Part shown: one piece after another, positions 1 through 64,000 of the stretch | Numbering within the stretch: position 1 is the stretch's first letter | Layout: each line of letters begins with the position of its first letter | DNA from: Macrostomum lignano | Lineage: Eukaryota | DNA: 64,000 bases | Direction of reading: 5' to 3' | Assembly (NCBI GenBank): GCA_002269645.1 | Contig: NIVC01003571.1 | Coordinates: 26,636 to 90,635 of the forward strand | The notes under the pieces: model-generated | Told to the model about the DNA's origin: nothing | What the model saw: the letters and a program-made list of their open reading frames with translations, nothing else | Databases searched by the model: none | Position numbers and translations under genes: made by a program

Positions 1-365
1 TTTTGGCTATGTTCTTTGACAATCTCACAGTGCACTACCTGGACTCCATATGTTGGAGTGACAGAAGAAAGCAATTGGCATTGAACTATACTGCCAAATA
101 CTATAAAATGTATATGAGAAGGGGGCTTTGAAATTTGCAAGGCATATTAACTGAACTTATGTGCCATTTTCTAATTTTAGTGAGCTCCTTGCTTCTCTAG
201 CTGCTTCTACCTTTCTCCCTGAGCAGATGGAGCACCCTAGGGGTAGAAAGTTTAGAAGTGTAGTAAGAATGTGTACCTAGCAAAAGGATACATTTTCATG
301 TGGCGTTCTGACCTACTTATTTAACTGCAATTTGTTTCTTGATAAGTGCACTGTGTTGTCTGCGT

Positions 366-639
366 CCTGATTGCAGCGCATGGGCATTTTAGCGGACGGC
401 GTCCAGCGGGGATCTAATACGGCGCGGCGCGTACGGCGCACGGCAATTAGTACAGCGCGGCACGGTACTAATTAGATGCCAAGGCATTTAGGCTTGATAA
501 GACAGTCATAGTTACACCTGCCGTTTACCCAAAACTGCGTTAATTTTGCTTTAGGGTTTCTTTCACAGGTAAGTCATTTCACAGCGTGGCGCAGGTTGTG
601 TAGGCGTCTGGCATACTTAAGCCATGCGCTGCAATAGGG
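366..639. mobile_element. MITE, hAT-like (8-bp TSD)
   Basis: Imperfect 18-bp TIRs cctgattgcagcgcatgg / ccatgcgctgcaataggg. The 8-bp direct repeat gtctgcgt sits at 358-365 and 640-647. A second copy lies inverted at 29410-29674. Confidence 0.85.
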
Positions 640-1838
640 GTCTGCGTGCACTGCGCAGAAATTGAGCGCCGCTTGCTAGCACATTAAAAATACTGTGATT
701 AATTTCATAGAAGAAACCGAGCAACCCATTTGCAGGTTCTGTGGCTTGGAGGAGCCTGCTAGCCAAAGGAAGCGAATCGAATGGGTAAATTAATGCAATG
801 TAAAATACCCATGCATTTTACATGTACATGTACAATAGTAACGGATTCAACCAGCTTGCAAGACCTTTTCTGCATCATTTTAGATTGAATGCCCCTCCTG
901 CCTCTTTTGGTACCACAAAATCTGTTGGAACAGCTGGAAAAGCACGGCAAATGTTTGCTCCAATTGCGCCAGACTTGATGCATAAAATGCTGACTGTGTT
1001 GAATAAAGAAAGGGACAATGCAGTTATTGCAGACAACGCAGATCAAGTCTGATGTGATATTTATGGGGTGTTTTATGTTTCATTGCACAAAATGTTTTGA
1101 TGCTTATTTTCTATAGTTTGATTCTCAGTTGCTGATGGGATTGCTCCATCGTCTGAGTCGATAACATTAATTCTGTTCAATTTTACATGATGTGCACTGT
1201 TTAGCAAAGTGATCACTTTTTCTACGTTTGGCGCCTGTCTTTGGCGTTTGCACGTTCTGCAGTTGTTTGGTGGGCAATTTCGCTTACCCTTGTCGGAGTT
1301 GTCAATTGCGAATCGGTTCGAGACTGACTTGCTTCTGCAGTAGGCAGATCGATTTCTTAAAGTGATACCTGATACTCTCCAGTCATAATTGAGTTGCAGA
1401 CTTTCTTTGCCATTTTGAGAGTCAGGTCTTACTTTATTCTGGTAGTCGTTTGACAAATTTGCTGTCTCAATCACTTGTATCAGGTATAGTTGACACTCTA
1501 GACAAGGGTGCGGAGTCTTAAAAAGTTACATTTACTTGTGATTTCTTTTAGGGCTGTTTTCGTTGCTTTTTTTGCTTCCTTGCTTTTTTTGCTTTTTTGC
1601 AACGTTTAAATACTACCCAACATTTTTTTACATTTGCTCTTAATAATTATAATCTTAACTTTATAATAATAATAGTAGTGCAGTATAAATTCATATTAAT
1701 ATTAGTAATAATAGCAGTACAGTAACATTAATAACATTAATATTAATAATATTACTAAAAAATAATATTATTAATATACGTATTATAGCATTCGGTATAC
1801 TAAGTATTTAGAAAACATTGTAGTAACCATTGTTAAAG

Positions 1839-2470
1839 AATATCTTAGCTTGTGAAGCGTCTTTGTTGGTCTTTAATGTGTCTTTCTACAGCAAGGCATG
1901 CATAAAGCAGTAGTGCAATTTTCATGCAGAAATAGCACAGCTTCTGAAAAAACAGTTATATGATTTAGCAGCAACATCAAACAGCATTCAGTACATATAG
2001 AAAATGTCATAAAAACATTTGCTAGGGAATATCTCAGCTTATGAAGCGTCTTTGTGTGTGTCTGAGGTGTCTTTTCAAAGCAGAGACATGCGTATTAAAA
2101 CAGCTATGCAAATTTCATGCAGAAAGACCAAAGTGGGACGATGAAGCGGCTTCTCAAAAAATTACTATATACAGTATTTGGTATATTGGGAAACATCGTA
2201 ACAACAGTTGTTAGGGAATATCTCAGCTTGTGAAGCGTCTTTGTGTGTGTCTGAGGTGTCTTTTTAAAGCAGAGACATGTGTAAAACAGCTGTGCAAATT
2301 TCATGCAGAAAGACCAAAGTGGGACGATGTAGCGGCTTCTTAAAAAACTACTATATACAGTATTTGGTATATTGGGAAACGTCGTAACAATAGTTGCTAG
2401 GGAATATCTTAGCTTATGAAGCGTCTTTGTATGTCTGAGGTGTCTTTTTAAAGCAGAGACATGCGTAAAA
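1839..2470. repeat. Tandem repeat, about 188-bp unit, about 3.4 diverged copies
   Basis: The motif gaatatct(t/c)agctt(g/a)tgaagcgtctttg recurs near 1839, 2027, 2215 and 2402, with conserved downstream sequence. Confidence 0.8.
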
Positions 2471-3597
2471 GTTTCTATAAATTCACAGTATCTTGCGTAA
2501 TAAATAGACAGTTTTGTTAAACATTTACTGAATGATTTCTGAATGTCTGTCTGAATGTCTGTTGGGAAACCAATACATAGGGCCAAAAGTCAATGGCCAA
2601 ATTTTTTTAGGCCAAAACAGCTAGAATTCTACTATAAAACTATTTTAGCCTTTAGGATATATAATATAAATATTATAAAGCAAAATAGGTTAGCCTATCA
2701 AAGAAAAATTGAGAAATTTACTAGTATTAGACATTATAAAAAAATCCTGGACTAGAAAACAAACCTAATTTATATGAGCTAGGCCTATGTATAGTATAAC
2801 CATATGATAGGTCTATAAGGCAAGGGCCTAACCCTAGATAGAGACAAATACAATCCACTTCAATAACAGCCATTTCAGTAATAGCCACTTTAGTAACAAA
2901 AATGACCACTTTGGTAATGGCCATTTTAGATTTGATAATAGCCACTTTGGTAACAAAACAGATTTACAACTGTGAATACTTAGGATTAGCAATAATTAGT
3001 TTAATAATAAATATCTCAAATATCTTATTGCCACATAGGCCTATGGTTAAACTTTCTAGTTGAAAGTATAATTATATAAGTATAATTATAATTTGTTTAG
3101 AATCCGGTCTATTTCGGCGACAAGTCATTTCGGCGACAACCATTTTGGCGACAAGTCATTTCGGCGACAACCACTTCGGCGACAAACATCGAAACCGCAG
3201 TAATAATGGATCTGATAGTGTTTGCTTATTGAGTATGTAATGCATTTGATTGTTCTACTTGTTAATGTATTCCTGTTAGGCCTATAGTAGCATCGTTTGC
3301 CGTCACCAATATTTTATAACTAACTCTTTCGTTCTCTGCACTTTTCTTGTTTACATCGTCCAGTTCAGTATAGTTCTTTCTCTCTCGTTATCTCTCATTC
3401 TCTATCCTTTCGTTCTTTCCTCCCTTCTGATTGGTCCGCCGCTTACATTCTAACCTCCTCTCCTACCCTCAGTCGCGCACTCTTGTTATCATACCGCCAA
3501 CCTCCAGTCTGTTCAACTTAACCATGTTTAAATATATAGTCCAGGGCACACGCCCTCTCACACTTCACCTGACTTCGCTACTCGCAGTTATTCAGTC

Positions 3598-5367
3598 ATG
3601 TTTAGCTGTGTTGTTTGCCACGATCTGGTCAGACATAGGCAGCAAGCGCTGCAATGTGATGAATGTTCCAGGTGGCAGCATAGGACCTGCAACAGCGGCG
3701 TGACACAGCAGCATTACCGCCAGCTACAGAGACTGGAGAGCTTCGACTGGTTGTGCAGCCTGTGCTCATGGCCAGTGCCTGAGCAGCCTGAGCCTGAGCA
3801 GCCTGACCCTGAGCAGCCTGAGCCTGAGCAGCCTGACCCTGAGCAGCCTGAGCCTGAGCAGCCTGACCCTGAGCAGCCTGAGCCTGAGCAGCCTGTCCCT
3901 GAGCGAATTGATTGGCAAGAACAGCAACGGCAAGGTGCTGTCCCAGTAGAAGTACCCCCGCCTCAACATCTCGCACCACGAATTGCAGTACCATTCGATT
4001 TTGTTCGTGGCGGTTCAACCAGAGGCAAGGACTCGCTTGTTGTGGACGGCAGATTTACTTTTGTCATCAGCCGCAGACGAGGAGAGGTGGTGTACTGGAG
4101 GTGCACAACGCGTAATGCCAAGGCAACATGCAAGGCCACAGTGACTCAGCGAGGCAACCTGTTCACGCCAGGCCCCGCACAGCACAACCATGAGGAGCAG
4201 TACCGGCCTGCTGAGAGGAAGAGGCTGCGCCAGGCTGTTGCAGCGCGAGCTAAGCAGCAGCTCTTCATGTCGGCGCCACAGATTGCATGCGAGGAGCTGC
4301 TGGCTGTTATCGACACCTTCTGGCATGGACCGCAGATGCCCAATCCACAACTGCTGGCCCGCACTGCCAATCGCAAGCGTGCGGCAGACTGACCGGAGGA
4401 ACCGGCCGACATCAATTTTGAATTGCATGCCTTGGTGCCTGAGAACTTTGTCGTGCATGACATCAGAGAACCTGGTCGACGACATCTGCTGATGGCAACA
4501 CCCGCAATGCTACACTATCTCTGACACGCGACGAACTGGTACCTGGACGGCACATTCAGTGTTGTACCAGCGCCATTTCAGCAGCTGTACTCACTGCACA
4601 CATTTGTTGTCGGCCCTGAAGGGCACTTAAAGCAGGTGCCATTGCTAATGGTGCTAATGTCTGGTAGAGGCTACGAGGACTACCGCTTAGTCTTCACTTT
4701 CGCCCGTGATGTCCTCTATGGCCAGCCATCTGAGTGCATGATGGACTACGAGGCAGCGGTGTGGCGAGCAGTACACACCGAGTTTCCAACAGCTACGCGG
4801 CGTGGTTGTGCCTTTCATTTCACCCAGGCTATCTACCGCTGCATCCTCACCACTGGCCTCACACCAGCATACTCGAATGATGACGGCACGCAGACGTTCT
4901 GCCGACAACTCATGGCATTGCCATTTCTGCCTGGCAACAGAATCGCGAATGCCTTCTACACACTGTGGAGCACGGTCACCGATGTTGAACTGAATGGCCT
5001 CTGTGACTACGTCCAGGGCACGTGGATCTGCGGCTCCAGCTGGCGAGTGCAGGAGCTCTCAGTCTATCGGCTAGCCATTAGAACAAACAATGATACTGAG
5101 GGCTGGCACAACAAGCTACAGCGCCGTGCTATGAGGGCTAATGTGCAGTTCTACTTGCTGCTGAAGCTGCTGCACCAGGAGGCCCGCCAGGTTGAGATTG
5201 ATGCAGCGCTACTTAGCCAGGGTGCCACTCGTCGGGACGCACGGCCAGCAGTGCGTGCAAGGCAGGAGGCCTACTTCCGTCTCTGGGCGGAGTATGAGGC
5301 CAGCACCAGGACTTTAGAGGGACTTCTGCTCGCTTGCAGCCGCATGAATGCCCCTGTGGGACAGTAA
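3598..5367 (+). pseudogene. MULE transposase (PHD finger, PEQPE spacer, FLYWCH, DDE domain) with two in-frame TGA stops
   Basis: ORFs 3598-4392 and 4636-5367 share one frame. Motifs: PHD CVVC..C DEC..HRTC..CSLC; FLYWCH YWRC..CKA..HNH; MULE WYLDGTF..QLYSLH, MDYE, CAFH, RTNNDTEGWH. Stops are at 4390-4392 and 4522-4524. Confidence 0.9.
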
Positions 5368-5368
5368 G

Positions 5369-5594
5369 GTCTTTTACTTTTAATCTTACTTTTAATCTTT
5401 TACTTACATTTGTTGCCGATTTGTTCCGCGCATCTGCCGATTTGACAGATTTGTGACTTCTTTTATTCAATTTAAATAAAAGTCTTTTACTTTTAATCTT
5501 ACTTTTAATCTTTTACTTACATTTGTTGCCGATTTGTTCCGCGCTTCTGCCGATTTGACGGATTTGTGACTTCTTTTATTCGATTTAAATAAAA
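5369..5594. repeat. Tandem duplication of about 113 bp in the MULE 3' region
   Basis: gtcttttacttttaatc...tttaaataaaa occurs twice back to back. Confidence 0.85.
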
Positions 5595-6233
5595 GTAAAA
5601 AAATATATAAATAAAATAAATTTGTTCCACGACTTCAAAAGTATTGTCGCCGAAATGGTTGTTGCCGAAATGACTTGTCGCCAAAATGGTTGTTGCTGAA
5701 ATGACTTGTCGCCGAAATGGACTGTTTCCTTTGTTTATACTTGCATAGGCCTATTACTTTATGAAAAAAAATTGAAGGCAAAGAAAATTAAGCTAAGCTT
5801 GAGCTGGTCTACATTTGAATTCGAAAAAAAAATAAATAATAAATGAAGATATGGGCAAAGTAGATTCTATAATAATAATTCTAAGTCACTATTTGTTAAC
5901 TAGACTAATAATACTAATGTATATGGTGTACAATATTTGGTCAATTAGAGGATGTCTCCGCCCTCCAGTGCATGTATCTGACTTATCCAGAAATAAAAAT
6001 GATTGGTTAAAACACATTTCAACAAGTTAAACAGATGCAGATATGCATGTGTTTTGTCATTCTTTCTTTAAAGTTTTTTCACACATACAGAACTTTTTTG
6101 GAGCATATCAATTAATTTATTATTCCCACTTGTTACCAAAGTGACTGTTACCGAAATGGCTGTTACTGTTACCAAAGTGGTCATTTTTTGTTACCAATGT
6201 GGCTGTTACCAAAATGGCTGTTACCGAAGTGTA

Positions 6234-6409
6234 CACCTGTATAACTTTAGACACAAACACAAACTAGTGTCGGAAGATGTCTGAAAATGTGTTGGCAAAA
6301 GTTAACTGTTACACGACACTTTTTCCGATACTTTTTGCGACATTTTAAGTGTCATAAAAAAGTGTCGGAAGATCTGCCTGAAAATGTGTCGGCGAAAGTT
6401 ATACAGGTT
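6234..6409. mobile_element. Small MITE with TA flanks (Tc1/mariner-like)
   Basis: 14-bp perfect inverted repeat acctgtataacttt (6235-6248) / aaagttatacaggt (6395-6408). TA at 6232-6233 and 6410-6411. Confidence 0.6.
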
Positions 6410-8891
6410 TATCAAGAGTTAAAGTTTCCTTGTTCTTTTTTACGTTTTCTAACTTATTAGGCCTAAACAAACACAAACTAATATCATATACAATAAATGA
6501 GTTGTCCGTAAGTAGGTATGCGATTGATTTTAGCAGACACAGCTCCACCAATTTTCATGAAACTTGTTAGTTAAGGACTAGAAATAAGCGAACACTTTAC
6601 ACGTTCAACGTTATCTGAATCTGGAAAAAATCGAACTTAAAAAGCTCGTTTCTAAGAAAATCAAGAATTGAACTTTAAACGAGCTAGAAAATCAAATTAA
6701 AAACTTAAACTTGAACTGACTTTCCTCAAAATTAAATAGTTTTATTTATTTAAAAACGTAGATTACTTTAACTGCTTAACTTTTTCGATGTAGACTTGAA
6801 AATTTATCTATTAACTTAAGTAAAAAGTGAGATGATGAGAACAAGGACGATACTTAGATGAGAAATGATGAGTACATTGTACATAGTCATAGATAATTGT
6901 CAAATAAGTCATCAATTAAATGTAATGCAGATTGCAGACAGACCGAATAACTGAAAGTGAATTATACTATTGGACTCGTATAGGTCTAAAGGGTAGCTAG
7001 TTTTTTGTCCAACAATTGTCCACTTTTTTGCCATATATTATGTTTTTTGTGATTTTAATTTTGTGTTATGATTTTGCCTTGTAGGCCTAGGCCTATAAAT
7101 TTTTACTTAGGCCTATATTATACATTTTATACCCATGTGTGAATTGAGTACCAACAAATTAATTTACCTTTAGCTAGGCCTATGGAAATGGAAGTCATAG
7201 TGAATTTATGGCTAACAGACTAAAACTTCATTAGGTTAAGGGCAAGGCAATCTTTTTGTTTCTTGTTCAAAATTATTTTTACGCAAAATAAAAATTTCAT
7301 AGGCCTAGGGGCCTAGTTCTTGGTGCAGTCAAACTTAGTAGGCCTAAAGGCAGGCATGTTGCCACTGGGGGGGACATGTCCCCATTAGTAAAAGCTATAG
7401 GCCTAAGGGCCAATGCCCACCTTATCAATTATTGTGGTAGGCCCTAATTAATAATTTTTCTACCAGGTGCCAATATATAACACCTTTGGCACTAAAATAG
7501 GTGCCTGCGATGCTTAAAAGAATGTTTATAATGCCAAAATAAGTGCTTGAAAGTTGAAATATCAAAAAGAATATATAAAATACCACAATAACACCCGTGT
7601 TTGCTTAAAACTAACGAAAACAGCACGATTTAAGTTTTTTGTTTACAGTATGACAGCATGCTGGTTGCTGTCTCAGCTTGCTAGTTAATCGAAAAATGAT
7701 TGTTACAATATCAACAAAGCTAGTTAACTTTTTAGCGCCAATAAATGCATTCATGTTTTAGTAGCTTGTTGCAGGACTCTCTTTCTGCTGTGGGTTTCTT
7801 GTTAGTTAGTTTTAGACATGCATCATGACGGTAGGCCTAGGCCCTTGCAGCTTAAATTTAAATGCTTTCTACTCGCTGAAGGCACGTGCGTGCGTGCTGC
7901 TGGCCGGCAACTAGGAAACTAGGGTCTAAAATCCATGTAGTTCTAAAACTGAGCTGGGGTGAAGGCTGTGTGGCTAAGCCTACACATGACATGCCTAAAC
8001 TAGGCTTACTACTATAAGGCATTGAATTAGACCTAGGTTGTGCTGTACCTGTAGCTTAGTAGAGATTTTTTAATAAAATAATTGGTTCTAATTCTAAATT
8101 CTAATACTATGGTATTAAACGAACTAACAAGTCTGGTTTATTTAAGTCAAGTTAATTGTGTTGTTTAAAAGGTAATCTAGCCACTTGGTATAGGCCTACT
8201 CCTACTCCTAGGCCTAGGCCAGCCCCAGTGGGCCTAGCCAGGTAGAAGTTTAGTAGTAGGTAGGCGGTAGGCCTAGTAGTTGAGTGAGTTGAGTTGAGTA
8301 GAAAAAAGTAGGGCCTAAGCCTTTGCTTCCCATATAGTCATATGCAAAAAATATCAGTTTTTATTCTAGAGAGTAAGAGAGACTAAGAGTGAGTGCAATT
8401 CTAGGTTTAGACCTAATTAGAAAAAATAACCAGATATTGCTATAAAGTAGGCTATAATGCTAATGTTGTATTGGCCATTTAAAAAATATTTGACTTTGAA
8501 AAAGTTCTTGGCTATAAAGTAGTATATATTTCATTGCTATATTATAATATTAAATAGGCCGGCTTCCAGACAGTCCGGCGACACAGCCGTGTCCCACTCA
8601 TGAGGCCATTCTATCCTCGGAAAACATGGCCTTGCAGCCCAGCAATGAATGTAGTGGTGTAGCGCTGCATGTATTTCTAGCTTTATTTTACATTGTATTG
8701 AAAACATTTGTGCACATATGCACAAAAAAGTTCTTTCATTGAAACGGTTATACCCTTTTACATTTTACATATATATTGGCAATGCCAATGCCAATGGCTT
8801 AATTTAATTTAAGCAGTTCTATACACCTAAAAATATGGGCCCTAAAATTTATGCTTTTTCTTCAGTTAGTGTTATGGTATATAAAAGGCGC

Positions 8892-9271
8892 GGCAATCCT
8901 ACACTTCCGTTCGGTAAATTATTTTCACATTTGAATTCATACCCAAGAGTCCACACCAACACCGTGGAGGGCACATGGGCCCACGCGAAGCGCAAGATCC
9001 GCAACATGCATGGCACAAGCGACGCTCTCTTCGACGCACACATTGAGGAATTTCTCTGGCGTCGTCTGTATCCCCAATGTCCATTTGGGGCGATCCTGTA
9101 CTGGATTGGACATTACTATCCATTGTAGACACCTTAATGACCTGCAGACACACTCTAAGTGACTATGCGCTCTAACAGACTGCTACCATGTTCCACTGTT
9201 TCAGTTTTGTTTAGTTACATTGTTATTTAACACGCCTGTTCAAATGTCAAAATGTCAAATGTAGGATTGCC
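8892..9271 (+). mobile_element. Merlin (IS1595/ISXO2-like) deletion derivative, left arm only
   Basis: 12-bp TIR ggcaatcctaca/tgtaggattgcc, with TSD aaaggcgc/aaaggtgc. It encodes the C-terminal motif HTNTVEGTWAHAKRK..GTS....HIEEFLWRR. The empty site is present in the right arm near 29835. Confidence 0.85.
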
Positions 9272-10244
9272 AAAGGTGCATATATCCAAGACCTATCTAT
9301 ATAATATAATGGTATTTCTATATATAAATAGTAATGTTAATTGCTAAATAAAAAATAGAGCTTGACTAGTAAACCATTTGCTAGTATATGACTGAGTTAT
9401 TATTTTTTATTAACAGAGCCAGATTTGTCTATATTGTTGATATATTTCTAGCCAAAGCATTATAGTATTAGTTGCCTATATTAGCTATTAGCTATGCCTT
9501 GCCTAGATTAGATATAGTATAGGGCCTTAATTCTATCTAGCCTAGGATAGAACTCTATAGCTTTAAGGACTTAATTTTAATGTAGGCCTATTAAGTTTTT
9601 AATCCATTTTACACAAAATTGACTATTTGATTTGATATCAAACCTATTTAATTTAAGCCCTAGGCCTAGCCAAAATAAATCATTGCTAAATAGAATTGAA
9701 ATTTAAAATTAAATATACTAGGCCTAGCCTACCAAAATTTATATATACCAAGTTATATATAGTGCTAGGCCTAGGGCTAAAGAAAAGTTGAACCCTAATA
9801 ATACTATTAATTAGACTAATGAATTAGTGAGTAAACTTGAAGCCTGCCTACTATGCCTAATATAAATAATTAAGCATACAAGCAAATATTAGAGATTTAG
9901 TATATTTGGTTTGGATTAATATATTCTAATTAGGTCTATATTTGATTCAGAATAGCTAAGCCTACCTAAGCTTTAGCCTAGGCTAAAGATAAAAGCATGA
10001 ATTTAGCCTTTTTATTGGATTAAAATATGTTTAGTTAGCATGCTTGGGTTGGGTGTAAACCCTTTTTTCATCTTTCTATATCCTCTTTTCTTATTCTCTA
10101 TCTTCTATCCTTATACTCTTTTCTACCCTTTTTACCCTCCCCTTACCTTTTGATCCTATCCTCTTCAACCTATCTCTATCCTTTTCTACTAGGTTCTACC
10201 CTTGTTTATAGCTTTACATTTATTTGTGGCTTCATTCTCTTAGC

Positions 10245-11160
10245 CCTAGCCCTAGCCCCAGCTTAGCCCTAGCTTGAGATCAAGCCCCAGCTCAAGCTCT
10301 AGCCACACCACAGCCCTAGCAGCCAGCTCTAGCTTAAGCTCAAGCACTAGCCCAGTCCCAGCCCTATCCCACTCTATCCCAGCCCCTAATCTAGCCCTAA
10401 CCTTAGCCCTAGCCCTAGTTCCTCCCCTAGCCCTGGCCTTAGCCTTAGTGCTTGTTATCCCTGCCCCAGCTCTGGCCCTATCACTATCCTGCCCTAGCCC
10501 TAGCCCTTGCCCTAGCCCCAGCCCTAGCCCCAGCCCCAGCCCTAGCCCCAGCCTTTGCCCTTGCCCTAGCCTTAGCCCAAGCCCAAGCCCCAGCCTTAGC
10601 CCCAGCCCCAGCCTTTGCCCTAGCCTTAGCCCAAGCCCAAGCCCAAGCCCTAGCCCTAGCCCTTGCCCCTGCCCTAGCCCCTGCCCTAGCCCCTGCCCTA
10701 GCCCTAGCCCCAGCCCTTGCCCTAGCCTTAGCCCTAGCCCTAGCCTTAGCCCAAGCCCTAGCCCAAGCCCTAGCCCAAGCCCTAGCCTTAGCCTAAGCCC
10801 TTGCCCCTGCCCCTGCCCCTGCCCCTGCATTTGCCCTAGCCCCAGCCCCTGCCCTTGCCCTAGCCCTAGCCCCAGCCCCTGCCCTTGCCCTAGCCCTAGC
10901 CCCAGCCCCTGCCCTTGCCCTAGCCCTAGCCCCAGCCCTACCCCACCCAAGCCCTACCCCACCCCAGCGTCAGTCCTACCCCACCCCATCGCCAGCCCTA
11001 CCCCACCCTAGCGCCAGCCCTACCCCACTCCAGCCCCAGCCCTACCCTACCCCAGCCCTACCCCACCCCAGCCCTACCCCATCTCAGCGCCAGCCCTACC
11101 CCATCCCAGTCTTGGCCCTAGACCCCCAGAACTGGCCCTTTCACTATCCTAGCCCTAACC
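10245..11160. repeat. Degenerate hexamer array (CCCTAG/CCCCAG/CCTTAG/CCCTTG/CCCAAG), left arm
   Basis: Direct reading of the sequence. It produces the SP/LG/LA low-complexity ORFs. Confidence 0.9.
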
Positions 11161-11339
11161 CCAGCAGAATTCTACTTCTTTGACTCCTGCACCCCTGCAC
11201 TCCCTACACCCCGTGCACTCCACATGTGCTGTTTGTATTTTTATGAATGCTTTTTTGTTGCTTTAATCATTAATTCCTCCCAGGCAGTCCTTCTAGGCTA
11301 TCTTTCCTAGGCAGCCCCCAGGCAAACCTTTCAAGGCAG

Positions 11340-12600
11340 CTTTCCCAGGCAAACCCTCCCAGACAGCCCCCCTACCCTCCTCTACTCTTCTATCCTCTCC
11401 TTACTCTTCTCTACCCTTTATCCTCCTACTCTCCTCTACTATCCTACACACCTCTATCCTTCTCTACCCTCTACCCCTTCTCTACCCTCTTCTACCAGCT
11501 CCTCCCCTCCTCTGCAGCTATACCCTTGTCTATTGCCTTAACCTCCGTTACCAGCCTCACCCCCTACTCTCCTCTACCAGCTCCTACCCTTCTCTGCCCT
11601 TCTACCATTTCCTACCCTCCTACCTTCTACTCTCCCCTGCCCTGCTCTACCCTTCGACACTTTCCCTTCTCTCTTCTACCAGCTCCTACCCTCCTCTACC
11701 AACTCTTACCCTCCTAGCCTCCGCCATCAGCTCCTACCCTCCTATAACAGGAGGAATAACAGGATAATGAACCTAGATTAGATTCTATCTACTATACTAG
11801 GTTAGTAGCCTATCCTACCTACTAGGCTAGTAAATATAATACCTATCATTCTACCGTCTAGACTTATAGGTGCTAATCTACTTTATAGTCTGTTAGGCTT
11901 CGCGGGTCAACCTGCTAGTCTTCTAGGTACAAATCCACTCTATCTACCTGACTAGTAGTTGCTAAACAACTCTGTACCCTACAAGGCTAGTAGTCCTAAT
12001 ATACCTATCTACGAGCTCGTACTAGGCAAGTTGTGCTAAACTGCCCTACCTTATATGCTAATAGTTGCTCAAATATTCCTTTTAGAAGCTTCTGAGTAGT
12101 TGAAGTCAGTTTGCTTAAGGTCTTTCACTCTCCCTTTTTCTCTTTGCTATTCTCCCCTAGCCTTGATATTCTTCTCCTTACCCATCCTTGCTATTCTCTT
12201 ACCTTCCTTCTATTCCTGTTTTTTTCTTTTATATTCCCTGCTGAACTTCCCCTCCTCCTCTATCCTTTTCATTCCCTTCCTCCTCTATCCTTGTTGCTAT
12301 TTCCCTTCTCCATTCTCCTTGTCCCCCATTCTCCTTGCTATTCCTCTTTGCTTTGCTCCTTTTTCTCCCCTTCAGACCCAGCCCTTTCCTCCCCTTCAGA
12401 CCTGACCCTCTCCTCCATTCAGTACCCACCCTCTCCTCCCCTTCAGATTCCACCCTCTCCTCCCCTTCAGATTCCACCCTCTCCTCCCCTACAGATCCCA
12501 CCCTCTCTTCCCCTTCAAACCCTCTTCTCCCCTTTAGACCCCAGCCTCTTCTCCCCTTCAGACCCCCCCCTTTTCTTCTTTCCAGCCTCACCTCGTAGCT
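11340..12600. repeat. Polypyrimidine/low-complexity tracts (mirrored at about 26230-27500)
   Basis: C/T-only stretches at 11375-11750 and 12125-12590, including a short 23-bp repeat ccaccctctcctccccttcagat. Confidence 0.75.
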
Positions 12601-12699
12601 CTGCTAATTAAACTTTAACTATTCTTTTCAGAAGAAGTGGAGAAGAATTTATCTCCTTCCTCTCTTCAGAATATCCTCGCATCGGTCTTGTGGTCATTC

Positions 12700-13560
12700 T
12701 ACGTGCCGTAGCGACTGGTCGCAGCAACCATAACTCTCTACCGCCGCCGTAATGGCACCTGACGTACTGTCCAACCTGTTCAACACGACCTCAGGGTGCT
12801 GCAGAGCGACACACTTGCGGCCTACCTTTTCGTTTTGGTGCTCGATGGGGTGCTACGGAGGGCCCTGCCAACAGATGAGGACGGCTTCCTACTGTGGCTG
12901 CAAACAAACAGCCGCCATCTGGAGTCGGCGTAACCCAGGAGCTGTTTGCCTCTACGGCTGAGGGAGCCCAGCGCATGCTAGACAGCCTGGTGGCAGCTGC
13001 GGCATCGGTCGGGCTAGCGGTGAACATCGAGAAGAGGCAGGTGATGTGTACCTGCGGAGCTGCCTATCAAAATCACCTGCTGGGATGCCCGACGATCGTG
13101 CATTGGCTCTACCTCGCTGCACGCGCTTCACGTACCTCGGCAGTCTTGTGCCCAGTGTCCAGGAGGACTTGGCGCGACGCAGGGGCCTGGCCTGGGTTGC
13201 CTTCCGCTCTATCCGAGTTGTCCTGTAGGACGCCGCGCTGCCAGACTGCTGCGACGACCTAGCGAGACCCTCCGCAGGCAAAGACTTCAACTGGCGGGCC
13301 ACACCATTCGGCGGAGGCTTACTGTTCTCAACCAGTGCAGGACGTCCTGCTACTCACGATGCAGGGCCCCTGGCCCCGAGGCTACGGCCGGGCGAGCCGC
13401 TACGCGGATTGCTTGCTAGATGACGCTGGGGTGATCGGCTAGGAATTCTGTTGCCGCCTTCAGAGAGCTCACACCGAGAAAACTGATCTGACACCACCTC
13501 CATTGTGAACTGTACTCTGTTGAGTCCCCGGCGGTTTGCCTTGTTGTTGTCTCTTCAGAA
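12700..13560 (+). pseudogene. Degenerate non-LTR retrotransposon RT fragment (further copies at 17006-17810 + and 25280-26140 -)
   Basis: Frameshifted RT motifs: FNTTSGVLQ.DTLA.YLF, AQRMLDSLVAAAASVGLAVNIEK, FTYLGSLVPSVQEDLARRRGLAWVAF. Confidence 0.75.
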
Positions 13561-14586
13561 TAATTTGCCCAGCTGCGAACTGTGATGGTGCATATCGCGT
13601 ACTCGCGATTCAAAAGTTTATGCTTCTTACTGTTTCACTGATCTAATTCCAAACCTACCACGCAAACTATTTACTTTTAATTCCGTGTGCTTTTCTTGTG
13701 TTTTACTTTTTACCGTTTGGTGTCAATGCTATTTATTGCGTGTAATATTGTCGCAAAATTCAACTTCGGATGTCAATATTTAGCTACTGCCGCTGTTCTG
13801 CATTACAAATACTTCCGCATGTACTGACGTAACATTGCGCCAATAATTTTACATTGCGTGGCGTCGAAACCAATCTGCTGTTGAATGCTACTAGCGTAGC
13901 TAATGGCCGTTTGAATCTCTTGAAATACACTAAAATGTCATGCTGTAGTATTGCTGTTGAAGATCTAAACGAGACTAGCCATACTCCCTACTGATCCATA
14001 TGCTTCTCAAGCAAGGTATACGGAAAGCAGAATGAGCAGCAAACTTAGTATTTGATCTTTGGATCCCTTATAGAACCAAGGGAAGGGATCTAGTCTAGAT
14101 GTAACATTTAAATAAAAATTCTTGATATAATGGAATTCAATTAATTCCTAACCGTAGTAATTTTTTAACTTCCACTTTCCCCGAGTTTGACCACTTTCTC
14201 TGCTACAGGCTTAAGCTAAACCAACGCAAAATACGAGCCTGAATAAAAAACAACTCACTCCACAACCTTAAGCTTAATATTTCTTTCTGCCACTGCTGTG
14301 TCTTGCAATACTCATAAATCCTGTGACTTCGCTTCACAGATGTTGCTTGAGAAACATATGCCGTCCCATTTGAATTGGCGCAAGTCTCTTTTACATCGTC
14401 AAAAGCAATATGTCTGGTGCCAATTATATTTGTGCCGATCAAACTTCCTAGAGAATGATTTGTTGATAACTACATGTCCCTGTCTTGAAGCTTGCACGCT
14501 GTCTTTAACCATTATTTTGTCGGTGTACAACGTGGAACCGATCAGACAAGTTGGTCGTAAATTCCCTAAAATCCTGGATAGGGGCT

Positions 14587-15766
14587 GAGCTGTTGGGGAA
14601 GAGCTAGGCGGCAAGCAGCGGAGCTGTTGGGGGAGCCGCGGTAGGCAGCGGAGCTGTTGGGGGAGAGGCGGTAGGCAGCGGAGCTGTTGGGGGAGCCGCG
14701 GTAGGCAGCGGAGCTGTTGGGGGAGCCGCGGTAGGCAGCGGAGCTGTTGGGGGAGAGGCGGTAGGCAGCGGAGCTGTTGGGGGAGAGGCGGTAGGCAGCG
14801 GAGCTGTTGGGGGAGAGGCGGTAGACAGCGGAAATGTTGGGGGAGCCGCGGTAGGCAGCGGAGCTGCTGGGGGAGAGGCGGCAAGCAGCGGAGCTGTTGG
14901 GGGAGCCGCGGTAGGCAGCGAAGCTGTTGGGGGAGAGGCGATAGACAGCGGAAATGTTGGGGGAGCCGCGGTAGGCAGCGGAGCTGCTGGGGGAGAGGCG
15001 GCAAGCAGCGGAGCTGTTGGGGGAGCCGCGGTAGGCAGCGGAGCTGTTGGGGGAGCCGCGGTAGGCAGCGGAGCTGTTGGGGGAGAGGCGGTAGGCAGCG
15101 GAGCTGTTGGGGGAGCCGCGGTAGGCAGCGGAGCTGTTGGGGGAGAGGCGGTAGGCAGCGGAGCTGTTGGGGGAGAGGCGGTAGACAGCGGAAATGTTGG
15201 GGGAGCCGCGGTAGGCAGCGGAGCTGTTGGGGGAGCCGCGGTAGGCAGCGGAGCTGCTGGGGGAGAGGCGGCAAGCAGCGGAGCTGTTAGGGGAGCCGCG
15301 GTAGGCAGCGGAGCTGTTGGGGGAGCCGCGGTAGGCAGCGGAGCTGTTGGGGGAGAGGCGGTAGACAGCGGAAATGTTGGAGGAGCCGCGGTAGGCAGCG
15401 GAGCTGCTGGGGGAGAGGCGGCAAGCAGCGGAGCTGTTGGGGAGCCGCGGTAGGCAGCGGAGCTGTTGGGGGAGCCGCGGTAGGCAGCGGAGCTGTTGGG
15501 GAGAGGCGGTAGGCAGCGGAGCTGTTGGGGAGCCGCGGTAGGCAGCGGAGCTGCTGGGGGAGAGGCGGTAGACAGCGGAAATGTTGGGGAGCCGCGGTAG
15601 GCAGCGGAGCTGCTGGGGGAGAGGCGGCAAGCAGCGGAGCTGTTGGGGAGCCGCGGTAGGCAGCGGAGCTGTTGGGGGAGAGGCGGTAAGCAGCGGAGCT
15701 GTTGGGGGAGCCGCGGTAAGCAGCGGAGCTGTTGGGGGAGCCGCGGTAGGCAGCGGAGCTGTTGGG
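14587..15766. repeat. 30-bp GC-rich minisatellite, left arm (about 39 units)
   Basis: Unit gtaggcagcggagctgttgggggag(agg/ccg)cg with a few discrete variants. Confidence 0.95.
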
Positions 15767-16007
15767 TGAAGGAGGAGGTGGCATACATGTAAGTACATGT
15801 AGGTTTCTATGCGATCATATTCCACAGAAGTCGCCTTCAAAATTGGATACATGTTCGGCGTTCGAAAAATGAATCCCTCTCAGTGTGCATCCCTCCCTGG
15901 TGGTACCAAAGAATACCATTTTGTCAATCAAGTTTAGGATTGCCCATTAACCTACAGATAGTAGAAAGCGAAGACAATGAGGAAAGTGAAGCCTTTTGAC
16001 GGGTCGC

Positions 16008-16178
16008 TTTCATAAGACCGAAATTTTCCAACGCCGAAAACTACTGCACGATGCTTTCAGAAGACCGAAGCTTCATAAGACCGACCGAGACACAACGCCG
16101 AAAACTGACCAAGGTCAAAGGGCCCTGCATTTTGAGTTTTTGGCGTTGTGAAATTTCGGTCTTATGAAATCCCCCCTT
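16008..16178. mobile_element. Small MITE-like inverted repeat
   Basis: tttcataagaccgaaattttccaacgccgaaaact pairs imperfectly with agtttttggcgttgtgaaatttcggtcttatgaaa. Confidence 0.55.
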
Positions 16179-16999
16179 TTACGAAGCCGATGAGTTCGTG
16201 CCGTAGTGTACTAACTAATATCCGAGTTTAAGTGTATTATTCTATAATTTAATTCGCTGCCTGTCAGCCATGATGGATCTATACAGGGAGCGGAGATTAA
16301 TTTACATGTATGTACTCTTATATTACATGTATATAAACATAACAATTCATATCTTACTTCCTTGGCTCTTTCTTTACCAGTGGAATGGCCGTCTATGGCC
16401 AAAAGTCATTAAATTGTTGCCTGAGAATTCAAAACGAGACCGATTGTAGAGCCACTCATTCATTTTTTTCTTGAAGCTGAAGTTTTTGATGAATAACGCT
16501 GAGAATACGCTCGAAATCACGTGCGACATCACCCTTGGGCAGTCCAGCCCGATGAAGTGTCGTTGCTACAGATTGTCCAGCAGTCAAAAGTTGACATTCA
16601 TGTCAAGGTTGATATCCACTTCTTCCATGTTGAAAATTGAATACTGAAGCAATCCACTCGCTCAGCAAATTCAGCCTACCCCTTCATTTTGCTCCTATAA
16701 AATACGCTAGCTACTGTAGTATTGTGTTGCCTGTTTTATTCAGTTTATGTCAGAAAGGGCTCTCTCCGCCTACCCTTTAACTCGTAATATCTGTGGAGTA
16801 AGTATATTTATCATTTATTGAGAATGATGCAACTTACGGCATGCGCGAAGCTCATTGGCACTTGGGGGTTGCACAGGACAACGCACCGCCACACCGAGCC
16901 GATGCTGTTAGTCAACCGAAAGAACAGCTACAGCTGCGCACTCTGCGCTGGTCCCGGTCCCCAGACATGAACCCCATCGAGTAATGTCTGGGACTTCCT

Positions 17000-19112
17000 G
17001 ACAGTATGGCACCTGACGTACTGTCCAACCTGTTCAACACGACCTCAGGGTGCTGCAGAGCGACACACTTGCGGCCTACCTTTTCGTTTTGGTGCTCGAT
17101 GGGGTGCTACGGAGGGCCCTGCCAACAGATGAGGACGGCTTCCTACTGTGGCTGCAAACAAACAGCCGCCATCTGGAGTCGGCGTAACCCAGGAGCTGTT
17201 TGCCTCTACGGCTGAGGGAGCCCAGCGCATGCTAGACAGCCTGGTGGCAGCTGCGGCATCGGTCGGGCTAGCGGTGAACATCGAGAAGAGGCAGGTGATG
17301 TGTACCTGCGGAGCTGCCTATCAAAATCACCTGCTGGGATGCCCGACGATCGTGCATTGGCTCTACCTCGCTGCACGCGCTTCACGTACCTCGGCAGTCT
17401 TGTGCCCAGTGTCCAGGAGGACTTGGCGCGACGCAGGGGCCTGGCCTGGGTTGCCTTCCGCTCTATCCGAGTTGTCCTGTAGGACGCCGCGCTGCCAGAC
17501 TGCTGCGACGACCTAGCGAGACCCTCCGCAGGCAAAGACTTCAACTGGCGGGCCACACCATTCGGCGGAGGCTTACTGTTCTCAACCAGTGCAGGACGTC
17601 CTGCTACTCACGATGCAGGGCCCCTGGCCCCGAGGCTACGGCCGGGCGAGCCGCTACGCGGATTGCTTGCTAGATGACGCTGGGGTGATCGGCTAGGAAT
17701 TCTGTTGCCGCCTTCAGAGAGCTCACACCGAGAAAACTGATCTGACACCACCTCCATTGTGAACTGTACTCTGTTGAGTCCCCGGCGGTTTGCCTTGTTG
17801 TTGTCTCTTCAGAATAATTTGCCCAGCTGCGAACTGTGATGGTGCATATCGCGTACTCGCGATTCAAAAGTTTATGCTTCTTACTGTTTCACTGATCTAA
17901 TTCCAAACCTACCACGCAAACTATTTACTTTTAATTCCGTGTGCTTTTCTTGTGTTTTACTTTTTACCGTTTGGTGTCAATGCTATTTATTGCGTGTAAT
18001 ATTGTCGCAAAATTCAACTTCGGATGTCAATATTTAGCTACTGCCGCTGTTCTGCATTACAAATACTTCCGCATGTACTGACGTAACATTGCGCCAATAA
18101 TTTTACATTGCGTGGCGTCGAAACCAATCTGCTGTTGAATGCTACTAGCGTAGCTAATGGCCGTTTGAATCTCTTGAAATACACTAAAATGTCATGCTGT
18201 AGTATTGCTGTTGAAGATCTAGACGAGACTAGCCATACTCCCTACTGATCCATATGCTTCTCAAGCAAGGTATACGGAAAGCAGAATGAGCAGCAAACTT
18301 AGTATTTGATCTTTGGATCCCTTATAGAACCAAGGGAAGGGATCTAGTCTAGATGTAACATTTAAATAAAAATTCTTGATATAATGGAATTCAATTAATT
18401 CCTAACCGTAGTAATTTTTTAACTTCCACTTTCCCCGAGTTTGACCACTTTCTCTGCTACAGGCTTAAGCTAAACCAACGCTGTTGGGGGAGAGGCGGTA
18501 GGCAGCGGAGCTGTTGGGGGAGCCGCGGTAGGCAGCGGAGCTGCTGGGGGAGAGGCGGTAGACAGCGGAAATGTTGGGGGAGCCGCGGTAGGCAGCGGAG
18601 CTGCTGGGGGAGAGGCGGCAAGCAGCGGAGCTGTTGGGGGAGCCGCGGTAGGCAGCGGAGCTGTTGGGGGAGAGGCGGTAAGCAGCGGAGCTGTTGGGGG
18701 AGCCGCGGTAAGCAGCGGAAATGTTGGGGGAGCCGCGGTAGGCAGCGGAGCTGCTGGGGGAGAGGCGGCAAGCAGCGGAGCTGTTGGGGGAGCCGCGGTA
18801 GGCAGCGGAGCTGTTGGGGGAGAGGCGGTAAGCAGCGGAGCTGTTGGGGGAGCCGCGGTAAGCAGCGGAGCTGTTGGGGGAGCCGCGGTAGGCAGCGGAG
18901 CTGTTGGGTGAAGGAGGAGGTGGCATACATGTAAGTACATGTAGGTTTCTATGCGATCATATTCCACAGAAGTCGCCTTCAAAATTGGATACATGTTCGG
19001 CGTTCGAAAAATGAATCCCTCTCAGTGTGCATCCCTCCCTGGTGGTACCAAAGAATACCATTTTGTCAATCAAGTTTAGGATTGCCCATTAACCTACAGA
19101 TAGACATGTAGA
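17000..19112 (+). repeat. Templated insertion: copy of 12752-14224 joined to a copy of about 15493-15962
   Basis: Near-identical sequence blocks, flanked by a 38-bp direct duplication at 16962-16999 and 19113-19150. Confidence 0.9.
18481..18907. repeat. 30-bp minisatellite, central copy (about 14 units)
   Basis: Same unit, and the same variant order as the end of the left-arm array. Confidence 0.9.
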
Positions 19113-20023
19113 CAGACATGAACCCCATCGAGTAATGTCTGGGACTTCCTAAAACGCGGCATTCAAAAAGAGAATCCACCACAGAATGTTGTGGAGTTTC
19201 GTCATGTCATCGAAAACGCTTGACAGCAGCTTCCCCAGGACTTTCTGCGCCGCCTCATCCTTTGGAATGCCCCGCAGTCGCCGCACTTCTGTGTGCGAGG
19301 GGATCCCACACGTGTTATAACCCACCGCGATTGAAACTGCACATTGCATAAAAATGAACAAACTGCTGATTTTGTGCGACTGACGTTTATTGATTCAATC
19401 AACTTTCCCTTCCCCCGCGGCAGCTTAGTTGCGCGTTGAGGGCGGATTGCGAGTGAAAAGTTGTGATAAGTGAGAAAATTTTCATCTCCCTTGGAGGATG
19501 GAACTTTTGACTGTTTGACTGCACTTTTTATTCCGGACTGATCCCATTATTGCATCATCTAAAATAATTTGATTGCCATGCTTAATTTCCATCCAATTCG
19601 TCAAGAGACTGAAACGATTAATTCGATCATATGTGACCAAGAAAATTCTAGGTCAGTGACTTCACTTTCTGTTTAAAAATACCAGCAGTGATATACTCAT
19701 TAATAGTTCTATATTGACCGAGGACAACACGCTGCTTTCAACGAAAGATTTAGGAGGGGAGACTTTGGCCTGAAGCCCCCATTCATCCCATAGCCAGCCA
19801 AGCCCCTGAAATTTGGTAAAAAGTAGTGTAGTCAGTAGTCATTATACATGTATGGGGTATTTTCGTTGAAAATAAAAGTTTTGTGCCAATTGAGTAGAGC
19901 TCATATTCTTTTGCTCCTACATTAAGGTGCAGTTTTTTGCGGTGCCCACCCTTCCTATGCGCACTTCCCGCTTGCCAGCAGTGCCCGAAGTTGATTCTAT
20001 ACTCTTATACTCGTACATGTATA

Positions 20024-20621
20024 CACTCAGCAACAGTCAAAACCGCCACCCTACCGAGAGAGGCGACTTCTCTCTCACCTCAACTGCAAGTGACGTAACT
20101 TGCGCCACGGCGTGGCTAAAGCTGGGTGAGAGTGAATTCCAGGGTGAGAGTACAAAAGGGACTGGGGTTGGGGTTAGGGGTGCAACAGTACACGTGACAA
20201 TGGTCAGGCATATGACAGACGCTGAACGATGGCGCACTGTTGGCATGCTAGAAGTTGGTGCATCCATCAGCGCAGTTGCTCGCCAATTTGGCCGATCACG
20301 TTCAACAATTCGAGCGCTGTTAACGAAGTCCCAAGAGACTGGTAGTGTTCAGCATGCAGCCATAGGCAGCCAGCGCCATGATCTCCGCGGCTCCACAGCC
20401 AGGGCAAATCGACGTCTGCTGCGGATTGTCAGGCGAACTCCGACCGCGCCAGCAGCCACCCTGCTCTGTCTAATGTGGGGTGAAAGAAGCAGATTGCCCT
20501 CTCCTGCATTCACTCTCACCCAGCTTTAGCCACGCCGTGGCGCAAGTTACGTCACTTGCAGTTGAGGTGAGAGAGAAGTCGCCTCTCTCGGTAGGGTGGC
20601 GGTTTTGACTGTTGCTGAGTG
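20024..20621 (+). mobile_element. Tc1/mariner internal-deletion derivative
   Basis: Perfect 114-bp TIRs (20024-20137 and 20508-20621) with TA on both sides. The interior encodes a Tc1 N-terminal HTH: MTDAERWRTVGMLEVGASISAVARQFGRSRSTIRALL. Confidence 0.9.
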
Positions 20622-21239
20622 TAGTTTTGGCAAACTTGGTTACAAAAAGGTACGGCTCGTACAGTAAACATGTATTACCATCTGGCATCTGGGTGACGGT
20701 TTTAAATGTTGCTAGGGCTGTGACCTGGGTGCTCTACTCCACTCTAACTTGATGCCTGTAAGGCTTAGTTTCCGATCATTTACTTCATTTACTAATTTAA
20801 GCTGTCGCGAGAGAGAGAGAGAGAGAGAGGGGGCTCTGCAGTCCCAGTCCCTACCCCCCATTTAACGCCTTAGCCCTAGGTTTTCAAAAATTGATTGCCG
20901 CAATTTGACTGCAGTCAATTTGTCTGGGGAATAAATGAACTCTAAACATTTGGTACTTAACATTCGAGCCGCGGCACTTGATCGTTTCGAACCAAAATAA
21001 TGTTGCTGGAGAATACATGTACATATAGTACTGCATATAGCTAAAGTAACAAATATGACCCTCAATAAAATAATATATAAAATCATGCTTCTGTAACTTC
21101 TGAATGTACATGTAGCAAGGCTTTGGGGCATAAACGATTATAGGCCGTACCGAAAAAATAAGAATTTTCCAATATTCTGCTTAGAACTATCTATTTCTGC
21201 CGCCACATACAACTCTCAAAGCTCCGGCCTACCCGCCTC

Positions 21240-24200
21240 CCGCAACAGCTCCGCTGCCTACCGCGGCTCCCCCAACAGCTCCGCTGCCTACCGCGGCTCC
21301 CCCAACAGCTCCGCTGCTTGCCGCCTCTCCCCCAGCAGCTCCGCTGCCTACCGCGGCTCCCCCAACAGCTCCGCTGCCTACCGCGGCTCCCCCAACATTT
21401 CCGCTGCTTGCCGCCTCTCCCCCAGCAGCTCCGCTGCCTACCGCGGCTCCCCCAACAGCTCCGCTGCCTACCGCCTCTCCCCCAACAGCTCCGCTGCCTA
21501 CCGCGGCTCCCCCAACAGCTCCGCTGCTTGCCGCCTCTCCCCCAGCAGCTCCGCTGCCTACCGCGGCTCCCCCAACAGCTCCGCTGCCTACCGCGGCTCC
21601 CCCAACATTTCCGCTGTCTACCGCCTCTCCCCCAGCAGCTCCGCTGCCTACCGCGGCTCCCCCAACAGCTCCGCTGCCTACCGCCTCTCCCCCAACAGCT
21701 CCGCTGCCTACCGCGGCTCCCCCAACAGCTCCGCTGCCTACCGCGGCTCCCCAACAGCTCCGCTGCTTGCCGCCTCTCCCCCAGCAGCTCCGCTGCCTAC
21801 CGCGGCTCCTCCAACATTTCCGCTGTCTACCGCCTCTCCCCAACAGCTCCGCTGCCTACCGCGGCTCCCCCAACAGCTCCGCTGCCTACCGCGGCTCCCC
21901 TAACAGCTCCGCTGCTTGCCGCCTCTCCCCCAGCAGCTCCGCTGCCTACCGCGGCTCCCCCAACAGCTCCGCTGCCTACCGCGGCTCCCCCAACATTTCC
22001 GCTGTCTACCGCCTCTCCCCCAACAGCTCCGCTGCCTACCGCCTCTCCCCCAACAGCTCCGCTGCCTACCGCGGCTCCCCCAACAGCTCCGCTGCCTACC
22101 GCCTCTCCCCCAACAGCTCCGCTGCCTACCGCGGCTCCCCCAACAGCTCCGCTGCCTACCGCGGCTCCCCCAACAGCTCCGCTGCTTGCCGCCTCTCCCC
22201 CAGCAGCTCCGCTGCCTACCGCGGCTCCCCCAACATTTCCGCTGTCTACCGCCTCTCCCCCAACAGCTTCGCTGCCTACCGCGGCTCCCCAACAGCTCCG
22301 CTGCTTGCCGCCTCTCCCCAGCAGCTCCGCTGCCTACCGCGGCTCCCCCAACATTTCCGCTGTCTACCGCCTCTCCCCCAACAGCTCCGCTGCCTACCGC
22401 CTCTCCCCCAACAGCTCCGCTGCCTACCGCCTCTCCCCCAACAGCTCCGCTGCCTACCGCGGCTCCCCCAACAGCTCCGCTGCCTACCGCGGCTCCCCAA
22501 CAGCTCCGCTGCTTGCCGCCTCTCCCCCAGCAGCTCCGCTGCCTACCGCGGCTCCTCCAACATTTCCGCTGTCTACCGCCTCTCCCCCAACAGCTCCGCT
22601 GCCTACCGCGGCTCCCCCAACATTTCCGCTGTCTACCGCCTCTCCCCCAACAGCTCCGCTGCCTACCGCCTCTCCCCCAACAGCTCCGCTGCCTACCGCG
22701 GCTCCCCCAACAGCTCCGCTGCCTACCGCCTCTCCCCCAACAGCTCCGCTGCCTACCGCGGCTCCCCCAACAGCTCCGCTGCCTACCGCGGCTCCCCCAA
22801 CATTTCCGCTGTCTGCCGCCTCTCCCCCAACAGCTTCGCTGCCTACCGCGGCTCCCCCAACAGCTCCGCTGCTTGCCGCCTCTCCCCCAGCAGCTCCGCT
22901 GCCTACCGCGGCTCCCCCAACATTTCCGCTGTCTACCGCCTCTCCCCCAACAGCTCCGCTGCCTACCGCCTCTCCCCCAACAGCTCCGCTGCCTACCGCC
23001 TCTCCCCCAACAGCTCCGCTGCCTACCGCGGCTCCCCCAACAGCTCCGCTGCCTACCGCGGCTCCCCAACAGCTCCGCTGCTTGCCGCCTCTCCCCCAGC
23101 AGCTCCGCTGCCTACCGCGGCTCCCCCAACAGCTCCGCTGCCTACCGCGGCTCCCCCAACATTTCCGCTGTCTACCGCCTCTCCCCCAACAGCTCCGCTG
23201 CCTACCGCCTCTCCCCCAACAGCTCCGCTGCCTACCGCGGCTCCCCCAACATTTCCGCTGTCTACCGCCTCTCCCCCAACAGCTCCGCTGCCTACCGCCT
23301 CTCCCCAACAGCTCCGCTGCCTACCGCCTCTCCCCCAACAGCTCCGCTGCCTACCGCGGCTCCCCCAACAGCTCCGCTGCCTACCGCGGCTCCCCAACAG
23401 CTCCGCTGCTTGCCGCCTCTCCCCCAGCAGCTCCGCTGCCTACCGCGGCTCCTCCAACATTTCCGCTGTCTACCGCCTCTCCCCCAACAGCTCCGCTGCC
23501 TACCGCGGCTCCCCCAACAGCTCCGCTGCCTACCGCGGCTCCCCTAACAGCTCCGCTGCTTACCGCCTCTCCCCCAACAGCTCCGCTGCCTACCGCGGCT
23601 CCCCCAACAGCTCCGCTGCTTGCCGCCTCTCCCCCAGCAGCTCCGCTGCCTACCGCGGCTCCCCCAACATTTCCGCTGTCTACCGCCTCTCCCCCAGCAG
23701 CTCCGCTGCCTACCGCGGCTCCCCCAACAGCTCCGCTGCCTACCGCCTCTCCCCCAACAGCTCCGCTGCCTACCGCGGCTCCCCCAACAGCTCCGCTGCC
23801 TACCGCGGCTCCCCAACAGCTCCGCTGCTTGCCGCCTCTCCCCCAGCAGCTCCGCTGCCTACCGCGGCTCCTCCAACATTTCCGCTGTCTACCGCCTCTC
23901 CCCCAACAGCTCCGCTGCCTACCGCGGCTCCCCCAACAGCTCCGCTGCCTACCGCGGCTCCCCTAACAGCTCCGCTGCTTGCCGCCTCTCCCCAGCAGCT
24001 CCGCTGCCTACCGCGGCTCCCCCAACAGCTCCGCTGCCTACCGCGGCTCCCCCAACATTTCCGCTGTCTACCGCCTCTCCCCAACAGCTCCGCTGCCTAC
24101 CCCCCCCCAACAGCTCCGCTGCCTACCGCGGCTCCCCCAACAGCTCCGCTGCCTACCGCCTCTCCCCAACAGCTCCGCTGCCTACCGCGGCTCCCCCAAC

Positions 24201-24250
24201 AGCTCCGCTGCTTGCTCCGCTGCTTGCCGCCTAGCTCTTCCCCAACAGCT
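21240..24250. repeat. 30-bp minisatellite, right arm, inverted (about 100 units)
   Basis: Reverse complement of the left-arm unit. It is the source of the 882- and 890-aa repeat ORFs. Confidence 0.95.
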
Positions 24251-27200
24251 CAGCCCCTATCCAGGATTTTAGGGAATTTACGACCAACTTGTCTGATCGG
24301 TTCCACGTTGTACACCGACAAAATAATGGTTAAAGACAGCGTGCAAGCTTCAAGACAGGGACATGTAGTTATCAACAAATCATTCTCTAGGAAGTTTGAT
24401 CGGCACAAATATAATTGGCACCAGACATATTGCTTTTGACGATGTAAAAGAGACTTGCGCCAATTCAAATGGGACGGCATATGTTTCTCAAGCAACATCT
24501 GTGAAGCGAAGTCACAGGATTTATGAGTATTGCAAGACACAGCAGTGGCAGAAAGAAATATTAAGCTTAAGGTTGTGGAGTGAGTTGTTTTTTATTCAGG
24601 CTCGTATTTTGCGTTGGTTTAGCTTAAGCCTGTAGCAGAGAAAGTGGTCAAACTCGGGGAAAGTGGAAGTTAAAAAATTACTACGGTTAGGAATTAATTG
24701 AATTCCATTATATCAAGAATTTTTATTTAAATGTTACATCTAGACTAGATCCCTTCCCTTGGTTCTATAAGGGATCCAAAGATCAAATACTAAGTTTGCT
24801 GCTCATTCTGCTTTCCGTATACCTTGCTTGAGAAGCATATGGATCAGTAGGGAGTATGGCTAGTCTCGTCTAGATCTTCAACAGCAATACTACAGCATGA
24901 CATTTTAGTGTATTTCAAGAGATTCAAACGGCCATTAGCTACGCTAGTAGCATTCAACAGCAGATTGGTTTCGACGCCACGCAATGTAAAATTATTGGCG
25001 CAATGTTACGTCAGTACATGCGGAAGTATTTGTAATGCAGAACAGCGGCAGTAGCTAAATATTGACATCCGAAGTTGAATTTTGCGACAATATTACACGC
25101 AATAAATAGCATTGACACCAAACGGTAAAAAGTAAAACACAAGAAAAGCACACGGAATTAAAAGTAAATAGTTTGCGTGGTAGGTTTGGAATTAGATCAG
25201 TGAAACAGTAAGAAGCATAAACTTTTGAATCGCGAGTACGCGATATGCACCATCACAGTTCGCAGCTGGGCAAATTATTCTGAAGAGACAACAACAAGGC
25301 AAACCGCCGGGGACTCAACAGAGTACAGTTCACAATGGAGGTGGTGTCAGATCAGTTTTCTCGGTGTGAGCTCTCTGAAGGCGGCAACAGAATTCCTAGC
25401 CGATCACCCCAGCGTCATCTAGCAAGCAATCCGCGTAGCGGCTCGCCCGGCCGTAGCCTCGGGGCCAGGGGCCCTGCATCGTGAGTAGCAGGACGTCCTG
25501 CACTGGTTGAGAACAGTAAGCCTCCGCCGAATGGTGTGGCCCGCCAGTTGAAGTCTTTGCCTGCGGAGGGTCTCGCTAGGTCGTCGCAGCAGTCTGGCAG
25601 CGCGGCGTCCTACAGGACAACTCGGATAGAGCGGAAGGCAACCCAGGCCAGGCCCCTGCGTCGCGCCAAGTCCTCCTGGACACTGGGCACAAGACTGCCG
25701 AGGTACGTGAAGCGCGTGCAGCGAGGTAGAGCCAATGCACGATCGTCGGGCATCCCAGCAGGTGATTTTGATAGGCAGCTCCGCAGGTACACATCACCTG
25801 CCTCTTCTCGATGTTCACCGCTAGCCCGACCGATGCCGCAGCTGCCACCAGGCTGTCTAGCATGCGCTGGGCTCCCTCAGCCGTAGAGGCAAACAGCTCC
25901 TGGGTTACGCCGACTCCAGATGGCGGCTGTTTGTTTGCAGCCACAGTAGGAAGCCGTCCTCATCTGTTGGCAGGGCCCTCCGTAGCACCCCATCGAGCAC
26001 CAAAACGAAAAGGTAGGCCGCAAGTGTGTCGCTCTGCAGCACCCTGAGGTCGTGTTGAACAGGTTGGACAGTACGTCAGGTGCCATTACGGCGGCGGTAG
26101 AGAGTTATGGTTGCTGCGACCAGTCGCTACGGCACGTAGAATGACCACAAGACCGATGCGAGGATATTCTGAAGAGAGGAAGGAGATAAATTCTTCTCCA
26201 CTTCTTCTGAAAAGAATAGTTAAAGTTTAATTAGCAGAGCTACGAGGTGAGGCTGGAAAGAAGAAAAGGGGGGGGGGTCTGAAGGGGAGAAGAGGCTGGG
26301 GTCTAAAGGGGAGAAGAGGGTTTGAAGGGGAAGAGAGGGTGGGATCTGTAGGGGAGGAGAGGGTGGAATCTGAAGGGGAGGAGAGGGTGGAATCTGAAGG
26401 GGAGGAGAGGGTGGGTACTGAATGGAGGAGAGGGTCAGGTCTGAAGGGGAGGAAAGGGCTGGGTCTGAAGGGGAGAAAAAGGAGCAAAGCAAAGAGGAAT
26501 AGCAAGGAGAATGGGGGACAAGGAGAATGGAGAAGGGAAATAGCAACAAGGATAGAGGAGGAAGGGAATGAAAAGGATAGAGGAGGAGGGGAAGTTCAGC
26601 AGGGAATATAAAAGAAAAAAACAGGAATAGAAGGAAGGTAAGAGAATAGCAAGGATGGGTAAGGAGAAGAATATCAAGGCTAGGGGAGAATAGCAAAGAG
26701 AAAAAGGGAGAGTGAAAGACCTTAAGCAAACTGACTTCAACTACTCAGAAGCTTCTAAAAGGAATATTTGAGCAACTATTAGCATATAAGGTAGGGCAGT
26801 TTAGCACAACTTGCCTAGTACGAGCTCGTAGATAGGTATATTAGGACTACTAGCCTTGTAGGGTACAGAGTTGTTTAGCAACTACTAGTCAGGTAGATAG
26901 AGTGGATTTGTACCTAGAAGACTAGCAGGTTGACCCGCGAAGCCTAACAGACTATAAAGTAGATTAGCACCTATAAGTCTAGACGGTAGAATGATAGGTA
27001 TTATATTTACTAGCCTAGTAGGTAGGATAGGCTACTAACCTAGTATAGTAGATAGAATCTAATCTAGGTTCATTATCCTGTTATTCCTCCTGTTATAGGA
27101 GGGTAGGAGCTGATGGCGGAGGCTAGGAGGGTAAGAGTTGGTAGAGGAGGGTAGGAGCTGGTAGAAGAGAGAAGGGAAAGTGTCGAAGGGTAGAGCAGGG

Positions 27201-27679
27201 CAGGGGAGAGTAGAAGGTAGGAGGGTAGGAAATGGTAGAAGGGCAGAGAAGGGTAGGAGCTGGTAGAGGAGAGTAGGGGGTGAGGCTGGTAACGGAGGTT
27301 AAGGCAATAGACAAGGGTATAGCTGCAGAGGAGGGGAGGAGCTGGTAGAAGAGGGTAGAGAAGGGGTAGAGGGTAGAGAAGGATAGAGGTGTGTAGGATA
27401 GTAGAGGAGAGTAGGAGGATAAAGGGTAGAGAAGAGTAAGGAGAGGATAGAAGAGTAGAGGAGGGTAGGGGGGCTGTCTGGGAGGGTTTGCCTGGGAAAG
27501 CTGCCTTGAAAGGTTTGCCTGGGGGCTGCCTAGGAAAGATAGCCTAGAAGGACTGCCTGGGAGGAATTAATGATTAAAGCAACAAAAAAGCATTCATAAA
27601 AATACAAACAGCACATGTGGAGTGCACGGGGTGTAGGGAGTGCAGGGGTGCAGGAGTCAAAGAAGTAGAATTCTGCTGG

Positions 27680-28605
27680 GGTTAGGGCTAGGATAGTGAA
27701 AGGGCCAGTTCTGGGGGTCTAGGGCCAAGACTGGGATGGGGTAGGGCTGGCGCTGAGATGGGGTAGGGCTGGGGTGGGGTAGGGCTGGGGTAGGGTAGGG
27801 CTGGGGCTGGAGTGGGGTAGGGCTGGCGCTAGGGTGGGGTAGGGCTGGCGATGGGGTGGGGTAGGACTGACGCTGGGGTGGGGTAGGGCTTGGGTGGGGT
27901 AGGGCTGGGGCTAGGGCTAGGGCAAGGGCAGGGGCTGGGGCTAGGGCTAGGGCAAGGGCAGGGGCTGGGGCTAGGGCTAGGGCAAGGGCAGGGGCTGGGG
28001 CTGGGGCTAGGGCAAATGCAGGGGCAGGGGCAGGGGCAGGGGCAAGGGCTTAGGCTAAGGCTAGGGCTTGGGCTAGGGCTTGGGCTAGGGCTTGGGCTTG
28101 GGCTAAGGCTAGGGCTAGGGCTAAGGCTAGGGCAAGGGCTGGGGCTAGGGCTAGGGCAGGGGCTAGGGCAGGGGCTAGGGCAGGGGCAAGGGCTAGGGCT
28201 AGGGCTTGGGCTTGGGCTAAGGCTAGGGCAAAGGCTGGGGCTGGGGCTAAGGCTGGGGCTTGGGCTTGGGCTAAGGCTAGGGCAAGGGCAAAGGCTGGGG
28301 CTAGGGCTGGGGCTGGGGCTAGGGCTGGGGCTAGGGCAAGGGCTAGGGCTAGGGCAGGATAGTGATAGGGCCAGAGCTGGGGCAGGGATAACAAGCACTA
28401 AGGCTAAGGCCAGGGCTAGGGGAGGAACTAGGGCTAGGGCTAAGGTTAGGGCTAGATTAGGGGCTGGGATAGAGTGGGATAGGGCTGGGACTGGGCTAGT
28501 GCTTGAGCTTAAGCTAGAGCTGGCTGCTAGGGCTGTGGTGTGGCTAGAGCTTGAGCTGGGGCTTGATCTCAAGCTAGGGCTAAGCTGGGGCTAGGGCTAG
28601 GGCTA
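27680..28605. repeat. Degenerate hexamer array (CTAGGG/CTGGGG/CTAAGG), right arm
   Basis: Mirror image of 10245-11160 with small unit-number differences. Confidence 0.9.
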
Positions 28606-29409
28606 AGAGAATGAAGCCACAAATAAATGTAAAGCTATAAACAAGGGTAGAACCTAGTAGAAAAGGATAGAGATAGGTTGAAGAGGATAGGATCAAAAGG
28701 TAAGGGGAGGGTAAAAAGGGTAGAAAAGAGTATAAGGATAGAAGATAGAGAATAAGAAAAGAGGATATAGAAAGATGAAAAAAGGGTTTACACCCAACCC
28801 AAGCATGCTAACTAAACATATTTTAATCCAATAAAAAGGCTAAATTCATGCTTTTATCTTTAGCCTAGGCTAAAGCTTAGGTAGGCTTAGCTATTTTGAA
28901 TCAAATATAGACCTAATTAGAATATATTAATCCAAACCAAATATACTAAATCTCTAATATTTGCTTGTATGCTTAATTATTTATATTAGGCATAGTAGGC
29001 AGGCTTCAAGTTTACTCACTAATTCATTAGTCTAATTAATAGTATTATTAGGGTTCAACTTTTCTTTAGCCCTAGGCCTAGCACTATATATAACTTGGTA
29101 TATATAAATTTTGGTAGGCTAGGCCTAGTATATTTAATTTTAAATTTCAATTCTATTTAGCAATGATTTATTTTGGCTAGGCCTAGGGCTTAAATTAAAT
29201 AGGTTTGATATCAAATCAAATAGTCAATTTTGTGTAAAATGGATTAAAAACTTAATAGGCCTACATTAAAATTAAGTCCTTAAAGCTATAGAGTTCTATC
29301 CTAGGCTAGATAGAATTAAGGCCCTATACTATATCTAGGCAAGGCATAGCTAATAGCTAATATAGGCAACTAATACTATAATGCTTTGGCTAGAAATATA
29401 TCAACAATA

Positions 29410-29674
29410 CCCTATTGCAGCGCATGGCTTAAGTACGCCAGACGCCTACACAACCTGCGCCACGCTGTGAAATGACTTACCTGTGAAAGAAACCCTAAAG
29501 TTTTGGGTAAACGGCAGGAGTAACTATGACTGTCTTATCAAGCCTAAATGCCTCGGCATCTAATTAGTACCGCGCCGCGCCGTACTAATCGCCGCGCGCC
29601 GTACACGCCGCGCCGCGCCGTATTAGATCCGCGCCAGACACCGTCCGCCAAAATGCCCATGCGCTGCAATCAGG
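29410..29674. mobile_element. MITE of the same family as 366-639, right arm only
   Basis: TIRs ccctattgcagcgcatgg / ccatgcgctgcaatcagg. The 8-bp TSD caacaata sits at 29402-29409 and 29675-29682. The empty site is present in the left arm near 9432. Confidence 0.9.
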
Positions 29675-31289
29675 CAACAATATAGACAAATCTGGCTCTG
29701 TTAATAAAAAATAATAACCCAGTCATATACTAGCAAATGGTTTACTAGTCAAGCTCTATTTTTTATTTAGCAATTAACATTACTATTTATATATAGAAAT
29801 ACCATTATATTATATAGATAGGTCTTGGATATATGCGCCTTTTATATACCATAACACTAACTGAAGAAAAAGCATAAATTTTAGGGCCCATATTTTTAGG
29901 TGTATAGAACTGCTTAAATTAAATTAAGCCATTGGCATTGGCATTGCCAATATATATGTAAAATGTAAAAGGGTATAACCGTTTCAATGAAAGAACTTTT
30001 TTGTGCATATGTGCACAAATGTTTTCAATACAATGTAAAATAAAGCTAGAAATACATGCAGCGCTACACCACTACATTCATTGCTGGGCTACAAGGCCAT
30101 GTTTTCCGAGGATAGAATGGCCTCATGAGTGGGACACGGCTGTGTCGCCGGACTGTCTGGAAGCCGGCCTATTTAATATTATAATATAGCAATGAAATAT
30201 ACACTACTTTATAGCCAAGAACTTTTTCAAAGTCAAATATTTTTTAAATGGCCAATACAATATTAGCATTATAGCCAACTTTATAGCAATATCTGGTTAT
30301 TTTTTCTAATTAGGTCTAAACCTAGAATTGCACTCACTCTTAGTCTCTCTTACTCTCTAGAATAAAAACTGATATTTTTTGCATATGACTATATGGGAAG
30401 CAAAGGCTTAGGCCCTACTTTTTTCTACTCAACTCAACTCACTCAACTACTAGGCCTACCGCCTACCTACTACTAAACTTCTACCTGGCTAGGCCCACTG
30501 GGGCTGGCCTAGGCCTAGGAGTAGGAGTAGGCCTATACCAAGTGGCTAGATTACCTTTTAAACAACACAATTAACTTGACTTAAATAAACCAGACTTGTT
30601 AGTTCGTTTAATACCATAGTATTAGAATTTAGAATTAGAACCAATTATTTTATTAAAAAATCTCTACTAAGCTACAGGTACAGCACAACCTAGGTCTAAT
30701 TCAATGCCTTATAGTAGTAAGCCTAGTTTAGGCATGTCATGTGTAGGCTTAGCCACACAGCCTTCACCCCAGCTCAGTTTTAGAACTACATGGATTTTAG
30801 ACCCTAGTTTCCTAGTTGCCGGCCAGCAGCACGCACGCACGTGCCTTCAGCGAGTAGAAAGCATTTAAATTTAAGCTGCAAGGGCCTAGGCCTACCGTCA
30901 TGATGCATGTCTAAAACTAACTAACAAGAAACCCACAGCAGAAAGAGAGTCCTGCAACAAGCTACTAAAACATGAATGCATTTATTGGCGCTAAAAAGTT
31001 AACTAGCTTTGTTGATATTGTAACAATCATTTTTCGATTAACCAGCAAGCTGAGACAGCAACCAGCATGCTGTCATACCGTAAACAAAAAACTTAAATCG
31101 TGCTGTTTTCGTTAGTTTTAAGCAAACACGGGTGACAATAAATGCTTGCAATACCAAAATAAGTGCTAGTCCTATAATAATACAATTCTCAAAATAATAG
31201 AAATGTAGGAATTCAGTCATATATGTGTAGGCTACATGTTCAATTCTAGGCTTTGTCACCTCCAATTATAAAATCCATGGTCATAGAAA

Positions 31290-32146
31290 CTCATGTCATC
31301 AGGTACCAACTAAACTGCAGAAATGGATACAGATACAGAATGGATTTGCATAGGCCTACTAAAATTTGGATACGAATGCAGATTACTATTTTGCAGAATC
31401 AATGCAGATATAAAAAGCAGATGTAGAAAATCACTAGATTTAGTTCTATCAAAACATTGATTTATATTCTGTTTTATATTTAGTTCTATTTGATTTTTAG
31501 ATGAATTTTTCTTATTTAAATTTATTGTGAATAATGATAGAAAATTGTTGTCTCCATTTAAAAAAAAAACAAATCAGATGAGGAAATCATCAAGAGACTT
31601 ACATGTCTTTTACAGAATTGGCACAGGTACATGAAAACAAGAAACTAGTCTAGATTTGATCTAGATTTGAACTATCTAGTTGAACTATTTAGAATCCAAA
31701 CTTAAACTTTACATATTTGTGGTCTTCAGAAATACACATACACATGTTATATATATACATTTTTTCTATTAAATCTAGCAACAAAAATAACTTCAAAACT
31801 AATCAAATTTCTTATTTTCTACTATCAGTAGCATATCTCAGAGCAGCTTTAGTTTTCAAAATAGAGAAAAAGATTTTTTATCATTATTTCACAATAAATT
31901 TAAAGGAGAAAAATTTATTTGAAAATAGGACTTAAACAGAAACAGAAATAAAGCAGAATATAAATCCATGTTACTTAACTAACTAACAGAACTAAACAGA
32001 ACTAAATCTAGAGATTTTATACATCTACTATTTATATCCATATTGATTCCTCAAAAAAGTAACCCACATCCATATCTGCATTTTAATATATGAATCCATT
32101 CCATATCCACATCCATTTCCACAATTTAGTTTGTACCTGTCATGTC
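31290..32146. mobile_element. Old degenerate TIR element
   Basis: catgtcatcaggtaccaactaaactgcagaaatggata at 31293 is an imperfect inverse of catccatttccacaatttagtttgtacctgtcatgtc near 32110-32145. Confidence 0.4.
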
Positions 32147-32298
32147 AAGTACATTCTAGCCTATAGGCCTACTTAAGCTATAAGCTATGCAACTTTCACT
32201 TTACTATACAAGAGCTCATTACCATCGTCTATCACATACATGCGCAACTGCTGGCCGACCTGGCCGATCTGGCCAACGTAAATTGTGGTGGACCAGGG

Positions 32299-32470
32299 GT
32301 AAGTCGCAAAAATGCCACCCCAAAGAATATGGACGTAGTACTAATTAGATGCCGAGGCATTTAGGCCTGATAAGACACTCCTGCCGTTTACCCAAATAAG
32401 CATTTATTTTGCTTTAGGGTTTCTTTCACAGGTAAGTCGCATTTTTGGTCAAAAAGTAAGTCGCATGGCC
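32299..32470. repeat. Relative of the 366-639 MITE core
   Basis: Shares tactaattagatgccgaggcatttagg..gataagac..cctgccgtttaccca..ttttgctttagggtttctttcacaggtaagtc. Confidence 0.7.
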
Positions 32471-33189
32471 AGTGTAAATCAGGGGGGTTGCGCATGTATG
32501 GTCTATCATACTATATATTTGCAACCTTTAGAATCACCTGGCCATTTTTATTTATAACATATACATGTAACTATTTAAGAGGTCTAGTGAGATTTTGAAT
32601 CTTCTAAATTTCTAATTATGTAGTATGATAGATCTTGTTTGTATGAGTAAAGACACTTTACTTTTGAATTTTGGTTAAGTAATAAAAAAGTTATATCATT
32701 TTAGTGTCATATTTTTTTAAACTTCTGTAATGCATTTTTTCCCATAAGGTAGGGCCTACTGTGATCATTTTTCTTCTAAATGTCTGATTTTCCAAGTTAT
32801 AGATAATATAACTTTTAAATTATCCAATGGATTTTTATGCCTAATATCTTTTTTTAGCTTTTCTCTTTTAGATTATTTTGTATTAGTGCTTTAAAAAATA
32901 CTATTGATGGTTTTTTCTCTTATTCTAAAAGTAATGAGGTGCTATAAATGGAATTTTAATCCTTAGACCACAATTATTCCTTTTATCCTTATATAAATCA
33001 TCTAGGTACAACACCAAGCCAATCTAGCTGTCTGGCAAAGGGCCCAGCCAAGTTAAGTTGCAAAAATGCCCATCTAATTAGTATTCCAAATTAGCAAAGG
33101 AGTACTAATTAGATGATAAGGTATTCACTCCTGCCATTTACCTAATTTTTTATTAGAGGCAAGGGGGTCATGTGCACCTTGGCGCACTT

Positions 33190-33509
33190 TAAGCGACATC
33201 AACACACAACTGGCGAGAGGCATTACTGCCCATTCCGCCTATTCTCTTGAGCAGGCATACAAGTGTGCAGATATGTATGCAGGCACACACATAGGAATGT
33301 ACAGCAGCCCTAACAGCCCTAACTTTATATTATCATTAGGCATGTACACTTCACTGTGCCTTGAGGGGTTGGCTCTCAAGGCTGTAAATTGCACAAGCAG
33401 AGCCAAGCCGAGCTTCTAATTCAGCCCAAAATTAATGCGACTGCACTTGGAATCAAGCCTGGGTCACTGGCACACCAGAGCAGCTATGCTACTACTGGGC
33501 TATAGCCCC
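33190..33509 (-). mobile_element. tRNA-derived SINE-like remnant
   Basis: The minus strand starts ggggctatagcccagtagtagc (A-box-like) and contains ggcttgattcc (B-box-like) about 50 nt later. CpG-depleted. Confidence 0.45.
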
Positions 33510-34615
33510 CTTGCCATTTACCCAAACCATTGGTATTATTATTGGAGTTGTGGTAAGATCTGGCAATGAGATCATTGTTTCTTCTTGTTTGTATGCCATT
33601 TTGGATAATAAAACAGAAGAAAAAAGAAGAAGAAAGTACATTTGCTACTAAATGGTTATGCATACATATTGTTGGGGGGTAATGTTTAGATAACTATGTG
33701 GATAAAAGTGGGGACCAAAAAGTAAAAATAATACAATTAAATTCTATGAAAAATTCTATATAAAAAACAGGTACCAGCAATTGGAGGTAGTAGATTCAGA
33801 AATAATTGTTTAAAGTTTTTAAATGAAATTTTACAATACATAAAAAACTTATTGCCTTTTTATCTATTATCATCAATATTGTTTTACTACACCTCTCTCA
33901 TTTTTTATGTGTTGCCACTTTTTAAAAACATTTAAAACACTTACAAAAAATATACAGCAGATTCTGGCTCGATTCTTCTTAAAGACAATGCTAATGATGA
34001 TGTAGAAGTGAATTGGAATTAATTAAGAGGGATTAGAAGAGCAACTTTGGGGGAAACAGAGACTGCTCTTAGAATTTAAGATAGATTTTGGGAATAAATA
34101 GGAGTCGGGACAGGGGCAGGGATTTGCTCTAGGTTTCTTCTTAATGGCAAGCAGCTGGGATGTCAAAGTGAGTAAACCCAGGTAGCCAATGGTTGAATTT
34201 TGGCTCAGAAATCTAGATTTTAAATAGTATCAAATCCACAGATCACATGCATGATAGATTATGGCAAAACCCTTTGACCCAACCTTGACCCTTGACCACT
34301 GTAGAAGGAAGCCTTGCTAAGTGCTAATTGGAAGATCCTTGTACATAAAGGAAGATGTTTTAGGTTTTGGGATTTTAAGAAGATTGTGCAACTGTTATAT
34401 AATATAGGGGCTATCACATTGCAGCTACAATTTATGTCATGTTCCAAAAATACTTGATAGCATAAAGCTTTGTGCCATAGAAGCATAATGTCATAAGATA
34501 GAGTGCAGAAGTTGGATCATTTGTGAGAGGGGTGGGTAAATAAAGAGTCTTGGAAGCAAATTGCCCAAACTACCAGCAACATGACATTGAATAATTAGTT
34601 AGTTAGTTAGTTATT

Positions 34616-36330
34616 TTAAAAGTAAAACTGCAGCAAACACAATTTTGAAAGCATTGTGTCTGCCTTGTGTGAGCTTAGCTTTGTCAGTAGCATGCCACTT
34701 GCAGAGAAAGCAGATTTGGCTTCAAGGCTAGTAGGTAGAATAGAGTGCATTGCAGTATAAAGCCTGTCAAGCCCTATGCCACACTGGCCAATAGTGCGCA
34801 AAAAATATATTTTGCAGCCAATCATGCGCTTGACATCAGTATTGGGACAATTATTGGCTTTTAACTCACAGCACAATTTCGAAGTGCAACTTCAAACTGC
34901 TCTTCCATTGGGATGGCTCTGTCAATAGATGCAAAAAGGTTAAAAAATGCTACTTACTAATATGCTATACTTACTAGTACAAACTATATAATTTTACTTA
35001 TTTAGCAAGTAATTTACCTAATTTTGACATCAGGTTCATTCTAACCTGTTGTGCTTAAGCATCATCCTAAAGCAGATCAAGTCTTTCAGCATCAAAACAA
35101 GTGTGTACTTTGCTGCATTCAGTTTAGCTGCACTTCTGACTTTGCCATTTCAATGAAGAAACTGTGCAGCCCGGGTGGTGCTACTTCAATGCTGTAAAAA
35201 CAATTGTGCAGTGCTTCTAGCAAACGAATGGACAGACTAGTTCCCTGCTGTCATAGCTCTAAGATGGCATAATTGATAGAGGCATCTGCCTGAATGAGTG
35301 TGCAGTCTCGTTGAGAAAGTGCCTTGATGACAAGTTGCAATGGCTTCAGTGTGGCACTCAGTTCCCTCAATCATTCAATTTCACTTCGGTAGAATTATGC
35401 TTTGATGCCAAAGTGCAACATAGTGCTCTGAAGAGGCTTTAGTAGCAATAGGAACCGATCAACCATTATTAAAAGCAAATTCCAGAGTGTTTTTACAATG
35501 AGTAACAGACACAGTGGCCATCCAAGTTCCACCTAGACAAACATCTGCAGGTGTCATTTCGGACAAGGGCTTGTCAAAATATGAAAATGCACTTTCTTAT
35601 TTGCTGAAAAACTTGATCAATGGCATAATCAAATTGGACATCATCACCATTGTTGTCCTGTATATCCTAGTCAACAGTCTCATCAGCGTCAGTTTCTTCA
35701 TCTTCACTAGCACCTTGCTCAAAATCATCATTGGTGAAGTCTGCAACTGCAGCAACATTCTCATTTGCAGAAAAAATATCATTGCTAGTATCTGCAGCAT
35801 TTCTTGCATAAAGGATATCGCAGGTAGCCAGATGTATACCATGAGCATGGCATATCTGATGTTCAACATTAAGCAACTTAGCAAATTTGACTATTATAGA
35901 AGCGCCATCAGTTGTGGCAACAACTATGTCGTGCTCTGTATTATACACTTCCAAATTCCTAAAGTCGAGTTCGCAAAAGTAGCATACAGATTTCTGTAAT
36001 CATTAAACCTTTGATACGAAGTAGTCCAAGATGATAAACTTGCTTATCAGTTGTGTGAATATTGATATTCATGAAGCGCCTATTGTTAATTGCAGTCCAC
36101 TCATCAATTGTAAGTGAATAATGCTCACATTGCATCTTTCTGGCATTCAAATCTGGCATTCAAATGCTTTTTCGAGTAATAGGCTACAATTGAGCTTTAG
36201 ATATACAAATTCTTCTTAGGATTCAAAATTGGCCAGAAAGATTATGTGATCAAAGCAGTTAGCTAATGGCCCTTGGAATGGCCCATGAGTACTATGTCCC
36301 AGAACTGGATTTTGAAGCAACAGTTGGCAC
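34616..36330 (-). pseudogene. hAT transposase, heavily decayed
   Basis: YSLTIDEWTAINNRRFMNINIH, TTDGAS, QICHAHGIHLA, a TRWNS-like KTLWNLL, and a C-terminal dimerisation-like PTSLEAKSAFSASG motif. Many stops and frameshifts. Confidence 0.8.
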
Positions 36331-36597
36331 TTGGAAGACTTTTATCTCCAAGGGCCAGATAAAGAATCCAGCTCATGCTACAAACTAGATAAGAGTTGAA
36401 AGGAGATAAGATAAAAGATAAAAGAGGAGAGATAAGAGAAAAGGAGAGAGAATGTAAAATAAATTATAGAAGATAGAGAAGGGAGAAGAAAGAAAAGATA
36501 AAAGAGTAGAGATGAAAGAGGAAAAAGGAGAGATTAGAAACTGTCTAACAGTTTCATTCCTGATTGAGTTACAGAGTTGAGACTTTATATTTAGATA
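36039..36597. repeat. Direct repeat copy 1 (copy 2 at 43942-44515)
   Basis: Near-identical block cttgcttatcagttg...ctttatatttagata with small indels. Confidence 0.9.
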
Positions 36598-38712
36598 AAG
36601 ACTAGCAATCTATGCCCACCCTTTGGGGTGCCAAATAAGCAAGAGACAAATTGAAACAGTTTTATTAAGTTTTCCTATTGTTACATATTAAATATGTTGA
36701 GGAAAATGTAATATACAAATCTTTTCTATACTCACAAAAGGTTATTTGGTTGCTATAATCTCTTTGAGATTTTTTTATTAGAATTATATAGCATAAAAAT
36801 TACACATTTCATGCACATTTGTACAACACAATGTAACATCCATAAGAATGCAGTGTTAAGTATTTAAACAAAGATAAGTAGACTTGCCACACAGAAAGAA
36901 AAGTTTATCTATGAAAAGAGAAAACATGGTCAGTTAAGTCATTTTTTAAATAGTAACCTAGAGATTAGTCAATTTTTTTACATACACATTGGTTAATGAC
37001 AACTTGCATTGAATTTAATTTGCGCTGAAAATTGTTGTTTAATATATTAATGCCCTACCATAACTATACATATAGAATAAACTGCATGATGTGTACTAAA
37101 ATGAACAATATTTTGTACTCCAGTGGTCCTTGAAACAGATTTTATGAAAAATTATAATGGCGACAACAAATAGATATTGATTCTTGAATCTTGATTTAAT
37201 GCGTATGCATAAAACTCTTCAAAGTTTCTTTCACCTTACATCAAATCTCCATTTTAAGTCAGGTTAATAATGCATGAACCTAGTAGCTAAATTCAGTGGT
37301 GACTGCAACTTATACAAAAACTGATATCAGCAATAAAGGACTTAAAAGGGCCTCAATTATTTCCCACTGTTGACTGTTATCTTTTATTGGTTTTATAATT
37401 TCAAAAATGTGTAGCAGCAAAAAAATATTAATTGGTGTATTTTATTATATTTTATATTTTATTATTAACACAAAAAATCCATGAGAAACAAAAAAGTAAA
37501 TTTCAGCATTTTTTATATATAATATAGTAAATTTCAGCATTTTTTATATATAATATAGTAAATGTATATTTTTGGTCAATAAATAAATAGAATTCTTGTG
37601 AACAAAGGCCGAAATAAAGAGTGAATTTTGTTAAATTAGTTTAGTACATTGACCAATAAAACAACTCTGAATATTTTAGCACAATATTTCTTTGCACACA
37701 TGCCTTGTACAAGTATGATGTTCTTGCAGAAGGCTTACCAACAATATAGCCCATTGCACAATTTATGTACATTTAATTATTTTTGTGATCTATTATATTT
37801 AATTATCTGTTTTGACATGTTTATGTTTGACACGGTGGCTGTTTTATGTACAACATGGTGGCTCCTTTGTGTTTGACATGGTGGCTCTTTAGTGTTTGTC
37901 ATGGAGCCTCTAGTGTTTGACATGGCAGCTCTTTAATGTTTTACATGGTGCCTCTTTAATGTATGACATTGTGGCTCCTTTGTGTTTGATGAACCAAAAA
38001 AAGCAAAAAAGACTCGTATTAAAATGGATTTATCATAAGGCAAAGAGCCTCTTTGCAGCAAAAATGATTAGCTACTTAAATTTGCCTAGTGCTTCTAATT
38101 CAGCATTTTAGTCATAGTTTTAATTTTCATCTTAAATAGATGACAGACAGAGAACAGACTTAGTCAAATAGCTAACCAGCACAGAAATAAAAAAATTCTT
38201 AATTCAATGCTTCATTCTTCAACGTCAACAACAGTGCTGCAGCTGCGGCTGTTGTTGTTGTTGTTGTTATTAGATGGCCCAAATGCGCCCAGGATCCATA
38301 CAGAACCTGGCCAGTGCGACCAAACCATCAGGGTAATCGGACAAGTTGCTGAGGGAGATCGGAGCTCCAATGAAGCGACGGCGGGCGTGTAGCGCCAACC
38401 GGCATGCAGCTGCGGCTGTGGTGGCAACAGAGATTTCTGCAGTCTGCCGCTATGTGGCCGCGCTGCAGGCAGAATCGGCAGAGTCCAACTGTGAAAAGAA
38501 AGCATAATAGTTTTGTAACATATATTCATTTCACACGAAATGAGTGGTCAAACAAAAACTGATTTAGTCAAAACTATCCCTCTAAACAAACTCGTAGTAC
38601 AATAAACTTACGTGCGCGCATTTCATCTCTCACAAATCTAGTCCGCGCCGAACGCGAGTGTAGCTGCAGTTGATGCTGCTGCTGTTGCGGTTGTTGTTGT
38701 TGCTGTTGCTGT

Positions 38713-39558
38713 GTGTGTGTGTGTGTGTGTGTATATATGCCACCGGTGCAGTCTAACGTTCCGCGAATCTGGTCAGGAACCAATTCCAGTAAGCAAGCGC
38801 GCTTGGCTCCTTGGCCCACAAGTCGGCGGCGTCGCCAATACCGAGCTGCTGCCTGCGCGTCCAGGTGGCCGGGCAGTCGCAGAGGTGGTCGACCGTTTCT
38901 GGCTCCAGTTTGCAGGCCCGACACAGCCCGTCGTCGGCGCGTCCGATGCGCAGGTTGTAAGCTTGAAGTTGGATCGAGTGGCCGGAGCGGAAGCGGCGCA
39001 GGCTTAGCGCTTCGGTACGATTTCCGAAGCTCGCTCGCTGCACCCTGGCTTCCCTGCCGTAGGTCCTGCGGCTCCGGTCGTGCGTGAACCTTCTCGGTAG
39101 TTGCCTCCGGAGGACTCTACTCGTGATGCTGGCGCCAACCGGCATGTTGTCCTGTGGCATGGTTGCGGCTTCACCAGCTGGCTTATCAGCTGCTTCGTTT
39201 CCGGGGAGGCCGCAGTGAGCCGGTATCCAGATCATAGCCACCTTGCGGCCGCACTCCCCGAGGTGTGCCAGCAGGTGCCGGATGTTAATGGCGGCCGGCA
39301 ACCGGGATTCGCCTGTGATGGCTTGCAGCGCGCTGCGGCTGTCAGTGGCTATGCGGGCGTGGTGCCATGGTTCGTCCAGTTTGCACAGCCAGTCAATAGC
39401 CGCCAGCAGGGCGACTAGCTCGGCAGCGGTCGAGGAGCAGGGCCGCCCCGCTGGAATGCGCAGCGTGGTGATATTGTCAGAGAGCGCAGCAGTGAGCGGC
39501 GGCGTGACCTTGTCTATGATGATGCCAGCCCCTCCGCTGCCGTCTTTGAGAACCGCTC
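38713..39558 (-). mobile_element. 5'-truncated LINE B (RNase H plus C-terminal zinc-binding region)
   Basis: RNase H motifs DGS, CSSTAAEL, TDSRSAL, WIPAHCGLPGNEAAD, followed by CRAC..ETVDHLCDCP. (CA)n tail. The 12-bp TSD tgctgttgctgt sits at 38701-38712 and 39559-39570. Confidence 0.9.
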
Positions 39559-39632
39559 TGCTGTTGCTGTTGTTGCTCCTCTTGCTGTTGTTGTTGTTGT
39601 TGTTGTTGTTGTTGAGTGCGGAGTGCAGCCGT

Positions 39633-42600
39633 CTAGAGCGGGGTCCAGTCGATCCACTCCAGGAGCCGCGCCACCAGGTTCCCATCGGCTAGGTCTTTCA
39701 GATCGCAAATGCTGTTCTGTCTTCGGGCGACATCGATCGCAGGGCAGTGGACCAGGTGGAATTGGTCTACCTCGAGCCCCCAAAGCCTGCACTCGGCCAG
39801 CTGAGCTTTGCCGATGCGCTTAGCGTAGTAGGCCGAGGAGGGGCAGTGTCCAGCTCTCACCTGCGCAACGAGGACTTGCTCACGCCGGCTGCCGTTATGG
39901 TGCGTGATGCGTCCTTGGTAAGTCTCCTTCAGATGGCCGGTCAGGTCCGGAAGGTACTCGAGACGGCGGTAGATAAACCGCTTGGCTGCTTCGAGCGAGA
40001 TGGCCACTTGGGCTTGATCCAGAAGAGCTGCGGCTTTGGCCTCGCGATCGACGAACTCGTTACCAGCCACGCCAGCATGGCCGGGAATCCACTGGATCGT
40101 GAGAACGTAACGGCCAGCTGCTTGCCGAAGAAGGGCCTTCAGGTCTTTGAGTAGCGCGTTAGTGGTGGGCCGGTCGGCTATCAGTGCTCTGACGGCCGCC
40201 TGGCTATCGGTGAGGAGGGTGGCGGTGTCAACGTCCTGCTGGATGACATCCACGACGGCATCTCGGAGCGCGCGGAGCTCGGTTTCGAAGGAGCTGCACT
40301 ATCTGCCCGCTGCAGAGTGGCCGCCCCGGATGATCGTGCCCATCTCCTGGTCAAACAGAATCCAGGCGGCGCCGCCGTTGGCGGTGCCACCCGAAGCGGA
40401 GCCGTCCGTGAAGTAGCAGGTACTGGGCAGGCGTTATCGGAAGGTGTCGGCGATGATCGGATCGTGGGTGTGCTGACTGTCGGTTTTACGGAGCGGTCTC
40501 ACCAGTTGCGGATAGAGCCTCAGCCGGTCCGAGCCGCTGAGTGTGTCCCACGGCGGGGCTCTGACCCAGGCTCCCGGGAGAAGGCTATGTGGGAGGATCT
40601 CGTTGAGCACTGAGTGGGCTTGTTCGTGGAGGCCACGGTTGGCTTTGAGCCGGGTGGGGGTCCTGAGTTCATACCTGGACCTCCAGGGGTCCGCCTCAGG
40701 CCGCCGGAGCGCCTTTTCGACGGTGACCAGCGCTCGTCGTTTGGCCTCCAGGCTGATGGGCACACAATCGGCCTCACGGTAGATGGCCACGCTAGAAGTC
40801 GAGCTTGGTAGACCAGAGACAAGACTCAGAGCGACTTTTTGGGCTTTGTCCAGGTCATTGAGGCGAGTCTGAGAGAGCCAGGGTATCCAGGCTGCAGCCG
40901 CATGCCAAACCACAGACTCCACCACGGCTTTATACACCGTCCTAAGCGTGGCGCGGTCCCACCCCCATTCGCGATGCGACAGTGCACGCAGGACAGCACA
41001 ACGACGGCGCAGTTTGGTGGCAACTTCGTCGGACTGCCGCTTGAAGAGCAGGCCGCTGTCGATCCAGACACCCAGGTAGCGCAGCTCCTGCCTGGTTGGG
41101 AGTTGCTGGCCTCGGATGCACAGGTTGAGGGTATGGTCGCGGTCCCTGCGGTCTCTCGAGAAGATACAGCATTCAGTTTTGAGGGGATTGAGATCGATAC
41201 GGAGATCTGTGGCCCAGGCGTCGATGCGATCGATGGCCAGTTGAAGGCGCTCCGCAATCTGCTGGATGTTGCTGCCCGAGGCCCAGACGCCCAGGTCGTC
41301 AGCAAAGCCGGCGTAGTTGACATCTGGGACCAGGGAGTCTGCCCAGTCGTTAATGTACAGGAGGAAGAGCACCGGCGAGCACACTGCCCCCTGCGGCACC
41401 CCCTCCTTAAGCGGCTTCCATTTGCCGATCGTGTCGCCCACGCGGACGGCAATCTGGCGCCCCTCCAGGAAGCTGGCAGACCAGTGCACCATGCGACCCG
41501 GGACTCCCTCATCCATGATACGGGCAAGGAGGCGGGTACGCCAGACCCGGTCGAAGGCGCGGGAGCAGTCAAGGGTGACAGCGATCGTTTTGCGAGGCGG
41601 GCGTTGTTCCCAGTGGTCTTGGATTTCCTAGACCAGACGCGCCACTTGTTCTTCGCAGCTATGCCCTCTCTGAAAACCAGCTTGCCACGGTTGCAGCGTG
41701 TTGTTGAGTTCGATCCAGTGCATGAGCCGGTCCATCACAATGCACTCCATGATTTGAACACAGATGGAAGTGAGACTAACAGGCCGGAAGCTGCTGCAGT
41801 TGGCTGGGTCTTTGCCCTCTTTCAAAAGTGGGACGATCACCGCCTTCTTCCAGACTTCCGGGCAGTGCCCTAGGGACCAGCACCGATTAAAGACCGTGAG
41901 CCAGGCTGTGAGCCACGAGTCCGGCAGGTGTCTGAAGAAGGCCTGCAATGTCTGAAGAATGCAAGCTTTGGCCGCCTTACTCATACGAAAGCAGAGGCGT
42001 TGGATTTGCTGCTTGACAGTGCCTTTGTTGAGCCCATTGCTATCGTCTTCGAGCTGGGCCTGGTAGCTGTTCCAGTCAGCTTTCTGCCAGGCCCAGGTGA
42101 GACAAATCTTCTGGTCGGTGCTAGCGCGGTCGCTATCCACAGTGATGAGAATGGGTTTGTGGTCAGAGCCCAGTTCGTCAAGGGCCTATCACGAGCAGAG
42201 GTCGTCGAGGCCGGCGCTAGCGAGGCTGATATTGGGGGCACTCTCTCCACCGTCGCGGCGATCGAGACCGTCGCGGCGATCGAGACAGGTGAGGGAGCCC
42301 GAGTTGAGGACACAATACCCACTACTGTCACACCACTCCAACAGGGCTTTGGCTTGTTCGGCGCCCTCGGGCCCCTGGCCAGGCAGACTACCCGAGGTCG
42401 TGTGATGGAGATTAAAGTCGCCAGCAATAATCTCGCGCTGGTGCGGCTTCAGCCAGAGATCGATGTCCGGGTGCTCCCGGCAGTCGGCGCCAGCATTGCG
42501 CCTGATGGGCGGCCGGTAAATGTTAGTGAGCACGAGACGCTTTTTGACACTAAGATTGATCACGATGCGGCAGCCTTCCACCGTGCCTCCACTCCAGCCT

Positions 42601-43470
42601 TTGAGCCGCCGGAAGGGGATTTCTTGGCGGATGAGCGTGAGGAGACCTCCTCCCTTGTACGTCTCGCTGGAACGTAGCGTTCGTCGGTCTTTTCTCACGG
42701 TGGTAAAGCCGGGGATCTTTGGCGTGCGGGAGACGGAGTCAAGCTTAGATTCTTGGATCATGACAACATCAACTTTGAGGCGTTGGACCAGCTCCTCCAG
42801 TTCTCCCATTTTGTTTCGGATGCCGTCCGCATTCCATTGCAGGACCTTGAGGCCCTTGTTATTGGCAGGTCCTTCTTTCCGTCCGCGGTGCGTTTCGTTG
42901 TGGGCCATGGGGTCGGCTTCTGGCAAGGAATGCGTAGCTCCACTGGTAGTGAGGGCTTCGGTACAGAACCGACACCGCCAGCGGCCCCTGCGGACTTCTT
43001 GCTTAATCTGTTCTCTGGTGGCTTCGGTGCATGCATTGTGGAAAAAGGCCTCACAGGTGTTACAGCAGGCAATCACCGTCGACACCAGGATGGTCTTCTT
43101 GCACTTGGCGCAGTTAGGCTTTTCTTCTTTGATCCTCGCAAGCAGGGTGAGTCTCCGATCCTCGGCCGGTGACTCCGCCTGGACGGGAGTGCCTTGCTGA
43201 GCAGTGGCCTCGGTGTCTTGTCCCGGCGGCTCCGGGGATGAGACTGGCCCACGTGAGCAGTCGGAACAAGTCCAGGTGTTCTCGCGCACGGCGCGGTCCG
43301 AGGCCCAACGGCTCAACCCAGAGCAGATTCTTTGGAGATGAAAACCGCGGTTGCATAGCCGACAGACCAGCGCCCTGTCACGGAGCGGCTTGCCGCAGCA
43401 GGCCTTGCCATAGTGTGACCGGGGGTCCTGGGTTGGTTTCAATGTTGCCGGCCCTGAATAAGCGCAGCTT
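39633..43470 (-). pseudogene. LINE A polyprotein, with five in-frame stops and one frameshift
   Basis: ORFs 42189-43613, 41628-42140, 40434-41516 and 39633-40253 share one frame. APE motifs QWNADG, IQESK, GDFN, SDH. RT motifs RPVSLTS, GVPQG, FADD, YLG. RNase H motifs FTDGS, TDSQAA, WIPGHAGVAGNE. Stops near 42189, 42186, 41628, 40434 and 40299. Confidence 0.9.
43423..43470 (-). other. 2A-like ribosome-skipping peptide KLRLFRAGNIETNPG-P
   Basis: Matches D(V/I)ExNPGP except for N in place of D. It lies at the N-terminus of an APE-type LINE ORF. Confidence 0.75.
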
Positions 43471-43583
43471 GGGAAGGTGGTGGGCCCAACTGCCACCCTC
43501 GACCGCCGGGAAGCCATCGGCGGGCTGCAGCTTCCGTTGACACAAACTTCTTCTAGCCGATGGGACACAGGGTGTCCAAGGTT

Positions 43584-43690
43584 TAGGCGCTCTTTGATAT
43601 CCCATAGGGACACCTCCCCCCCGCGACGAAGACGCGGCGCCTAGTAGGGGCTGGAGAAGCTTCTCCAGGTCGGCTGTAAAGGCCGGCGGG
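43584..43690 (-). ncRNA. Predicted HDV-like self-cleaving ribozyme at the LINE A 5' end
   Basis: Folded by eye: P2 uaggcgc/gcgccua, P3 gcg/cgc, L3 ucuucgu, P1.1 cu/ag, P4 guguccc-uau-gggauau, J4/2 caaa. P1 is imperfect (cccgcc against a G run). Confidence 0.55.
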
Positions 43691-43941
43691 TCCTCTTGCT
43701 GTTGCTGCTGTTGCTGCATTGGCCAGGTTGCCGGTGGGAGCATGGGGTGTGGGTAACGGGTTGGGATAGGGCATCCCAGTAGATGGGGGTGGGGGATAAA
43801 ATAGACTGGCAAATGGATAAGGATAGGGATAGGGATAGGGATATGGATAGGGATTGGGATAACTTAGGTAGGGATTACTTAGGTAGGGATTCATAGCGTA
43901 GTAGGAATTCGAAATTTACTGGAAAAAAAAACTGGCCTGGG

Positions 43942-44515
43942 CTTGCTTATCAGTTGTGTGAATATTGATATTCATGAAGCGCCTATTGTTAATTGCAGTC
44001 CACTCATCAATTGTAAGTGAATAATGCTCACATTGCATCTTTCTGGCATTCAAATCTGGCATTCAAATGCTTTTTCGAGTAATAGGCTACAATTGAGCTT
44101 TAGATATACAAATTCTTCTTAGGATTCAAAATTGGCCAGAAAGATTATGTGATCAAAGCAGTTAGCTAATGGCCCTTGGAATGGCCCATGAGTACTATGT
44201 CCCAGAACTGGCTTTTGAAGCAGCAGTTGGCACTGGCAGACTTTTATCTCCAAGGGCCAGATAAAGAATCCAGCTCATGGCTACAAACTAGATAAGAGTT
44301 GAAAGGAGATAAGATAAAAGATAAAAGATAAAAGAGGAGAGATAAGAGAAAAAGAGAAAAGGAGAGAGAATGTAAAATAAATTATAGAAGATAGAGAAGG
44401 GAGAAGAAAGAAAAGATAAAAGAGTAGAGATGAAAGAGGAGAAAGGAGAGATTAGAAACTGTCTAACAGTTTCATTCCTGATTGAGTTACAGAGTTGAGA
44501 CTTTATATTTAGATA
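43942..44515. repeat. Direct repeat copy 2 of 36039-36597 (hAT 5' fragment)
   Basis: Sequence identity visible by eye. Confidence 0.9.
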
Positions 44516-45168
44516 GAGAAATAAGTCAATGAAGAATTGTCAAGTTTAAAGTAAATCATATCATGTAGACAGTGTACAGTGCAATTTAGGATTAACTTTA
44601 GGATTGAAAATTTTATGCTGGTGCATCAAAATAGATTGTTGATATCAAAATTGAAAATAATTAGTTTAAAGTGGAGCAATCCTATAAAGGATTTAGCAGT
44701 TTATTTATTTTTAGGTATGAAAGACCTAAGTTTAGGAAAATTTAAGATAGCCCAAGACATTAGTCTGACCTAGCTAAAGTCAAGCTTAATTCACTTTTTG
44801 TTTCTAATCTATTATAAGAGCTGTTTATTCAGATATAAGATCATGCATTTAAGCTTTGGTTACACATATCTGTTCTCAAGACAAATAACTTTTGCTCAAA
44901 CTCTTGGCAGGTTTTTGACTATTGCCACAACGCACTCTCACGAACAAATTCAAGCCATCGTTCCTTTTATATTTAACTGCTAAATGACACACAAAAGATT
45001 GGGGTGGGGCTGAGATTGCATGTACACTAAGCGATAATGGGGGGCGGGGCCCGGAGACGTACATATCTTCGATATACTAAAATGAGACCTACAACTATAA
45101 CTAACAACGAAACATAAATACAAAGCCTACGCAACAATATCAAGAACTCTATTCTCTGTTGCAGAGAA

Positions 45169-48100
45169 ATGTCGCAGCAGCCGGATGCCCTGGCTGCTGT
45201 CACCGCAGTAGCTAATGATGATAATGAGGACGATGCGGATGTGCAATATCTGGTTTCATTCTACGCCAATTTAGATCGCGCCGGCGGGCGCAAGCTGATG
45301 CGCGTGCTGTCGCAGCAGGCGGAGGCGGCCGTGTCCGCGGCTGATTCGCAGGCTGACGACTGCGATGCCAGCCAAGGAGAGGAGGATGCTGCCGACTGTA
45401 TCGATGCCGATGAGGAAGACAATCAACCAGGTGATGCCCCACCTGCTACCGACATTTCCGATGACGACGACATCTGGTACTTGTTCGAAGATGACGGCCG
45501 GCCGAGAAAGCTGAGCCGTCGACAGAAAAAGCATCGCCGAATGGCGGCTGGCAGCGAATTGTCGGATGGCGTCGACGCTTCTGTCCGGTCTGGTCACGTG
45601 ACGTACAGCGATGTCGACTCGGCGCCGCCGAAGCCAAGCCTGACTGTAAAGTTTCTGCACGTCAGGCAGACCAGGGCCGGCCTGTGGTCGCCGCTGTCTC
45701 TGATGGACCTCTGCCTGCAGCGGCTTAGCAATCGGCCTGGTCAGAAGCGGCCAGTTCAGCTGCCGCGGCCGCTGCTTCGCCGACTTCAACGAGAGCGTCT
45801 GCTCCGTCGGCTGCGCGAGCTGACTCGCCAGTGGTGGCGCGAACGGGCCCAGGATCTCAATCAAGTGATGCAAATGCGCAACGTTGACGTAGCGCAGGCG
45901 TTGCGCAGTCACTGTGGTCGTAATGCAGAAGAGATTTTCCTGTCCCGCTCTCTGTACAGCGCCTCGCATTACAATTGTCAGCATGAAACAGTGGTTCACT
46001 CGCAGGGCGCCTATGCAGCCGAGGCATACCGTATGCCGGCCCTGCTGCGGGCTTGGAGCTCGCGCGGCGACACCTGCCGCTACCTGCCTATTTTTCATCA
46101 GCCGCGGTTTTATTGCACCAGTAACTACGTGTTGAAGCTTGCATTTTCTTGCTTTCCAATAGCCTCGCTGGCCTGTCTGGCTGCTCTGGAGTTCGACTGG
46201 CGCCGCAGGTGCATCCGATCAGAAGGTGTTTGTCACGAGCTGGCGAATCACTACGGAAAGCATGCCTTGCCCTATTGTTTATGGGCTAGAGGCCTTGTTG
46301 ACGAGGCCTGCTCAGCGTTCCTAGCCACTTCAGACTTGTTAGGGCCTGGTATTGATCGAGCATCTATGCTGAATGAGGTTGCTAGAATGTATGCTATGGT
46401 GAGTTACTCATGTGAGGTGCAATAGGGCTGATTGGTAGCTGCTGTAAGACAGTATCTAGTGAACCACAGGTTAGTAGCCCCCGGAAGACACGTTAATAGC
46501 CTCTTTAAGACATTTTAGTAGCTAATGGAAGACAGGTTAGTAGCTAATGGAAGACAGGTTAGTAGCTAATGGAAGACAGGTTAGTAGCTAATGGAAGACA
46601 GGTTAGTAGCGACTAGAAGACAGGCTAGTAGCCACTGGACCTAGAGGACATCTCAATAGCGACTGGGTGACAGGTTAGTAGCCAAAGGACATGATGTCAC
46701 TAGGCCAAAGAACCCTCTACAGCAGTTAATCTGCAATTTTAACCAGTCAAAATATGCCTGAAATCGCCAGGTGGACATGCCGCAGGATGCCGCATCTTTC
46801 TATTTGATGGCCCTTCGCGAACTCATGGCTGCTGGCGCGCTGTCCGACTCCCTGAGCTTTGAGCCGGCTGACGATCGCCTAATCCGCATTGGCGCTCACT
46901 TCCAACAATTGGCATTGTGCGCCACCGTATTCGACGAAGGCCAATTCAAAACCGGTTGTGGGGCCGTTGCTAGGCAACGCTGGCTGCAAGTATTTACACA
47001 GAGATTCGCCTGGAAACCGGAGCCTGGACCGAGTGAGCCAGCTTGGGCACCGTTTATTGACACGGAGGCCATTCAGGCGGCTATTCAGCTCGGCAACCTG
47101 TCCGACGGCCAGGTGGATGTGGATAGCTACGCCGCTTCGATTGAGCAGTCGGGCGCCGGGGTCAGCCAGCAACAGCAGCAACAGCAACGCGAGGAGCGGC
47201 CGCCTCAGCAACCGACTGCGCGGATAGAGTGCGGCCTGCGTGCCCTTATTTCGCTTGTATTCGTTCACTGCGGTGATGGCGTGAGTGTTTTTTAAATAGA
47301 GCATTATAGCATTAAAATGTTCACATAAATAGTGCCTTTTAGAGATTCGGAAATATCCGGGATTACAACGGCTTTAGAGATTGTGAATGTCCAGGGGGTC
47401 ACACAATGGCTTTAGATAGGAAACTAGCCAGGGTGGGTCACACAATGGCTTTAGATAGGAAACTAGCCAGGGTGGGTCACGCAATAGCTTTAGATAGGAA
47501 ACTAGCCAGGGTGGGTCACACAATGGCTTTAGATAGGAAACTAGCCAGGGTGGGTCACACAATGGCTTTAGATAGGAAACTAGCCAGGGTGGGTCACGCA
47601 ATAGCTTTAGATAGGAAACTAGCCAGGGTGGGTCACACAATGGCTTTAGATAGGAAACTAGCCAGGGTGGGTCACGCAATAGCTTTAGATAGGAAACTAG
47701 CCAGGGTGGGTTACGCAATAGCTTTAGATAGGAAACTAGCCAGGGTGGGTCACACAATGGCTTTAGATAGGAAACTAGCCAGGGTGGGTCACGCAATAGC
47801 TTTAGATAGGAAACTAGCCAGGGTGGGTCACACAATGGCTTTAGATAGGAAACTAGCCAGGGTGGGTCACGCAATAGCTTTAGATAGGAAACTAGCCAGG
47901 GTGGGTCACGCAATAGCTTTAGATAGAAAACTAGCCAGGGTGGGTCACACAATGGCTTTTTAGAATCGAGAAGCAATACAGAGAAAAAAACAAAACTTAT
48001 TACCCACAACTGCCAGGCTGACTGGTGCCGGGAGACCCTGGTCCACCTGGACAGGCTGCACGAGTTCACCAACCTCACCAGCATCTACCAGTCGATGCTG

Positions 48101-51100
48101 CACGCAGTCCTAGGCGAGCGCCGGGCCGCCATCGACTACGCTCGCGACGCCATATGGCTGCTGCGATCGCTGGTGCCTCTGATTGGCCGAGAGGAGAATG
48201 ATCAGTTCAACGAGCCGCAGCCTGGACTCGACGTCAGCCAGCTGGCAGCTCAGCTCTGGCAGCCGCTGCTAGACCAGATTAGCTTCCACGGCCGCCTGCC
48301 GTCTCCGATGCGATTGGCTTGGCGGCGCAGTCTGTCTGCTCCTCTGCTGCCTACGGCTGTTCGCGAATCAGAGGAGACTCAGCAGTTTGCCTGGCTGGTT
48401 GGGGACGATTGCAGCGAGTCGCTTAATCTGCGTCTGGACTCTGAAGGCTACCTGACTGGCGATGTGCAACTGCTGGCCCCCAGGGTGCCCAGGATTCGTC
48501 TGGAACCCCTGACTGGCCGACTGTTGTTGAAGGGCTACGGCGGCGGCGGTGGCGGCAGCAGCGATTCGCCATGCTGGTTGGAGCCACCGGTGGGCGCTGA
48601 TTGCAGCAAGGTAATGAGCTGGACTGAACAGTGTCACCCTAGGACAGGACTAGCTGGTGATTCTGGTTGCTGTGGGACAGGACTAGCTGTTTCTTCTGGT
48701 TGCTATGGCACAGGACAGGCTAGAGATTCTGGTTGCTATGCCACAGGACAGGCTAGAGATTCTGGTTTCTATCGGATATGAGTGGCTGGTGGTTCTGGTT
48801 GCTATGGAACTGGACGGGCTAATGATTCTTGTTGTTATGGTATATGACAGGCTCATGATTTTGGTTGCTATGGTAAATAACAGGCTGGTGATTCTGGTTG
48901 CTATTAGATATGCCAGGCTTGTGATTTGGTTGCTATGGCACTGGACAGGCTATGATTGTTGTTGTTATGGTATGACAGGCTCATGATTTTGATTTCTATG
49001 GGATATGCAACCAATAGGCTAGGCTAGAATAGGCTAGAAACTGCAATTAATGCATTACCTTACATAATACCTAGATATATAATCCAATGCGATTTTTCAG
49101 TCAAAACGTCTGGAATCGGACGAGCCCAGGCAGCTGGTGCTGCGGGCGCCCTGCGGTCGCGAATTCACCTACTGCTATTCGGGCTATGCCAGATTAAAGC
49201 ACGGCTGCCGGCTCGATACGCTCTACTCTGTTAGCGACAGCGGCGAGGTCTGGCGCGAGTCGCCTATTAAACTGATTAGGCGTCACCTGTTTAAAGAGAA
49301 TCTTGAATTGCTTCGAAAACGGTCTCCTCGCCTGTTTAAGAGCTCAAAGAAGGCGGCTGAACTATTCTCAGCTAATCCGCACCTGTGGGATGCGGCCGAG
49401 AAAGCTTTGTCCACTCTGTACCATCGGCAGGCTATTTTAACTGCCAGTGAGCTGGTGCTTAAAATTAGAGATTATCACGCTGCACTGCAGCGGCATAAGG
49501 AAGGTTAGTGCAATTCGTTTGTGTTTATGAGCAATTTTGAACACGAATTGCTAGTCTGAATCTCTTATCTGCCTGCATGTCTGTCTCTGAATTTGCCTGT
49601 CTGTGCCTAGAATTTGTCTTTCTATGGGATCGGATGCTTGTCTAAGTGTGCCTGTCCAGCTGTGTGCCTGTCTAGCTGTGTGCCTGTCTAGCTGTGTGCC
49701 TGTCTAGCTGTGTGCCTGTCTAGCTGTGTGCCTGTCTAGCTGTGTGCCTGTCCAGCTGTGTGCCTGTCTAGCTGTGTGCCTGTCTAGCTGTGTGCCTGTC
49801 CAGCTGTGTGTCTGTCTAGCTGTGTGCCTGTCCATGCAGCTTTGTGTCTGTCTAGCTGTGTGTCTGTCTAGCTGTGTGCCTGTCCAGTTGTGTGTCTGTC
49901 CAGCTGTGTGTCTGTCTAGCTGTGTGTCTGTCTAACTGTGTGCCTGTCTAGCTGTGTGTCTGTTCAGTGTTCAGCTGTGTCTGTCTAACTGTGTGCCTGT
50001 CTAGCTGTGTGTCTGTTCAGTGTTCAGCTGTGTCTGTCTAGCTGTGTCCGTCTAGTTGTGTCTATCTAGCTGTTTGTCTGTCTCGCTGTGTCTGACTACG
50101 TCTGTGTCCACCTATGTCTGTCAACTTTTGTCTGTCTAACTATATTTGTCCACCTGTCTGTCTAGGTGTGCCTTACTCTACAGATATTTCTGTCTATATT
50201 TCTATCAATATGTTTATATGAATTTTGTCTTGCAATGGCCAGGTGCCGAATTGTCAACCACAGGTTTACCTTTGTGCACATACCTGTATCAGAATGTCTA
50301 TCTTGCCTATGCATGTCTTTTTCTCAGTCTTGTTACAAGTTTTATATTGTTATAAATTAGATATTTAGATTATAATTCCCACCTGTTCGCCAGGATCCAA
50401 AGGTCGGCAAGCCGGCGGAGGCCGTCGCCGTCCGCGCCTGGACGATTACGTGTACAGCGGGCAGCAGGAGCTGACAGTTCTGCTAGATGTCAGCACTGTG
50501 CAGAGCGGCTTTATTCTGCACTACCATCACAGCTGTCCATGTGACCGGTCTAAAGCGTATATCAATTCTCAAGTGGATTCAATCCTAGCCACCTGTCACG
50601 TGTACGTCAGGTGCACAGATGAGGATTCAACTGGGTGCAGGCCGCGCCTGTTCGTTGCCAGCTCCGAGCGCGAGCACGTCGCTTTGATGACACCGGAGAA
50701 TCCGACACTATGCAGCGCTTCATGGCATCAGTCTCTCAGTAATTTCTTTGGCGCTTCAATATCCCTTTCGACATCGTTCATGCCCAGAGCTGGCAGGCGC
50801 AGATTCCTTAAATCGGATTTGGCCGTTCGGCATCACGAATCCCAGCGCTGCTTTGTGACAGCTTGCAGCTCTGACGGCCTTCGCCTGTTCTCCAGCCCCT
50901 ACCTTGGCGAGGATGCCGTTGTAAAACGGCAGGCTGAAATTTTGTCTAGGCGCCAAGCTTTAGATGAGGCTTGGAGCATCGGCTGCTGGGCGCTGTTTGG
51001 CCACGCTATTGTAGGCAACGCATTGTTCTCCGTTGAAGGCTTGGATCTGTTGCGTACGCCGGATATTACCAGACTGGTTCGCTGCACCTGGTCGCCTGAG

Positions 51101-52622
51101 AGTGGACACGAAGATGGCAGCGACGAGGACACGAAGACAGACGTCGCTAAAGTGGACGCAGCGGCGGCTTCAGAAGATGAAATTCCTACTAGCAATAATC
51201 TAGCTTATTCTCGCATCATTCTGGGCATCCAGTGGCTGACTGACTGCGGTCGCCTTCTGGCTGTGTTCTTGCCGGATCGGCTGGCTCTGCTGAATCCCGA
51301 CACATTCGATGCCGTGCCCATAGCTGACGACTGTCGAAATTTTGTTGAACTGTGCGGCAACCAGGCTGTTGGAGATGATCTCTATGGATTTCGAGTGCCT
51401 TCGGTGCGTGGGCGTCGGCTGTCTTAGTTTTGTTTAGCTTGAGTAGTCTGGAGCTGAGTGACCTCGAGCTAGAGTAGTCTTTATTTGTAGCAATTACCTT
51501 AAGATAGAATCAGATTAACAATGAATATAACATTTAGATTATTGCAAAGTGTGATTATTAGCTTGTCGCCTATGGAGATTGGCTTGTCACCTATGAATAT
51601 TAGCTTCTCGCCTATAGAAATTAGCTCGTCGCCTATAGAAACATTTAGATTATTGCAAAGTGTGATTATTAGCTTGTCGCCTATGGAGATTGGCTTGTCA
51701 CCTATGAATATTAGCTTCTCGCCTATAGAAATTAGCTCGTCGCCTATAGAAATTAGCTCGTCGCCTATAGAGATTAGCTTGTCGCCTATAGAGATTAGCT
51801 TCTCGCCTATGGAGATTAGCTTGTCGCTTATAGAGATTAGCATATCGCCTATAGAGATTAGCTTCTCGCCTATGGAGATTAGCTTCTCGCCTATGGAGAT
51901 TAGCTTGTCGCCTATAGAGATTAGCTTGTCGCCTATAGAGATTAGCTTGTCGCCTATAGAGATTAACTAGAGGTCTATAGAGCTGTTTTTTCCAGTGCGA
52001 TGTGCTCATTAATAAGTAATTAGTAATCGCACAGCTTATATAAGAAATTCCCCACCCTTGCCATGGCCAGGTGCCAAACGTACACGCACTGAACTGGCAG
52101 GCTGGCCAGACCCTGCAGGCCCAGAGTGAGATTCGCTGCTACCGCACCCTGGAGGAGCAGCCATTAGCCAATGGCAGCGGATTCCGCACCGTCCTGTCAG
52201 TTCAAGGCAACGTATACGTGTTAGATACGCCTGCTAACGATGAGGCAGGTCATCGAGTTCGAGTTGTCTGCGCTGCCGCTGTCCCCGGCCAGGCGCGCGA
52301 AGCCAGATGCGTGCCGAATGTCGGCTTGCTAGTGTGCGCCGCTCCCCTAGCCCAGGTGTTCGGCAATGCCGACGCCGAATCGGACGCCGCATCGGATGAG
52401 CAGCCGCTCCGCCAGGAGGTGCTGTACCTGTTTAATTGGTCCGGCCAGCTGCTCAGCTTCCTGCCTGGCCTTGGCGCCGGTCCGCACAGTTTCTATTGCG
52501 AGCCGGACTCGCTTCCTGGTCGGGTGTACTTTAGAGACGGCTACGGAGCCGTTTGCTGCGCTGAGCTGGCCGAGTCAGAGCAGCGCCGGCTGGCCGACCG
52601 GGCCGGTGCTTTGGCTTCCTAG
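45169..52622 (+). CDS. Uncharacterised 6-exon protein, about 1432 aa (acidic N-terminus, BC-box/SOCS-like motif, helical TPR-like region)
   Basis: Exons 45169-46398, 46771-47280, 48017-48610, 49101-49503, 50394-51403 and 52071-52622. All introns are GT-AG and all phases are compatible. The total of 4299 nt equals 1433 codons including the stop. Confidence 0.8.
46515..46630. repeat. 22-bp minisatellite, intron 1
   Basis: Unit tagtagctaatggaagacaggt, about 5 copies. Confidence 0.85.
47404..47959. repeat. 39-bp minisatellite, intron 2 (about 14 copies)
   Basis: Unit caat(g/a)gctttagataggaaactagccagggtgggtcac(a/g). Confidence 0.95.
48640..49000. repeat. Degenerate minisatellite of about 33 bp, intron 3
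   Basis: caggacaggctagagattctggttgctatg-like units. Confidence 0.7.
49650..50060. repeat. 16-bp minisatellite, intron 4
   Basis: Unit ctgtc(t/c)agctgtgtgc. Confidence 0.9.
51530..51965. repeat. 21-bp minisatellite, intron 5
   Basis: Unit gcctat(a/g)gagattagctt(g/c)tc, with an internal duplication of about 111 bp. Confidence 0.9.
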
Positions 52623-53179
52623 TAGTATCGCGTGACTAAATTGTGCCTAGAGAAGGCCTAGGCCTAGAGGAGACTAATCCTTCTAACAGATAAATCGCCG
52701 CGAAATTCTCGTTGTGGCGCTTTACATACAGTATAAATAGCAAAATAGCCAAATATTACACATATGAAATTTATATAATGAGCTCTCATAGACTTTCTAC
52801 TAATTGTAGAAATATAAGAAAAATGCTTAAAATGTATTCAATACTCTACTATTAGTAAAAACACTGGTTTTTTACCTTAGTCAAGACACAGCAAGCGTAC
52901 ATTACGCTCGTACTTCGTTGTTGCGCTCCGGGTATTATGTCGATTTAATTTAATATAATCTCTATCTTTGATAGGCTACATGCATGCTGTTAAAGGCTTA
53001 TAATTGATTAACTTGGCGGGCTACGGTAGACCCCCAGTCTGTAGCCCGTCTACCCTAGCTCCACTTGCCCCATAGCATATTGCACTGGAGTGACAGCTCC
53101 TACCGACATTGCTCTATTGCTTAATGCCCACCTAACACAAGTGACCCTAATTATTTCTCAGCCAGTCAGGCCGATCGGC

Positions 53180-53830
53180 ATGCGAGTGCTAAATGAGAAA
53201 ACACTGCAGCGGCTCTGTCAGCGCCGTCGATGCAGTCGCGAAGGCTACCTACGGATGCGGCGAGTGACAGCCAGCGGCGGCGGCAGCGAGAAGCGGTACT
53301 ATTTCAAACTGTGCGGCAACTTTCTCTACTACCTGGATAAGCCGCAGGATGATCAGCCGGTTGGCGCCCTGCTGCTAGCCGGACACATGGTTGAACCGTC
53401 GGACAGTCGGGACCAGGCTGCCACATTCTGCCTGTCCTATCAGGACGCTCCAACCGTTTATCATCTGACCGCCTCGTCTGCCACCGAGGCCGCCCTGTGG
53501 ATGCATTCTATCATCGGAGCCGCGCACGAATGCGCACTGTCTATGGCTGATACCCTGCGAGACCAGCTGCGAGCTATCACTCTAACATCCGATTGTCAGA
53601 ATCAGCCTGCTACTAATAGTAGTTTACTAATGACGGTTGGCGCAGGGGGCGATGTAGCCAGCGGCAGAGTGAACAGTAATATCGCATCTATGATGTCAAC
53701 GGTCAGTCTGGCAACTAGGCAATCGGAAACTTCTGCATTTTGGTTGAAAGAATTCTCTGCGGTGCTGGACCAGCGATTGGAGACTGTCTATCAGCTAATG
53801 CTGGCGTCCTGCGATTCGCGCAGCGGCTAA
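53180..53830 (+). CDS. PH-domain protein, PLEKHJ1/PHETA (Sesquipedalian)-like, 216 aa
   Basis: MRVLNEKTLQRL..EGYL..FKLCGNFLYY..PVGALLL..YHLTASS..WM resembles, from memory, the PLEKHJ1 motifs MRYNEKELQAL and NFLFYF..PVGALLL. Confidence 0.75.
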   Translation: MRVLNEKTLQRLCQRRRCSREGYLRMRRVTASGGGSEKRYYFKLCGNFLYYLDKPQDDQPVGALLLAGHMVEPSDSRDQAATFCLSYQDAPTVYHLTASSATEAALWMHSIIGAAHECALSMADTLRDQLRAITLTSDCQNQPATNSSLLMTVGAGGDVASGRVNSNIASMMSTVSLATRQSETSAFWLKEFSAVLDQRLETVYQLMLASCDSRSG

Positions 53831-54696
53831 GGGGAGAGAAATCGAACCCAGGACCTCCAGTAATATTTGTGTTCTATCTCCGTTCTGATGTTCGCAGTAT
53901 TATTAAAATTTGGTTGTCGTTACTAATGGAATGGAATTTATGATTTTCACAGCTTATATCCAATAATCTCAATATAACTGGTTTTATTCTGTTAGTTATA
54001 GATTATTTTTGCCGCCTAATATAAATGTTTTTCAATGCGATCCGCGGAATTTACTGCTATTGTTAGTAGCATATATATACTCGAGTAGCTTTCAATTCGC
54101 CTGACTTGTATTGAGTTTTATTAAAGCTATCGGGATCCAAACTTTATAATATAAAAAACAGAGTCTCTTAATCTTCGTCTGCACCATTTTTAAACTCTTC
54201 AAGCAAGCATCTGCCAGCTGCGGCTACTTATATACTGTAATTTGGTATAAGTTGGTCTTGTATTATGAGGCATCTTCTTTTCGGTCTTTGTATGTCAATA
54301 TATTACGTATAATCATATGATCATATACCTATTTTATGTTGATAAATAAAGTCTAACTATTATATAATGTGATTATTGACTACCGATATGTAGCGTAAAT
54401 TGTTTAAGTAATTTAATCCTTTAGTAATTAGTGTCTTAAGAGTGCTGCCTTGACTAGATAGACTATCAGGATATAGTACGAAGTAGTTTTCCCGAATAGC
54501 TCCACTACCGACATGTAGCGTAAATTGCTTTTTAGAGTTCAGGAGGAGTTCTCAAAGAGAGATTTAGAAGAATTGACGGGTGGTAGAGTCTTACCCAGAC
54601 TAGATCAGCTACCGATATGTAGCGTAGATTACTTTTTAACGTTCAGTTCAGGCACAGGCCCAGCTACTATGCTCGTTAACTCCCCCCCGCCTATAG

Positions 54697-57600
54697 GCTG
54701 CCAAGGCACAGCAACTGGGCAAAAACGGCAGCCAAAACGGCGGCGGCGGCGGCGGCGGCGCCGACAGCGGCCTGTGCAGCGAGCCGAGCAGTAGCAGCGG
54801 CGAGTTCGCGGCCGAGCTTGCGGCCGTCCGCAGCTGGCGCAACGGTGCCGGCTACCAGTCTGACGATGATGAGCTGGACTCGCGCACCCCGGACGAAGCC
54901 GAGAGCGCGGCGGACTGGCTCGAACAGACCGGCTCACCGCTGCTGGCCGACATCGCTCGCCGACTATTGCAATCGTCGCCAATGTCAACGTCGACCGAGT
55001 CAGCGTCGACGGCATCGTCAAACGCCATCGGCGATCATCAAGCTGGGGCCGATTTAAGCGCCGCAGATTCGGCACTAGACGCGCACTATCAAAGAATGAG
55101 CAGGAAGCAGCTCAATGCCGTGATGAAGCGGATCGCTACTTTGAAAGCTAAACGAGGCCTGGCCTCTAGGCAGGATGTTAGACAGCTGTTCAGCGAGGCT
55201 GGGGTCGCCGGGACAGCAGCGGCAACTTCGGGCGTTGCCGACGCGGACACCGGATCGGAGGACACCGGCGACTCGGAGGACGATCTGCTGCAAGTGACGG
55301 GACGAACTGCAGCGCCTGTTGCCGGGGCAACGCCACTACACGCAGATCAGGTAATTATCATACAGACCGTGTCGCTGTCTGTCACACCTGGCCGCCTTGC
55401 CAGAGGATCAGGGGCTTATTTTATTGTCATCTTTTATTAATTTCAATTTGACAAGTTACAATTGATCGGCCTTCAAAAATTGTTTTAATTCCACACGGAC
55501 CACACGCTACTACTCGTATCACTGTTTTTCTCTGTCCTCTCCTTCACAGGCTCCATCTGTAAGCAGCAGCGGTGCTACACCTGTTGCCACGTCGGGCCTT
55601 GAGCAATACCCGACCTTCGTACTGCCCAACAACCGCCTGGGCAATGCCAGCATATTCGATTTCAGCGAGCCAGATAGGCAGCAGATTCGAGCTCTGGCCC
55701 ACCTGGAGCTGGCCGCCCTGTTCGATAAATACGACTGCGATCCGGCGTTTAGGAAGCCGTCGTCACGCGGCCGGTCGGCCTCGCGGCGCTCTGTTGTTGC
55801 CAGCTGTTTCGGCGTGCCGCTTGACCAGCTGGTTGCTAAGGAGAGCGGCAGCTCCAGTAGCGACGGGGTGCCTCAGCTGGTCCGCTGGATTGTCGGTCAG
55901 CTTGAACGGCCGGAAGCGCTGCGCACCGAAGGCCTGTTCCGCGTCCCCGGCTCGCTGCAGAGAATCCGCCAGGCCAGGGAGCGGGCCGAGTCAGCCGGCA
56001 TCAAGGCGCTGATGGCCGACACCGAGCAGCAGCATCAGCGTCTGACCGCTGACTGGCACGACCTAGCCGGCCTGTTGAAGGTCTTCCTGCGTGAGCTGCC
56101 CGAGCCGCTGACGTTCAACAGCCTATGCGGATTTCTATTTAAAACTGCGCTGTATTCAGCACGATATGGACAGATTGTTAGGCCTTAATCTGCTTGTGCT
56201 GCTGTTGCCAACGCCTAATTGTAGCACGCTGCGCCTGATGGTCGACTTGTTTGCTAAGGTGCGCGTCTGTCTCATGAAAATGATTTGCGCATTTCTTGAT
56301 TGTTTTTTTTTCAACCCTAAGTCTTAGTGTAGAGTTTTTTTTCCACATATCGTGATTTGAAATTGGGTCTCTATATTCAACCACCCCAAGTTTTCTTTGC
56401 CTGTTTTCTCTCCCTTACCCCCTGCCCCAGCTATTCTGTCCCTTACCCCCTGCCCCAGCTATTCTCTCCCTTACCCCCTGCCCCAGCTATTCTCTCCCTT
56501 ACCCCCTGCCCCAGCTTTTCTCTCCCTTACCCCCTGCCCCAGCTATTCTCTCCCTTACCCCCTGCCCCAGCTATTCTCTTCCTTACCCCCTGCCCCAGCT
56601 ATTCTCTCCCTTACCCCCTGCCCCAGCTATTCTCTCCCTTACCCCCTGCCCCAGCTATTCTCTCCCTACTCCCTGCCCCAGCTATTCTCTATCTTACCCG
56701 CTCCTTCCCTAGCCCATCGGCGCGAAGTCCTGTGTAAGTTGAGCTTCAGTTTAATCAGTATGATATTCGATCTCCCACACACAATTCACCCTCTGTCAGG
56801 TAATCGAGCAGCACAAGCACAATCGAATGAATCTGAAAGCCATAGCAACCGTCATGGCGCCAAATTTATTCGCCATTCAATCTTCGAAGAAAGCGCAACG
56901 AGAAGGCGCCAATCTGTTGGCTGAGACTGGCAATCTAATCGGATTAGTTGAGATGCTCATTAAATATCGCACCATAGTGTGGAGCGTGCCAGAGTTTCTA
57001 ATTAAACAGTTGCGCGAGCCGCCTAATAAATTAAGCCAGCTTGCCAGCACCAGCGGCAGCGGCGGCGCCAGCAGCGCCAAGAAGGCGGCCAAACTGTTGC
57101 GCAAGCAGGCAGCCGCTGCTGCAGCAAAAACGCCCGTATCCTCTTTGGCAGCTGCAGTTGTTGACAGTCCGGTGTTTAACAGCTCAACTTCTGCGACATC
57201 GATCCAAAACCAGCAGGTGAGTTGTCGCATGTTGTCCCATCCGATACTTCAGCTGTCCCTTCCGATACTTCAGCTGTCCCTTCCGATACTTCAGCTGTCC
57301 CATCCGATACTTCAGTTGTCCCATCCGATACTTCAGCTGTCCCTTCCGATACTTCAGCTGTCCCTTCCGATACTTCAGCTGTCCCATCCGATACTTCAGT
57401 TGTCCCATCCGATACTTCAGCTGTCCCTTCCGATACTTCAGCTGTCCCATCCGATACTTCAGCTGTCCCATCCGATACTTCAGCTGTCCCTTCCGATACT
57501 TCAGCTGTCCCATCCGATACTTCAGCTGTCCCATCCGATACTTCAGCTGTCCCTTCCGATACTTCAGCTGTCCCATCCGATACTTCAGCTGTCCCATCCG

Positions 57601-58404
57601 ATACTTCAGCTGTCCCATCCGATACTTCAGCTGTCCCATCCGATACTTCAGCTGTCCCATCCGATACTCCAGCTGTCCCTTCCGATACTTCAGCTGTCCC
57701 ATCCGATACTTCAGCTGTCCCATCCGATACTTCAGCTGTCCCTTCCGATACTTCAGCTGTCCCATCCGATACTCCAGCTGTCCCTTCCGATACTTCAGCT
57801 GTCCCATCCAATACTCCAGCTGTCCCTTCCGATACTTCAGCTGTCCCATCCGATACTTCAGCTGTCCATCCGATACTTCAGCTGTCTCATCCGATACTTC
57901 AGCTGCCCCATCCAATACATCAGCTGTCTTATCTGATCCTAATTCAGTAATCTAATCCCCTGTTTTTAGTGACCCCTTTTAGATCTATAAATAGATCTAA
58001 ACTTATCTGTTCATCAGATCCTTCAACAGCCCGTCAGATTTTAGTAGCCTCTCAGATCCTTCAGTAGCCTCCCAAATTCACTAACAGCCTTTAGTAAAAG
58101 TAGGCCGCTTGCCCACTCCTGCACACTTCGGCGCTAATCAAGCAACTTCCCATACCTGACCACTTCACCCCCTCTCACCAAGGTAAGCATCAGTGTTCAC
58201 CAGGCCAGCACCAACCGCAGCCAGCTGGTTCCAATCTCGCCGTCCACCACCGCTGCCGAAGTTCTTCACGGGCTGGGCTGCGACCCCTCCACCACCTCCC
58301 TGTACGAGGTTGGCGGCAACATCAATGAGCGCCGGCTGCCCGGTAACACACAGATTTATTACCTGCTCAAGATTAATCCCACCTGCTCTTGGGCTGTTAA
58401 GTGA
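54697..58404 (+). CDS. RhoGAP of the ARHGAP18/28/40 (Conundrum) family; first exon not identified; one apparent +1 frameshift
   Basis: Exons 54697-55350, 55550-56258, 56800-57216 and 58183-58404. Motifs TPDE..DWL..TG, FGVPL, EGLFRVPG, LLKVFLRELPEP, MNLKAIATVMAPNLF and LYEVGGNINER. Confidence 0.8.
56400..56695. repeat. 28-bp minisatellite in a RhoGAP intron (about 10 copies)
   Basis: Unit ccctgccccagctattctctcccttacc. Confidence 0.9.
57232..57920. repeat. 21-bp minisatellite in a RhoGAP intron (about 32 copies)
   Basis: Unit ctgtccc(a/t)tccgatacttcag. Confidence 0.95.
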
Positions 58405-61400
58405 TTCGTGACGCCGCTTATCTTAGTCTCGATTGCATGACCAGCTGTGTACTTTTTTGTGCGCATGTATATAATAGCCCTTCTTCCTGCCCGCAACTTT
58501 TCCTGTCACAATCACTGTCAGCCAAGTTAAAATAATCTAAACTTTCGATAAGATTGTTTTTGTGTGCTTCTGAGCATTTATATATCATATCTAAACTCTG
58601 CATGTCACATTGTATCTGTAACCTGTACATGCTGTTTGTTAATCTTTACCTGTGTTTATTATAATCATATATGACACGTATTTTTGTCACTATTTAGGCA
58701 TCATATAGCCGATTTATTTTCAAACAAATCACTTATATTTTTGTATTAAGTTGTACTAAACCACTGGTTGCTCACTCAACGCCCACAATCCTGTTTATTT
58801 TCTTTGATTCCTTACGATAATACATATATAAAGCTAAATCCTTGATTTTTCCACTGCTTTATGTTTATTTTTTTATAAACGTCTTATATCTGCAAGCAGT
58901 GTGTCAACTATGCACTACTCGGTGAGAGTCCACATTGTCACATCTTTATTGTGCTGTTTTCAAGTTTTTTAGTAGACCAAAAATCTATTTATATATTTGT
59001 ACCTATCAATAAATAATCAATACTGGTGTTTAGGGAGTTTTATTAAAATTGATCTTGCTTGCATTTTGAGTTGAGGCGGGAGCGACGGAAGTCCATGCAC
59101 GTGTTTCTGTGTGCAGTTTCTCAATGACAATTTTCTTATCAGCATGACAGTCCAAGTTGTACGTATTTGCTCGTATTTCTGCATTCATCAGAGTTTTGAC
59201 AGTTGCTTATAGTTCGCAACTATGCATCTTTACAGTTTGTTCATTCAATCACAAGTACTGAGTGTATTTCAATATTTTATCTCCCTGTCCTGTCGTTAAT
59301 CTTTGCAAATGCACTTACCTGACATTTTAATCAGGCGTTTATTGCTCTCAACTAACGTATCCTTTATATTTTAATTCAGTATCGTTTTTTCAGTTTAATA
59401 ATCTACACCTACAGCTTGTTACTTTATAATGTATGGGCCCTGCCCTGTCCTAGAGTTGTACAAAATAACTTGATTCCGTGTCTTGTATTATCAACACACT
59501 TCGTGAAGTGGGGTAGCGTAGTTAATAACAAAACGATTAAAAGTTCACGTCTGTTAACCGATAAGCCTAGCATGGTTATCGGGGTTAGAGGCTAGGGTGG
59601 AAAACACCAAAAAAATCGATATTCCTCAATTACCCCAGTCAGTCAGGCCGCCGTTGTGGCTAGAAGTCTGCTTAGCCTATAGCCATTCATTATGAGGCTA
59701 TCGGAGGTTAGAAAAGATTAATGGTTGGGGTTTAAAAAACAGATAATAAAATCGATAAGCCTCAGCCACCTCTAGCCAGAGCGGCGTAGCCAATAGCCGT
59801 GGTTAGAAAATCTAGGACTGTAGGGTTGAAAAAATCGATAAACTAACCGCTTCACTCACTCGCGGCTGCGTACACTCGTAGCTATTTAAAATTTGCTAAA
59901 TAAAGTTTTAATGGCCCGAACCTACTACGCCATGTACATGCATATAGGAAGGACGGATTCACTTAAAGTCCAGTATGTGCCGATTACGCTCGTAACTGCA
60001 TTACTGCACCGACCAGCCCGAATTTTCAGACTAAGAAAGAGAGAGAAACTTTTTTATTATTGGCGACTCAGTACAGCAATAAATTGTTTAATACAGTTCA
60101 AAGTAAACCGTTTATTTATTTATCCCTCGTGACTCCACGGAAATTTTGTAACTGGATAGATCTCAATTAACTACTCAACTCACTTATCTATTTGCGTAAT
60201 GCCGTTTTTGTAATTGACAAACACGAGTGCACTATTATGTTTTATTGACTTATTGTGAAATTGAATATTGTCCGACAACATTTTCTTTCACTTTTCAAAT
60301 GATAAAGCGCTTTGTATTACTTCAAAGTCTTACAGTTGCTGTGCTTATTTGTTTTTATTTGTTTGTTACATAAACACTTATTTATTGCCGTTTTGCTTTA
60401 ACTTAAATAATAGAATCTTGCGCAAGGGCAATTTCTCTACATGGATTATTTCAATAAAGGTTTACTTTAATTTATTTACTTTCTTTGTAAAGGATTTTGC
60501 ATATCATAAAATAGTTATGGGTCATTTCTCTGTAGCACAATTTATCTGCACTAATAGCTAGCTAATTGGTAGGTAACTCAATCGTTTCGTGGGCAGCTTA
60601 TTGTGTTCTTTACCCTCTACTTATGCTCGTAAGTAGCATAAGTAGTATGCTAGGCCAACAAATTGTTAATCCTTAGCTTTGCTATCCAGTAAGTTACTCC
60701 ATTATTATACTATTTACTGTTTTACTATTTTATTTTTTCGACCGAAGAGTCCTAGAAATAAAAACTCAAATGACTTAGACTAGCTTTGAATTCCAAACCT
60801 CGTCGTGTTAAAAGTACCAAAAAATTTTCTGGCTGTTTTGAGGAAGAATTGGCATCTCGACCATCTCCGAAGCTGCATGCCGAAGCAAAATTTAAAATTA
60901 AACCATTTTGTTGGATTGCTCCATTTTCCTTTTTTAAATGGCGCATAAACAATTCATAATGGCCTGTGCGAATATTGGTTTGTGTATATGTTATTATTTT
61001 AATGCAGTTTTAAATGAATGTATTTACAATAATCCGCGATTTTTGCATCGTGATTTGGTGAACTACACACCTAATGTGTTATATTGGGCACAAAAATAGT
61101 ATAGCAGAGATATAGCAGTACCTTAGGCCACATTCAAAGCTTTACAATTTAATAGTTAAACAACATTTTGATTCATTACGAGAATACATTTTCGAGCAGA
61201 CAGTCGGATAACATTAAAGACAACTGCTTGGTATGCCTTCATAAATCTACTGTAAAGATCGGAGCTTTGTTTCTAGTAATTTACGAGTTCTAAAGAGCTC
61301 GGCTCAAAGGCAGTAGTAATAAGCATGTACTATACAAATGGATGCGCAAACCAGGCGTTAGCGAGCATTATTGCTTGGTTGCTGGCTGACGCCTTGCTAC

Positions 61401-61525
61401 TGCTAAATATAATTTTTGTAAGCTCGTGCGCACTGCTGCTACACTGACTTGTGGTTGATTCGCGAATCAGCCAATGATGACCGACGGTCCAGCCTTGGAA
61501 GCGGTGCTGCCGCAGCCAGTTTCGG

Positions 61526-62785
61526 TCAGTGCTGACGCGATTTTAGCGAGTGAGCCAGGGCAAGCCAGTGCCGGTAGTTGATCGTCTGACTCTTCAGCCC
61601 AGTGCGGAACAGCGGCCCGCCGTTGGCCACGGCCGCCTCGATTTCCTCCACTAGATAGTCTATAGCATCTGTCTTGTGCTTGCACTCCGTTTTACTGGCC
61701 TCCGCTGCGCCGTCCTTGGTGCATTGGCGATGGCTGCTCAGCCTGTTGCACACCTGGGCCAGTCTCTGCAGCTGGGTCTGCCGTCTGGACCGCTCTTCGT
61801 CGCCAATGGTTGACACGGACAGCAATCGGCGTGCGGCGCGTGCTTCTGCACCGTCGACTGCGACTTGCTTCGCTGCACTTCACGCTAGAATTGTCCGCCG
61901 GTGCCAGGCCGGTGAATTTGCCCGTAGTCGTCGGCAGCTGACTGTCGCTTGCTTTGCGTGGGTGGTGCTGCGGCAGCGACATTGTCACCATTGGCAAATC
62001 AAATACAACGTGCGGATGCGTCGGCGAAGGCGATTTCTGTGACATCGCCGGAATTGCCAGTTCAATTAGCACAGTCTGGCCATGCTGTCGTCTGCTCCCG
62101 GTCCTTCGCATGCTCCGATTCCTCTGCCGCGGCAATAGCTTCGCTGTAAGACGTCGCTGGGCCGAAGTCCAACGCTGCAAGCGCGGCTCTGGAAATGGAG
62201 TGTACTTAGTGTCACTGGCCATGGTAGCCGCCGGCGATGCGAGTAGATCGAGAGGTCAGGCAGCCTTCCTGGGTCAGCTCTTGTGCTGTCCGATCGTGCC
62301 TGAACCGGACTGGTAGCTCTGGCTGGCGCAGCCTCAGCTCATTCATTAGACGTGCCCGCATCCGACCGGCTTGCCTCTCGCCGCTGTCTGGACCGCGCGG
62401 CGACGGCGTAGTCTCTGTCTCCATGACAACTGTTGTGTATGGCGATAGGCCGCACTTAGACCCAATTTCGTCGACTTGTTGCCTGGCTGATGCTGGCACT
62501 GTTGTCTCGTCGGTTGTAGCTTCAAACCTGCGCCGGCCGTAGGTGCCAACTCGCTGCTGGCTCGCTCCAGCCTGGCTAGGCGTTTCGCGCCCTCAGCTCG
62601 GCGCTGACGCTCCGTTGCCATTCGCTCATTACTCTCGGCGACCGTTGCCGTTCGAGACCTCGTAGTCATTGGCGTTGTGGCGCTTGTTCTTGTGGTCATG
62701 GTTCGAGTCACAGCCAGCGTGGTGGTCGCCTCCTCAGCGGATGGTGAGCGGCTGCTTTGGGTCAGGAATATGCGCTGGCTGCTTT
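61526..62785 (-). pseudogene. GC-rich coding-like segment broken across several frames, product unknown
   Basis: Acceptor ttttaattgcag just upstream (62786) and overlapping ORFs in three frames. No recognisable domain. Confidence 0.25.
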
Positions 62786-64000
62786 CTGCAATTAAAAGGT
62801 TAAAATAGGTTTTTAAGTCTTGTTGCAATCGGGACTTGTTAAGCAGAGTTTGTCATGGTTATCATGCAAGCTGAATTGCCTTTTGTCATTCCTTAAAGCA
62901 TCCACCGTGAACGAGTGGCAACTTAATCTAAGCTCCAGTTTACTCTGCTGTGATAGGATAGCAGATTTGAGCTGCGGTAGAAGCAGCTCATATAAATACA
63001 GGCTGGGAGTTGCGACTTCCCAGTCTCAGCACTGTAAAAACTGTACGCAGCCTTTGGATGCGCCGCGCTATTGCAACGGCTGTTCTGTTGCATACCACCT
63101 AGCCATCTTGCAGTGGGTAAGGCCTATTTCAATTATATCGTATTCTATCAGATCAGAACGACCACTGGTGCAGTTGGACCATTGTAAACACGTTTCACCT
63201 ACCCGTTGTCATTTGCCGATTCGATAGAATTCCAGTGTTGAAGCCAGGTTAATTAACGCACTGATCTCAATTCTGTGTTCTGTGATGTTGCGAAAGTTTA
63301 GTGACTGTCTGTTTCAACTCCTTGGCAGAAAAAGTTTATATATGTATTACGATTCTTAGCTTTCTTTCTAGGAATTGACGGGTGTGTGTTATTCGTAAAC
63401 CAATAGTATTGTATCTTTTCGGTAGATTTTTTCTCACCCTCGTGTTCAATAGAATAGTATAGTTCGTACAAGCCCCCCTGACATTCGTTTCTTTTTCGAC
63501 CAGTTTGTCTGGGTCTCGGTTACTCTTTTGCCATGCAGTAAACACTCTGGTCGGTCCTTGTCTGTCTGTCTCTCTTTCTATACAAGGAATGCTGCAAGTA
63601 TGAGTTGAATTAAGACCAGCTGAGATTTAGTTAAACGTTGTCGGTTCTAGCATAAAAGTCCCTTGCTGTACTCATCTAAGCATCTCTATACGAGCCTAAT
63701 ACAAGCACAATTTAGCGCAACAACTCATTGTTTTTTGATGCAGTGCTCCTTATCTGCATAATCGTGCTGCTAATGCGAGTCTGCTCAGCTCTACTCGTAC
63801 TAGCTGGCAAGCGAGCCTCAGCGAGGGTCAGAGTAGCGCTTTCTCGCTGCCTCCCCTCCCTCTGGCCCCTGCCTAATAATGCCACTGCGATGGTTTCTTG
63901 CTGTGCGACCCAGATTTTTCTCTCCGTGGCTGACAACCAACGGATTTTAGTTTTATCGCTACACTCCAGGCCTGTAGCTCTAATAAGCTTTCATAACGAC

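What the first reader, a model, noticed from the sequence alone, without database searches (positions are those of the whole stretch)
7592..31134. 23.5-kb foldback element with about 7-kb inverted arms, CAC...GTG ends and a 7-bp border duplication
Seen: 7592 to about 15765 mirrors about 21240-31134. The inversion stops exactly at cacccgtg/cacgggtg, and acaataa directly flanks both ends. Known: 7-8-bp TSDs and CA...TG ends typify the P superfamily, and Drosophila Galileo is a P-superfamily foldback element with long TIRs and 7-bp TSDs. Inference: this is a giant non-autonomous P/Galileo-like element. Its TIRs have swallowed LINE debris, hexamer arrays and a minisatellite, and it moved as a single unit. 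No P/THAP transposase is visible inside.
Basis: partly seen in the sequence, partly recalled or inferred. Interest (0 to 1): 0.85.

Follow-up and report, generated by a model that had tools for sequence, protein, structure and literature searches.

The report
Giant foldback transposon-like insertion
A 23.5-kb stretch with two nearly identical 7-kb mirror-image arms and a 7-base duplication at its borders is most likely a non-coding "foldback" DNA transposon insertion that kept growing in place; it is a large example of a known kind, and its family cannot be proven from this window.

Summary
The inverted arms 7592-14624 and 24214-31134 differ by 9 substitutions in about 6,645 aligned bases. They continue into inverted 30-bp minisatellites. 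The inversion ends exactly at CACCCGTG/CACGGGTG, and ACAATAA flanks both ends (chance about 1-3 in 10,000). The flanks are unique and unrelated.

Mis-assembly is unlikely. Each arm carries its own MITE insertion with its own 8-bp duplication, and the spacer is asymmetric.

A staggered-cut, transposase-type insertion best explains the borders.

The element encodes no transposase of its own. It holds only reverse-transcriptase debris, a Merlin-type MITE and Tc1-type relics.

The P/Galileo assignment rests only on the 7-bp duplication length and the CA..TG ends. No THAP or P-type gene is in the window, the duplication does not match Galileo's target consensus, and no other copy could be found because the source genome is absent from every searchable collection.

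"Moved as one 23.5-kb unit" is doubtful. Eight of the nine substitutions and both private MITEs lie in the outer, AT-rich 2.4 kb. The inner 4.7 kb is almost identical between arms, and part of it has also been copied into the spacer. This points to recent in-place extension or homogenisation.

This is a large member of a known structural kind, of moderate interest.

The parts
7585..7591 (.). Left copy of the 7-bp flanking direct repeat ACAATAA (putative target-site duplication)
   Evidence: Read directly. Chance match 1.4e-4 to 3e-4.
7592..14624 (+). Left arm, non-array part; the terminus is CACCCGTGTTTGC...
   Evidence: 9 mismatches against the right arm in about 6,645 aligned nt. The terminal 25-mer is unique to the two ends.
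7592..10240 (+). Outer, AT-rich zone of the left arm (35% GC, rich in TAGGCCTA). It holds 8 of the 9 arm mismatches and the private MITE. Its mirror is about 28606-31134.
8892..9271 (+). 380-bp Merlin/IS1595-type MITE present only in the left arm. Its TIR is GGCAATCCTACA and its 8-bp TSD is AAAGGCGC (8884-8891) / AAAGGTGC (9272-9279).
   Evidence: Pfam DDE_Tnp_IS1595 E=1.5e-4.
10241..11109 (+). Degenerate hexamer array (TAGCCC)n plus a 38-bp array in the left arm. The mirror is at 27731-28605.
12752..14227 (+). Segment C with reverse-transcriptase debris. It is mirrored at 24611-26086 and has a third, direct copy at 17006-18481.
   Evidence: 99.9% and 100% identity; RT homology.
14608..15766 (+). 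30-bp minisatellite, left array (38.8 copies)
15784..21216 (.). Asymmetric 5.4-kb spacer. It consists of Tc1-type relics plus a secondary copy of arm sequence.
17006..19103 (+). 2.1-kb secondary copy of arm sequence (C', a 14-copy minisatellite, and 178 bp identical to 15784-15961). It is inserted in a Tc1 DDE_3 relic and flanked by a perfect 38-bp direct repeat, 16962-16999 / 19113-19150.
20024..20621 (+). Tc1/mariner-type deletion derivative with 114-bp perfect TIRs and TA on both sides. It retains the HTH part of its transposase.
21220..24211 (-). 30-bp minisatellite, right array (100.4 copies), in inverted orientation
24214..31134 (-). Right arm, non-array part; it ends ...GCAAACACGGGTG
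29410..29674 (.). 265-bp MITE present only in the right arm, with 8-bp TSD CAACAATA (29402-29409 / 29675-29682). Another copy lies at 366-639 with TSD GTCTGCGT.
31135..31141 (.). Right copy of the 7-bp flanking direct repeat ACAATAA
   Evidence: Read directly.

Best explanation
This is a non-autonomous, foldback-type DNA element that entered this site by a transposase-style integration.

Mechanism (inferred):
- A 7-bp staggered cut at ACAATAA was filled in after the two identical inverted ends (CACCCGTG...) were joined, leaving the 7-bp duplication.
- The enzyme must have come in trans, because nothing inside encodes a matching transposase.

The present 23.5-kb size and 7-8-kb arms are a layered product:
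- The outer, AT-rich 2.3-2.6 kb of inverted repeat is older. It shows about 0.4% divergence and one private MITE insertion per arm.
- The inner, GC-rich 4.4-4.7 kb (hexamer arrays, RT debris) plus the minisatellite was copied or homogenised between arms much more recently. The likely route is intramolecular recombination or repair synthesis using the other arm as template.
- The same kind of process also pasted a 2.1-kb arm fragment into the spacer.
- The minisatellites then changed length independently.

The superfamily is unresolved. P/Galileo-like is the leading guess, on duplication length alone.

Shown: the anatomy, the 7-bp repeat, the private insertions and the divergence gradient.
Inferred: transposition itself, the trans-acting enzyme, and the order of events.
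For: - Sharp inverted-repeat ends and a 7/7 flanking direct repeat; chance 1.4e-4 to 3e-4.
- The flanks are unique and unrelated to each other and to the element.
- The terminal sequence is not present internally, so this is not two nested complete copies.
- The other inverted-repeat structures examined at this locus are bona fide transposons with proper duplications. The Merlin-type MITE has an 8-bp duplication, the 265-bp MITE has 8 bp at two loci, and the Tc1 derivative has TA. Cut-and-paste transposons have therefore been active in this genome.
- Layering: 8 of 9 mismatches lie in the outer 1,971 aligned nt against 1 in the inner 4,674 nt. Fisher p=3.9e-4; p=0.0014 after allowing for any split point. 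Both private MITEs are in the outer zone.
- The third copy, C', is 100% identical to the right arm. It is flanked by a 38-bp duplication inside a Tc1 DDE_3 relic.
- Published precedent for TIR growth by tandem repeats, nested TEs and recruitment of internal sequence: Galileo (PMC3573991, PMC4168063).
Against: - Only one copy is seen. No second locus with these ends and no empty site could be found, because the source genome is not in any searchable collection.
- No subterminal repeat arrays that would suggest transposase-binding sites occur in the first 1.3 kb.
- The outer arms share 35% GC and a 30-fold TAGGCCTA enrichment with both flanks. This is unexpected for DNA that arrived from elsewhere, unless such DNA is common in this genome or consists of related TE debris.
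- The divergence gradient could also arise from gene conversion that favours the inner arm after a whole-unit insertion.
Confidence: 0.65

Rival explanations
1. One reading: a giant Galileo-like member of the P superfamily whose 7-kb TIRs already contained the RT debris, arrays and minisatellite, and which transposed as one 23.5-kb unit.
For: - A 7-bp duplication and CA..TG ends.
- Long, internally repetitive TIRs.
- A non-autonomous two-TIR structure, like the longest Galileo copies (PMC4168063: 9,021 bp with TIRs of 4,246 and 4,680 bp and identical TSDs).
- Overall arm identity of 99.86%.
Against: - No THAP or P-type transposase appears anywhere in the window.
- The duplication ACAATAA fits GTANTAC at only 3 of 6 positions.
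- CA..TG ends are not specific to this superfamily.
- The divergence gradient and the recent internal copying suggest the inner arms are younger than the outer arms.
- Transposition efficiency falls with element length (stated in PMC3688188).
- The host is not a drosophilid. The best TE protein matches are 48-54% to the flatworm Macrostomum lignano.
Confidence: 0.15
2. There was no transposition. This is a one-off in-place inverted duplication (replication template switch or fold-back repair) of local DNA, later kept similar by arm-to-arm gene conversion. The 7-bp repeat is then chance or a repair scar.
For: - The outer arms have the same GC content and the same TAGGCCTA enrichment as the adjacent flanks.
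- The inner end of the inverted repeat lies inside a minisatellite that could mediate template switching.
- The locus shows other repair-type copying: the 38-bp-flanked block, and a 2-bp microhomology at the internal deletion joint.
- Only a single copy is seen.
Against: - A template switch at the arm end would give microhomology, not a direct repeat. Continuing the inverted copy would give TTATTGT, not ACAATAA.
- The 7/7 match has a chance of about 2e-4.
- There is no sequence homology between the outer arms and the flanks, even at low stringency.
- Both junctions are sharp and lead into unique flanks.
Confidence: 0.12
3. Assembly artefact: a fold-back chimeric read, or two haplotypes joined head to head.
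For: The differences between the arms (SNPs, MITE presence or absence, array length) are of the kind seen between alleles.
Against: - A false inverted join would make the right flank the reverse complement of the left flank, and it is not.
- A 5.4-kb asymmetric spacer with its own TE relics separates the arms.
- Two independent mis-joins that happen to produce a 7-bp direct repeat would be needed.
Confidence: 0.04

Closest known systems
Galileo (P superfamily, Drosophila), especially the long two-TIR non-autonomous copies of D. willistoni
   Same: - A 7-bp target-site duplication.
- Very long TIRs that grow by tandem repeats, nested TEs and recruitment of internal sequence.
- The longest copies lack a transposase.
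- AT-rich target sites.
(PMC4168063, PMC3573991)
   Different: - The arms are 7.0 kb of unique sequence (8.2 kb with the array) against a maximum of 4.7 kb. Total length is 23.5 kb against 9.0 kb.
- The host is not a drosophilid.
- The duplication does not fit GTANTAC.
- No THAP or P-type gene and no family could be shown.
- The outer 1.3 kb has no tandem repeats that could carry repeated binding sites.
Drosophila Foldback (FB) and Mutator/Foldback families such as Tm1 and Tetris
   Same: Foldback architecture, variable and very long inverted arms, and mostly non-coding copies.
   Different: - These families make 8-10-bp (mostly 9-bp) duplications (PMC3169594), whereas this one makes 7 bp.
- Their arms are built of short tandem repeats starting near the ends, whereas here the outer 2.6 kb is unique sequence.
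- The MULE element 1.35 kb upstream (2856-6239) has unrelated termini.
Large genomic palindromes kept alike by arm-to-arm gene conversion (for example, sex-chromosome palindromes)
   Same: Kilobase-scale arms with >99.8% identity, a unique spacer, and evidence of recent homogenisation.
   Different: Those palindromes are not bounded by a short direct duplication and sharp CA..TG inverted ends.

Membership tests
P superfamily / Galileo | A 7- or 8-bp target-site duplication | tested here: met
   ACAATAA is present on both sides. It is exactly 7 bp and cannot be extended.
P superfamily / Galileo | The element encodes, or shares its termini with an element that encodes, a THAP-domain plus P-type transposase | not testable with these tools
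   No THAP or Tnp_P hit appeared in any ORF tested in the window. The spacer has no room for such a gene.
P superfamily / Galileo | Target preference GTANTAC within a 15-bp palindromic, AT-rich motif | tested here: inconclusive
   ACAATAA matches 3 of 6 defined positions. The reconstructed 15-mer TACCACAATAAATGC is not palindromic, but the site is AT-rich. A single site cannot define a preference (consensus from PMC4168063).
P superfamily / Galileo | The conserved terminal segment of about 40 bp shared among Galileo subfamilies | not tested
   The reference terminal sequences appear only in figures that are not held. PMC3688188 states that such a segment exists.
P superfamily / Galileo | A multi-copy family with different duplications at different loci | not testable with these tools
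   The termini occur only at the two ends in the window. There were 0 hits in the metagenome and viral collections.
Mutator / Foldback (MULE) | An 8-10-bp (typically 9-bp) target-site duplication | tested here: not met
   The duplication is 7 bp only. The Tm1 range is taken from PMC3169594.
Mutator / Foldback (MULE) | Arms composed of short tandem repeats starting close to the termini | tested here: not met
   There are no tandem or subterminal repeat arrays in 7592-9000. The first array starts 2.65 kb from the end.
hAT | An 8-bp duplication and YARNG termini | tested here: not met
   The duplication is 7 bp and the terminus is CACCC. The family features come from general knowledge.
Tc1/mariner | A TA duplication | tested here: not met
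   The flanks read ..ATAA|CACC and GGTG|ACAA. The Tc1-type relics in the spacer are separate nested elements.
Non-TE genomic palindrome / inverted segmental duplication | No target-site duplication; one arm is contiguous with ancestral flanking DNA | tested here: inconclusive
   A 7-bp direct repeat is present (against this reading). The outer arms share composition and the TAGGCCTA word with the flanks (for it), but show no alignable homology.

The most novel reading that the evidence does not exclude
This could be one copy of an active family of giant (>20 kb) foldback cut-and-paste transposons with TIRs of 7 kb or more, in a non-insect (possibly flatworm-related) genome. They would be mobilised as whole units by a P-like transposase, or by a not-yet-described transposase that makes 7-bp duplications. 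These would be the longest TIRs known for a cut-and-paste element.
Probability: 0.1. Interest if true: 0.65.

Novelty: new member of a known kind. Interest (0 to 1): 0.35.

Why it matters
If confirmed as a transposon, this would be an unusually large foldback element. Its arms are about 1.5-1.7 times longer than those of the longest published Galileo copy, and it sits outside insects.

The two-layer arm structure gives a concrete snapshot of how very long TIRs grow in place, through inward copying or homogenisation, array expansion and nested insertions.

Such long near-perfect inverted repeats are also potential sources of hairpin RNA, of spacer inversion by arm-to-arm recombination, and of chromosome breakage. 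They matter for genome stability and for assembly quality.

As it stands this is a single copy without a family, so the value is descriptive.

Tried and rejected
- Exact-match scans with the terminal 22-mer and a subterminal 23-mer in metagenome contigs, and with the terminal 20-mer in viral contigs: 0 hits.
- An exact-protein look-up of a 418-aa window ORF, to locate the source assembly: not on record.
- Homologue searches to identify the organism. The LINE ORF gave at best 48% identity to Macrostomum lignano. A PH+RhoGAP query gave nothing. The source genome and its close relatives are therefore not in the protein collection, so I spent no further look-ups on junction-spanning contigs.
- tblastn of the window's own LINE proteins and the M. 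lignano RT protein against the element: no hits. The arm's RT debris belongs to a different retroelement.
- Rfam and tRNA scans, to test for a Dada-like RNA-gene target or a SINE: nothing.
- Low-stringency BLAST of the outer arms against the rest of the window, to test for a local origin: no meaningful homology.
- Two nested or head-to-head complete copies ('double-Ds' type): rejected, because no internal copy of the terminus exists.
- A link to the adjacent MULE element: rejected, because its termini and subterminal repeats are different.
- Telomere-like nature of the hexamer array: rejected. The unit is GGGCTN and there are only 2 TTAGGG.
Full report
**Observation**

The reported structure is present as described.
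- The repeat finder and a self-BLAST show inverted matches 7592-8891 with 31134-29835, and 9432-15766 with 29409-23065.
- A MAFFT alignment of 7592-14624 against the reverse complement of 24214-31134 has 9 mismatches in about 6,645 aligned bases. It also has a 388-bp gap (sequence only in the left arm), a 273-bp gap (sequence only in the right arm), and five 2-6-bp indels inside tandem arrays.
- The inversion stops exactly at 7592 (CACCCGTG) and 31134 (CACGGGTG). ACAATAA lies immediately outside both ends. No other register gives an 8-bp repeat.
- The probability of a 7/7 match at these fixed positions is 1.4e-4 from local composition, 3e-4 for this particular word, and 1.9e-4 empirically between the two flanks.
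- The terminal 25-mer occurs nowhere else in the window.
- The 2-kb flanks are unrelated to each other (best match 27 bp at 85%) and to the element.

**Anatomy of an arm, from the outside in**
- An AT-rich unique zone of about 2.65 kb (35% GC).
- A degenerate hexamer array, (TAGCCC)n of about 144 units, plus a 38-bp array (10241-11109).
- A 24/67-bp array (12365-12571).
- A 1,476-bp segment C (12752-14227) carrying reverse-transcriptase debris. Pfam RVT_1 alone is weak (E=0.2). The ORF 12879-13259 is 54% identical (E=1.8e-28) to Macrostomum lignano A0A1I8GDW3, and weaker hits align to the RVT_1 end of other proteins.
- A 356-bp stretch, then a 30-bp minisatellite: 38.8 copies on the left, 100.4 copies on the right.

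**The spacer**

The 5.4-kb spacer (15784-21216) is asymmetric.
- It contains a Tc1-type transposase relic. A stitched peptide hits DDE_3 at E=1.2e-6.
- It contains a Tc1-type deletion derivative at 20024-20621, with 114-bp perfect TIRs, TA on both sides and a retained HTH.
- It contains a 2.1-kb secondary copy of arm sequence (17006-19103). This consists of C', a 14-copy minisatellite, and 178 bp identical to the left inner edge.
- That copy interrupts the Tc1 relic and is flanked by a perfect 38-bp direct repeat.
- No ORF tested in one arm, the spacer or the rest of the window hits a THAP or P-type transposase. Once the Tc1 relics are subtracted, the spacer has no room for such a gene.

**Not an artefact**

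Each arm has a private transposon insertion with its own duplication.
- The left arm has a 380-bp Merlin/IS1595-type MITE at 8892-9271, with TSD AAAGGCGC/AAAGGTGC (Pfam DDE_Tnp_IS1595 E=1.5e-4).
- The right arm has a 265-bp MITE at 29410-29674, with TSD CAACAATA. A second copy of this family sits at 366-639 with TSD GTCTGCGT.

A false head-to-head join would make the right flank the reverse complement of the left flank, and it is not.

**Transposition or in-place duplication**

A template-switch or fold-back duplication predicts microhomology at the new joint, not a direct repeat. Continuing the inverted copy would give TTATTGT rather than ACAATAA.

Sharp inverted ends with a 7-bp direct duplication and unique flanks are the signature of a staggered-cut integration. 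This locus demonstrably hosts several cut-and-paste families with clean duplications. I therefore favour a transposase-type insertion, with confidence about 0.65 for the layered version.

One observation sits uneasily with that. The palindromic octamer TAGGCCTA occurs 31 times in the window (about 1 expected). All but one occurrence lies in 2780-9766 or 29073-32164, that is, in both flanks and the outer 2.2 kb of both arms. The contexts differ and no alignable homology exists. This shows only that the outer arms and the flanks are the same kind of DNA. I leave it unexplained.

**Did 23.5 kb move as one unit?**

The arm differences are not spread evenly.
- Eight of nine mismatches (at 7647, 7683, 8449, 8465, 8524, 8635, 9395 and 9950) lie in the outer 1,971 aligned bases. 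One (13968) lies in the inner 4,674 bases.
- Fisher p=3.9e-4; p=0.0014 after allowing for any split point.
- Both private MITEs are also in the outer zone.
- The inner zone includes a 2,062-bp stretch that is 100% identical between the arms.
- C' in the spacer is 100% identical to the right arm and differs at one site from the left.
- The minisatellites are reorganised rather than simply mirrored.

The simplest reading is a layered history. An older inverted repeat of about 2.3-2.6 kb is flanked by the duplication. The inner GC-rich part was then recently copied or homogenised between the arms by intramolecular recombination or repair synthesis. The same kind of process produced the 38-bp-flanked block in the spacer. 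Preferential gene conversion of the inner arm after a whole-unit insertion cannot be excluded.

**Comparison with known families**

Galileo (P superfamily) is the closest.
- It makes 7-bp duplications.
- Its long TIRs expand by tandem repeats, nested TEs and recruitment of internal sequence.
- Its longest D. willistoni copy is 9,021 bp with TIRs of 4,246 and 4,680 bp, no transposase and identical TSDs (PMC4168063).

Membership is not shown here.
- The only defining feature met is the duplication length.
- The duplication does not fit GTANTAC.
- There is no THAP or P-type gene, and no family data.
- The outer 1.3 kb lacks repeats that could hold multiple binding sites (compare PMC3688188).

Mutator/Foldback families make 8-10-bp, mostly 9-bp, duplications (PMC3169594). 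The neighbouring MULE element (about 2856-6239) has unrelated termini. hAT (8 bp) and Tc1/mariner (TA) also fail.

**Limits**

The source genome could not be reached.
- The terminal and subterminal probes found nothing in the metagenome and viral collections.
- An exact-protein look-up failed.
- The best protein matches are 48-54% to Macrostomum lignano transposon proteins. This hints at, but does not establish, a flatworm-related host.
- The key tests therefore remain undone: other copies, an empty site, an autonomous partner, and spanning reads.

**Verdict**

This is a real, well-bounded, very large foldback-type insertion. It is most probably a non-autonomous DNA transposon whose arms were extended or homogenised in place. 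It is a large new member of a known structural kind. The P/Galileo label is a reasonable but untested guess. Interest is 0.35.

Noticed in passing
window 2856-6239: A MULE-type DNA transposon lies 1.35 kb left of the foldback. Its ORFs carry PHD+FLYWCH (3598-4392) and a MULE DDE domain (4636-5367). It has inverted blocks of 15-bp subterminal repeats (2856-3185 / 5637-6239). No clean target-site duplication was found at the apparent ends.
   Followed up: partly
window 2780-9766 and 29073-32164: The palindromic octamer TAGGCCTA occurs 31 times in the window (about 1 expected). It is almost entirely confined to the flanks and the outer 2.2 kb of both arms, in varied contexts with no shared repeat family. 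Its meaning is unknown.
   Followed up: partly
window 366-639, 29410-29674, 32338-32438: A 265-bp MITE family (TIR CCYKATTGCAGCGCATGG) makes 8-bp duplications. There are two complete copies with different TSDs, plus fragments.
   Followed up: yes
window 16962-19150: A 2.1-kb copy of arm sequence is inserted into a Tc1-type DDE_3 relic. It is flanked by a perfect 38-bp direct repeat and a few filler bases. The internal 356-bp deletion joint has a 2-bp microhomology. This looks like repair-synthesis template switching rather than transposition.
   Followed up: partly
window 38215-43863 (-), with 36039-36601 and 43942-44519: A LINE-like element has PHD, endonuclease (Exo_endo_phos), RT and RNase H ORFs, and is broken into several frames. 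It is bracketed by 96%-identical direct repeats of about 570 bp.
   Followed up: no
window 45118-56185 (+): A series of long ORFs on the same strand includes PH (53045-53827) and RhoGAP (55466-56185) domains. They are interleaved with tandem arrays (periods of 39, 33, 16 and 21 bp). This is probably a host gene with repeat-rich exons or introns. No homologue was found by the word-indexed search.
   Followed up: partly
window 10241-11109 and 27731-28605: The degenerate G-rich hexamer array (GGGCTN)n has its G-rich strand pointing towards the outer end in both arms. It may be G-quadruplex-prone (my inference; not computed). It is not telomeric: there are only 2 TTAGGG.
   Followed up: yes
whole window: CpG observed/expected is 0.73 and GpC is 1.35. 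Eight of the nine arm differences are transitions; the one I checked by eye (7647) lies at a CpG. This is consistent with cytosine methylation in this genome.
   Followed up: no

Follow-up and report, generated by a model that had tools for sequence, protein, structure and literature searches.

Three decayed LINE copies at a CAG/CAA tract of Macrostomum lignano and indications of an insertion bias in their lineage

In a 64,000-nucleotide stretch of Macrostomum lignano DNA, here called the window, two LINEs (A and B) lie in the same orientation with target sites only 6 bp apart, both in a single imperfect CAG/CAA tract about 87 bp long, raising the question of why both landed there. Direct reading of the sequence shows the minus strand to be the strand of LINE A, LINE B and the repeat alike. 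The answer argued for below, which we consider fairly likely, is that related APE-type LINEs inserted here three times independently, that all three copies are now dead, and that their clustering results from a CAG/CAA insertion bias of the lineage.

Anatomy of the locus

The features of the locus are collected in Table 1. The 14-bp target site duplication (TSD) and (CAA)n tail attributed to LINE A by a sequence-only reading were recovered to the base, as were the 12-bp TSD and (CA)n tail of LINE B at the positions given for them; both elements are indeed on the minus strand with nothing but the spacer between their target sites. Within 38000-44000, the TSD of A, TCCTCTTGCTGTTG (sense CAACAGCAAGAGGA), occurs exactly twice (39577-39590 and 43691-43704) and, since it contains the non-repeat GAGGA, represents a real duplication, with a length of 11-14 bp because the first CAA could equally belong to the tail. 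The same GAGGA, together with the repeat on both sides of A, indicates that the tract pre-dated this insertion. In the TSD of B, only in-phase CAA/CAG units are found, so that a 12-bp match would arise by chance in about 1 of 16 cases; it is weaker evidence than the TSD of A, and its length could be 9-12 bp.

Table 1. Features of the LINE locus (positions within the window).
Feature	Position	Strand	Basis or sequence
Tract remainder upstream, 5' of LINE A	43705..43719	-	ATG CAG CAA CAG CAG, read directly
TSD of A, 5' copy	43691..43704	-	sense CAACAGCAAGAGGA, exact 14-mer
LINE A, near-full-length decayed single-ORF LINE, 4.1 kb	39591..43690	-	reading frame and Pfam domains
A, 2A-like 'ribosome-skipping' motif LFRAGNIETNPGP in N-terminal leader	43423..43461	-	ORF 43378-43812
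A, second Cys-rich finger, directly after 2A	~43250-43397	-	translation
A, PHD finger	42963..43112	-	Pfam PF00628, E 1.1e-5
A, APE-type endonuclease domain	42297..42842	-	Pfam PF03372 at 3.6e-10, PF14529
A, reverse transcriptase (RT) domain	41061..41810	-	Pfam PF00078 on two ORF pieces
A, RNase H domain	40023..40418	-	Pfam PF00075 and alignment
A, CCHC motif	~39744-39851	-	translation
A, stop codon	39633-39635	-	translation
A, 3' UTR, 18 nt	39615-39632	-	between stop codon and tail
A, tail	39591..39614	-	(TTG)8 = (CAA)8-9, read directly
TSD of A, 3' copy	39577..39590	-	exact 14-mer
Spacer between A and B target sites	39571..39576	-	TGTTGC = GCAACA on sense strand
TSD of B, 5' copy	39559..39570	-	sense ACAGCAACAGCA, low-complexity
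LINE B, 5'-truncated, 0.85 kb, RNase H and CCHC C-terminus	38713..39558	-	Pfam RNase_H 4.3e-8
B, tail TATATA(CA)10	38713-38738	-	(TG)10 at 38713-38732 = (CA)10
TSD of B, 3' copy	38701..38712	-	TGCTGTTGCTGT, 12 bp
Tract remainder downstream	38660..38700	-	...CAA CAA CCG CAA CAG CAG CAG CAT CAA CTG CAG CTA CAC
LINE fragment C, 5'-truncated, frame-shifted C-terminus (CRFCLQRGHIAADC ... LSNLSDYPDGLVALARFCMDPGRIWAI)	~38252-38490	-	protein match
C, stops TAATAA	38267-38272	-	
C, (CAA)5 tail	38252-38266	-	
CAG-like stretch adjoining C	38231-38251	-	CAGCCGCAGCTGCAGCAC

LINE A is read in a single frame from 43397 to 39633, interrupted by five in-frame stops (42189-91, 42186-88, 41628-30, 40434-36 and 40299-301), and shows one frameshift just after the 2A motif and an 18-bp tandem duplication at 42249-42286. 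The 850 nt 5' of the APE domain comprise leader, 2A and PHD-type fingers only, in frame with APE-RT-RNase H. In this decayed copy the 2A motif reads AGNIETNPGP, with D changed to N; the sequence around it shares 46% identity with the homologous 2A region of P0040, and an ATG of the element's own is located 60 codons before NPGP. Self-cleaving ribozymes are known at the 5' ends of elements from the R1, R2, RTE, Ingi and LOA clades, and no Rfam match to such a ribozyme at E<=1 was obtained in 38000-44500. L005, L006 and L007, which among the relatives with a readable 3' end are the three closest, likewise have a short UTR and then (CAA)n. In LINE B, the ORF is intact up to the stop codon at 38753-38755.

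The site had been taken to hold two LINEs only. A further related fragment, C, is found about 210 bp downstream of the A/B tract beside a short CAG-like stretch, and the three copies, all decayed and dead, are arranged head-to-tail on the minus strand. Fragment C matches nine RT homologues (P0082, P0133, P0018, P0029, P0017 and P0080 among others), in each case over the last approximately 35 residues close to the C-terminus, with E values of 3e-5 to 2e-2 against a small database, and a search for its TSD gave no result.

A host gene comprising a polyQ exon, a GTAAGT donor at about 38612 and a last exon at 38212-38490 was considered and rejected, as the 'last exon' is LINE fragment C. The rebuilt empty site holds an ORF of about 88 codons only, and no Pfam domain was found in the ORF combining the leader of A with its upstream flank. 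The proposal that polyQ exons are an insertion hotspot is thus unsupported: 'polyQ' is here a reading frame of the tract rather than a demonstrated exon, and the only other CAG/CAA tract of the window, a coding-looking polyQ at 47167-47187, carries no LINE. An identical 21-mer at 47167-47187 and 43696-43716 had suggested a duplicated exon, which was dismissed because the similarity ends with the 21-mer. Homologues of a 418-aa ORF at 45169-46425 were searched for and none were found. Besides, the window is rich in minisatellites and transposon ORFs and contains a large inverted duplication.

Relatedness of the elements and known LINE clades

The RNase H sequences of A and B had been described as clearly different, which is borne out by an identity of 33% over RNase H and C-terminus and by DNA that is not alignable. 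The further claim that the two LINEs are unrelated has to be given up, as the same protein comparison yields a BLASTP E of 3e-19 and both elements match the same set of homologues. A and B belong to one superfamily of single-ORF LINEs with 2A leader, PHD, APE, RT, RNase H and CCHC; RNase H follows APE-RT in one ORF in A and the relatives, with B representing the RNase H part. The nearest relatives of B (P0085, P0063, P0072 and P0021, at 34-40% identity) fall into a subgroup other than that of A. The RT of A has 51,634 homologues at E<=1e-3, the best being a UniRef protein from Macrostomum lignano at 60% identity, followed by matches at 40-44%. The C-terminus of A found no match in the protein databases, and tblastn with 13 queries revealed no further A or B copies in the window outside 38700-43700. 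The intact relatives each consist of one ORF of 1250-1680 aa, and in 16 of them (14 among the best 150 of the 51,634 RT homologues, plus L008 and L014) a Cys-rich finger is preceded by an N-terminal 2A motif, in most cases of the form G-D-[VI]-E-x-NPGP, for which ribosome skipping is predicted from sequence.

With Waldo and Mino of the R1 clade, found in (ACAY)n and (AC)n of Anopheles and earwig, the elements described here share the APE-type endonuclease, the location in microsatellites and a 3' end resembling the target repeat (PMC3812793), and the Mino target resembles the (CA)n tail of B. The sequence-only reading had named these two families as examples of microsatellite-specific elements, but the ORF organization differs: R1-clade elements possess a gag-like ORF1 with CCHC knuckles and an APE-RT ORF2, whereas a single ORF here carries 2A leader, PHD fingers and RNase H. 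Moreover, Waldo and Mino insert strictly into (ACAY)n or (AC)n, in contrast to the trinucleotide CAG/CAA tracts and additionally unique DNA (L004) occupied here. A PDB sequence search with the endonuclease matched L1 ORF2p only, not R1Bm or TRAS1.

Trypanosome ingi/L1Tc elements have TSDs of about 12 bp, compared with 12-14 bp here, and poly(A) tails in place of (CAA)n or (CA)n; they are not known to carry PHD fingers, one or two of which precede APE here. Two features of A, RNase H after APE-RT in one ORF and an N-terminal 2A, are shared with the Ingi clade within the I group: Ingi/L1Tc and mollusc Ingi-clade elements likewise have a single ORF with APE-RT-RNase H order, and an N-terminal 2A-like peptide is described for L1Tc, ingi and Aplysia Ingi (Odon et al. 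2013, PMC3708506). LINE clades bearing RNase H are listed in PMC4640811. An identical N-terminal layout, 2A then PHD then APE and usually without ORF1, is described in PMC3708506 for single-ORF LINEs of the Crack, CR1, Rex1 and L2 clades, with neither a CAG/CAA association nor a (CAA)n tail mentioned for them in the text consulted; these clades lack the RNase H present here. Simple-repeat 3' ends and matching microsatellite targets are also characteristic of Dong (R4 clade, (TAA)n), Kibi/Koshi ((TC)n, (TTC)n) and Togen ((TG)n) (PMC3812793, PMC4640811). However, Dong and Togen employ a restriction-like endonuclease instead of the APE type, and all these elements differ in target as well as in endonuclease type or clade and are strictly specific.

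Flanking repeats among the relatives

(CAA)n tails are found in A, C and 14 distinct relatives, with L046/L047 counted once (L004; L005/L006/L007; L009/L038/L063/L075; L088/L089; L090/L091/L092; L035/L046), and tail type is a trait of the lineage. Counted over relatives and window by a strict rule, CAG/CAA-type sequence follows the tail in 5 of 14 cases (A, L035, L038, L063 and L075), compared with 0.17% of positions in the background (binomial 3e-11), with C and L046 qualifying under a looser rule (5-7/14), and it is present at three of the four defined 5' junctions (A, L003 with (CAG)12 and L014 with (CAA)6; background 0.17%, binomial 2e-8), all by counting rules fixed post hoc with the data already seen. 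As identity is only 27-44%, the relatives counted represent families other than A and B. The strand carrying CAG/CAA is in all cases the sense strand of the element, and in the families L035+L075 and L038+L046 each member lies beside its own, different CAG-type tract. The locus alone offers three dead copies; the pattern among distant relatives is suggestive, and the LINE group probably prefers CAG/CAA tracts as landing sites.

The preference for CAG/CAA inferred by the sequence-only reading is partly supported by flank enrichment among relatives, but not as strict specificity of the Waldo/Mino type. L004, which is full-length and has a (CAA)5 tail, is bounded by a clean 12-bp TSD (ATTGATTTTCGA) in unique DNA, where tail-primer pairing amounts to about 1 nt; with this element outside a repeat, the preference amounts to a bias and not to strict site specificity. 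Likewise, the 3' flanks of L007 and L009 are unique DNA, and L090 adjoins (GA)n. For L035, L038, L047, L063 and L075, which are truncated metagenome copies, the 5' junctions could not be located, so that the (CAA)n(CAG)n runs of metagenome copies could be heterogeneous tails instead of target. A TSD was sought and not found for L001, a (CA)n-tailed relative. CAG/CAA tracts that precede RNase H by about 4 kb in many Ga03075xx loci were rejected as 5' junctions, being internal and conserved in another, more distant family.

Insertion mechanism and competing explanations

According to the preferred reading, target-primed reverse transcription would have placed A (full length) and B (5'-truncated) in one pre-existing CAG/CAA tract, with TSDs of 11-14 bp for A and 9-12 bp for B. 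The bottom strand of such a tract is (CTG/TTG)n and, once nicked, could form many base pairs with the (CAA)n RNA tail; because of this pairing between primer and tail, nicks within CAG/CAA tracts would be preferentially extended. For A, pairing with the tail involves 9 of the 12 bases at the end of the primer, including the terminal 5, and the finding of tracts on the sense strand only is as predicted by tail-primer pairing. B is not explained in this way, as its (CA)n tail pairs with the target over 3 terminal nucleotides only. The tail-target pairing suggested by the sequence-only reading would account for A and for the strand bias, but not for B. Recognition of the tract by endonuclease or PHD fingers might also be involved, and families A and B themselves may share the bias of their relatives.

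Alternatively, specificity could reside in the protein set, with the APE endonuclease, perhaps together with the PHD fingers, nicking a motif common in CAG/CAA tracts such as TTGCTG^TTG and tail pairing being minor, as in R1-clade elements. This would accommodate the (CA)n-tailed B in the same tract as A and the position of L090 beside (GA)n despite its CAA tail, and both bottom-strand nicks can be written as TTGCTG^TTG within the ambiguity of the TSD ends. We regard it as rather unlikely, however, for in the case of L004, the sole relative whose target is fully defined, the nick fell at CAAT^CGCG within unique DNA, and flank type co-varies with tail type across the relatives.

The LINEs might also have accumulated passively in a repeat-rich 'graveyard' of LINE fragments, the link to the repeat being incidental or even partly reversed by tails seeding or extending CAA-type microsatellites. 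The abundance of minisatellites and transposon ORFs in the window and its inverted duplication would fit, and there is precedent in Drosophila, where the association of Waldo-A/B with CA repeats has been put down to passive accumulation, and in microsatellites born from LINE tails (PMC3812793). This appears quite improbable in view of two TSD-bounded insertions 6 bp apart inside an 87-bp tract, which from the TSD and both flanks of A is older than A. CAA tails, moreover, cannot yield pure (CAG)n runs, and both the association and the strand bias recur in independent relatives from other organisms. CAG/CTG-type repeats are known to be unstable, forming hairpins and breaking often, and endonuclease-independent capture of LINE cDNA at such breaks would suit this instability as well as the several tail types at repeats (A, B, L090), but this appears very improbable, as the TSDs of 12-14 bp agree with the 12-bp TSD of a relative at a unique site, target deletions were not seen at A or B, and random breaks would not give a strict strand bias.

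LINEs that target microsatellites have been described for (AC)n, (ACAY)n, (TC)n, (TTC)n, (TAA)n and (TG)n (PMC3812793, PMC4640811); for CAG/CAA-type trinucleotides, the repeat class encoding polyglutamine, no LINE targeting was found described in the literature searched. If the insertion bias of the lineage is real, it would add a new target class in another LINE lineage (single ORF, 2A leader, RNase H) and give access, in a naturally occurring system, to the separate roles of tail-primer pairing and endonuclease specificity during target-primed reverse transcription. It would also mark triplet repeats in the invertebrate genomes carrying these elements as sites of mutational hazard or as safe harbours.

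A more far-reaching view combines the 2A leader and CAG/CAA targeting into one strategy, in which an element landing in sense orientation in transcribed CAG/CAA (polyQ/polyA-coding) tracts would be translated as a continuation of the host ORF or transcript and 2A would free the LINE protein from the host peptide. We hold this to be highly doubtful, as A has an ATG of its own, L004 has both its own ATG and an in-frame stop in the 5' UTR, the frame of L003 reads (CAG)12 as GCA, not CAG, and long open frames are likely to arise by chance in leaders this rich in GC. In favour of such a fusion, L003, L014, L090 and L091 have 94 to about 200 open codons in the 2A frame upstream of the motif, either without an ATG or with one too near the 2A for skipping, and in A this frame extends back over 143 open codons through the Q-frame of the host CAG/CAA tract.

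Insertions in the CAG/CAA tract

Read in the sense direction on the minus strand, an imperfect CAG/CAA tract holds two non-LTR retrotransposons, LINE A and LINE B. The sequence-only reading had placed two LINEs 6 bp apart in one such tract between 38701 and 43704, and this is borne out to the base by the target-site duplications (TSDs), whose outer edges are these two positions, as well as by the tails and the spacer. The TSD of LINE A, no third copy of which was found in 38000-44000, is solid because the non-repeat GAGGA lies within it; its length is 11-14 bp, the first triplet being ambiguous with the tail. The element ends in an 18-nt 3' UTR followed by (CAA)8, or (CAA)9 with the leading CAA of the TSD included. 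For LINE B, a TSD of 9-12 bp is plausible, but it is weaker than that of A because it consists only of in-phase CAA/CAG units, and a 12-bp chance match in such a tract is expected at roughly 1 in 16.

Features at the LINE locus and repeat structures in the window
Feature	Position	Strand	Description
Fragment C	about 38252-38490	-	GC-rich block; 5'-truncated, frame-shifted third LINE copy
LINE B	38713-39558	-	TSD-bounded; 3' end TATATA(CA)10
LINE B TSD	39559-39570 and 38701-38712	-	ACAGCAACAGCA
Spacer	39571-39576		GCAACA, 6 bp, separating the A and B target sites
LINE A	39591-43690	-	exact 14-bp TSD at both ends
LINE A TSD	43691-43704 and 39577-39590	-	sense CAACAGCAAGAGGA; exact duplicate
2A motif of A	43423-43461	-	GNIETNPGP, directly upstream of Cys-rich PHD fingers
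Inverted-duplication arms	12563-14624 vs 24214-26275
Inverted-duplication arms	17006-18481 vs 24611-26086
Minisatellite array	47279-48097		39-bp unit
Minisatellite array	51557-52024		21-bp unit
Minisatellite array	56350-56723		28-bp unit
Minisatellite array	57086-57994		21-bp unit

Fragment C shares the orientation of A and B and encodes a CCHC motif and a peptide with LSNLSDYPDGLVALARFCMDPGRIWAI, which matches the final ~35 residues of nine homologues of the A reverse transcriptase (RT), near the C-terminus in each. At its 3' end, the stops TAATAA are directly followed by (CAA)5 and then by the CAG-like CAGCCGCAGCTGCAGCAC.

A and B had been called unrelated, which is wrong. Their DNA is not alignable, yet in RNase H and C-terminus the proteins are 33% identical (E 3e-19), and the same homologues align with both throughout. 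That their RNase H sequences clearly differ was rightly noted. The two fall into different subgroups, A grouping with P0002, P0003, P0004 and P0005, whereas P0085, P0063, P0072 and P0021 group with B. Just upstream of A lies a stop-broken stretch (43933-44085, minus strand) that weakly matches two RT homologues in their APE endonuclease region (E 5e-5 in a small database); it may represent an older LINE remnant.

Reading frame and 2A leader of LINE A

Pfam domains detected are PHD, APE endonuclease, RVT_1 and RNase_H on LINE A and RNase_H on LINE B. From tblastn with intact homologues as queries, LINE A is essentially a single reading frame from 43397 to 39633 with five in-frame stops (42189-91, 42186-88, 41628-30, 40434-36 and 40299-301), one frameshift directly after the N-terminal leader and an 18-bp tandem duplication. 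The three stops alignable to intact relatives (42189-91, 41628-30 and 40299-301) sit at W or Q codons, which suggests C>T or G>A transitions. With 60% identity, a UniRef entry from Macrostomum lignano is the closest protein to the RT of A; the remaining homologues are at most 44% identical and stem from metagenome or SRA contigs.

The leader, from 43691 to ~43423, terminates in LFRAGNIETNPGP, a 2A-type ribosome-skipping motif. This region is 46% identical to the 2A region of the homologue P0040, and an N-terminal 2A motif is present in 14 of the 150 best RT homologues, mostly in the form G-D-[VI]-E-x-NPGP with a C-x2-C finger after it; loci L008 and L014 also carry it, giving 16 relatives in total. 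The 2A-bearing homologues each comprise one ORF of 1250-1680 aa, in which the domain order is PHD, APE, RT, RNase H. Because of the P0040 alignment, these motifs and the common layout, the comparison indicates that the motif of A is not a chance match. In one RT homologue with this layout (P0098, from a JGI contig), RT and RNase H are separated by an OTU-like cysteine protease domain (Pfam 4.5e-9). A 5' ribozyme of known family was not found at the LINE A/B locus (Rfam, 38000-44500, E<=1).

In several relatives the 2A frame is open for 94 to ~200 codons upstream, with ATG absent or very late, and that of A is open back through the host CAG/CAA tract. Landing in frame in coding CAG/CAA tracts, with the 2A leader permitting translation from host transcripts, would be hinted at by the long ATG-poor open leaders of A, L003, L014, L090 and L091, whereas L004 and also the frame of L003 speak against it, and we regard it as very improbable.

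The 2A-PHD-APE layout has been described in Crack, CR1, Rex1, L2 and Ingi LINEs (PMC3708506), and RNase H characterises the I group, comprising Ingi, I, Nimb, LOA, R1, Tad1 and Outcast (PMC4640811). By domain structure, the elements resemble Ingi-type I-group elements combined with the 2A-PHD leader of Odon et al. In function, the nearest counterparts are LINEs associated with microsatellites, namely Waldo and Mino (R1 clade), Kibi and Koshi, Dong and Togen. In structure the elements here are unlike R1, having a single ORF that includes 2A, PHD and RNase H, and lacking a gag-like ORF1.

Tails, flanks and a probable target preference

As tblastn of the window and protein database searches yielded no additional copies of families A and B, relatives were surveyed, taken from contigs encoding RT homologues, one metagenome scan with C-terminal alignment and a 3'-end survey. 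A short 3' UTR followed by (CAA)n is found in L005, L006 and L007, which among relatives with a readable 3' end are closest to A, in the B-like L088 and L089, and in L004, L009, L035, L038, L046/47, L063, L075, L090, L091 and L092; L001 ends in (CA)12. Because of this recurrence, the simple-repeat tail is part of the element and a lineage trait.

Past the pure CAA run, the 3' flank is of CAG/CAA type in A, L038 (CGA(CAG)6), L075 ((CAG)9(CGG)4), L035 ((CAG)4CAACAGCAGCAACAA...) and L063 ((GAC)3-4 then (CAA)4), a looser triplet repeat in C and L046, and (GA)n in L090; L091 and L092 have compound tails, and the flank is unique sequence in L004, L007 and L009, with L006 marginal. On the 5' side, A adjoins a CAG/CAA tract, a full-length 2A element (L003) lies directly downstream of (CAG)12, and L014 has (CAA)6 between AT-rich flank and GC-rich element, while L004 has unique sequence and a clean 12-bp TSD, ATTGATTTTCGA.

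The background, taken over the window and every fetched locus (1.2 Mb of strand positions), has runs of at least 4 CAA or CAG units starting within 45 nt at 0.17% of positions, a conservative rate as LINE tails are counted in. With a counting rule chosen after seeing the data, binomial P is 3e-11 for CAG/CAA-type 3' flanks (5/14) and 2e-8 for the defined 5' flanks (3/4). In every case the repeat strand is the sense strand of the element. The relatives tested are only 27-44% identical and thus represent families other than A and B. Where truncated copies with undefined 5' junctions end in (CAA)n(CAG)n, these runs could in principle be heterogeneous tails rather than target. One 3' UTR is common to L035 and L075 and another to L038 and L046/L047; each of these two families has two independent 5'-truncated copies with (CAA)2-4 tails, every copy adjoining a different CAG-type triplet tract. 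It is likely, though with some reserve, that 2A-LINEs with (CAA)n tails prefer, as a lineage, triplet repeats of the CAG/CAA type. The preference proposed from the sequence is partly supported: the flanks of relatives show the enrichment, on the sense strand only. Strict microsatellite specificity of the Waldo/Mino kind is not supported, given the unique 3' flanks of L004, L007 and L009 and the L004 insertion into unique DNA; the association is a bias, not site specificity. The literature covered, which is incomplete, reports no CAG/CAA-preferring LINE.

In target-primed reverse transcription, the RNA 3' end pairs with the nicked bottom strand, which acts as primer. The primer of A (...CTCTTGCTGTTG-3') would pair with (CAA)n at 9 of its last 12 bases, the terminal 5 included, with one C·A mismatch for each CTG unit. 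Extended tail-primer pairing of CAA-tailed elements in CAG/CAA tracts would thus be possible and plausibly favoured. The tail-target pairing tentatively suggested for both LINEs hence holds as a possibility for A but not for B, where only the terminal 3 bases of ...TGCTGTTGCTGT-3' pair with (CA)n (6/12 overall), nor for L004, with about 1 base. Tail pairing is not required for insertion and leaves B unexplained. Allowing for the ambiguous TSD ends, both the A and B nicks can be written as TTGCTG^TTG, so that endonuclease recognition of the site may be a rival explanation or may contribute.

Coding potential of the tract and other features of the window

The joined flanks read ATG(CAR)7 GAGGAG (CAR)8 CCG (CAR)4 CAT CAA CTG CAG CTA CAC..., CAR being CAA or CAG. 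The proposal that this is a polyQ exon, and polyQ exons an insertion hotspot, appears unsupported: the ORF around the rebuilt tract has only about 88 codons, Pfam searches of ORFs and analysis of the rebuilt ORF gave no domain or homologue supporting a gene, and the candidate downstream host exon was rejected, being fragment C with its matches to the C-termini of nine homologues. Interruptions of the tract preserve triplet phase, which point substitutions always do and which is therefore uninformative on coding. The sole other CAG/CAA run of at least 4 units in the 64-kb window (47167-47187, plus strand) lies inside a coding-looking ORF (46771-47295; ...GVSQQQQQQQREE..., ...SQQQQQQQREE...) and contains no LINE. 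Its 21-mer CAGCAACAGCAGCAACAGCAA is identical to 43696-43716 (minus strand) in the 5' flank of A, with GAGGAG close behind both; past these, no similarity between the two regions was found.

A large inverted duplication (7592-31134), with arms up to 100% identical and dense in minisatellites of 30-bp units and of G-rich, GGGCTA-like hexamers, could represent a genuine palindrome or an artefact of assembly. Within it, an ORF with a Tc3/paired-type helix-turn-helix (19927-20529, plus strand) is probably the N-terminus of a Tc1/mariner-like transposase. For the uninterrupted 418-codon ORF at 45169-46425 (plus strand), neither a Pfam domain nor a homologue in a collection of 5.8 billion proteins was found. 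Neighbouring plus-strand ORFs at 3598-5367, which encode a MULE transposase domain as well as zinc fingers of the PHD and FLYWCH types, are probably a Mutator-like DNA transposon remnant, and a PH-domain ORF (53090-53830, plus strand; Pfam 9e-11) is possibly a host gene exon. Tandem repeats are unusually abundant across the whole window, the units of the four arrays between 47279 and 57994 being 96-99% identical.

Follow-up and report, generated by a model that had tools for sequence, protein, structure and literature searches.

HDV-like ribozymes are established at the 5' termini of R2, R4, Dong, Baggins, RTE and L1Tc (PMC3774820), and an earlier sequence-only reading of the locus described here noted that they cap R2, L1Tc/ingi and some RTE elements. 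These double-pseudoknot ribozymes free the LINE RNA from a co-transcript and define its 5' end, and a role in translation initiation has been proposed for them (PMC3774820; Ruminski et al. 2011 as cited in PMC4908430). In R2 the 5' strand of P1 can migrate upstream, giving a J1/2 of up to 36 nt (PMC3774820), and helices within J1/2 activate large HDV-like ribozymes of the drz-Agam-2 type (PMC4908430). L1TcRz begins with the first nucleotide of its host LINE, which encodes APE, RT and RNase H as well as a 2A peptide at the N-terminus; its +1 nucleotide is C, its P1 has three C-G pairs at the base, and its P1.1 amounts to one or two bp (PMC3185411, PMC4035085). Ribozymes go unmentioned in a survey of 2A-bearing metazoan LINEs, and in that literature the pairing of a ribozyme with a 2A peptide outside trypanosomatids appears to be unreported (PMC3708506).

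The present locus is a case of this known LINE 5'-ribozyme strategy in a LINE lineage not previously linked with ribozymes. All coordinates are positions in the 64,000-nt stretch of DNA that was analysed (the window); the ribozyme is read on the minus strand, and its nucleotide 1 is window position 43690. The element, LINE A, and its flanking repeats are as follows.

39590 to 43690, minus strand: LINE A, delimited by its ORFs, Pfam domains and TSD
43703 to 43691, minus strand: 5' TSD copy AACAGCAAGAGGA, an exact 13-nt repeat inside a CAG/CAA tract
39589 to 39577, minus strand: 3' TSD copy AACAGCAAGAGGA, directly after the LINE A (CAA)n tail

LINE A comprises, in order, the ribozyme, a 2A peptide, a PHD finger, an AP endonuclease, a reverse transcriptase, RNase H and the (CAA)n tail, and its ORFs and Pfam domains reveal several frameshifts. 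It is a decayed copy of a single-ORF non-LTR retrotransposon that inserts into CAA/CAG microsatellites. Because the exact 13-nt TSD is present on both sides, the first base of LINE A is 43690, and the whole fold lies within the first 107 nt from this TSD-defined end. A different, 5'-truncated LINE with a (CA)n tail lies directly downstream, both LINEs occupying one CAG/CAA tract.

No second copy of LINE A was found in the window by blastn and tblastn, the sole match being the unrelated 5'-truncated LINE downstream. Protein searches returned no relative above 50% identity; the nearest protein (48% identity) is from the flatworm Macrostomum lignano, and trypanosomatid proteins are not among the matches. 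Neither PDB nor NCBIfam searches assigned LINE A to a clade, and protein-guided locus searches of genome contigs and viral contigs gave no match. Since same-family copies are absent from the window and the collections searched, there is neither within-family covariation nor a census of 5' ends to draw upon.

On the minus strand, 43643 to 43584 contains P2, P3, L3, P3', a run of seven G, AG, P4, J4/2 and P2' in canonical order. The parts of this core, with a hairpin that follows it, are these.

43643 to 43637, minus strand: 5' strand of P2, UAGGCGC, in 7 perfect bp with 43590 to 43584
43636, minus strand: unpaired C between P2 and P3, non-canonical
43635 to 43633 and 43625 to 43623, minus strand: P3 GCG and P3' CGC, 3 bp
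43632 to 43626, minus strand: L3 UCUUCGU, 7 nt, with U at position 1 and G at position 6
43622 to 43616, minus strand: 3' strand of P1, GGGGGGG, the run of seven G
43615 to 43614, minus strand: P1.1 AG, pairing with C-U at L3 positions 2-3 (C60-G77, U61-A76)
43613 to 43597, minus strand: P4 hairpin GUGUCC/GGAUAU with loop CUAUG, 6 bp, three of them G-U
43596 to 43591, minus strand: J4/2 CAAAGA, with C43596 as the predicted catalytic cytosine
43590 to 43584, minus strand: 3' strand of P2, GCGCCUA, placed by covariance model and alignment
43563 to 43577, minus strand: hairpin GGACAC-CCU-GUGUCC, just 3' of the ribozyme, with L001 counterpart CGGACCAUGGUCCG (L001 is a relative described below)

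The P2, P3, 7-nt L3, G run, P1.1 AG and C-A-A-A J4/2 that had been picked out by eye are all present where they had been placed. The P4 hairpin is there as well, but its proposed length of 7 bp is wrong: in the active fold P4 would have 6 bp, because a seventh pair (G77-C95) would occupy the G of P1.1 and the C of J4/2. Relative to the canonical C-N-R-A, the J4/2 is CAAA plus two extra nucleotides, GA. The strand order is P1-(J1/2)-P2-P3-L3-P3'-P1'-P1.1-P4-J4/2-P2', and the descriptor match that embodies it is unique in the window. Topology, P3/L3, J4/2, P1.1 and covariation (below) together point to membership of the HDV-like class.

The closest analogue of the LINE A ribozyme is L1TcRz (Pr77-hallmark) of the L1Tc/ingi clade. 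Both head an APE-type LINE that encodes RT and RNase H and has one long ORF with a 2A peptide close to its N-terminus. The LINE A ribozyme would, like L1TcRz, combine a +1 C with C-G pairs at the P1 base, rather than the G-U wobble of HDV; in both a P1.1 of one bp can suffice, and in both cleavage would be expected at the element's first base. The LINE A domain order (2A, APE, RT, RNase H) is compatible with that of L1Tc/ingi. The two differ in host and lineage, in the PHD fingers that LINE A carries between 2A peptide and endonuclease, and in its (CAA)n tail, microsatellite targets and core motif C-GCG-UCUUCGN-CGC ... CAAAGA.

Relaxed descriptors match at about 0.3 per kb, are non-specific and were excluded from the evidence; that frequency, and the promiscuous pairing of the G run, speak for the view that the fold is mere coincidence, made up of short stretches that happen to be complementary in a GC-rich LINE. 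A strict descriptor speaks against it. This demanded a P2 of at least 6 bp, a spacer of 0-1 nt, a 3-bp P3, L3 of the form U....G., a 7-nt P1', pairing of P1.1 with L3, a P4 of at least 4 bp, C-N-R-A plus 0-2 nt, and P2'. In the 128 kb searched (both strands of the window) one site was found, the ribozyme at the LINE A 5' end, against an expectation of 0.06-0.07 strict cores per 64 kb, and 0.007 at the observed strength, under a first-order Markov model of either the whole window or GC-rich LINE sequence. The HDV-like descriptor scan that had been proposed as a check, run in this strict form, hence matches the claimed site and no other in the window.

Further evidence comes from five related LINE 5' ends in metagenome assemblies, which encode N-terminal 2A peptides and have the same fold architecture. 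The first of them, L001, is a metagenomic LINE whose protein is 38% identical to that of LINE A.

L001, 214 to 286: P1 CCAAUUC/GAAUUGG; J1/2 UAC; P2 CCCCACC/GGUGGGG; core C-GCG-UCUUCGG-CGC; P4 of 6 bp; J4/2 CAAAGA
L128, 210 to 294: P1 CCGGCUU/AAGCCGG; J1/2 UAC; P2 UCCUACC/GGUGGGG; core GCG-UCUUCGC-UGC; a longer P4; J4/2 CAAAGA
L126, 65 to 135: P1 C-run/G-run; J1/2 UU; P2 GGACCGA/UCGGUCC; core GGC-UUACCGU-GCC; P4 of 8 bp with GCGA loop; J4/2 CGAA (canonical)
L131, 2119 to 2210: P1 GCAACGCC/GGCAUUGC; J1/2 G; P2 ACGAAGG/CCUUCGU; core CCC-UCGACGC-GGG; an irregular P4; J4/2 CAAAGAA
L002, 632 to 691: P1 CUGGCCU/GGGUCAG; J1/2 AA; P2 GAGCACC/GGUGCUC; core UCG-GUUUGAC-CGG; no P4; J4/2 CAAAGA

L004 is a decayed version of L002. 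The first P1 pair is C-G in all five relatives, and P1.1 is 75% paired across the six sequences, with just 1 bp in L001, L128 and L126. The 14-nt core of the window copy (C, P3, L3 and P3'; 43636 to 43623) recurs in L001 with the last L3 base alone changed, and L128 differs from it at that base and at the first base of P3' (UGC). In the relatives, too, the fold adjoins CAA/CAG flanks. A clear canonical fold was not found in L003, L129 and L130, which are more distant 2A-encoding LINEs; L129 has a P1/P3/P4-like arrangement from its first base, without a canonical P2. As sources of 5' ribozymes, L003, L005, L127, L130 and L132 were rejected, being truncated, too divergent or without upstream sequence. 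Minimal HDV-like ribozymes without P4 are known (compare the theta ribozymes, PMC10879173); L002 and L004 resemble these in keeping P1, P2, a 3-bp P3 and CAAAGA while a 7-nt linker replaces P4, and the comparison is limited by the 6-bp P4 of the window copy and the atypical L3 of L002 and L004 themselves.

The distant ribozymes were not alignable by MAFFT, and so a single-sequence model was used, followed by an anchored alignment of hand-picked segments. The first covariance model was built from L001 alone, with P2, P3 and P4 as pairs. It has a single match in the window, at 43646 to 43581 on the minus strand (29.5 bits, E about 5e-6), which covers the full model and contains zero non-canonical P2 pairs; it also finds L128 (E = 6e-12). 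On 100 hard-negative bacterial loci sharing the same 20 core bases it scores at most 24.4 bits. These negatives came from a scan of metagenome contigs with CGCGTCTTCGNCGCG-N15-45-CAAAGA that yielded at least 120 loci, which were rejected as candidates, those listed being bacterial chance matches whose P2 does not exceed 3 bp. A second model, built from three true matches (window, L001 and L128), recovers L002 and L004 at the places where they had been parsed by eye (E = 4e-5 and 4e-4). It recovers neither L126 nor L131, both of which rest on the descriptor and manual parsing.

Pairing is maintained through substantial change. When the window, L001 and L128 are aligned by the model, the window is found to differ at both bases of six P2 pairs out of seven, with no loss of pairing; 97.5% of cells are paired, compared with 32-68% in controls with slid partners, and an equally good result is given by 2 of 500 shuffles. 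An anchored alignment of six sequences (P1, P2, P3 and P1.1) has 95% of cells paired, compared with 56% in shuffles, and double changes in 18 of 19 pairs, reached by none of 500 shuffles; its segments were delimited by hand, with artificial anchors, and were chosen for pairing, so that these counts lean towards structure, and the sequences are few. P1 alone departs from chance in the five relatives (Fisher P = 1.6e-4, taking the best 7-mer 0-8 nt upstream of P2 against random 15-mers). L001 and L128 share about 85% identity from the start of the UAC linker and are unrelated upstream of it; three positions have changed in both strands of P1 between the two elements, and each strand is nevertheless perfectly complementary to its own partner. 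Homology that begins at UAC, combined with self-complementary P1 strands, identifies P1 as the 5' boundary of that family.

The compensatory changes in P2, the absence of any other window match to the relative-derived model, and the position of the site within about 100 nt of the TSD-defined LINE 5' end add to the descriptor counts, and we regard chance as effectively refuted. Given the match to a model derived from a relative, the compensatory P1, P2 and P3 and the TSD position, the HDV-like ribozyme module belongs to the LINE A 5' end. That such a homologous module, with catalysis predicted from these features, characterises the 5' end of the LINE at the level of the family is in our judgement probable. 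The sequence-only reading had proposed an HDV-like ribozyme at this end, and the covariance model, the covariation and the TSD uphold the module; its further proposal that the fold starts at the very first base is not established, as discussed below.

A second alternative grants the structure and its conservation but denies catalysis. The fold would then be a conserved, structured 5' UTR element, such as a translation-initiation structure, a reverse-transcriptase-recognition structure or an internal promoter, and its likeness to HDV topological only. Such a role would suit the AUG, which four of five elements place within the fold or beside it, the non-canonical spacer C and extended J4/2, the L002/L004 variant without P4 and a typical L3, and the missing Rfam match. 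Searched with gathering thresholds and with E up to 10, window positions 43450 to 43800 gave no match to HDV-type families (HDV_ribozyme, CPEB3, drz-Agam and others); searched with E up to 10, positions 150 to 350 of L001 gave none to ribozyme families, with three weak sRNA/snoRNA matches (E 1.6-9.2). The Rfam result is weak evidence against a ribozyme, because the Rfam models are sequence-specific and cannot encode a pseudoknot, and silence there is usual for this pseudoknotted, sequence-poor class. The conserved features, moreover, are exactly those of the catalytic core. Four of six elements have the 7-nt L3 with its U1 and G6 (position 6 is C in L131, and position 1 is G in L002); the A-rich J4/2 of every element opens with C; P1' follows P3' directly in most (L128 has a two-nt GC spacer, and L126 may too); P1 would start at the element boundary; and in L126 the J4/2, CGAA, is fully canonical, P2 is 7 bp long and P4 carries a GNRA loop. 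A non-catalytic element is therefore an unlikely reading, and a ribozyme remains the one that we prefer.

The relation of the fold to the coding sequence is unusual enough to be set out separately, and concerns the following feature.

43449 to 43423, minus strand: 2A-like peptide GNIETNPGP, with N in place of the canonical D

In the relatives the 2A motif is GDVExNPGP. The AUG at 43605 to 43603, in the P4 loop, is the only one within LINE A in frame with the 2A peptide, exactly as the sequence-only reading had it. The first 2A-frame AUG is likewise in the P4 loop in L128, and lies 5 nt past the ribozyme in L126 and about 12 nt past it in L131; in L001 it has been lost. In four of the five elements it thus falls in the P4 loop or no more than about 15 nt beyond the ribozyme, and since it is in or near the fold in relatives also, its placement is a family trait and not an accident of the window copy. 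P1 through P1' lies upstream of the AUG, and the codon phase of CAAAGA differs between the window (phase 0) and both L001 and L128 (phase 2), which points to a constraint on RNA rather than on protein.

Two stretches could supply the 5' strand of P1 in the window copy, and two hairpins lie between them.

43690 to 43685, minus strand: distal candidate CCCGCC, the first bases of the element, with 5/6 pairs to the G run and a G-G mismatch at 43687
43650 to 43644, minus strand: proximal candidate CCCCUAC, adjoining P2 upstream, with 6/7 pairs to the G run
43685 to 43671, minus strand: hairpin 1, CGGC/GCCG with a 7-nt loop, present in the MFE fold and overlapping the last distal-P1 base
43668 to 43651, minus strand: hairpin 2, a perfect 18-nt palindrome CUGGAGAAGCUUCUCCAG, a candidate peripheral (P1.2-like) helix of J1/2 if the distal P1 is used

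The distal pairing with its G-G mismatch and the two extra hairpins in the first 47 nt, CGGC/GCCG and the palindrome, had all been described from sequence and are as described. Of 200 shuffles of nucleotides 1 to 47, 198 fold less well than the actual sequence (z = -3.1). There is a mismatch in each register, and neither register exceeds chance (P 0.12-0.26): the distal duplex has an energy of -9.3 to -11.0 kcal/mol and a chance P of about 0.12-0.24, its 5/6 pairs failing to exceed chance because the G run pairs with any pyrimidine-rich stretch. The proximal strand matches the descriptor and forms the P1 of the MFE fold (-9.8 kcal/mol, chance P about 0.26). Both candidates start with CCC, and the distal one alone starts at nucleotide 1 of the element.

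If the proximal strand is the one used, the functional form would be a compact 67-nt ribozyme (43650 to 43584, P1 CCCCUAC/GGGGGGG) without J1/2, and 43690 to 43651 with both hairpins would be upstream leader, carried along because the parental RNA was left uncut, began further upstream or acquired extra sequence at the 5' junction. Five of its six P1 pairs are contiguous, and CCCCUAC lies at the position homologous to that of P1 and the UAC linker in L001 and L128, giving the same P1-UAC-P2 layout. All five relatives have a J1/2 of 1-3 nt and none a long one, which counts against the distal P1. The TSD boundary, however, lies 40 nt further upstream, and those 40 nt between the distal and proximal sites are not microsatellite-like, unlike the donor flank that transduction would be expected to bring; the first 15 nt of LINE A, CCCGCCGGCCUUUAC, resemble the P1 and linker of L128, CCCGGCUUUAC; and the proximal pairing, as noted, does not exceed chance. 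The upstream-shifted P1 5' strand of R2 is a precedent for the distal P1. With the distal P1 in use, and only then, the two hairpins (43685 to 43651) fall in J1/2, and the arrangement would resemble the drz-Agam-2 type with its peripheral J1/2 helix (P1.2), one of the two hairpins being a perfect 7-bp stem that could pinch P1 and P2 together. It would differ in that the window hairpins are not flush, hairpin 1 overlapping the last P1 base and hairpin 2 lying 7 nt from P2; hairpins of this kind are present in no relative.

Weighing these points, we find the case evenly balanced for the proposition that the window copy cuts at its first base, 43690, with a 40-nt J1/2 holding both hairpins. Cleavage before 43650 by the compact ribozyme is a serious, if lesser, possibility, and the remaining weight falls to the use of neither site. 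The proposal that the fold begins at the first base of LINE A therefore has the TSD-defined end and the CCCGCC pairing behind it, and is not established because the proximal CCCCUAC pairs as well. With its reading frames frameshifted and P1 imperfect in either register, the window copy is plausibly dead, as had been suspected; it is old, and may no longer cleave.

For the family, the ribozyme that we prefer suggests the following course of events. LINE A would be transcribed, probably inside a longer host read-through transcript, and its 5' end would form a nested double pseudoknot, with P1 stacked on P1.1 and P4, and P2 stacked on P3. C43596 of J4/2 would act as the general acid, and the RNA would be cut immediately 5' of the first P1 nucleotide, freeing a LINE RNA that has a 5'-OH end and the ribozyme at its start. 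The cleaved end would set the 5' boundary of new copies. With the folded ribozyme heading the message and the 2A-frame AUG in the P4 loop, translation probably starts in or next to the ribozyme, and a short leader peptide would be shed at the 2A site.

R2, R4/Dong, RTE and Baggins belong to other LINE clades and are without a 2A peptide, and R2 and R4 have a restriction-like endonuclease; LINE A differs from all of these in having its start codon inside the P4 loop. On a broader and more speculative view, which we put forward tentatively and think rather doubtful as a whole, LINE A would represent a widespread, undescribed animal-type LINE lineage (2A-PHD-APE-RT-RNase H, (CAA)n tail, CAA/CAG targets) with a C1-type HDV-like ribozyme and a start codon in the P4 loop or at the 3' edge of the ribozyme. 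Self-cleavage, cap-independent initiation and 2A release would there form one coupled module, shared with L1Tc/ingi and either ancient or horizontally spread, and the P1 5' strand could jump upstream as in R2, giving a large J1/2.

For the annotation of full-length copies a convenient marker is C-GCG-UCUUCGN-CGC ... CAAAGA with a flanking 7-bp P2. LINE A adds to the ribozyme-headed LINEs a lineage that also encodes an N-terminal 2A peptide. If active, the ribozyme would account for the release of RNA from host transcripts by single-ORF, promoter-poor LINEs that have landed in microsatellites and, the AUG being inside the ribozyme, for the cap-independent translation of that RNA; it would also link the ribozyme-plus-2A arrangement of trypanosomes to elements of animal-type genomes.

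A short hairpin lies directly 3' of the predicted HDV-like ribozyme that begins LINE A, a frameshifted non-LTR retrotransposon, and is found again in a related LINE at the metagenomic locus L001:

Window 43563-43577, minus strand: hairpin, GGACAC/GUGUCC
L001, about 292-305: hairpin, CGGAC/GUCCG

The hairpin is retained in both elements though its sequence differs, and in each it is preceded by AAACC. The ribozyme of L1Tc is modulated by downstream sequence.

Other metagenomic relatives differ from the ribozyme fold predicted for LINE A:

L002, 632-691, and L004, 1042-1097: minimal-looking ribozyme variant of one subfamily, without helix P4 and with an atypical P3 loop (L3)
L129 (NCBI assembly GCA_035092305.1), 197-340: ribozyme-like arrangement at the element start, after a long (CAA)n run

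Since some 300 nt of common sequence precede the L002/L004 variant, it is not obviously situated at the 5' end of its element; this upstream stretch could belong to a 5' UTR or be where a tandem copy ends. In L129 the initial GGGAUC is complementary to a GAUCCC placed directly 3' of a hairpin of 3 bp with a 7-nt loop (CCA-UCGUUUC-UGG), and a P4-like stem of 6 bp follows, while a canonical P2 adjoining P3 is absent from 197-340. Either a divergent ribozyme or chance could account for the arrangement.

A very large inverted duplication occupies about 7600-31100 of the window. Its arms, which reach 2 kb, are 100% identical, as in the pair 12563-14624 and 24214-26275, and the structure may be either a true palindrome or an artefact of assembly. 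Satellite arrays of 30-nt period lie within it at 14.5-15.5, 18.4-18.9 and 21.1-23.1 kb, as do G/C-skewed repeats of 6 and 12 nt at 10.3-11.1 and 27.7-28.4 kb. Minisatellite arrays at 47279-48097, 56350-56723, 57086-57994 and 51557-52024, with periods of 39, 28, 21 and 21 nt respectively, show between-unit identities of 96-99%.

The frame encoding the 2A peptide of LINE A remains open upstream of the element's first base as well, across 43691-43812 of the flank (minus strand; MPVYFIPHPHLL...QQQQQQQED). In principle, translation of a host read-through transcript could run on into the LINE A frame, or the open frame may simply be a consequence of low-complexity sequence. Directly adjoining the 3' target site duplication of LINE A is another element:

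Window 38720-39576, minus strand: second LINE, 5'-truncated

It comprises RNase H and a C-terminal region, ends in a (CA)n tail, and has about 32% protein identity to LINE A. The two LINEs are nested in a single CAG/CAA tract (43730-43691 ... 38719-38660), one frame of which is polyglutamine, and their insertions may therefore have disrupted a coding exon.

CAA/CAG microsatellites also directly precede related LINEs at L126 (41-64), L129 (120-196) and L131 (2110-2118), and (CAA)n forms the 3' end of both LINE A (39590-39616) and the L001 element (4683-4697). Together these sequence features suggest that CAA/CAG repeats are a preferred target of LINE A and its relatives, a preference like that of other microsatellite-specific LINEs.
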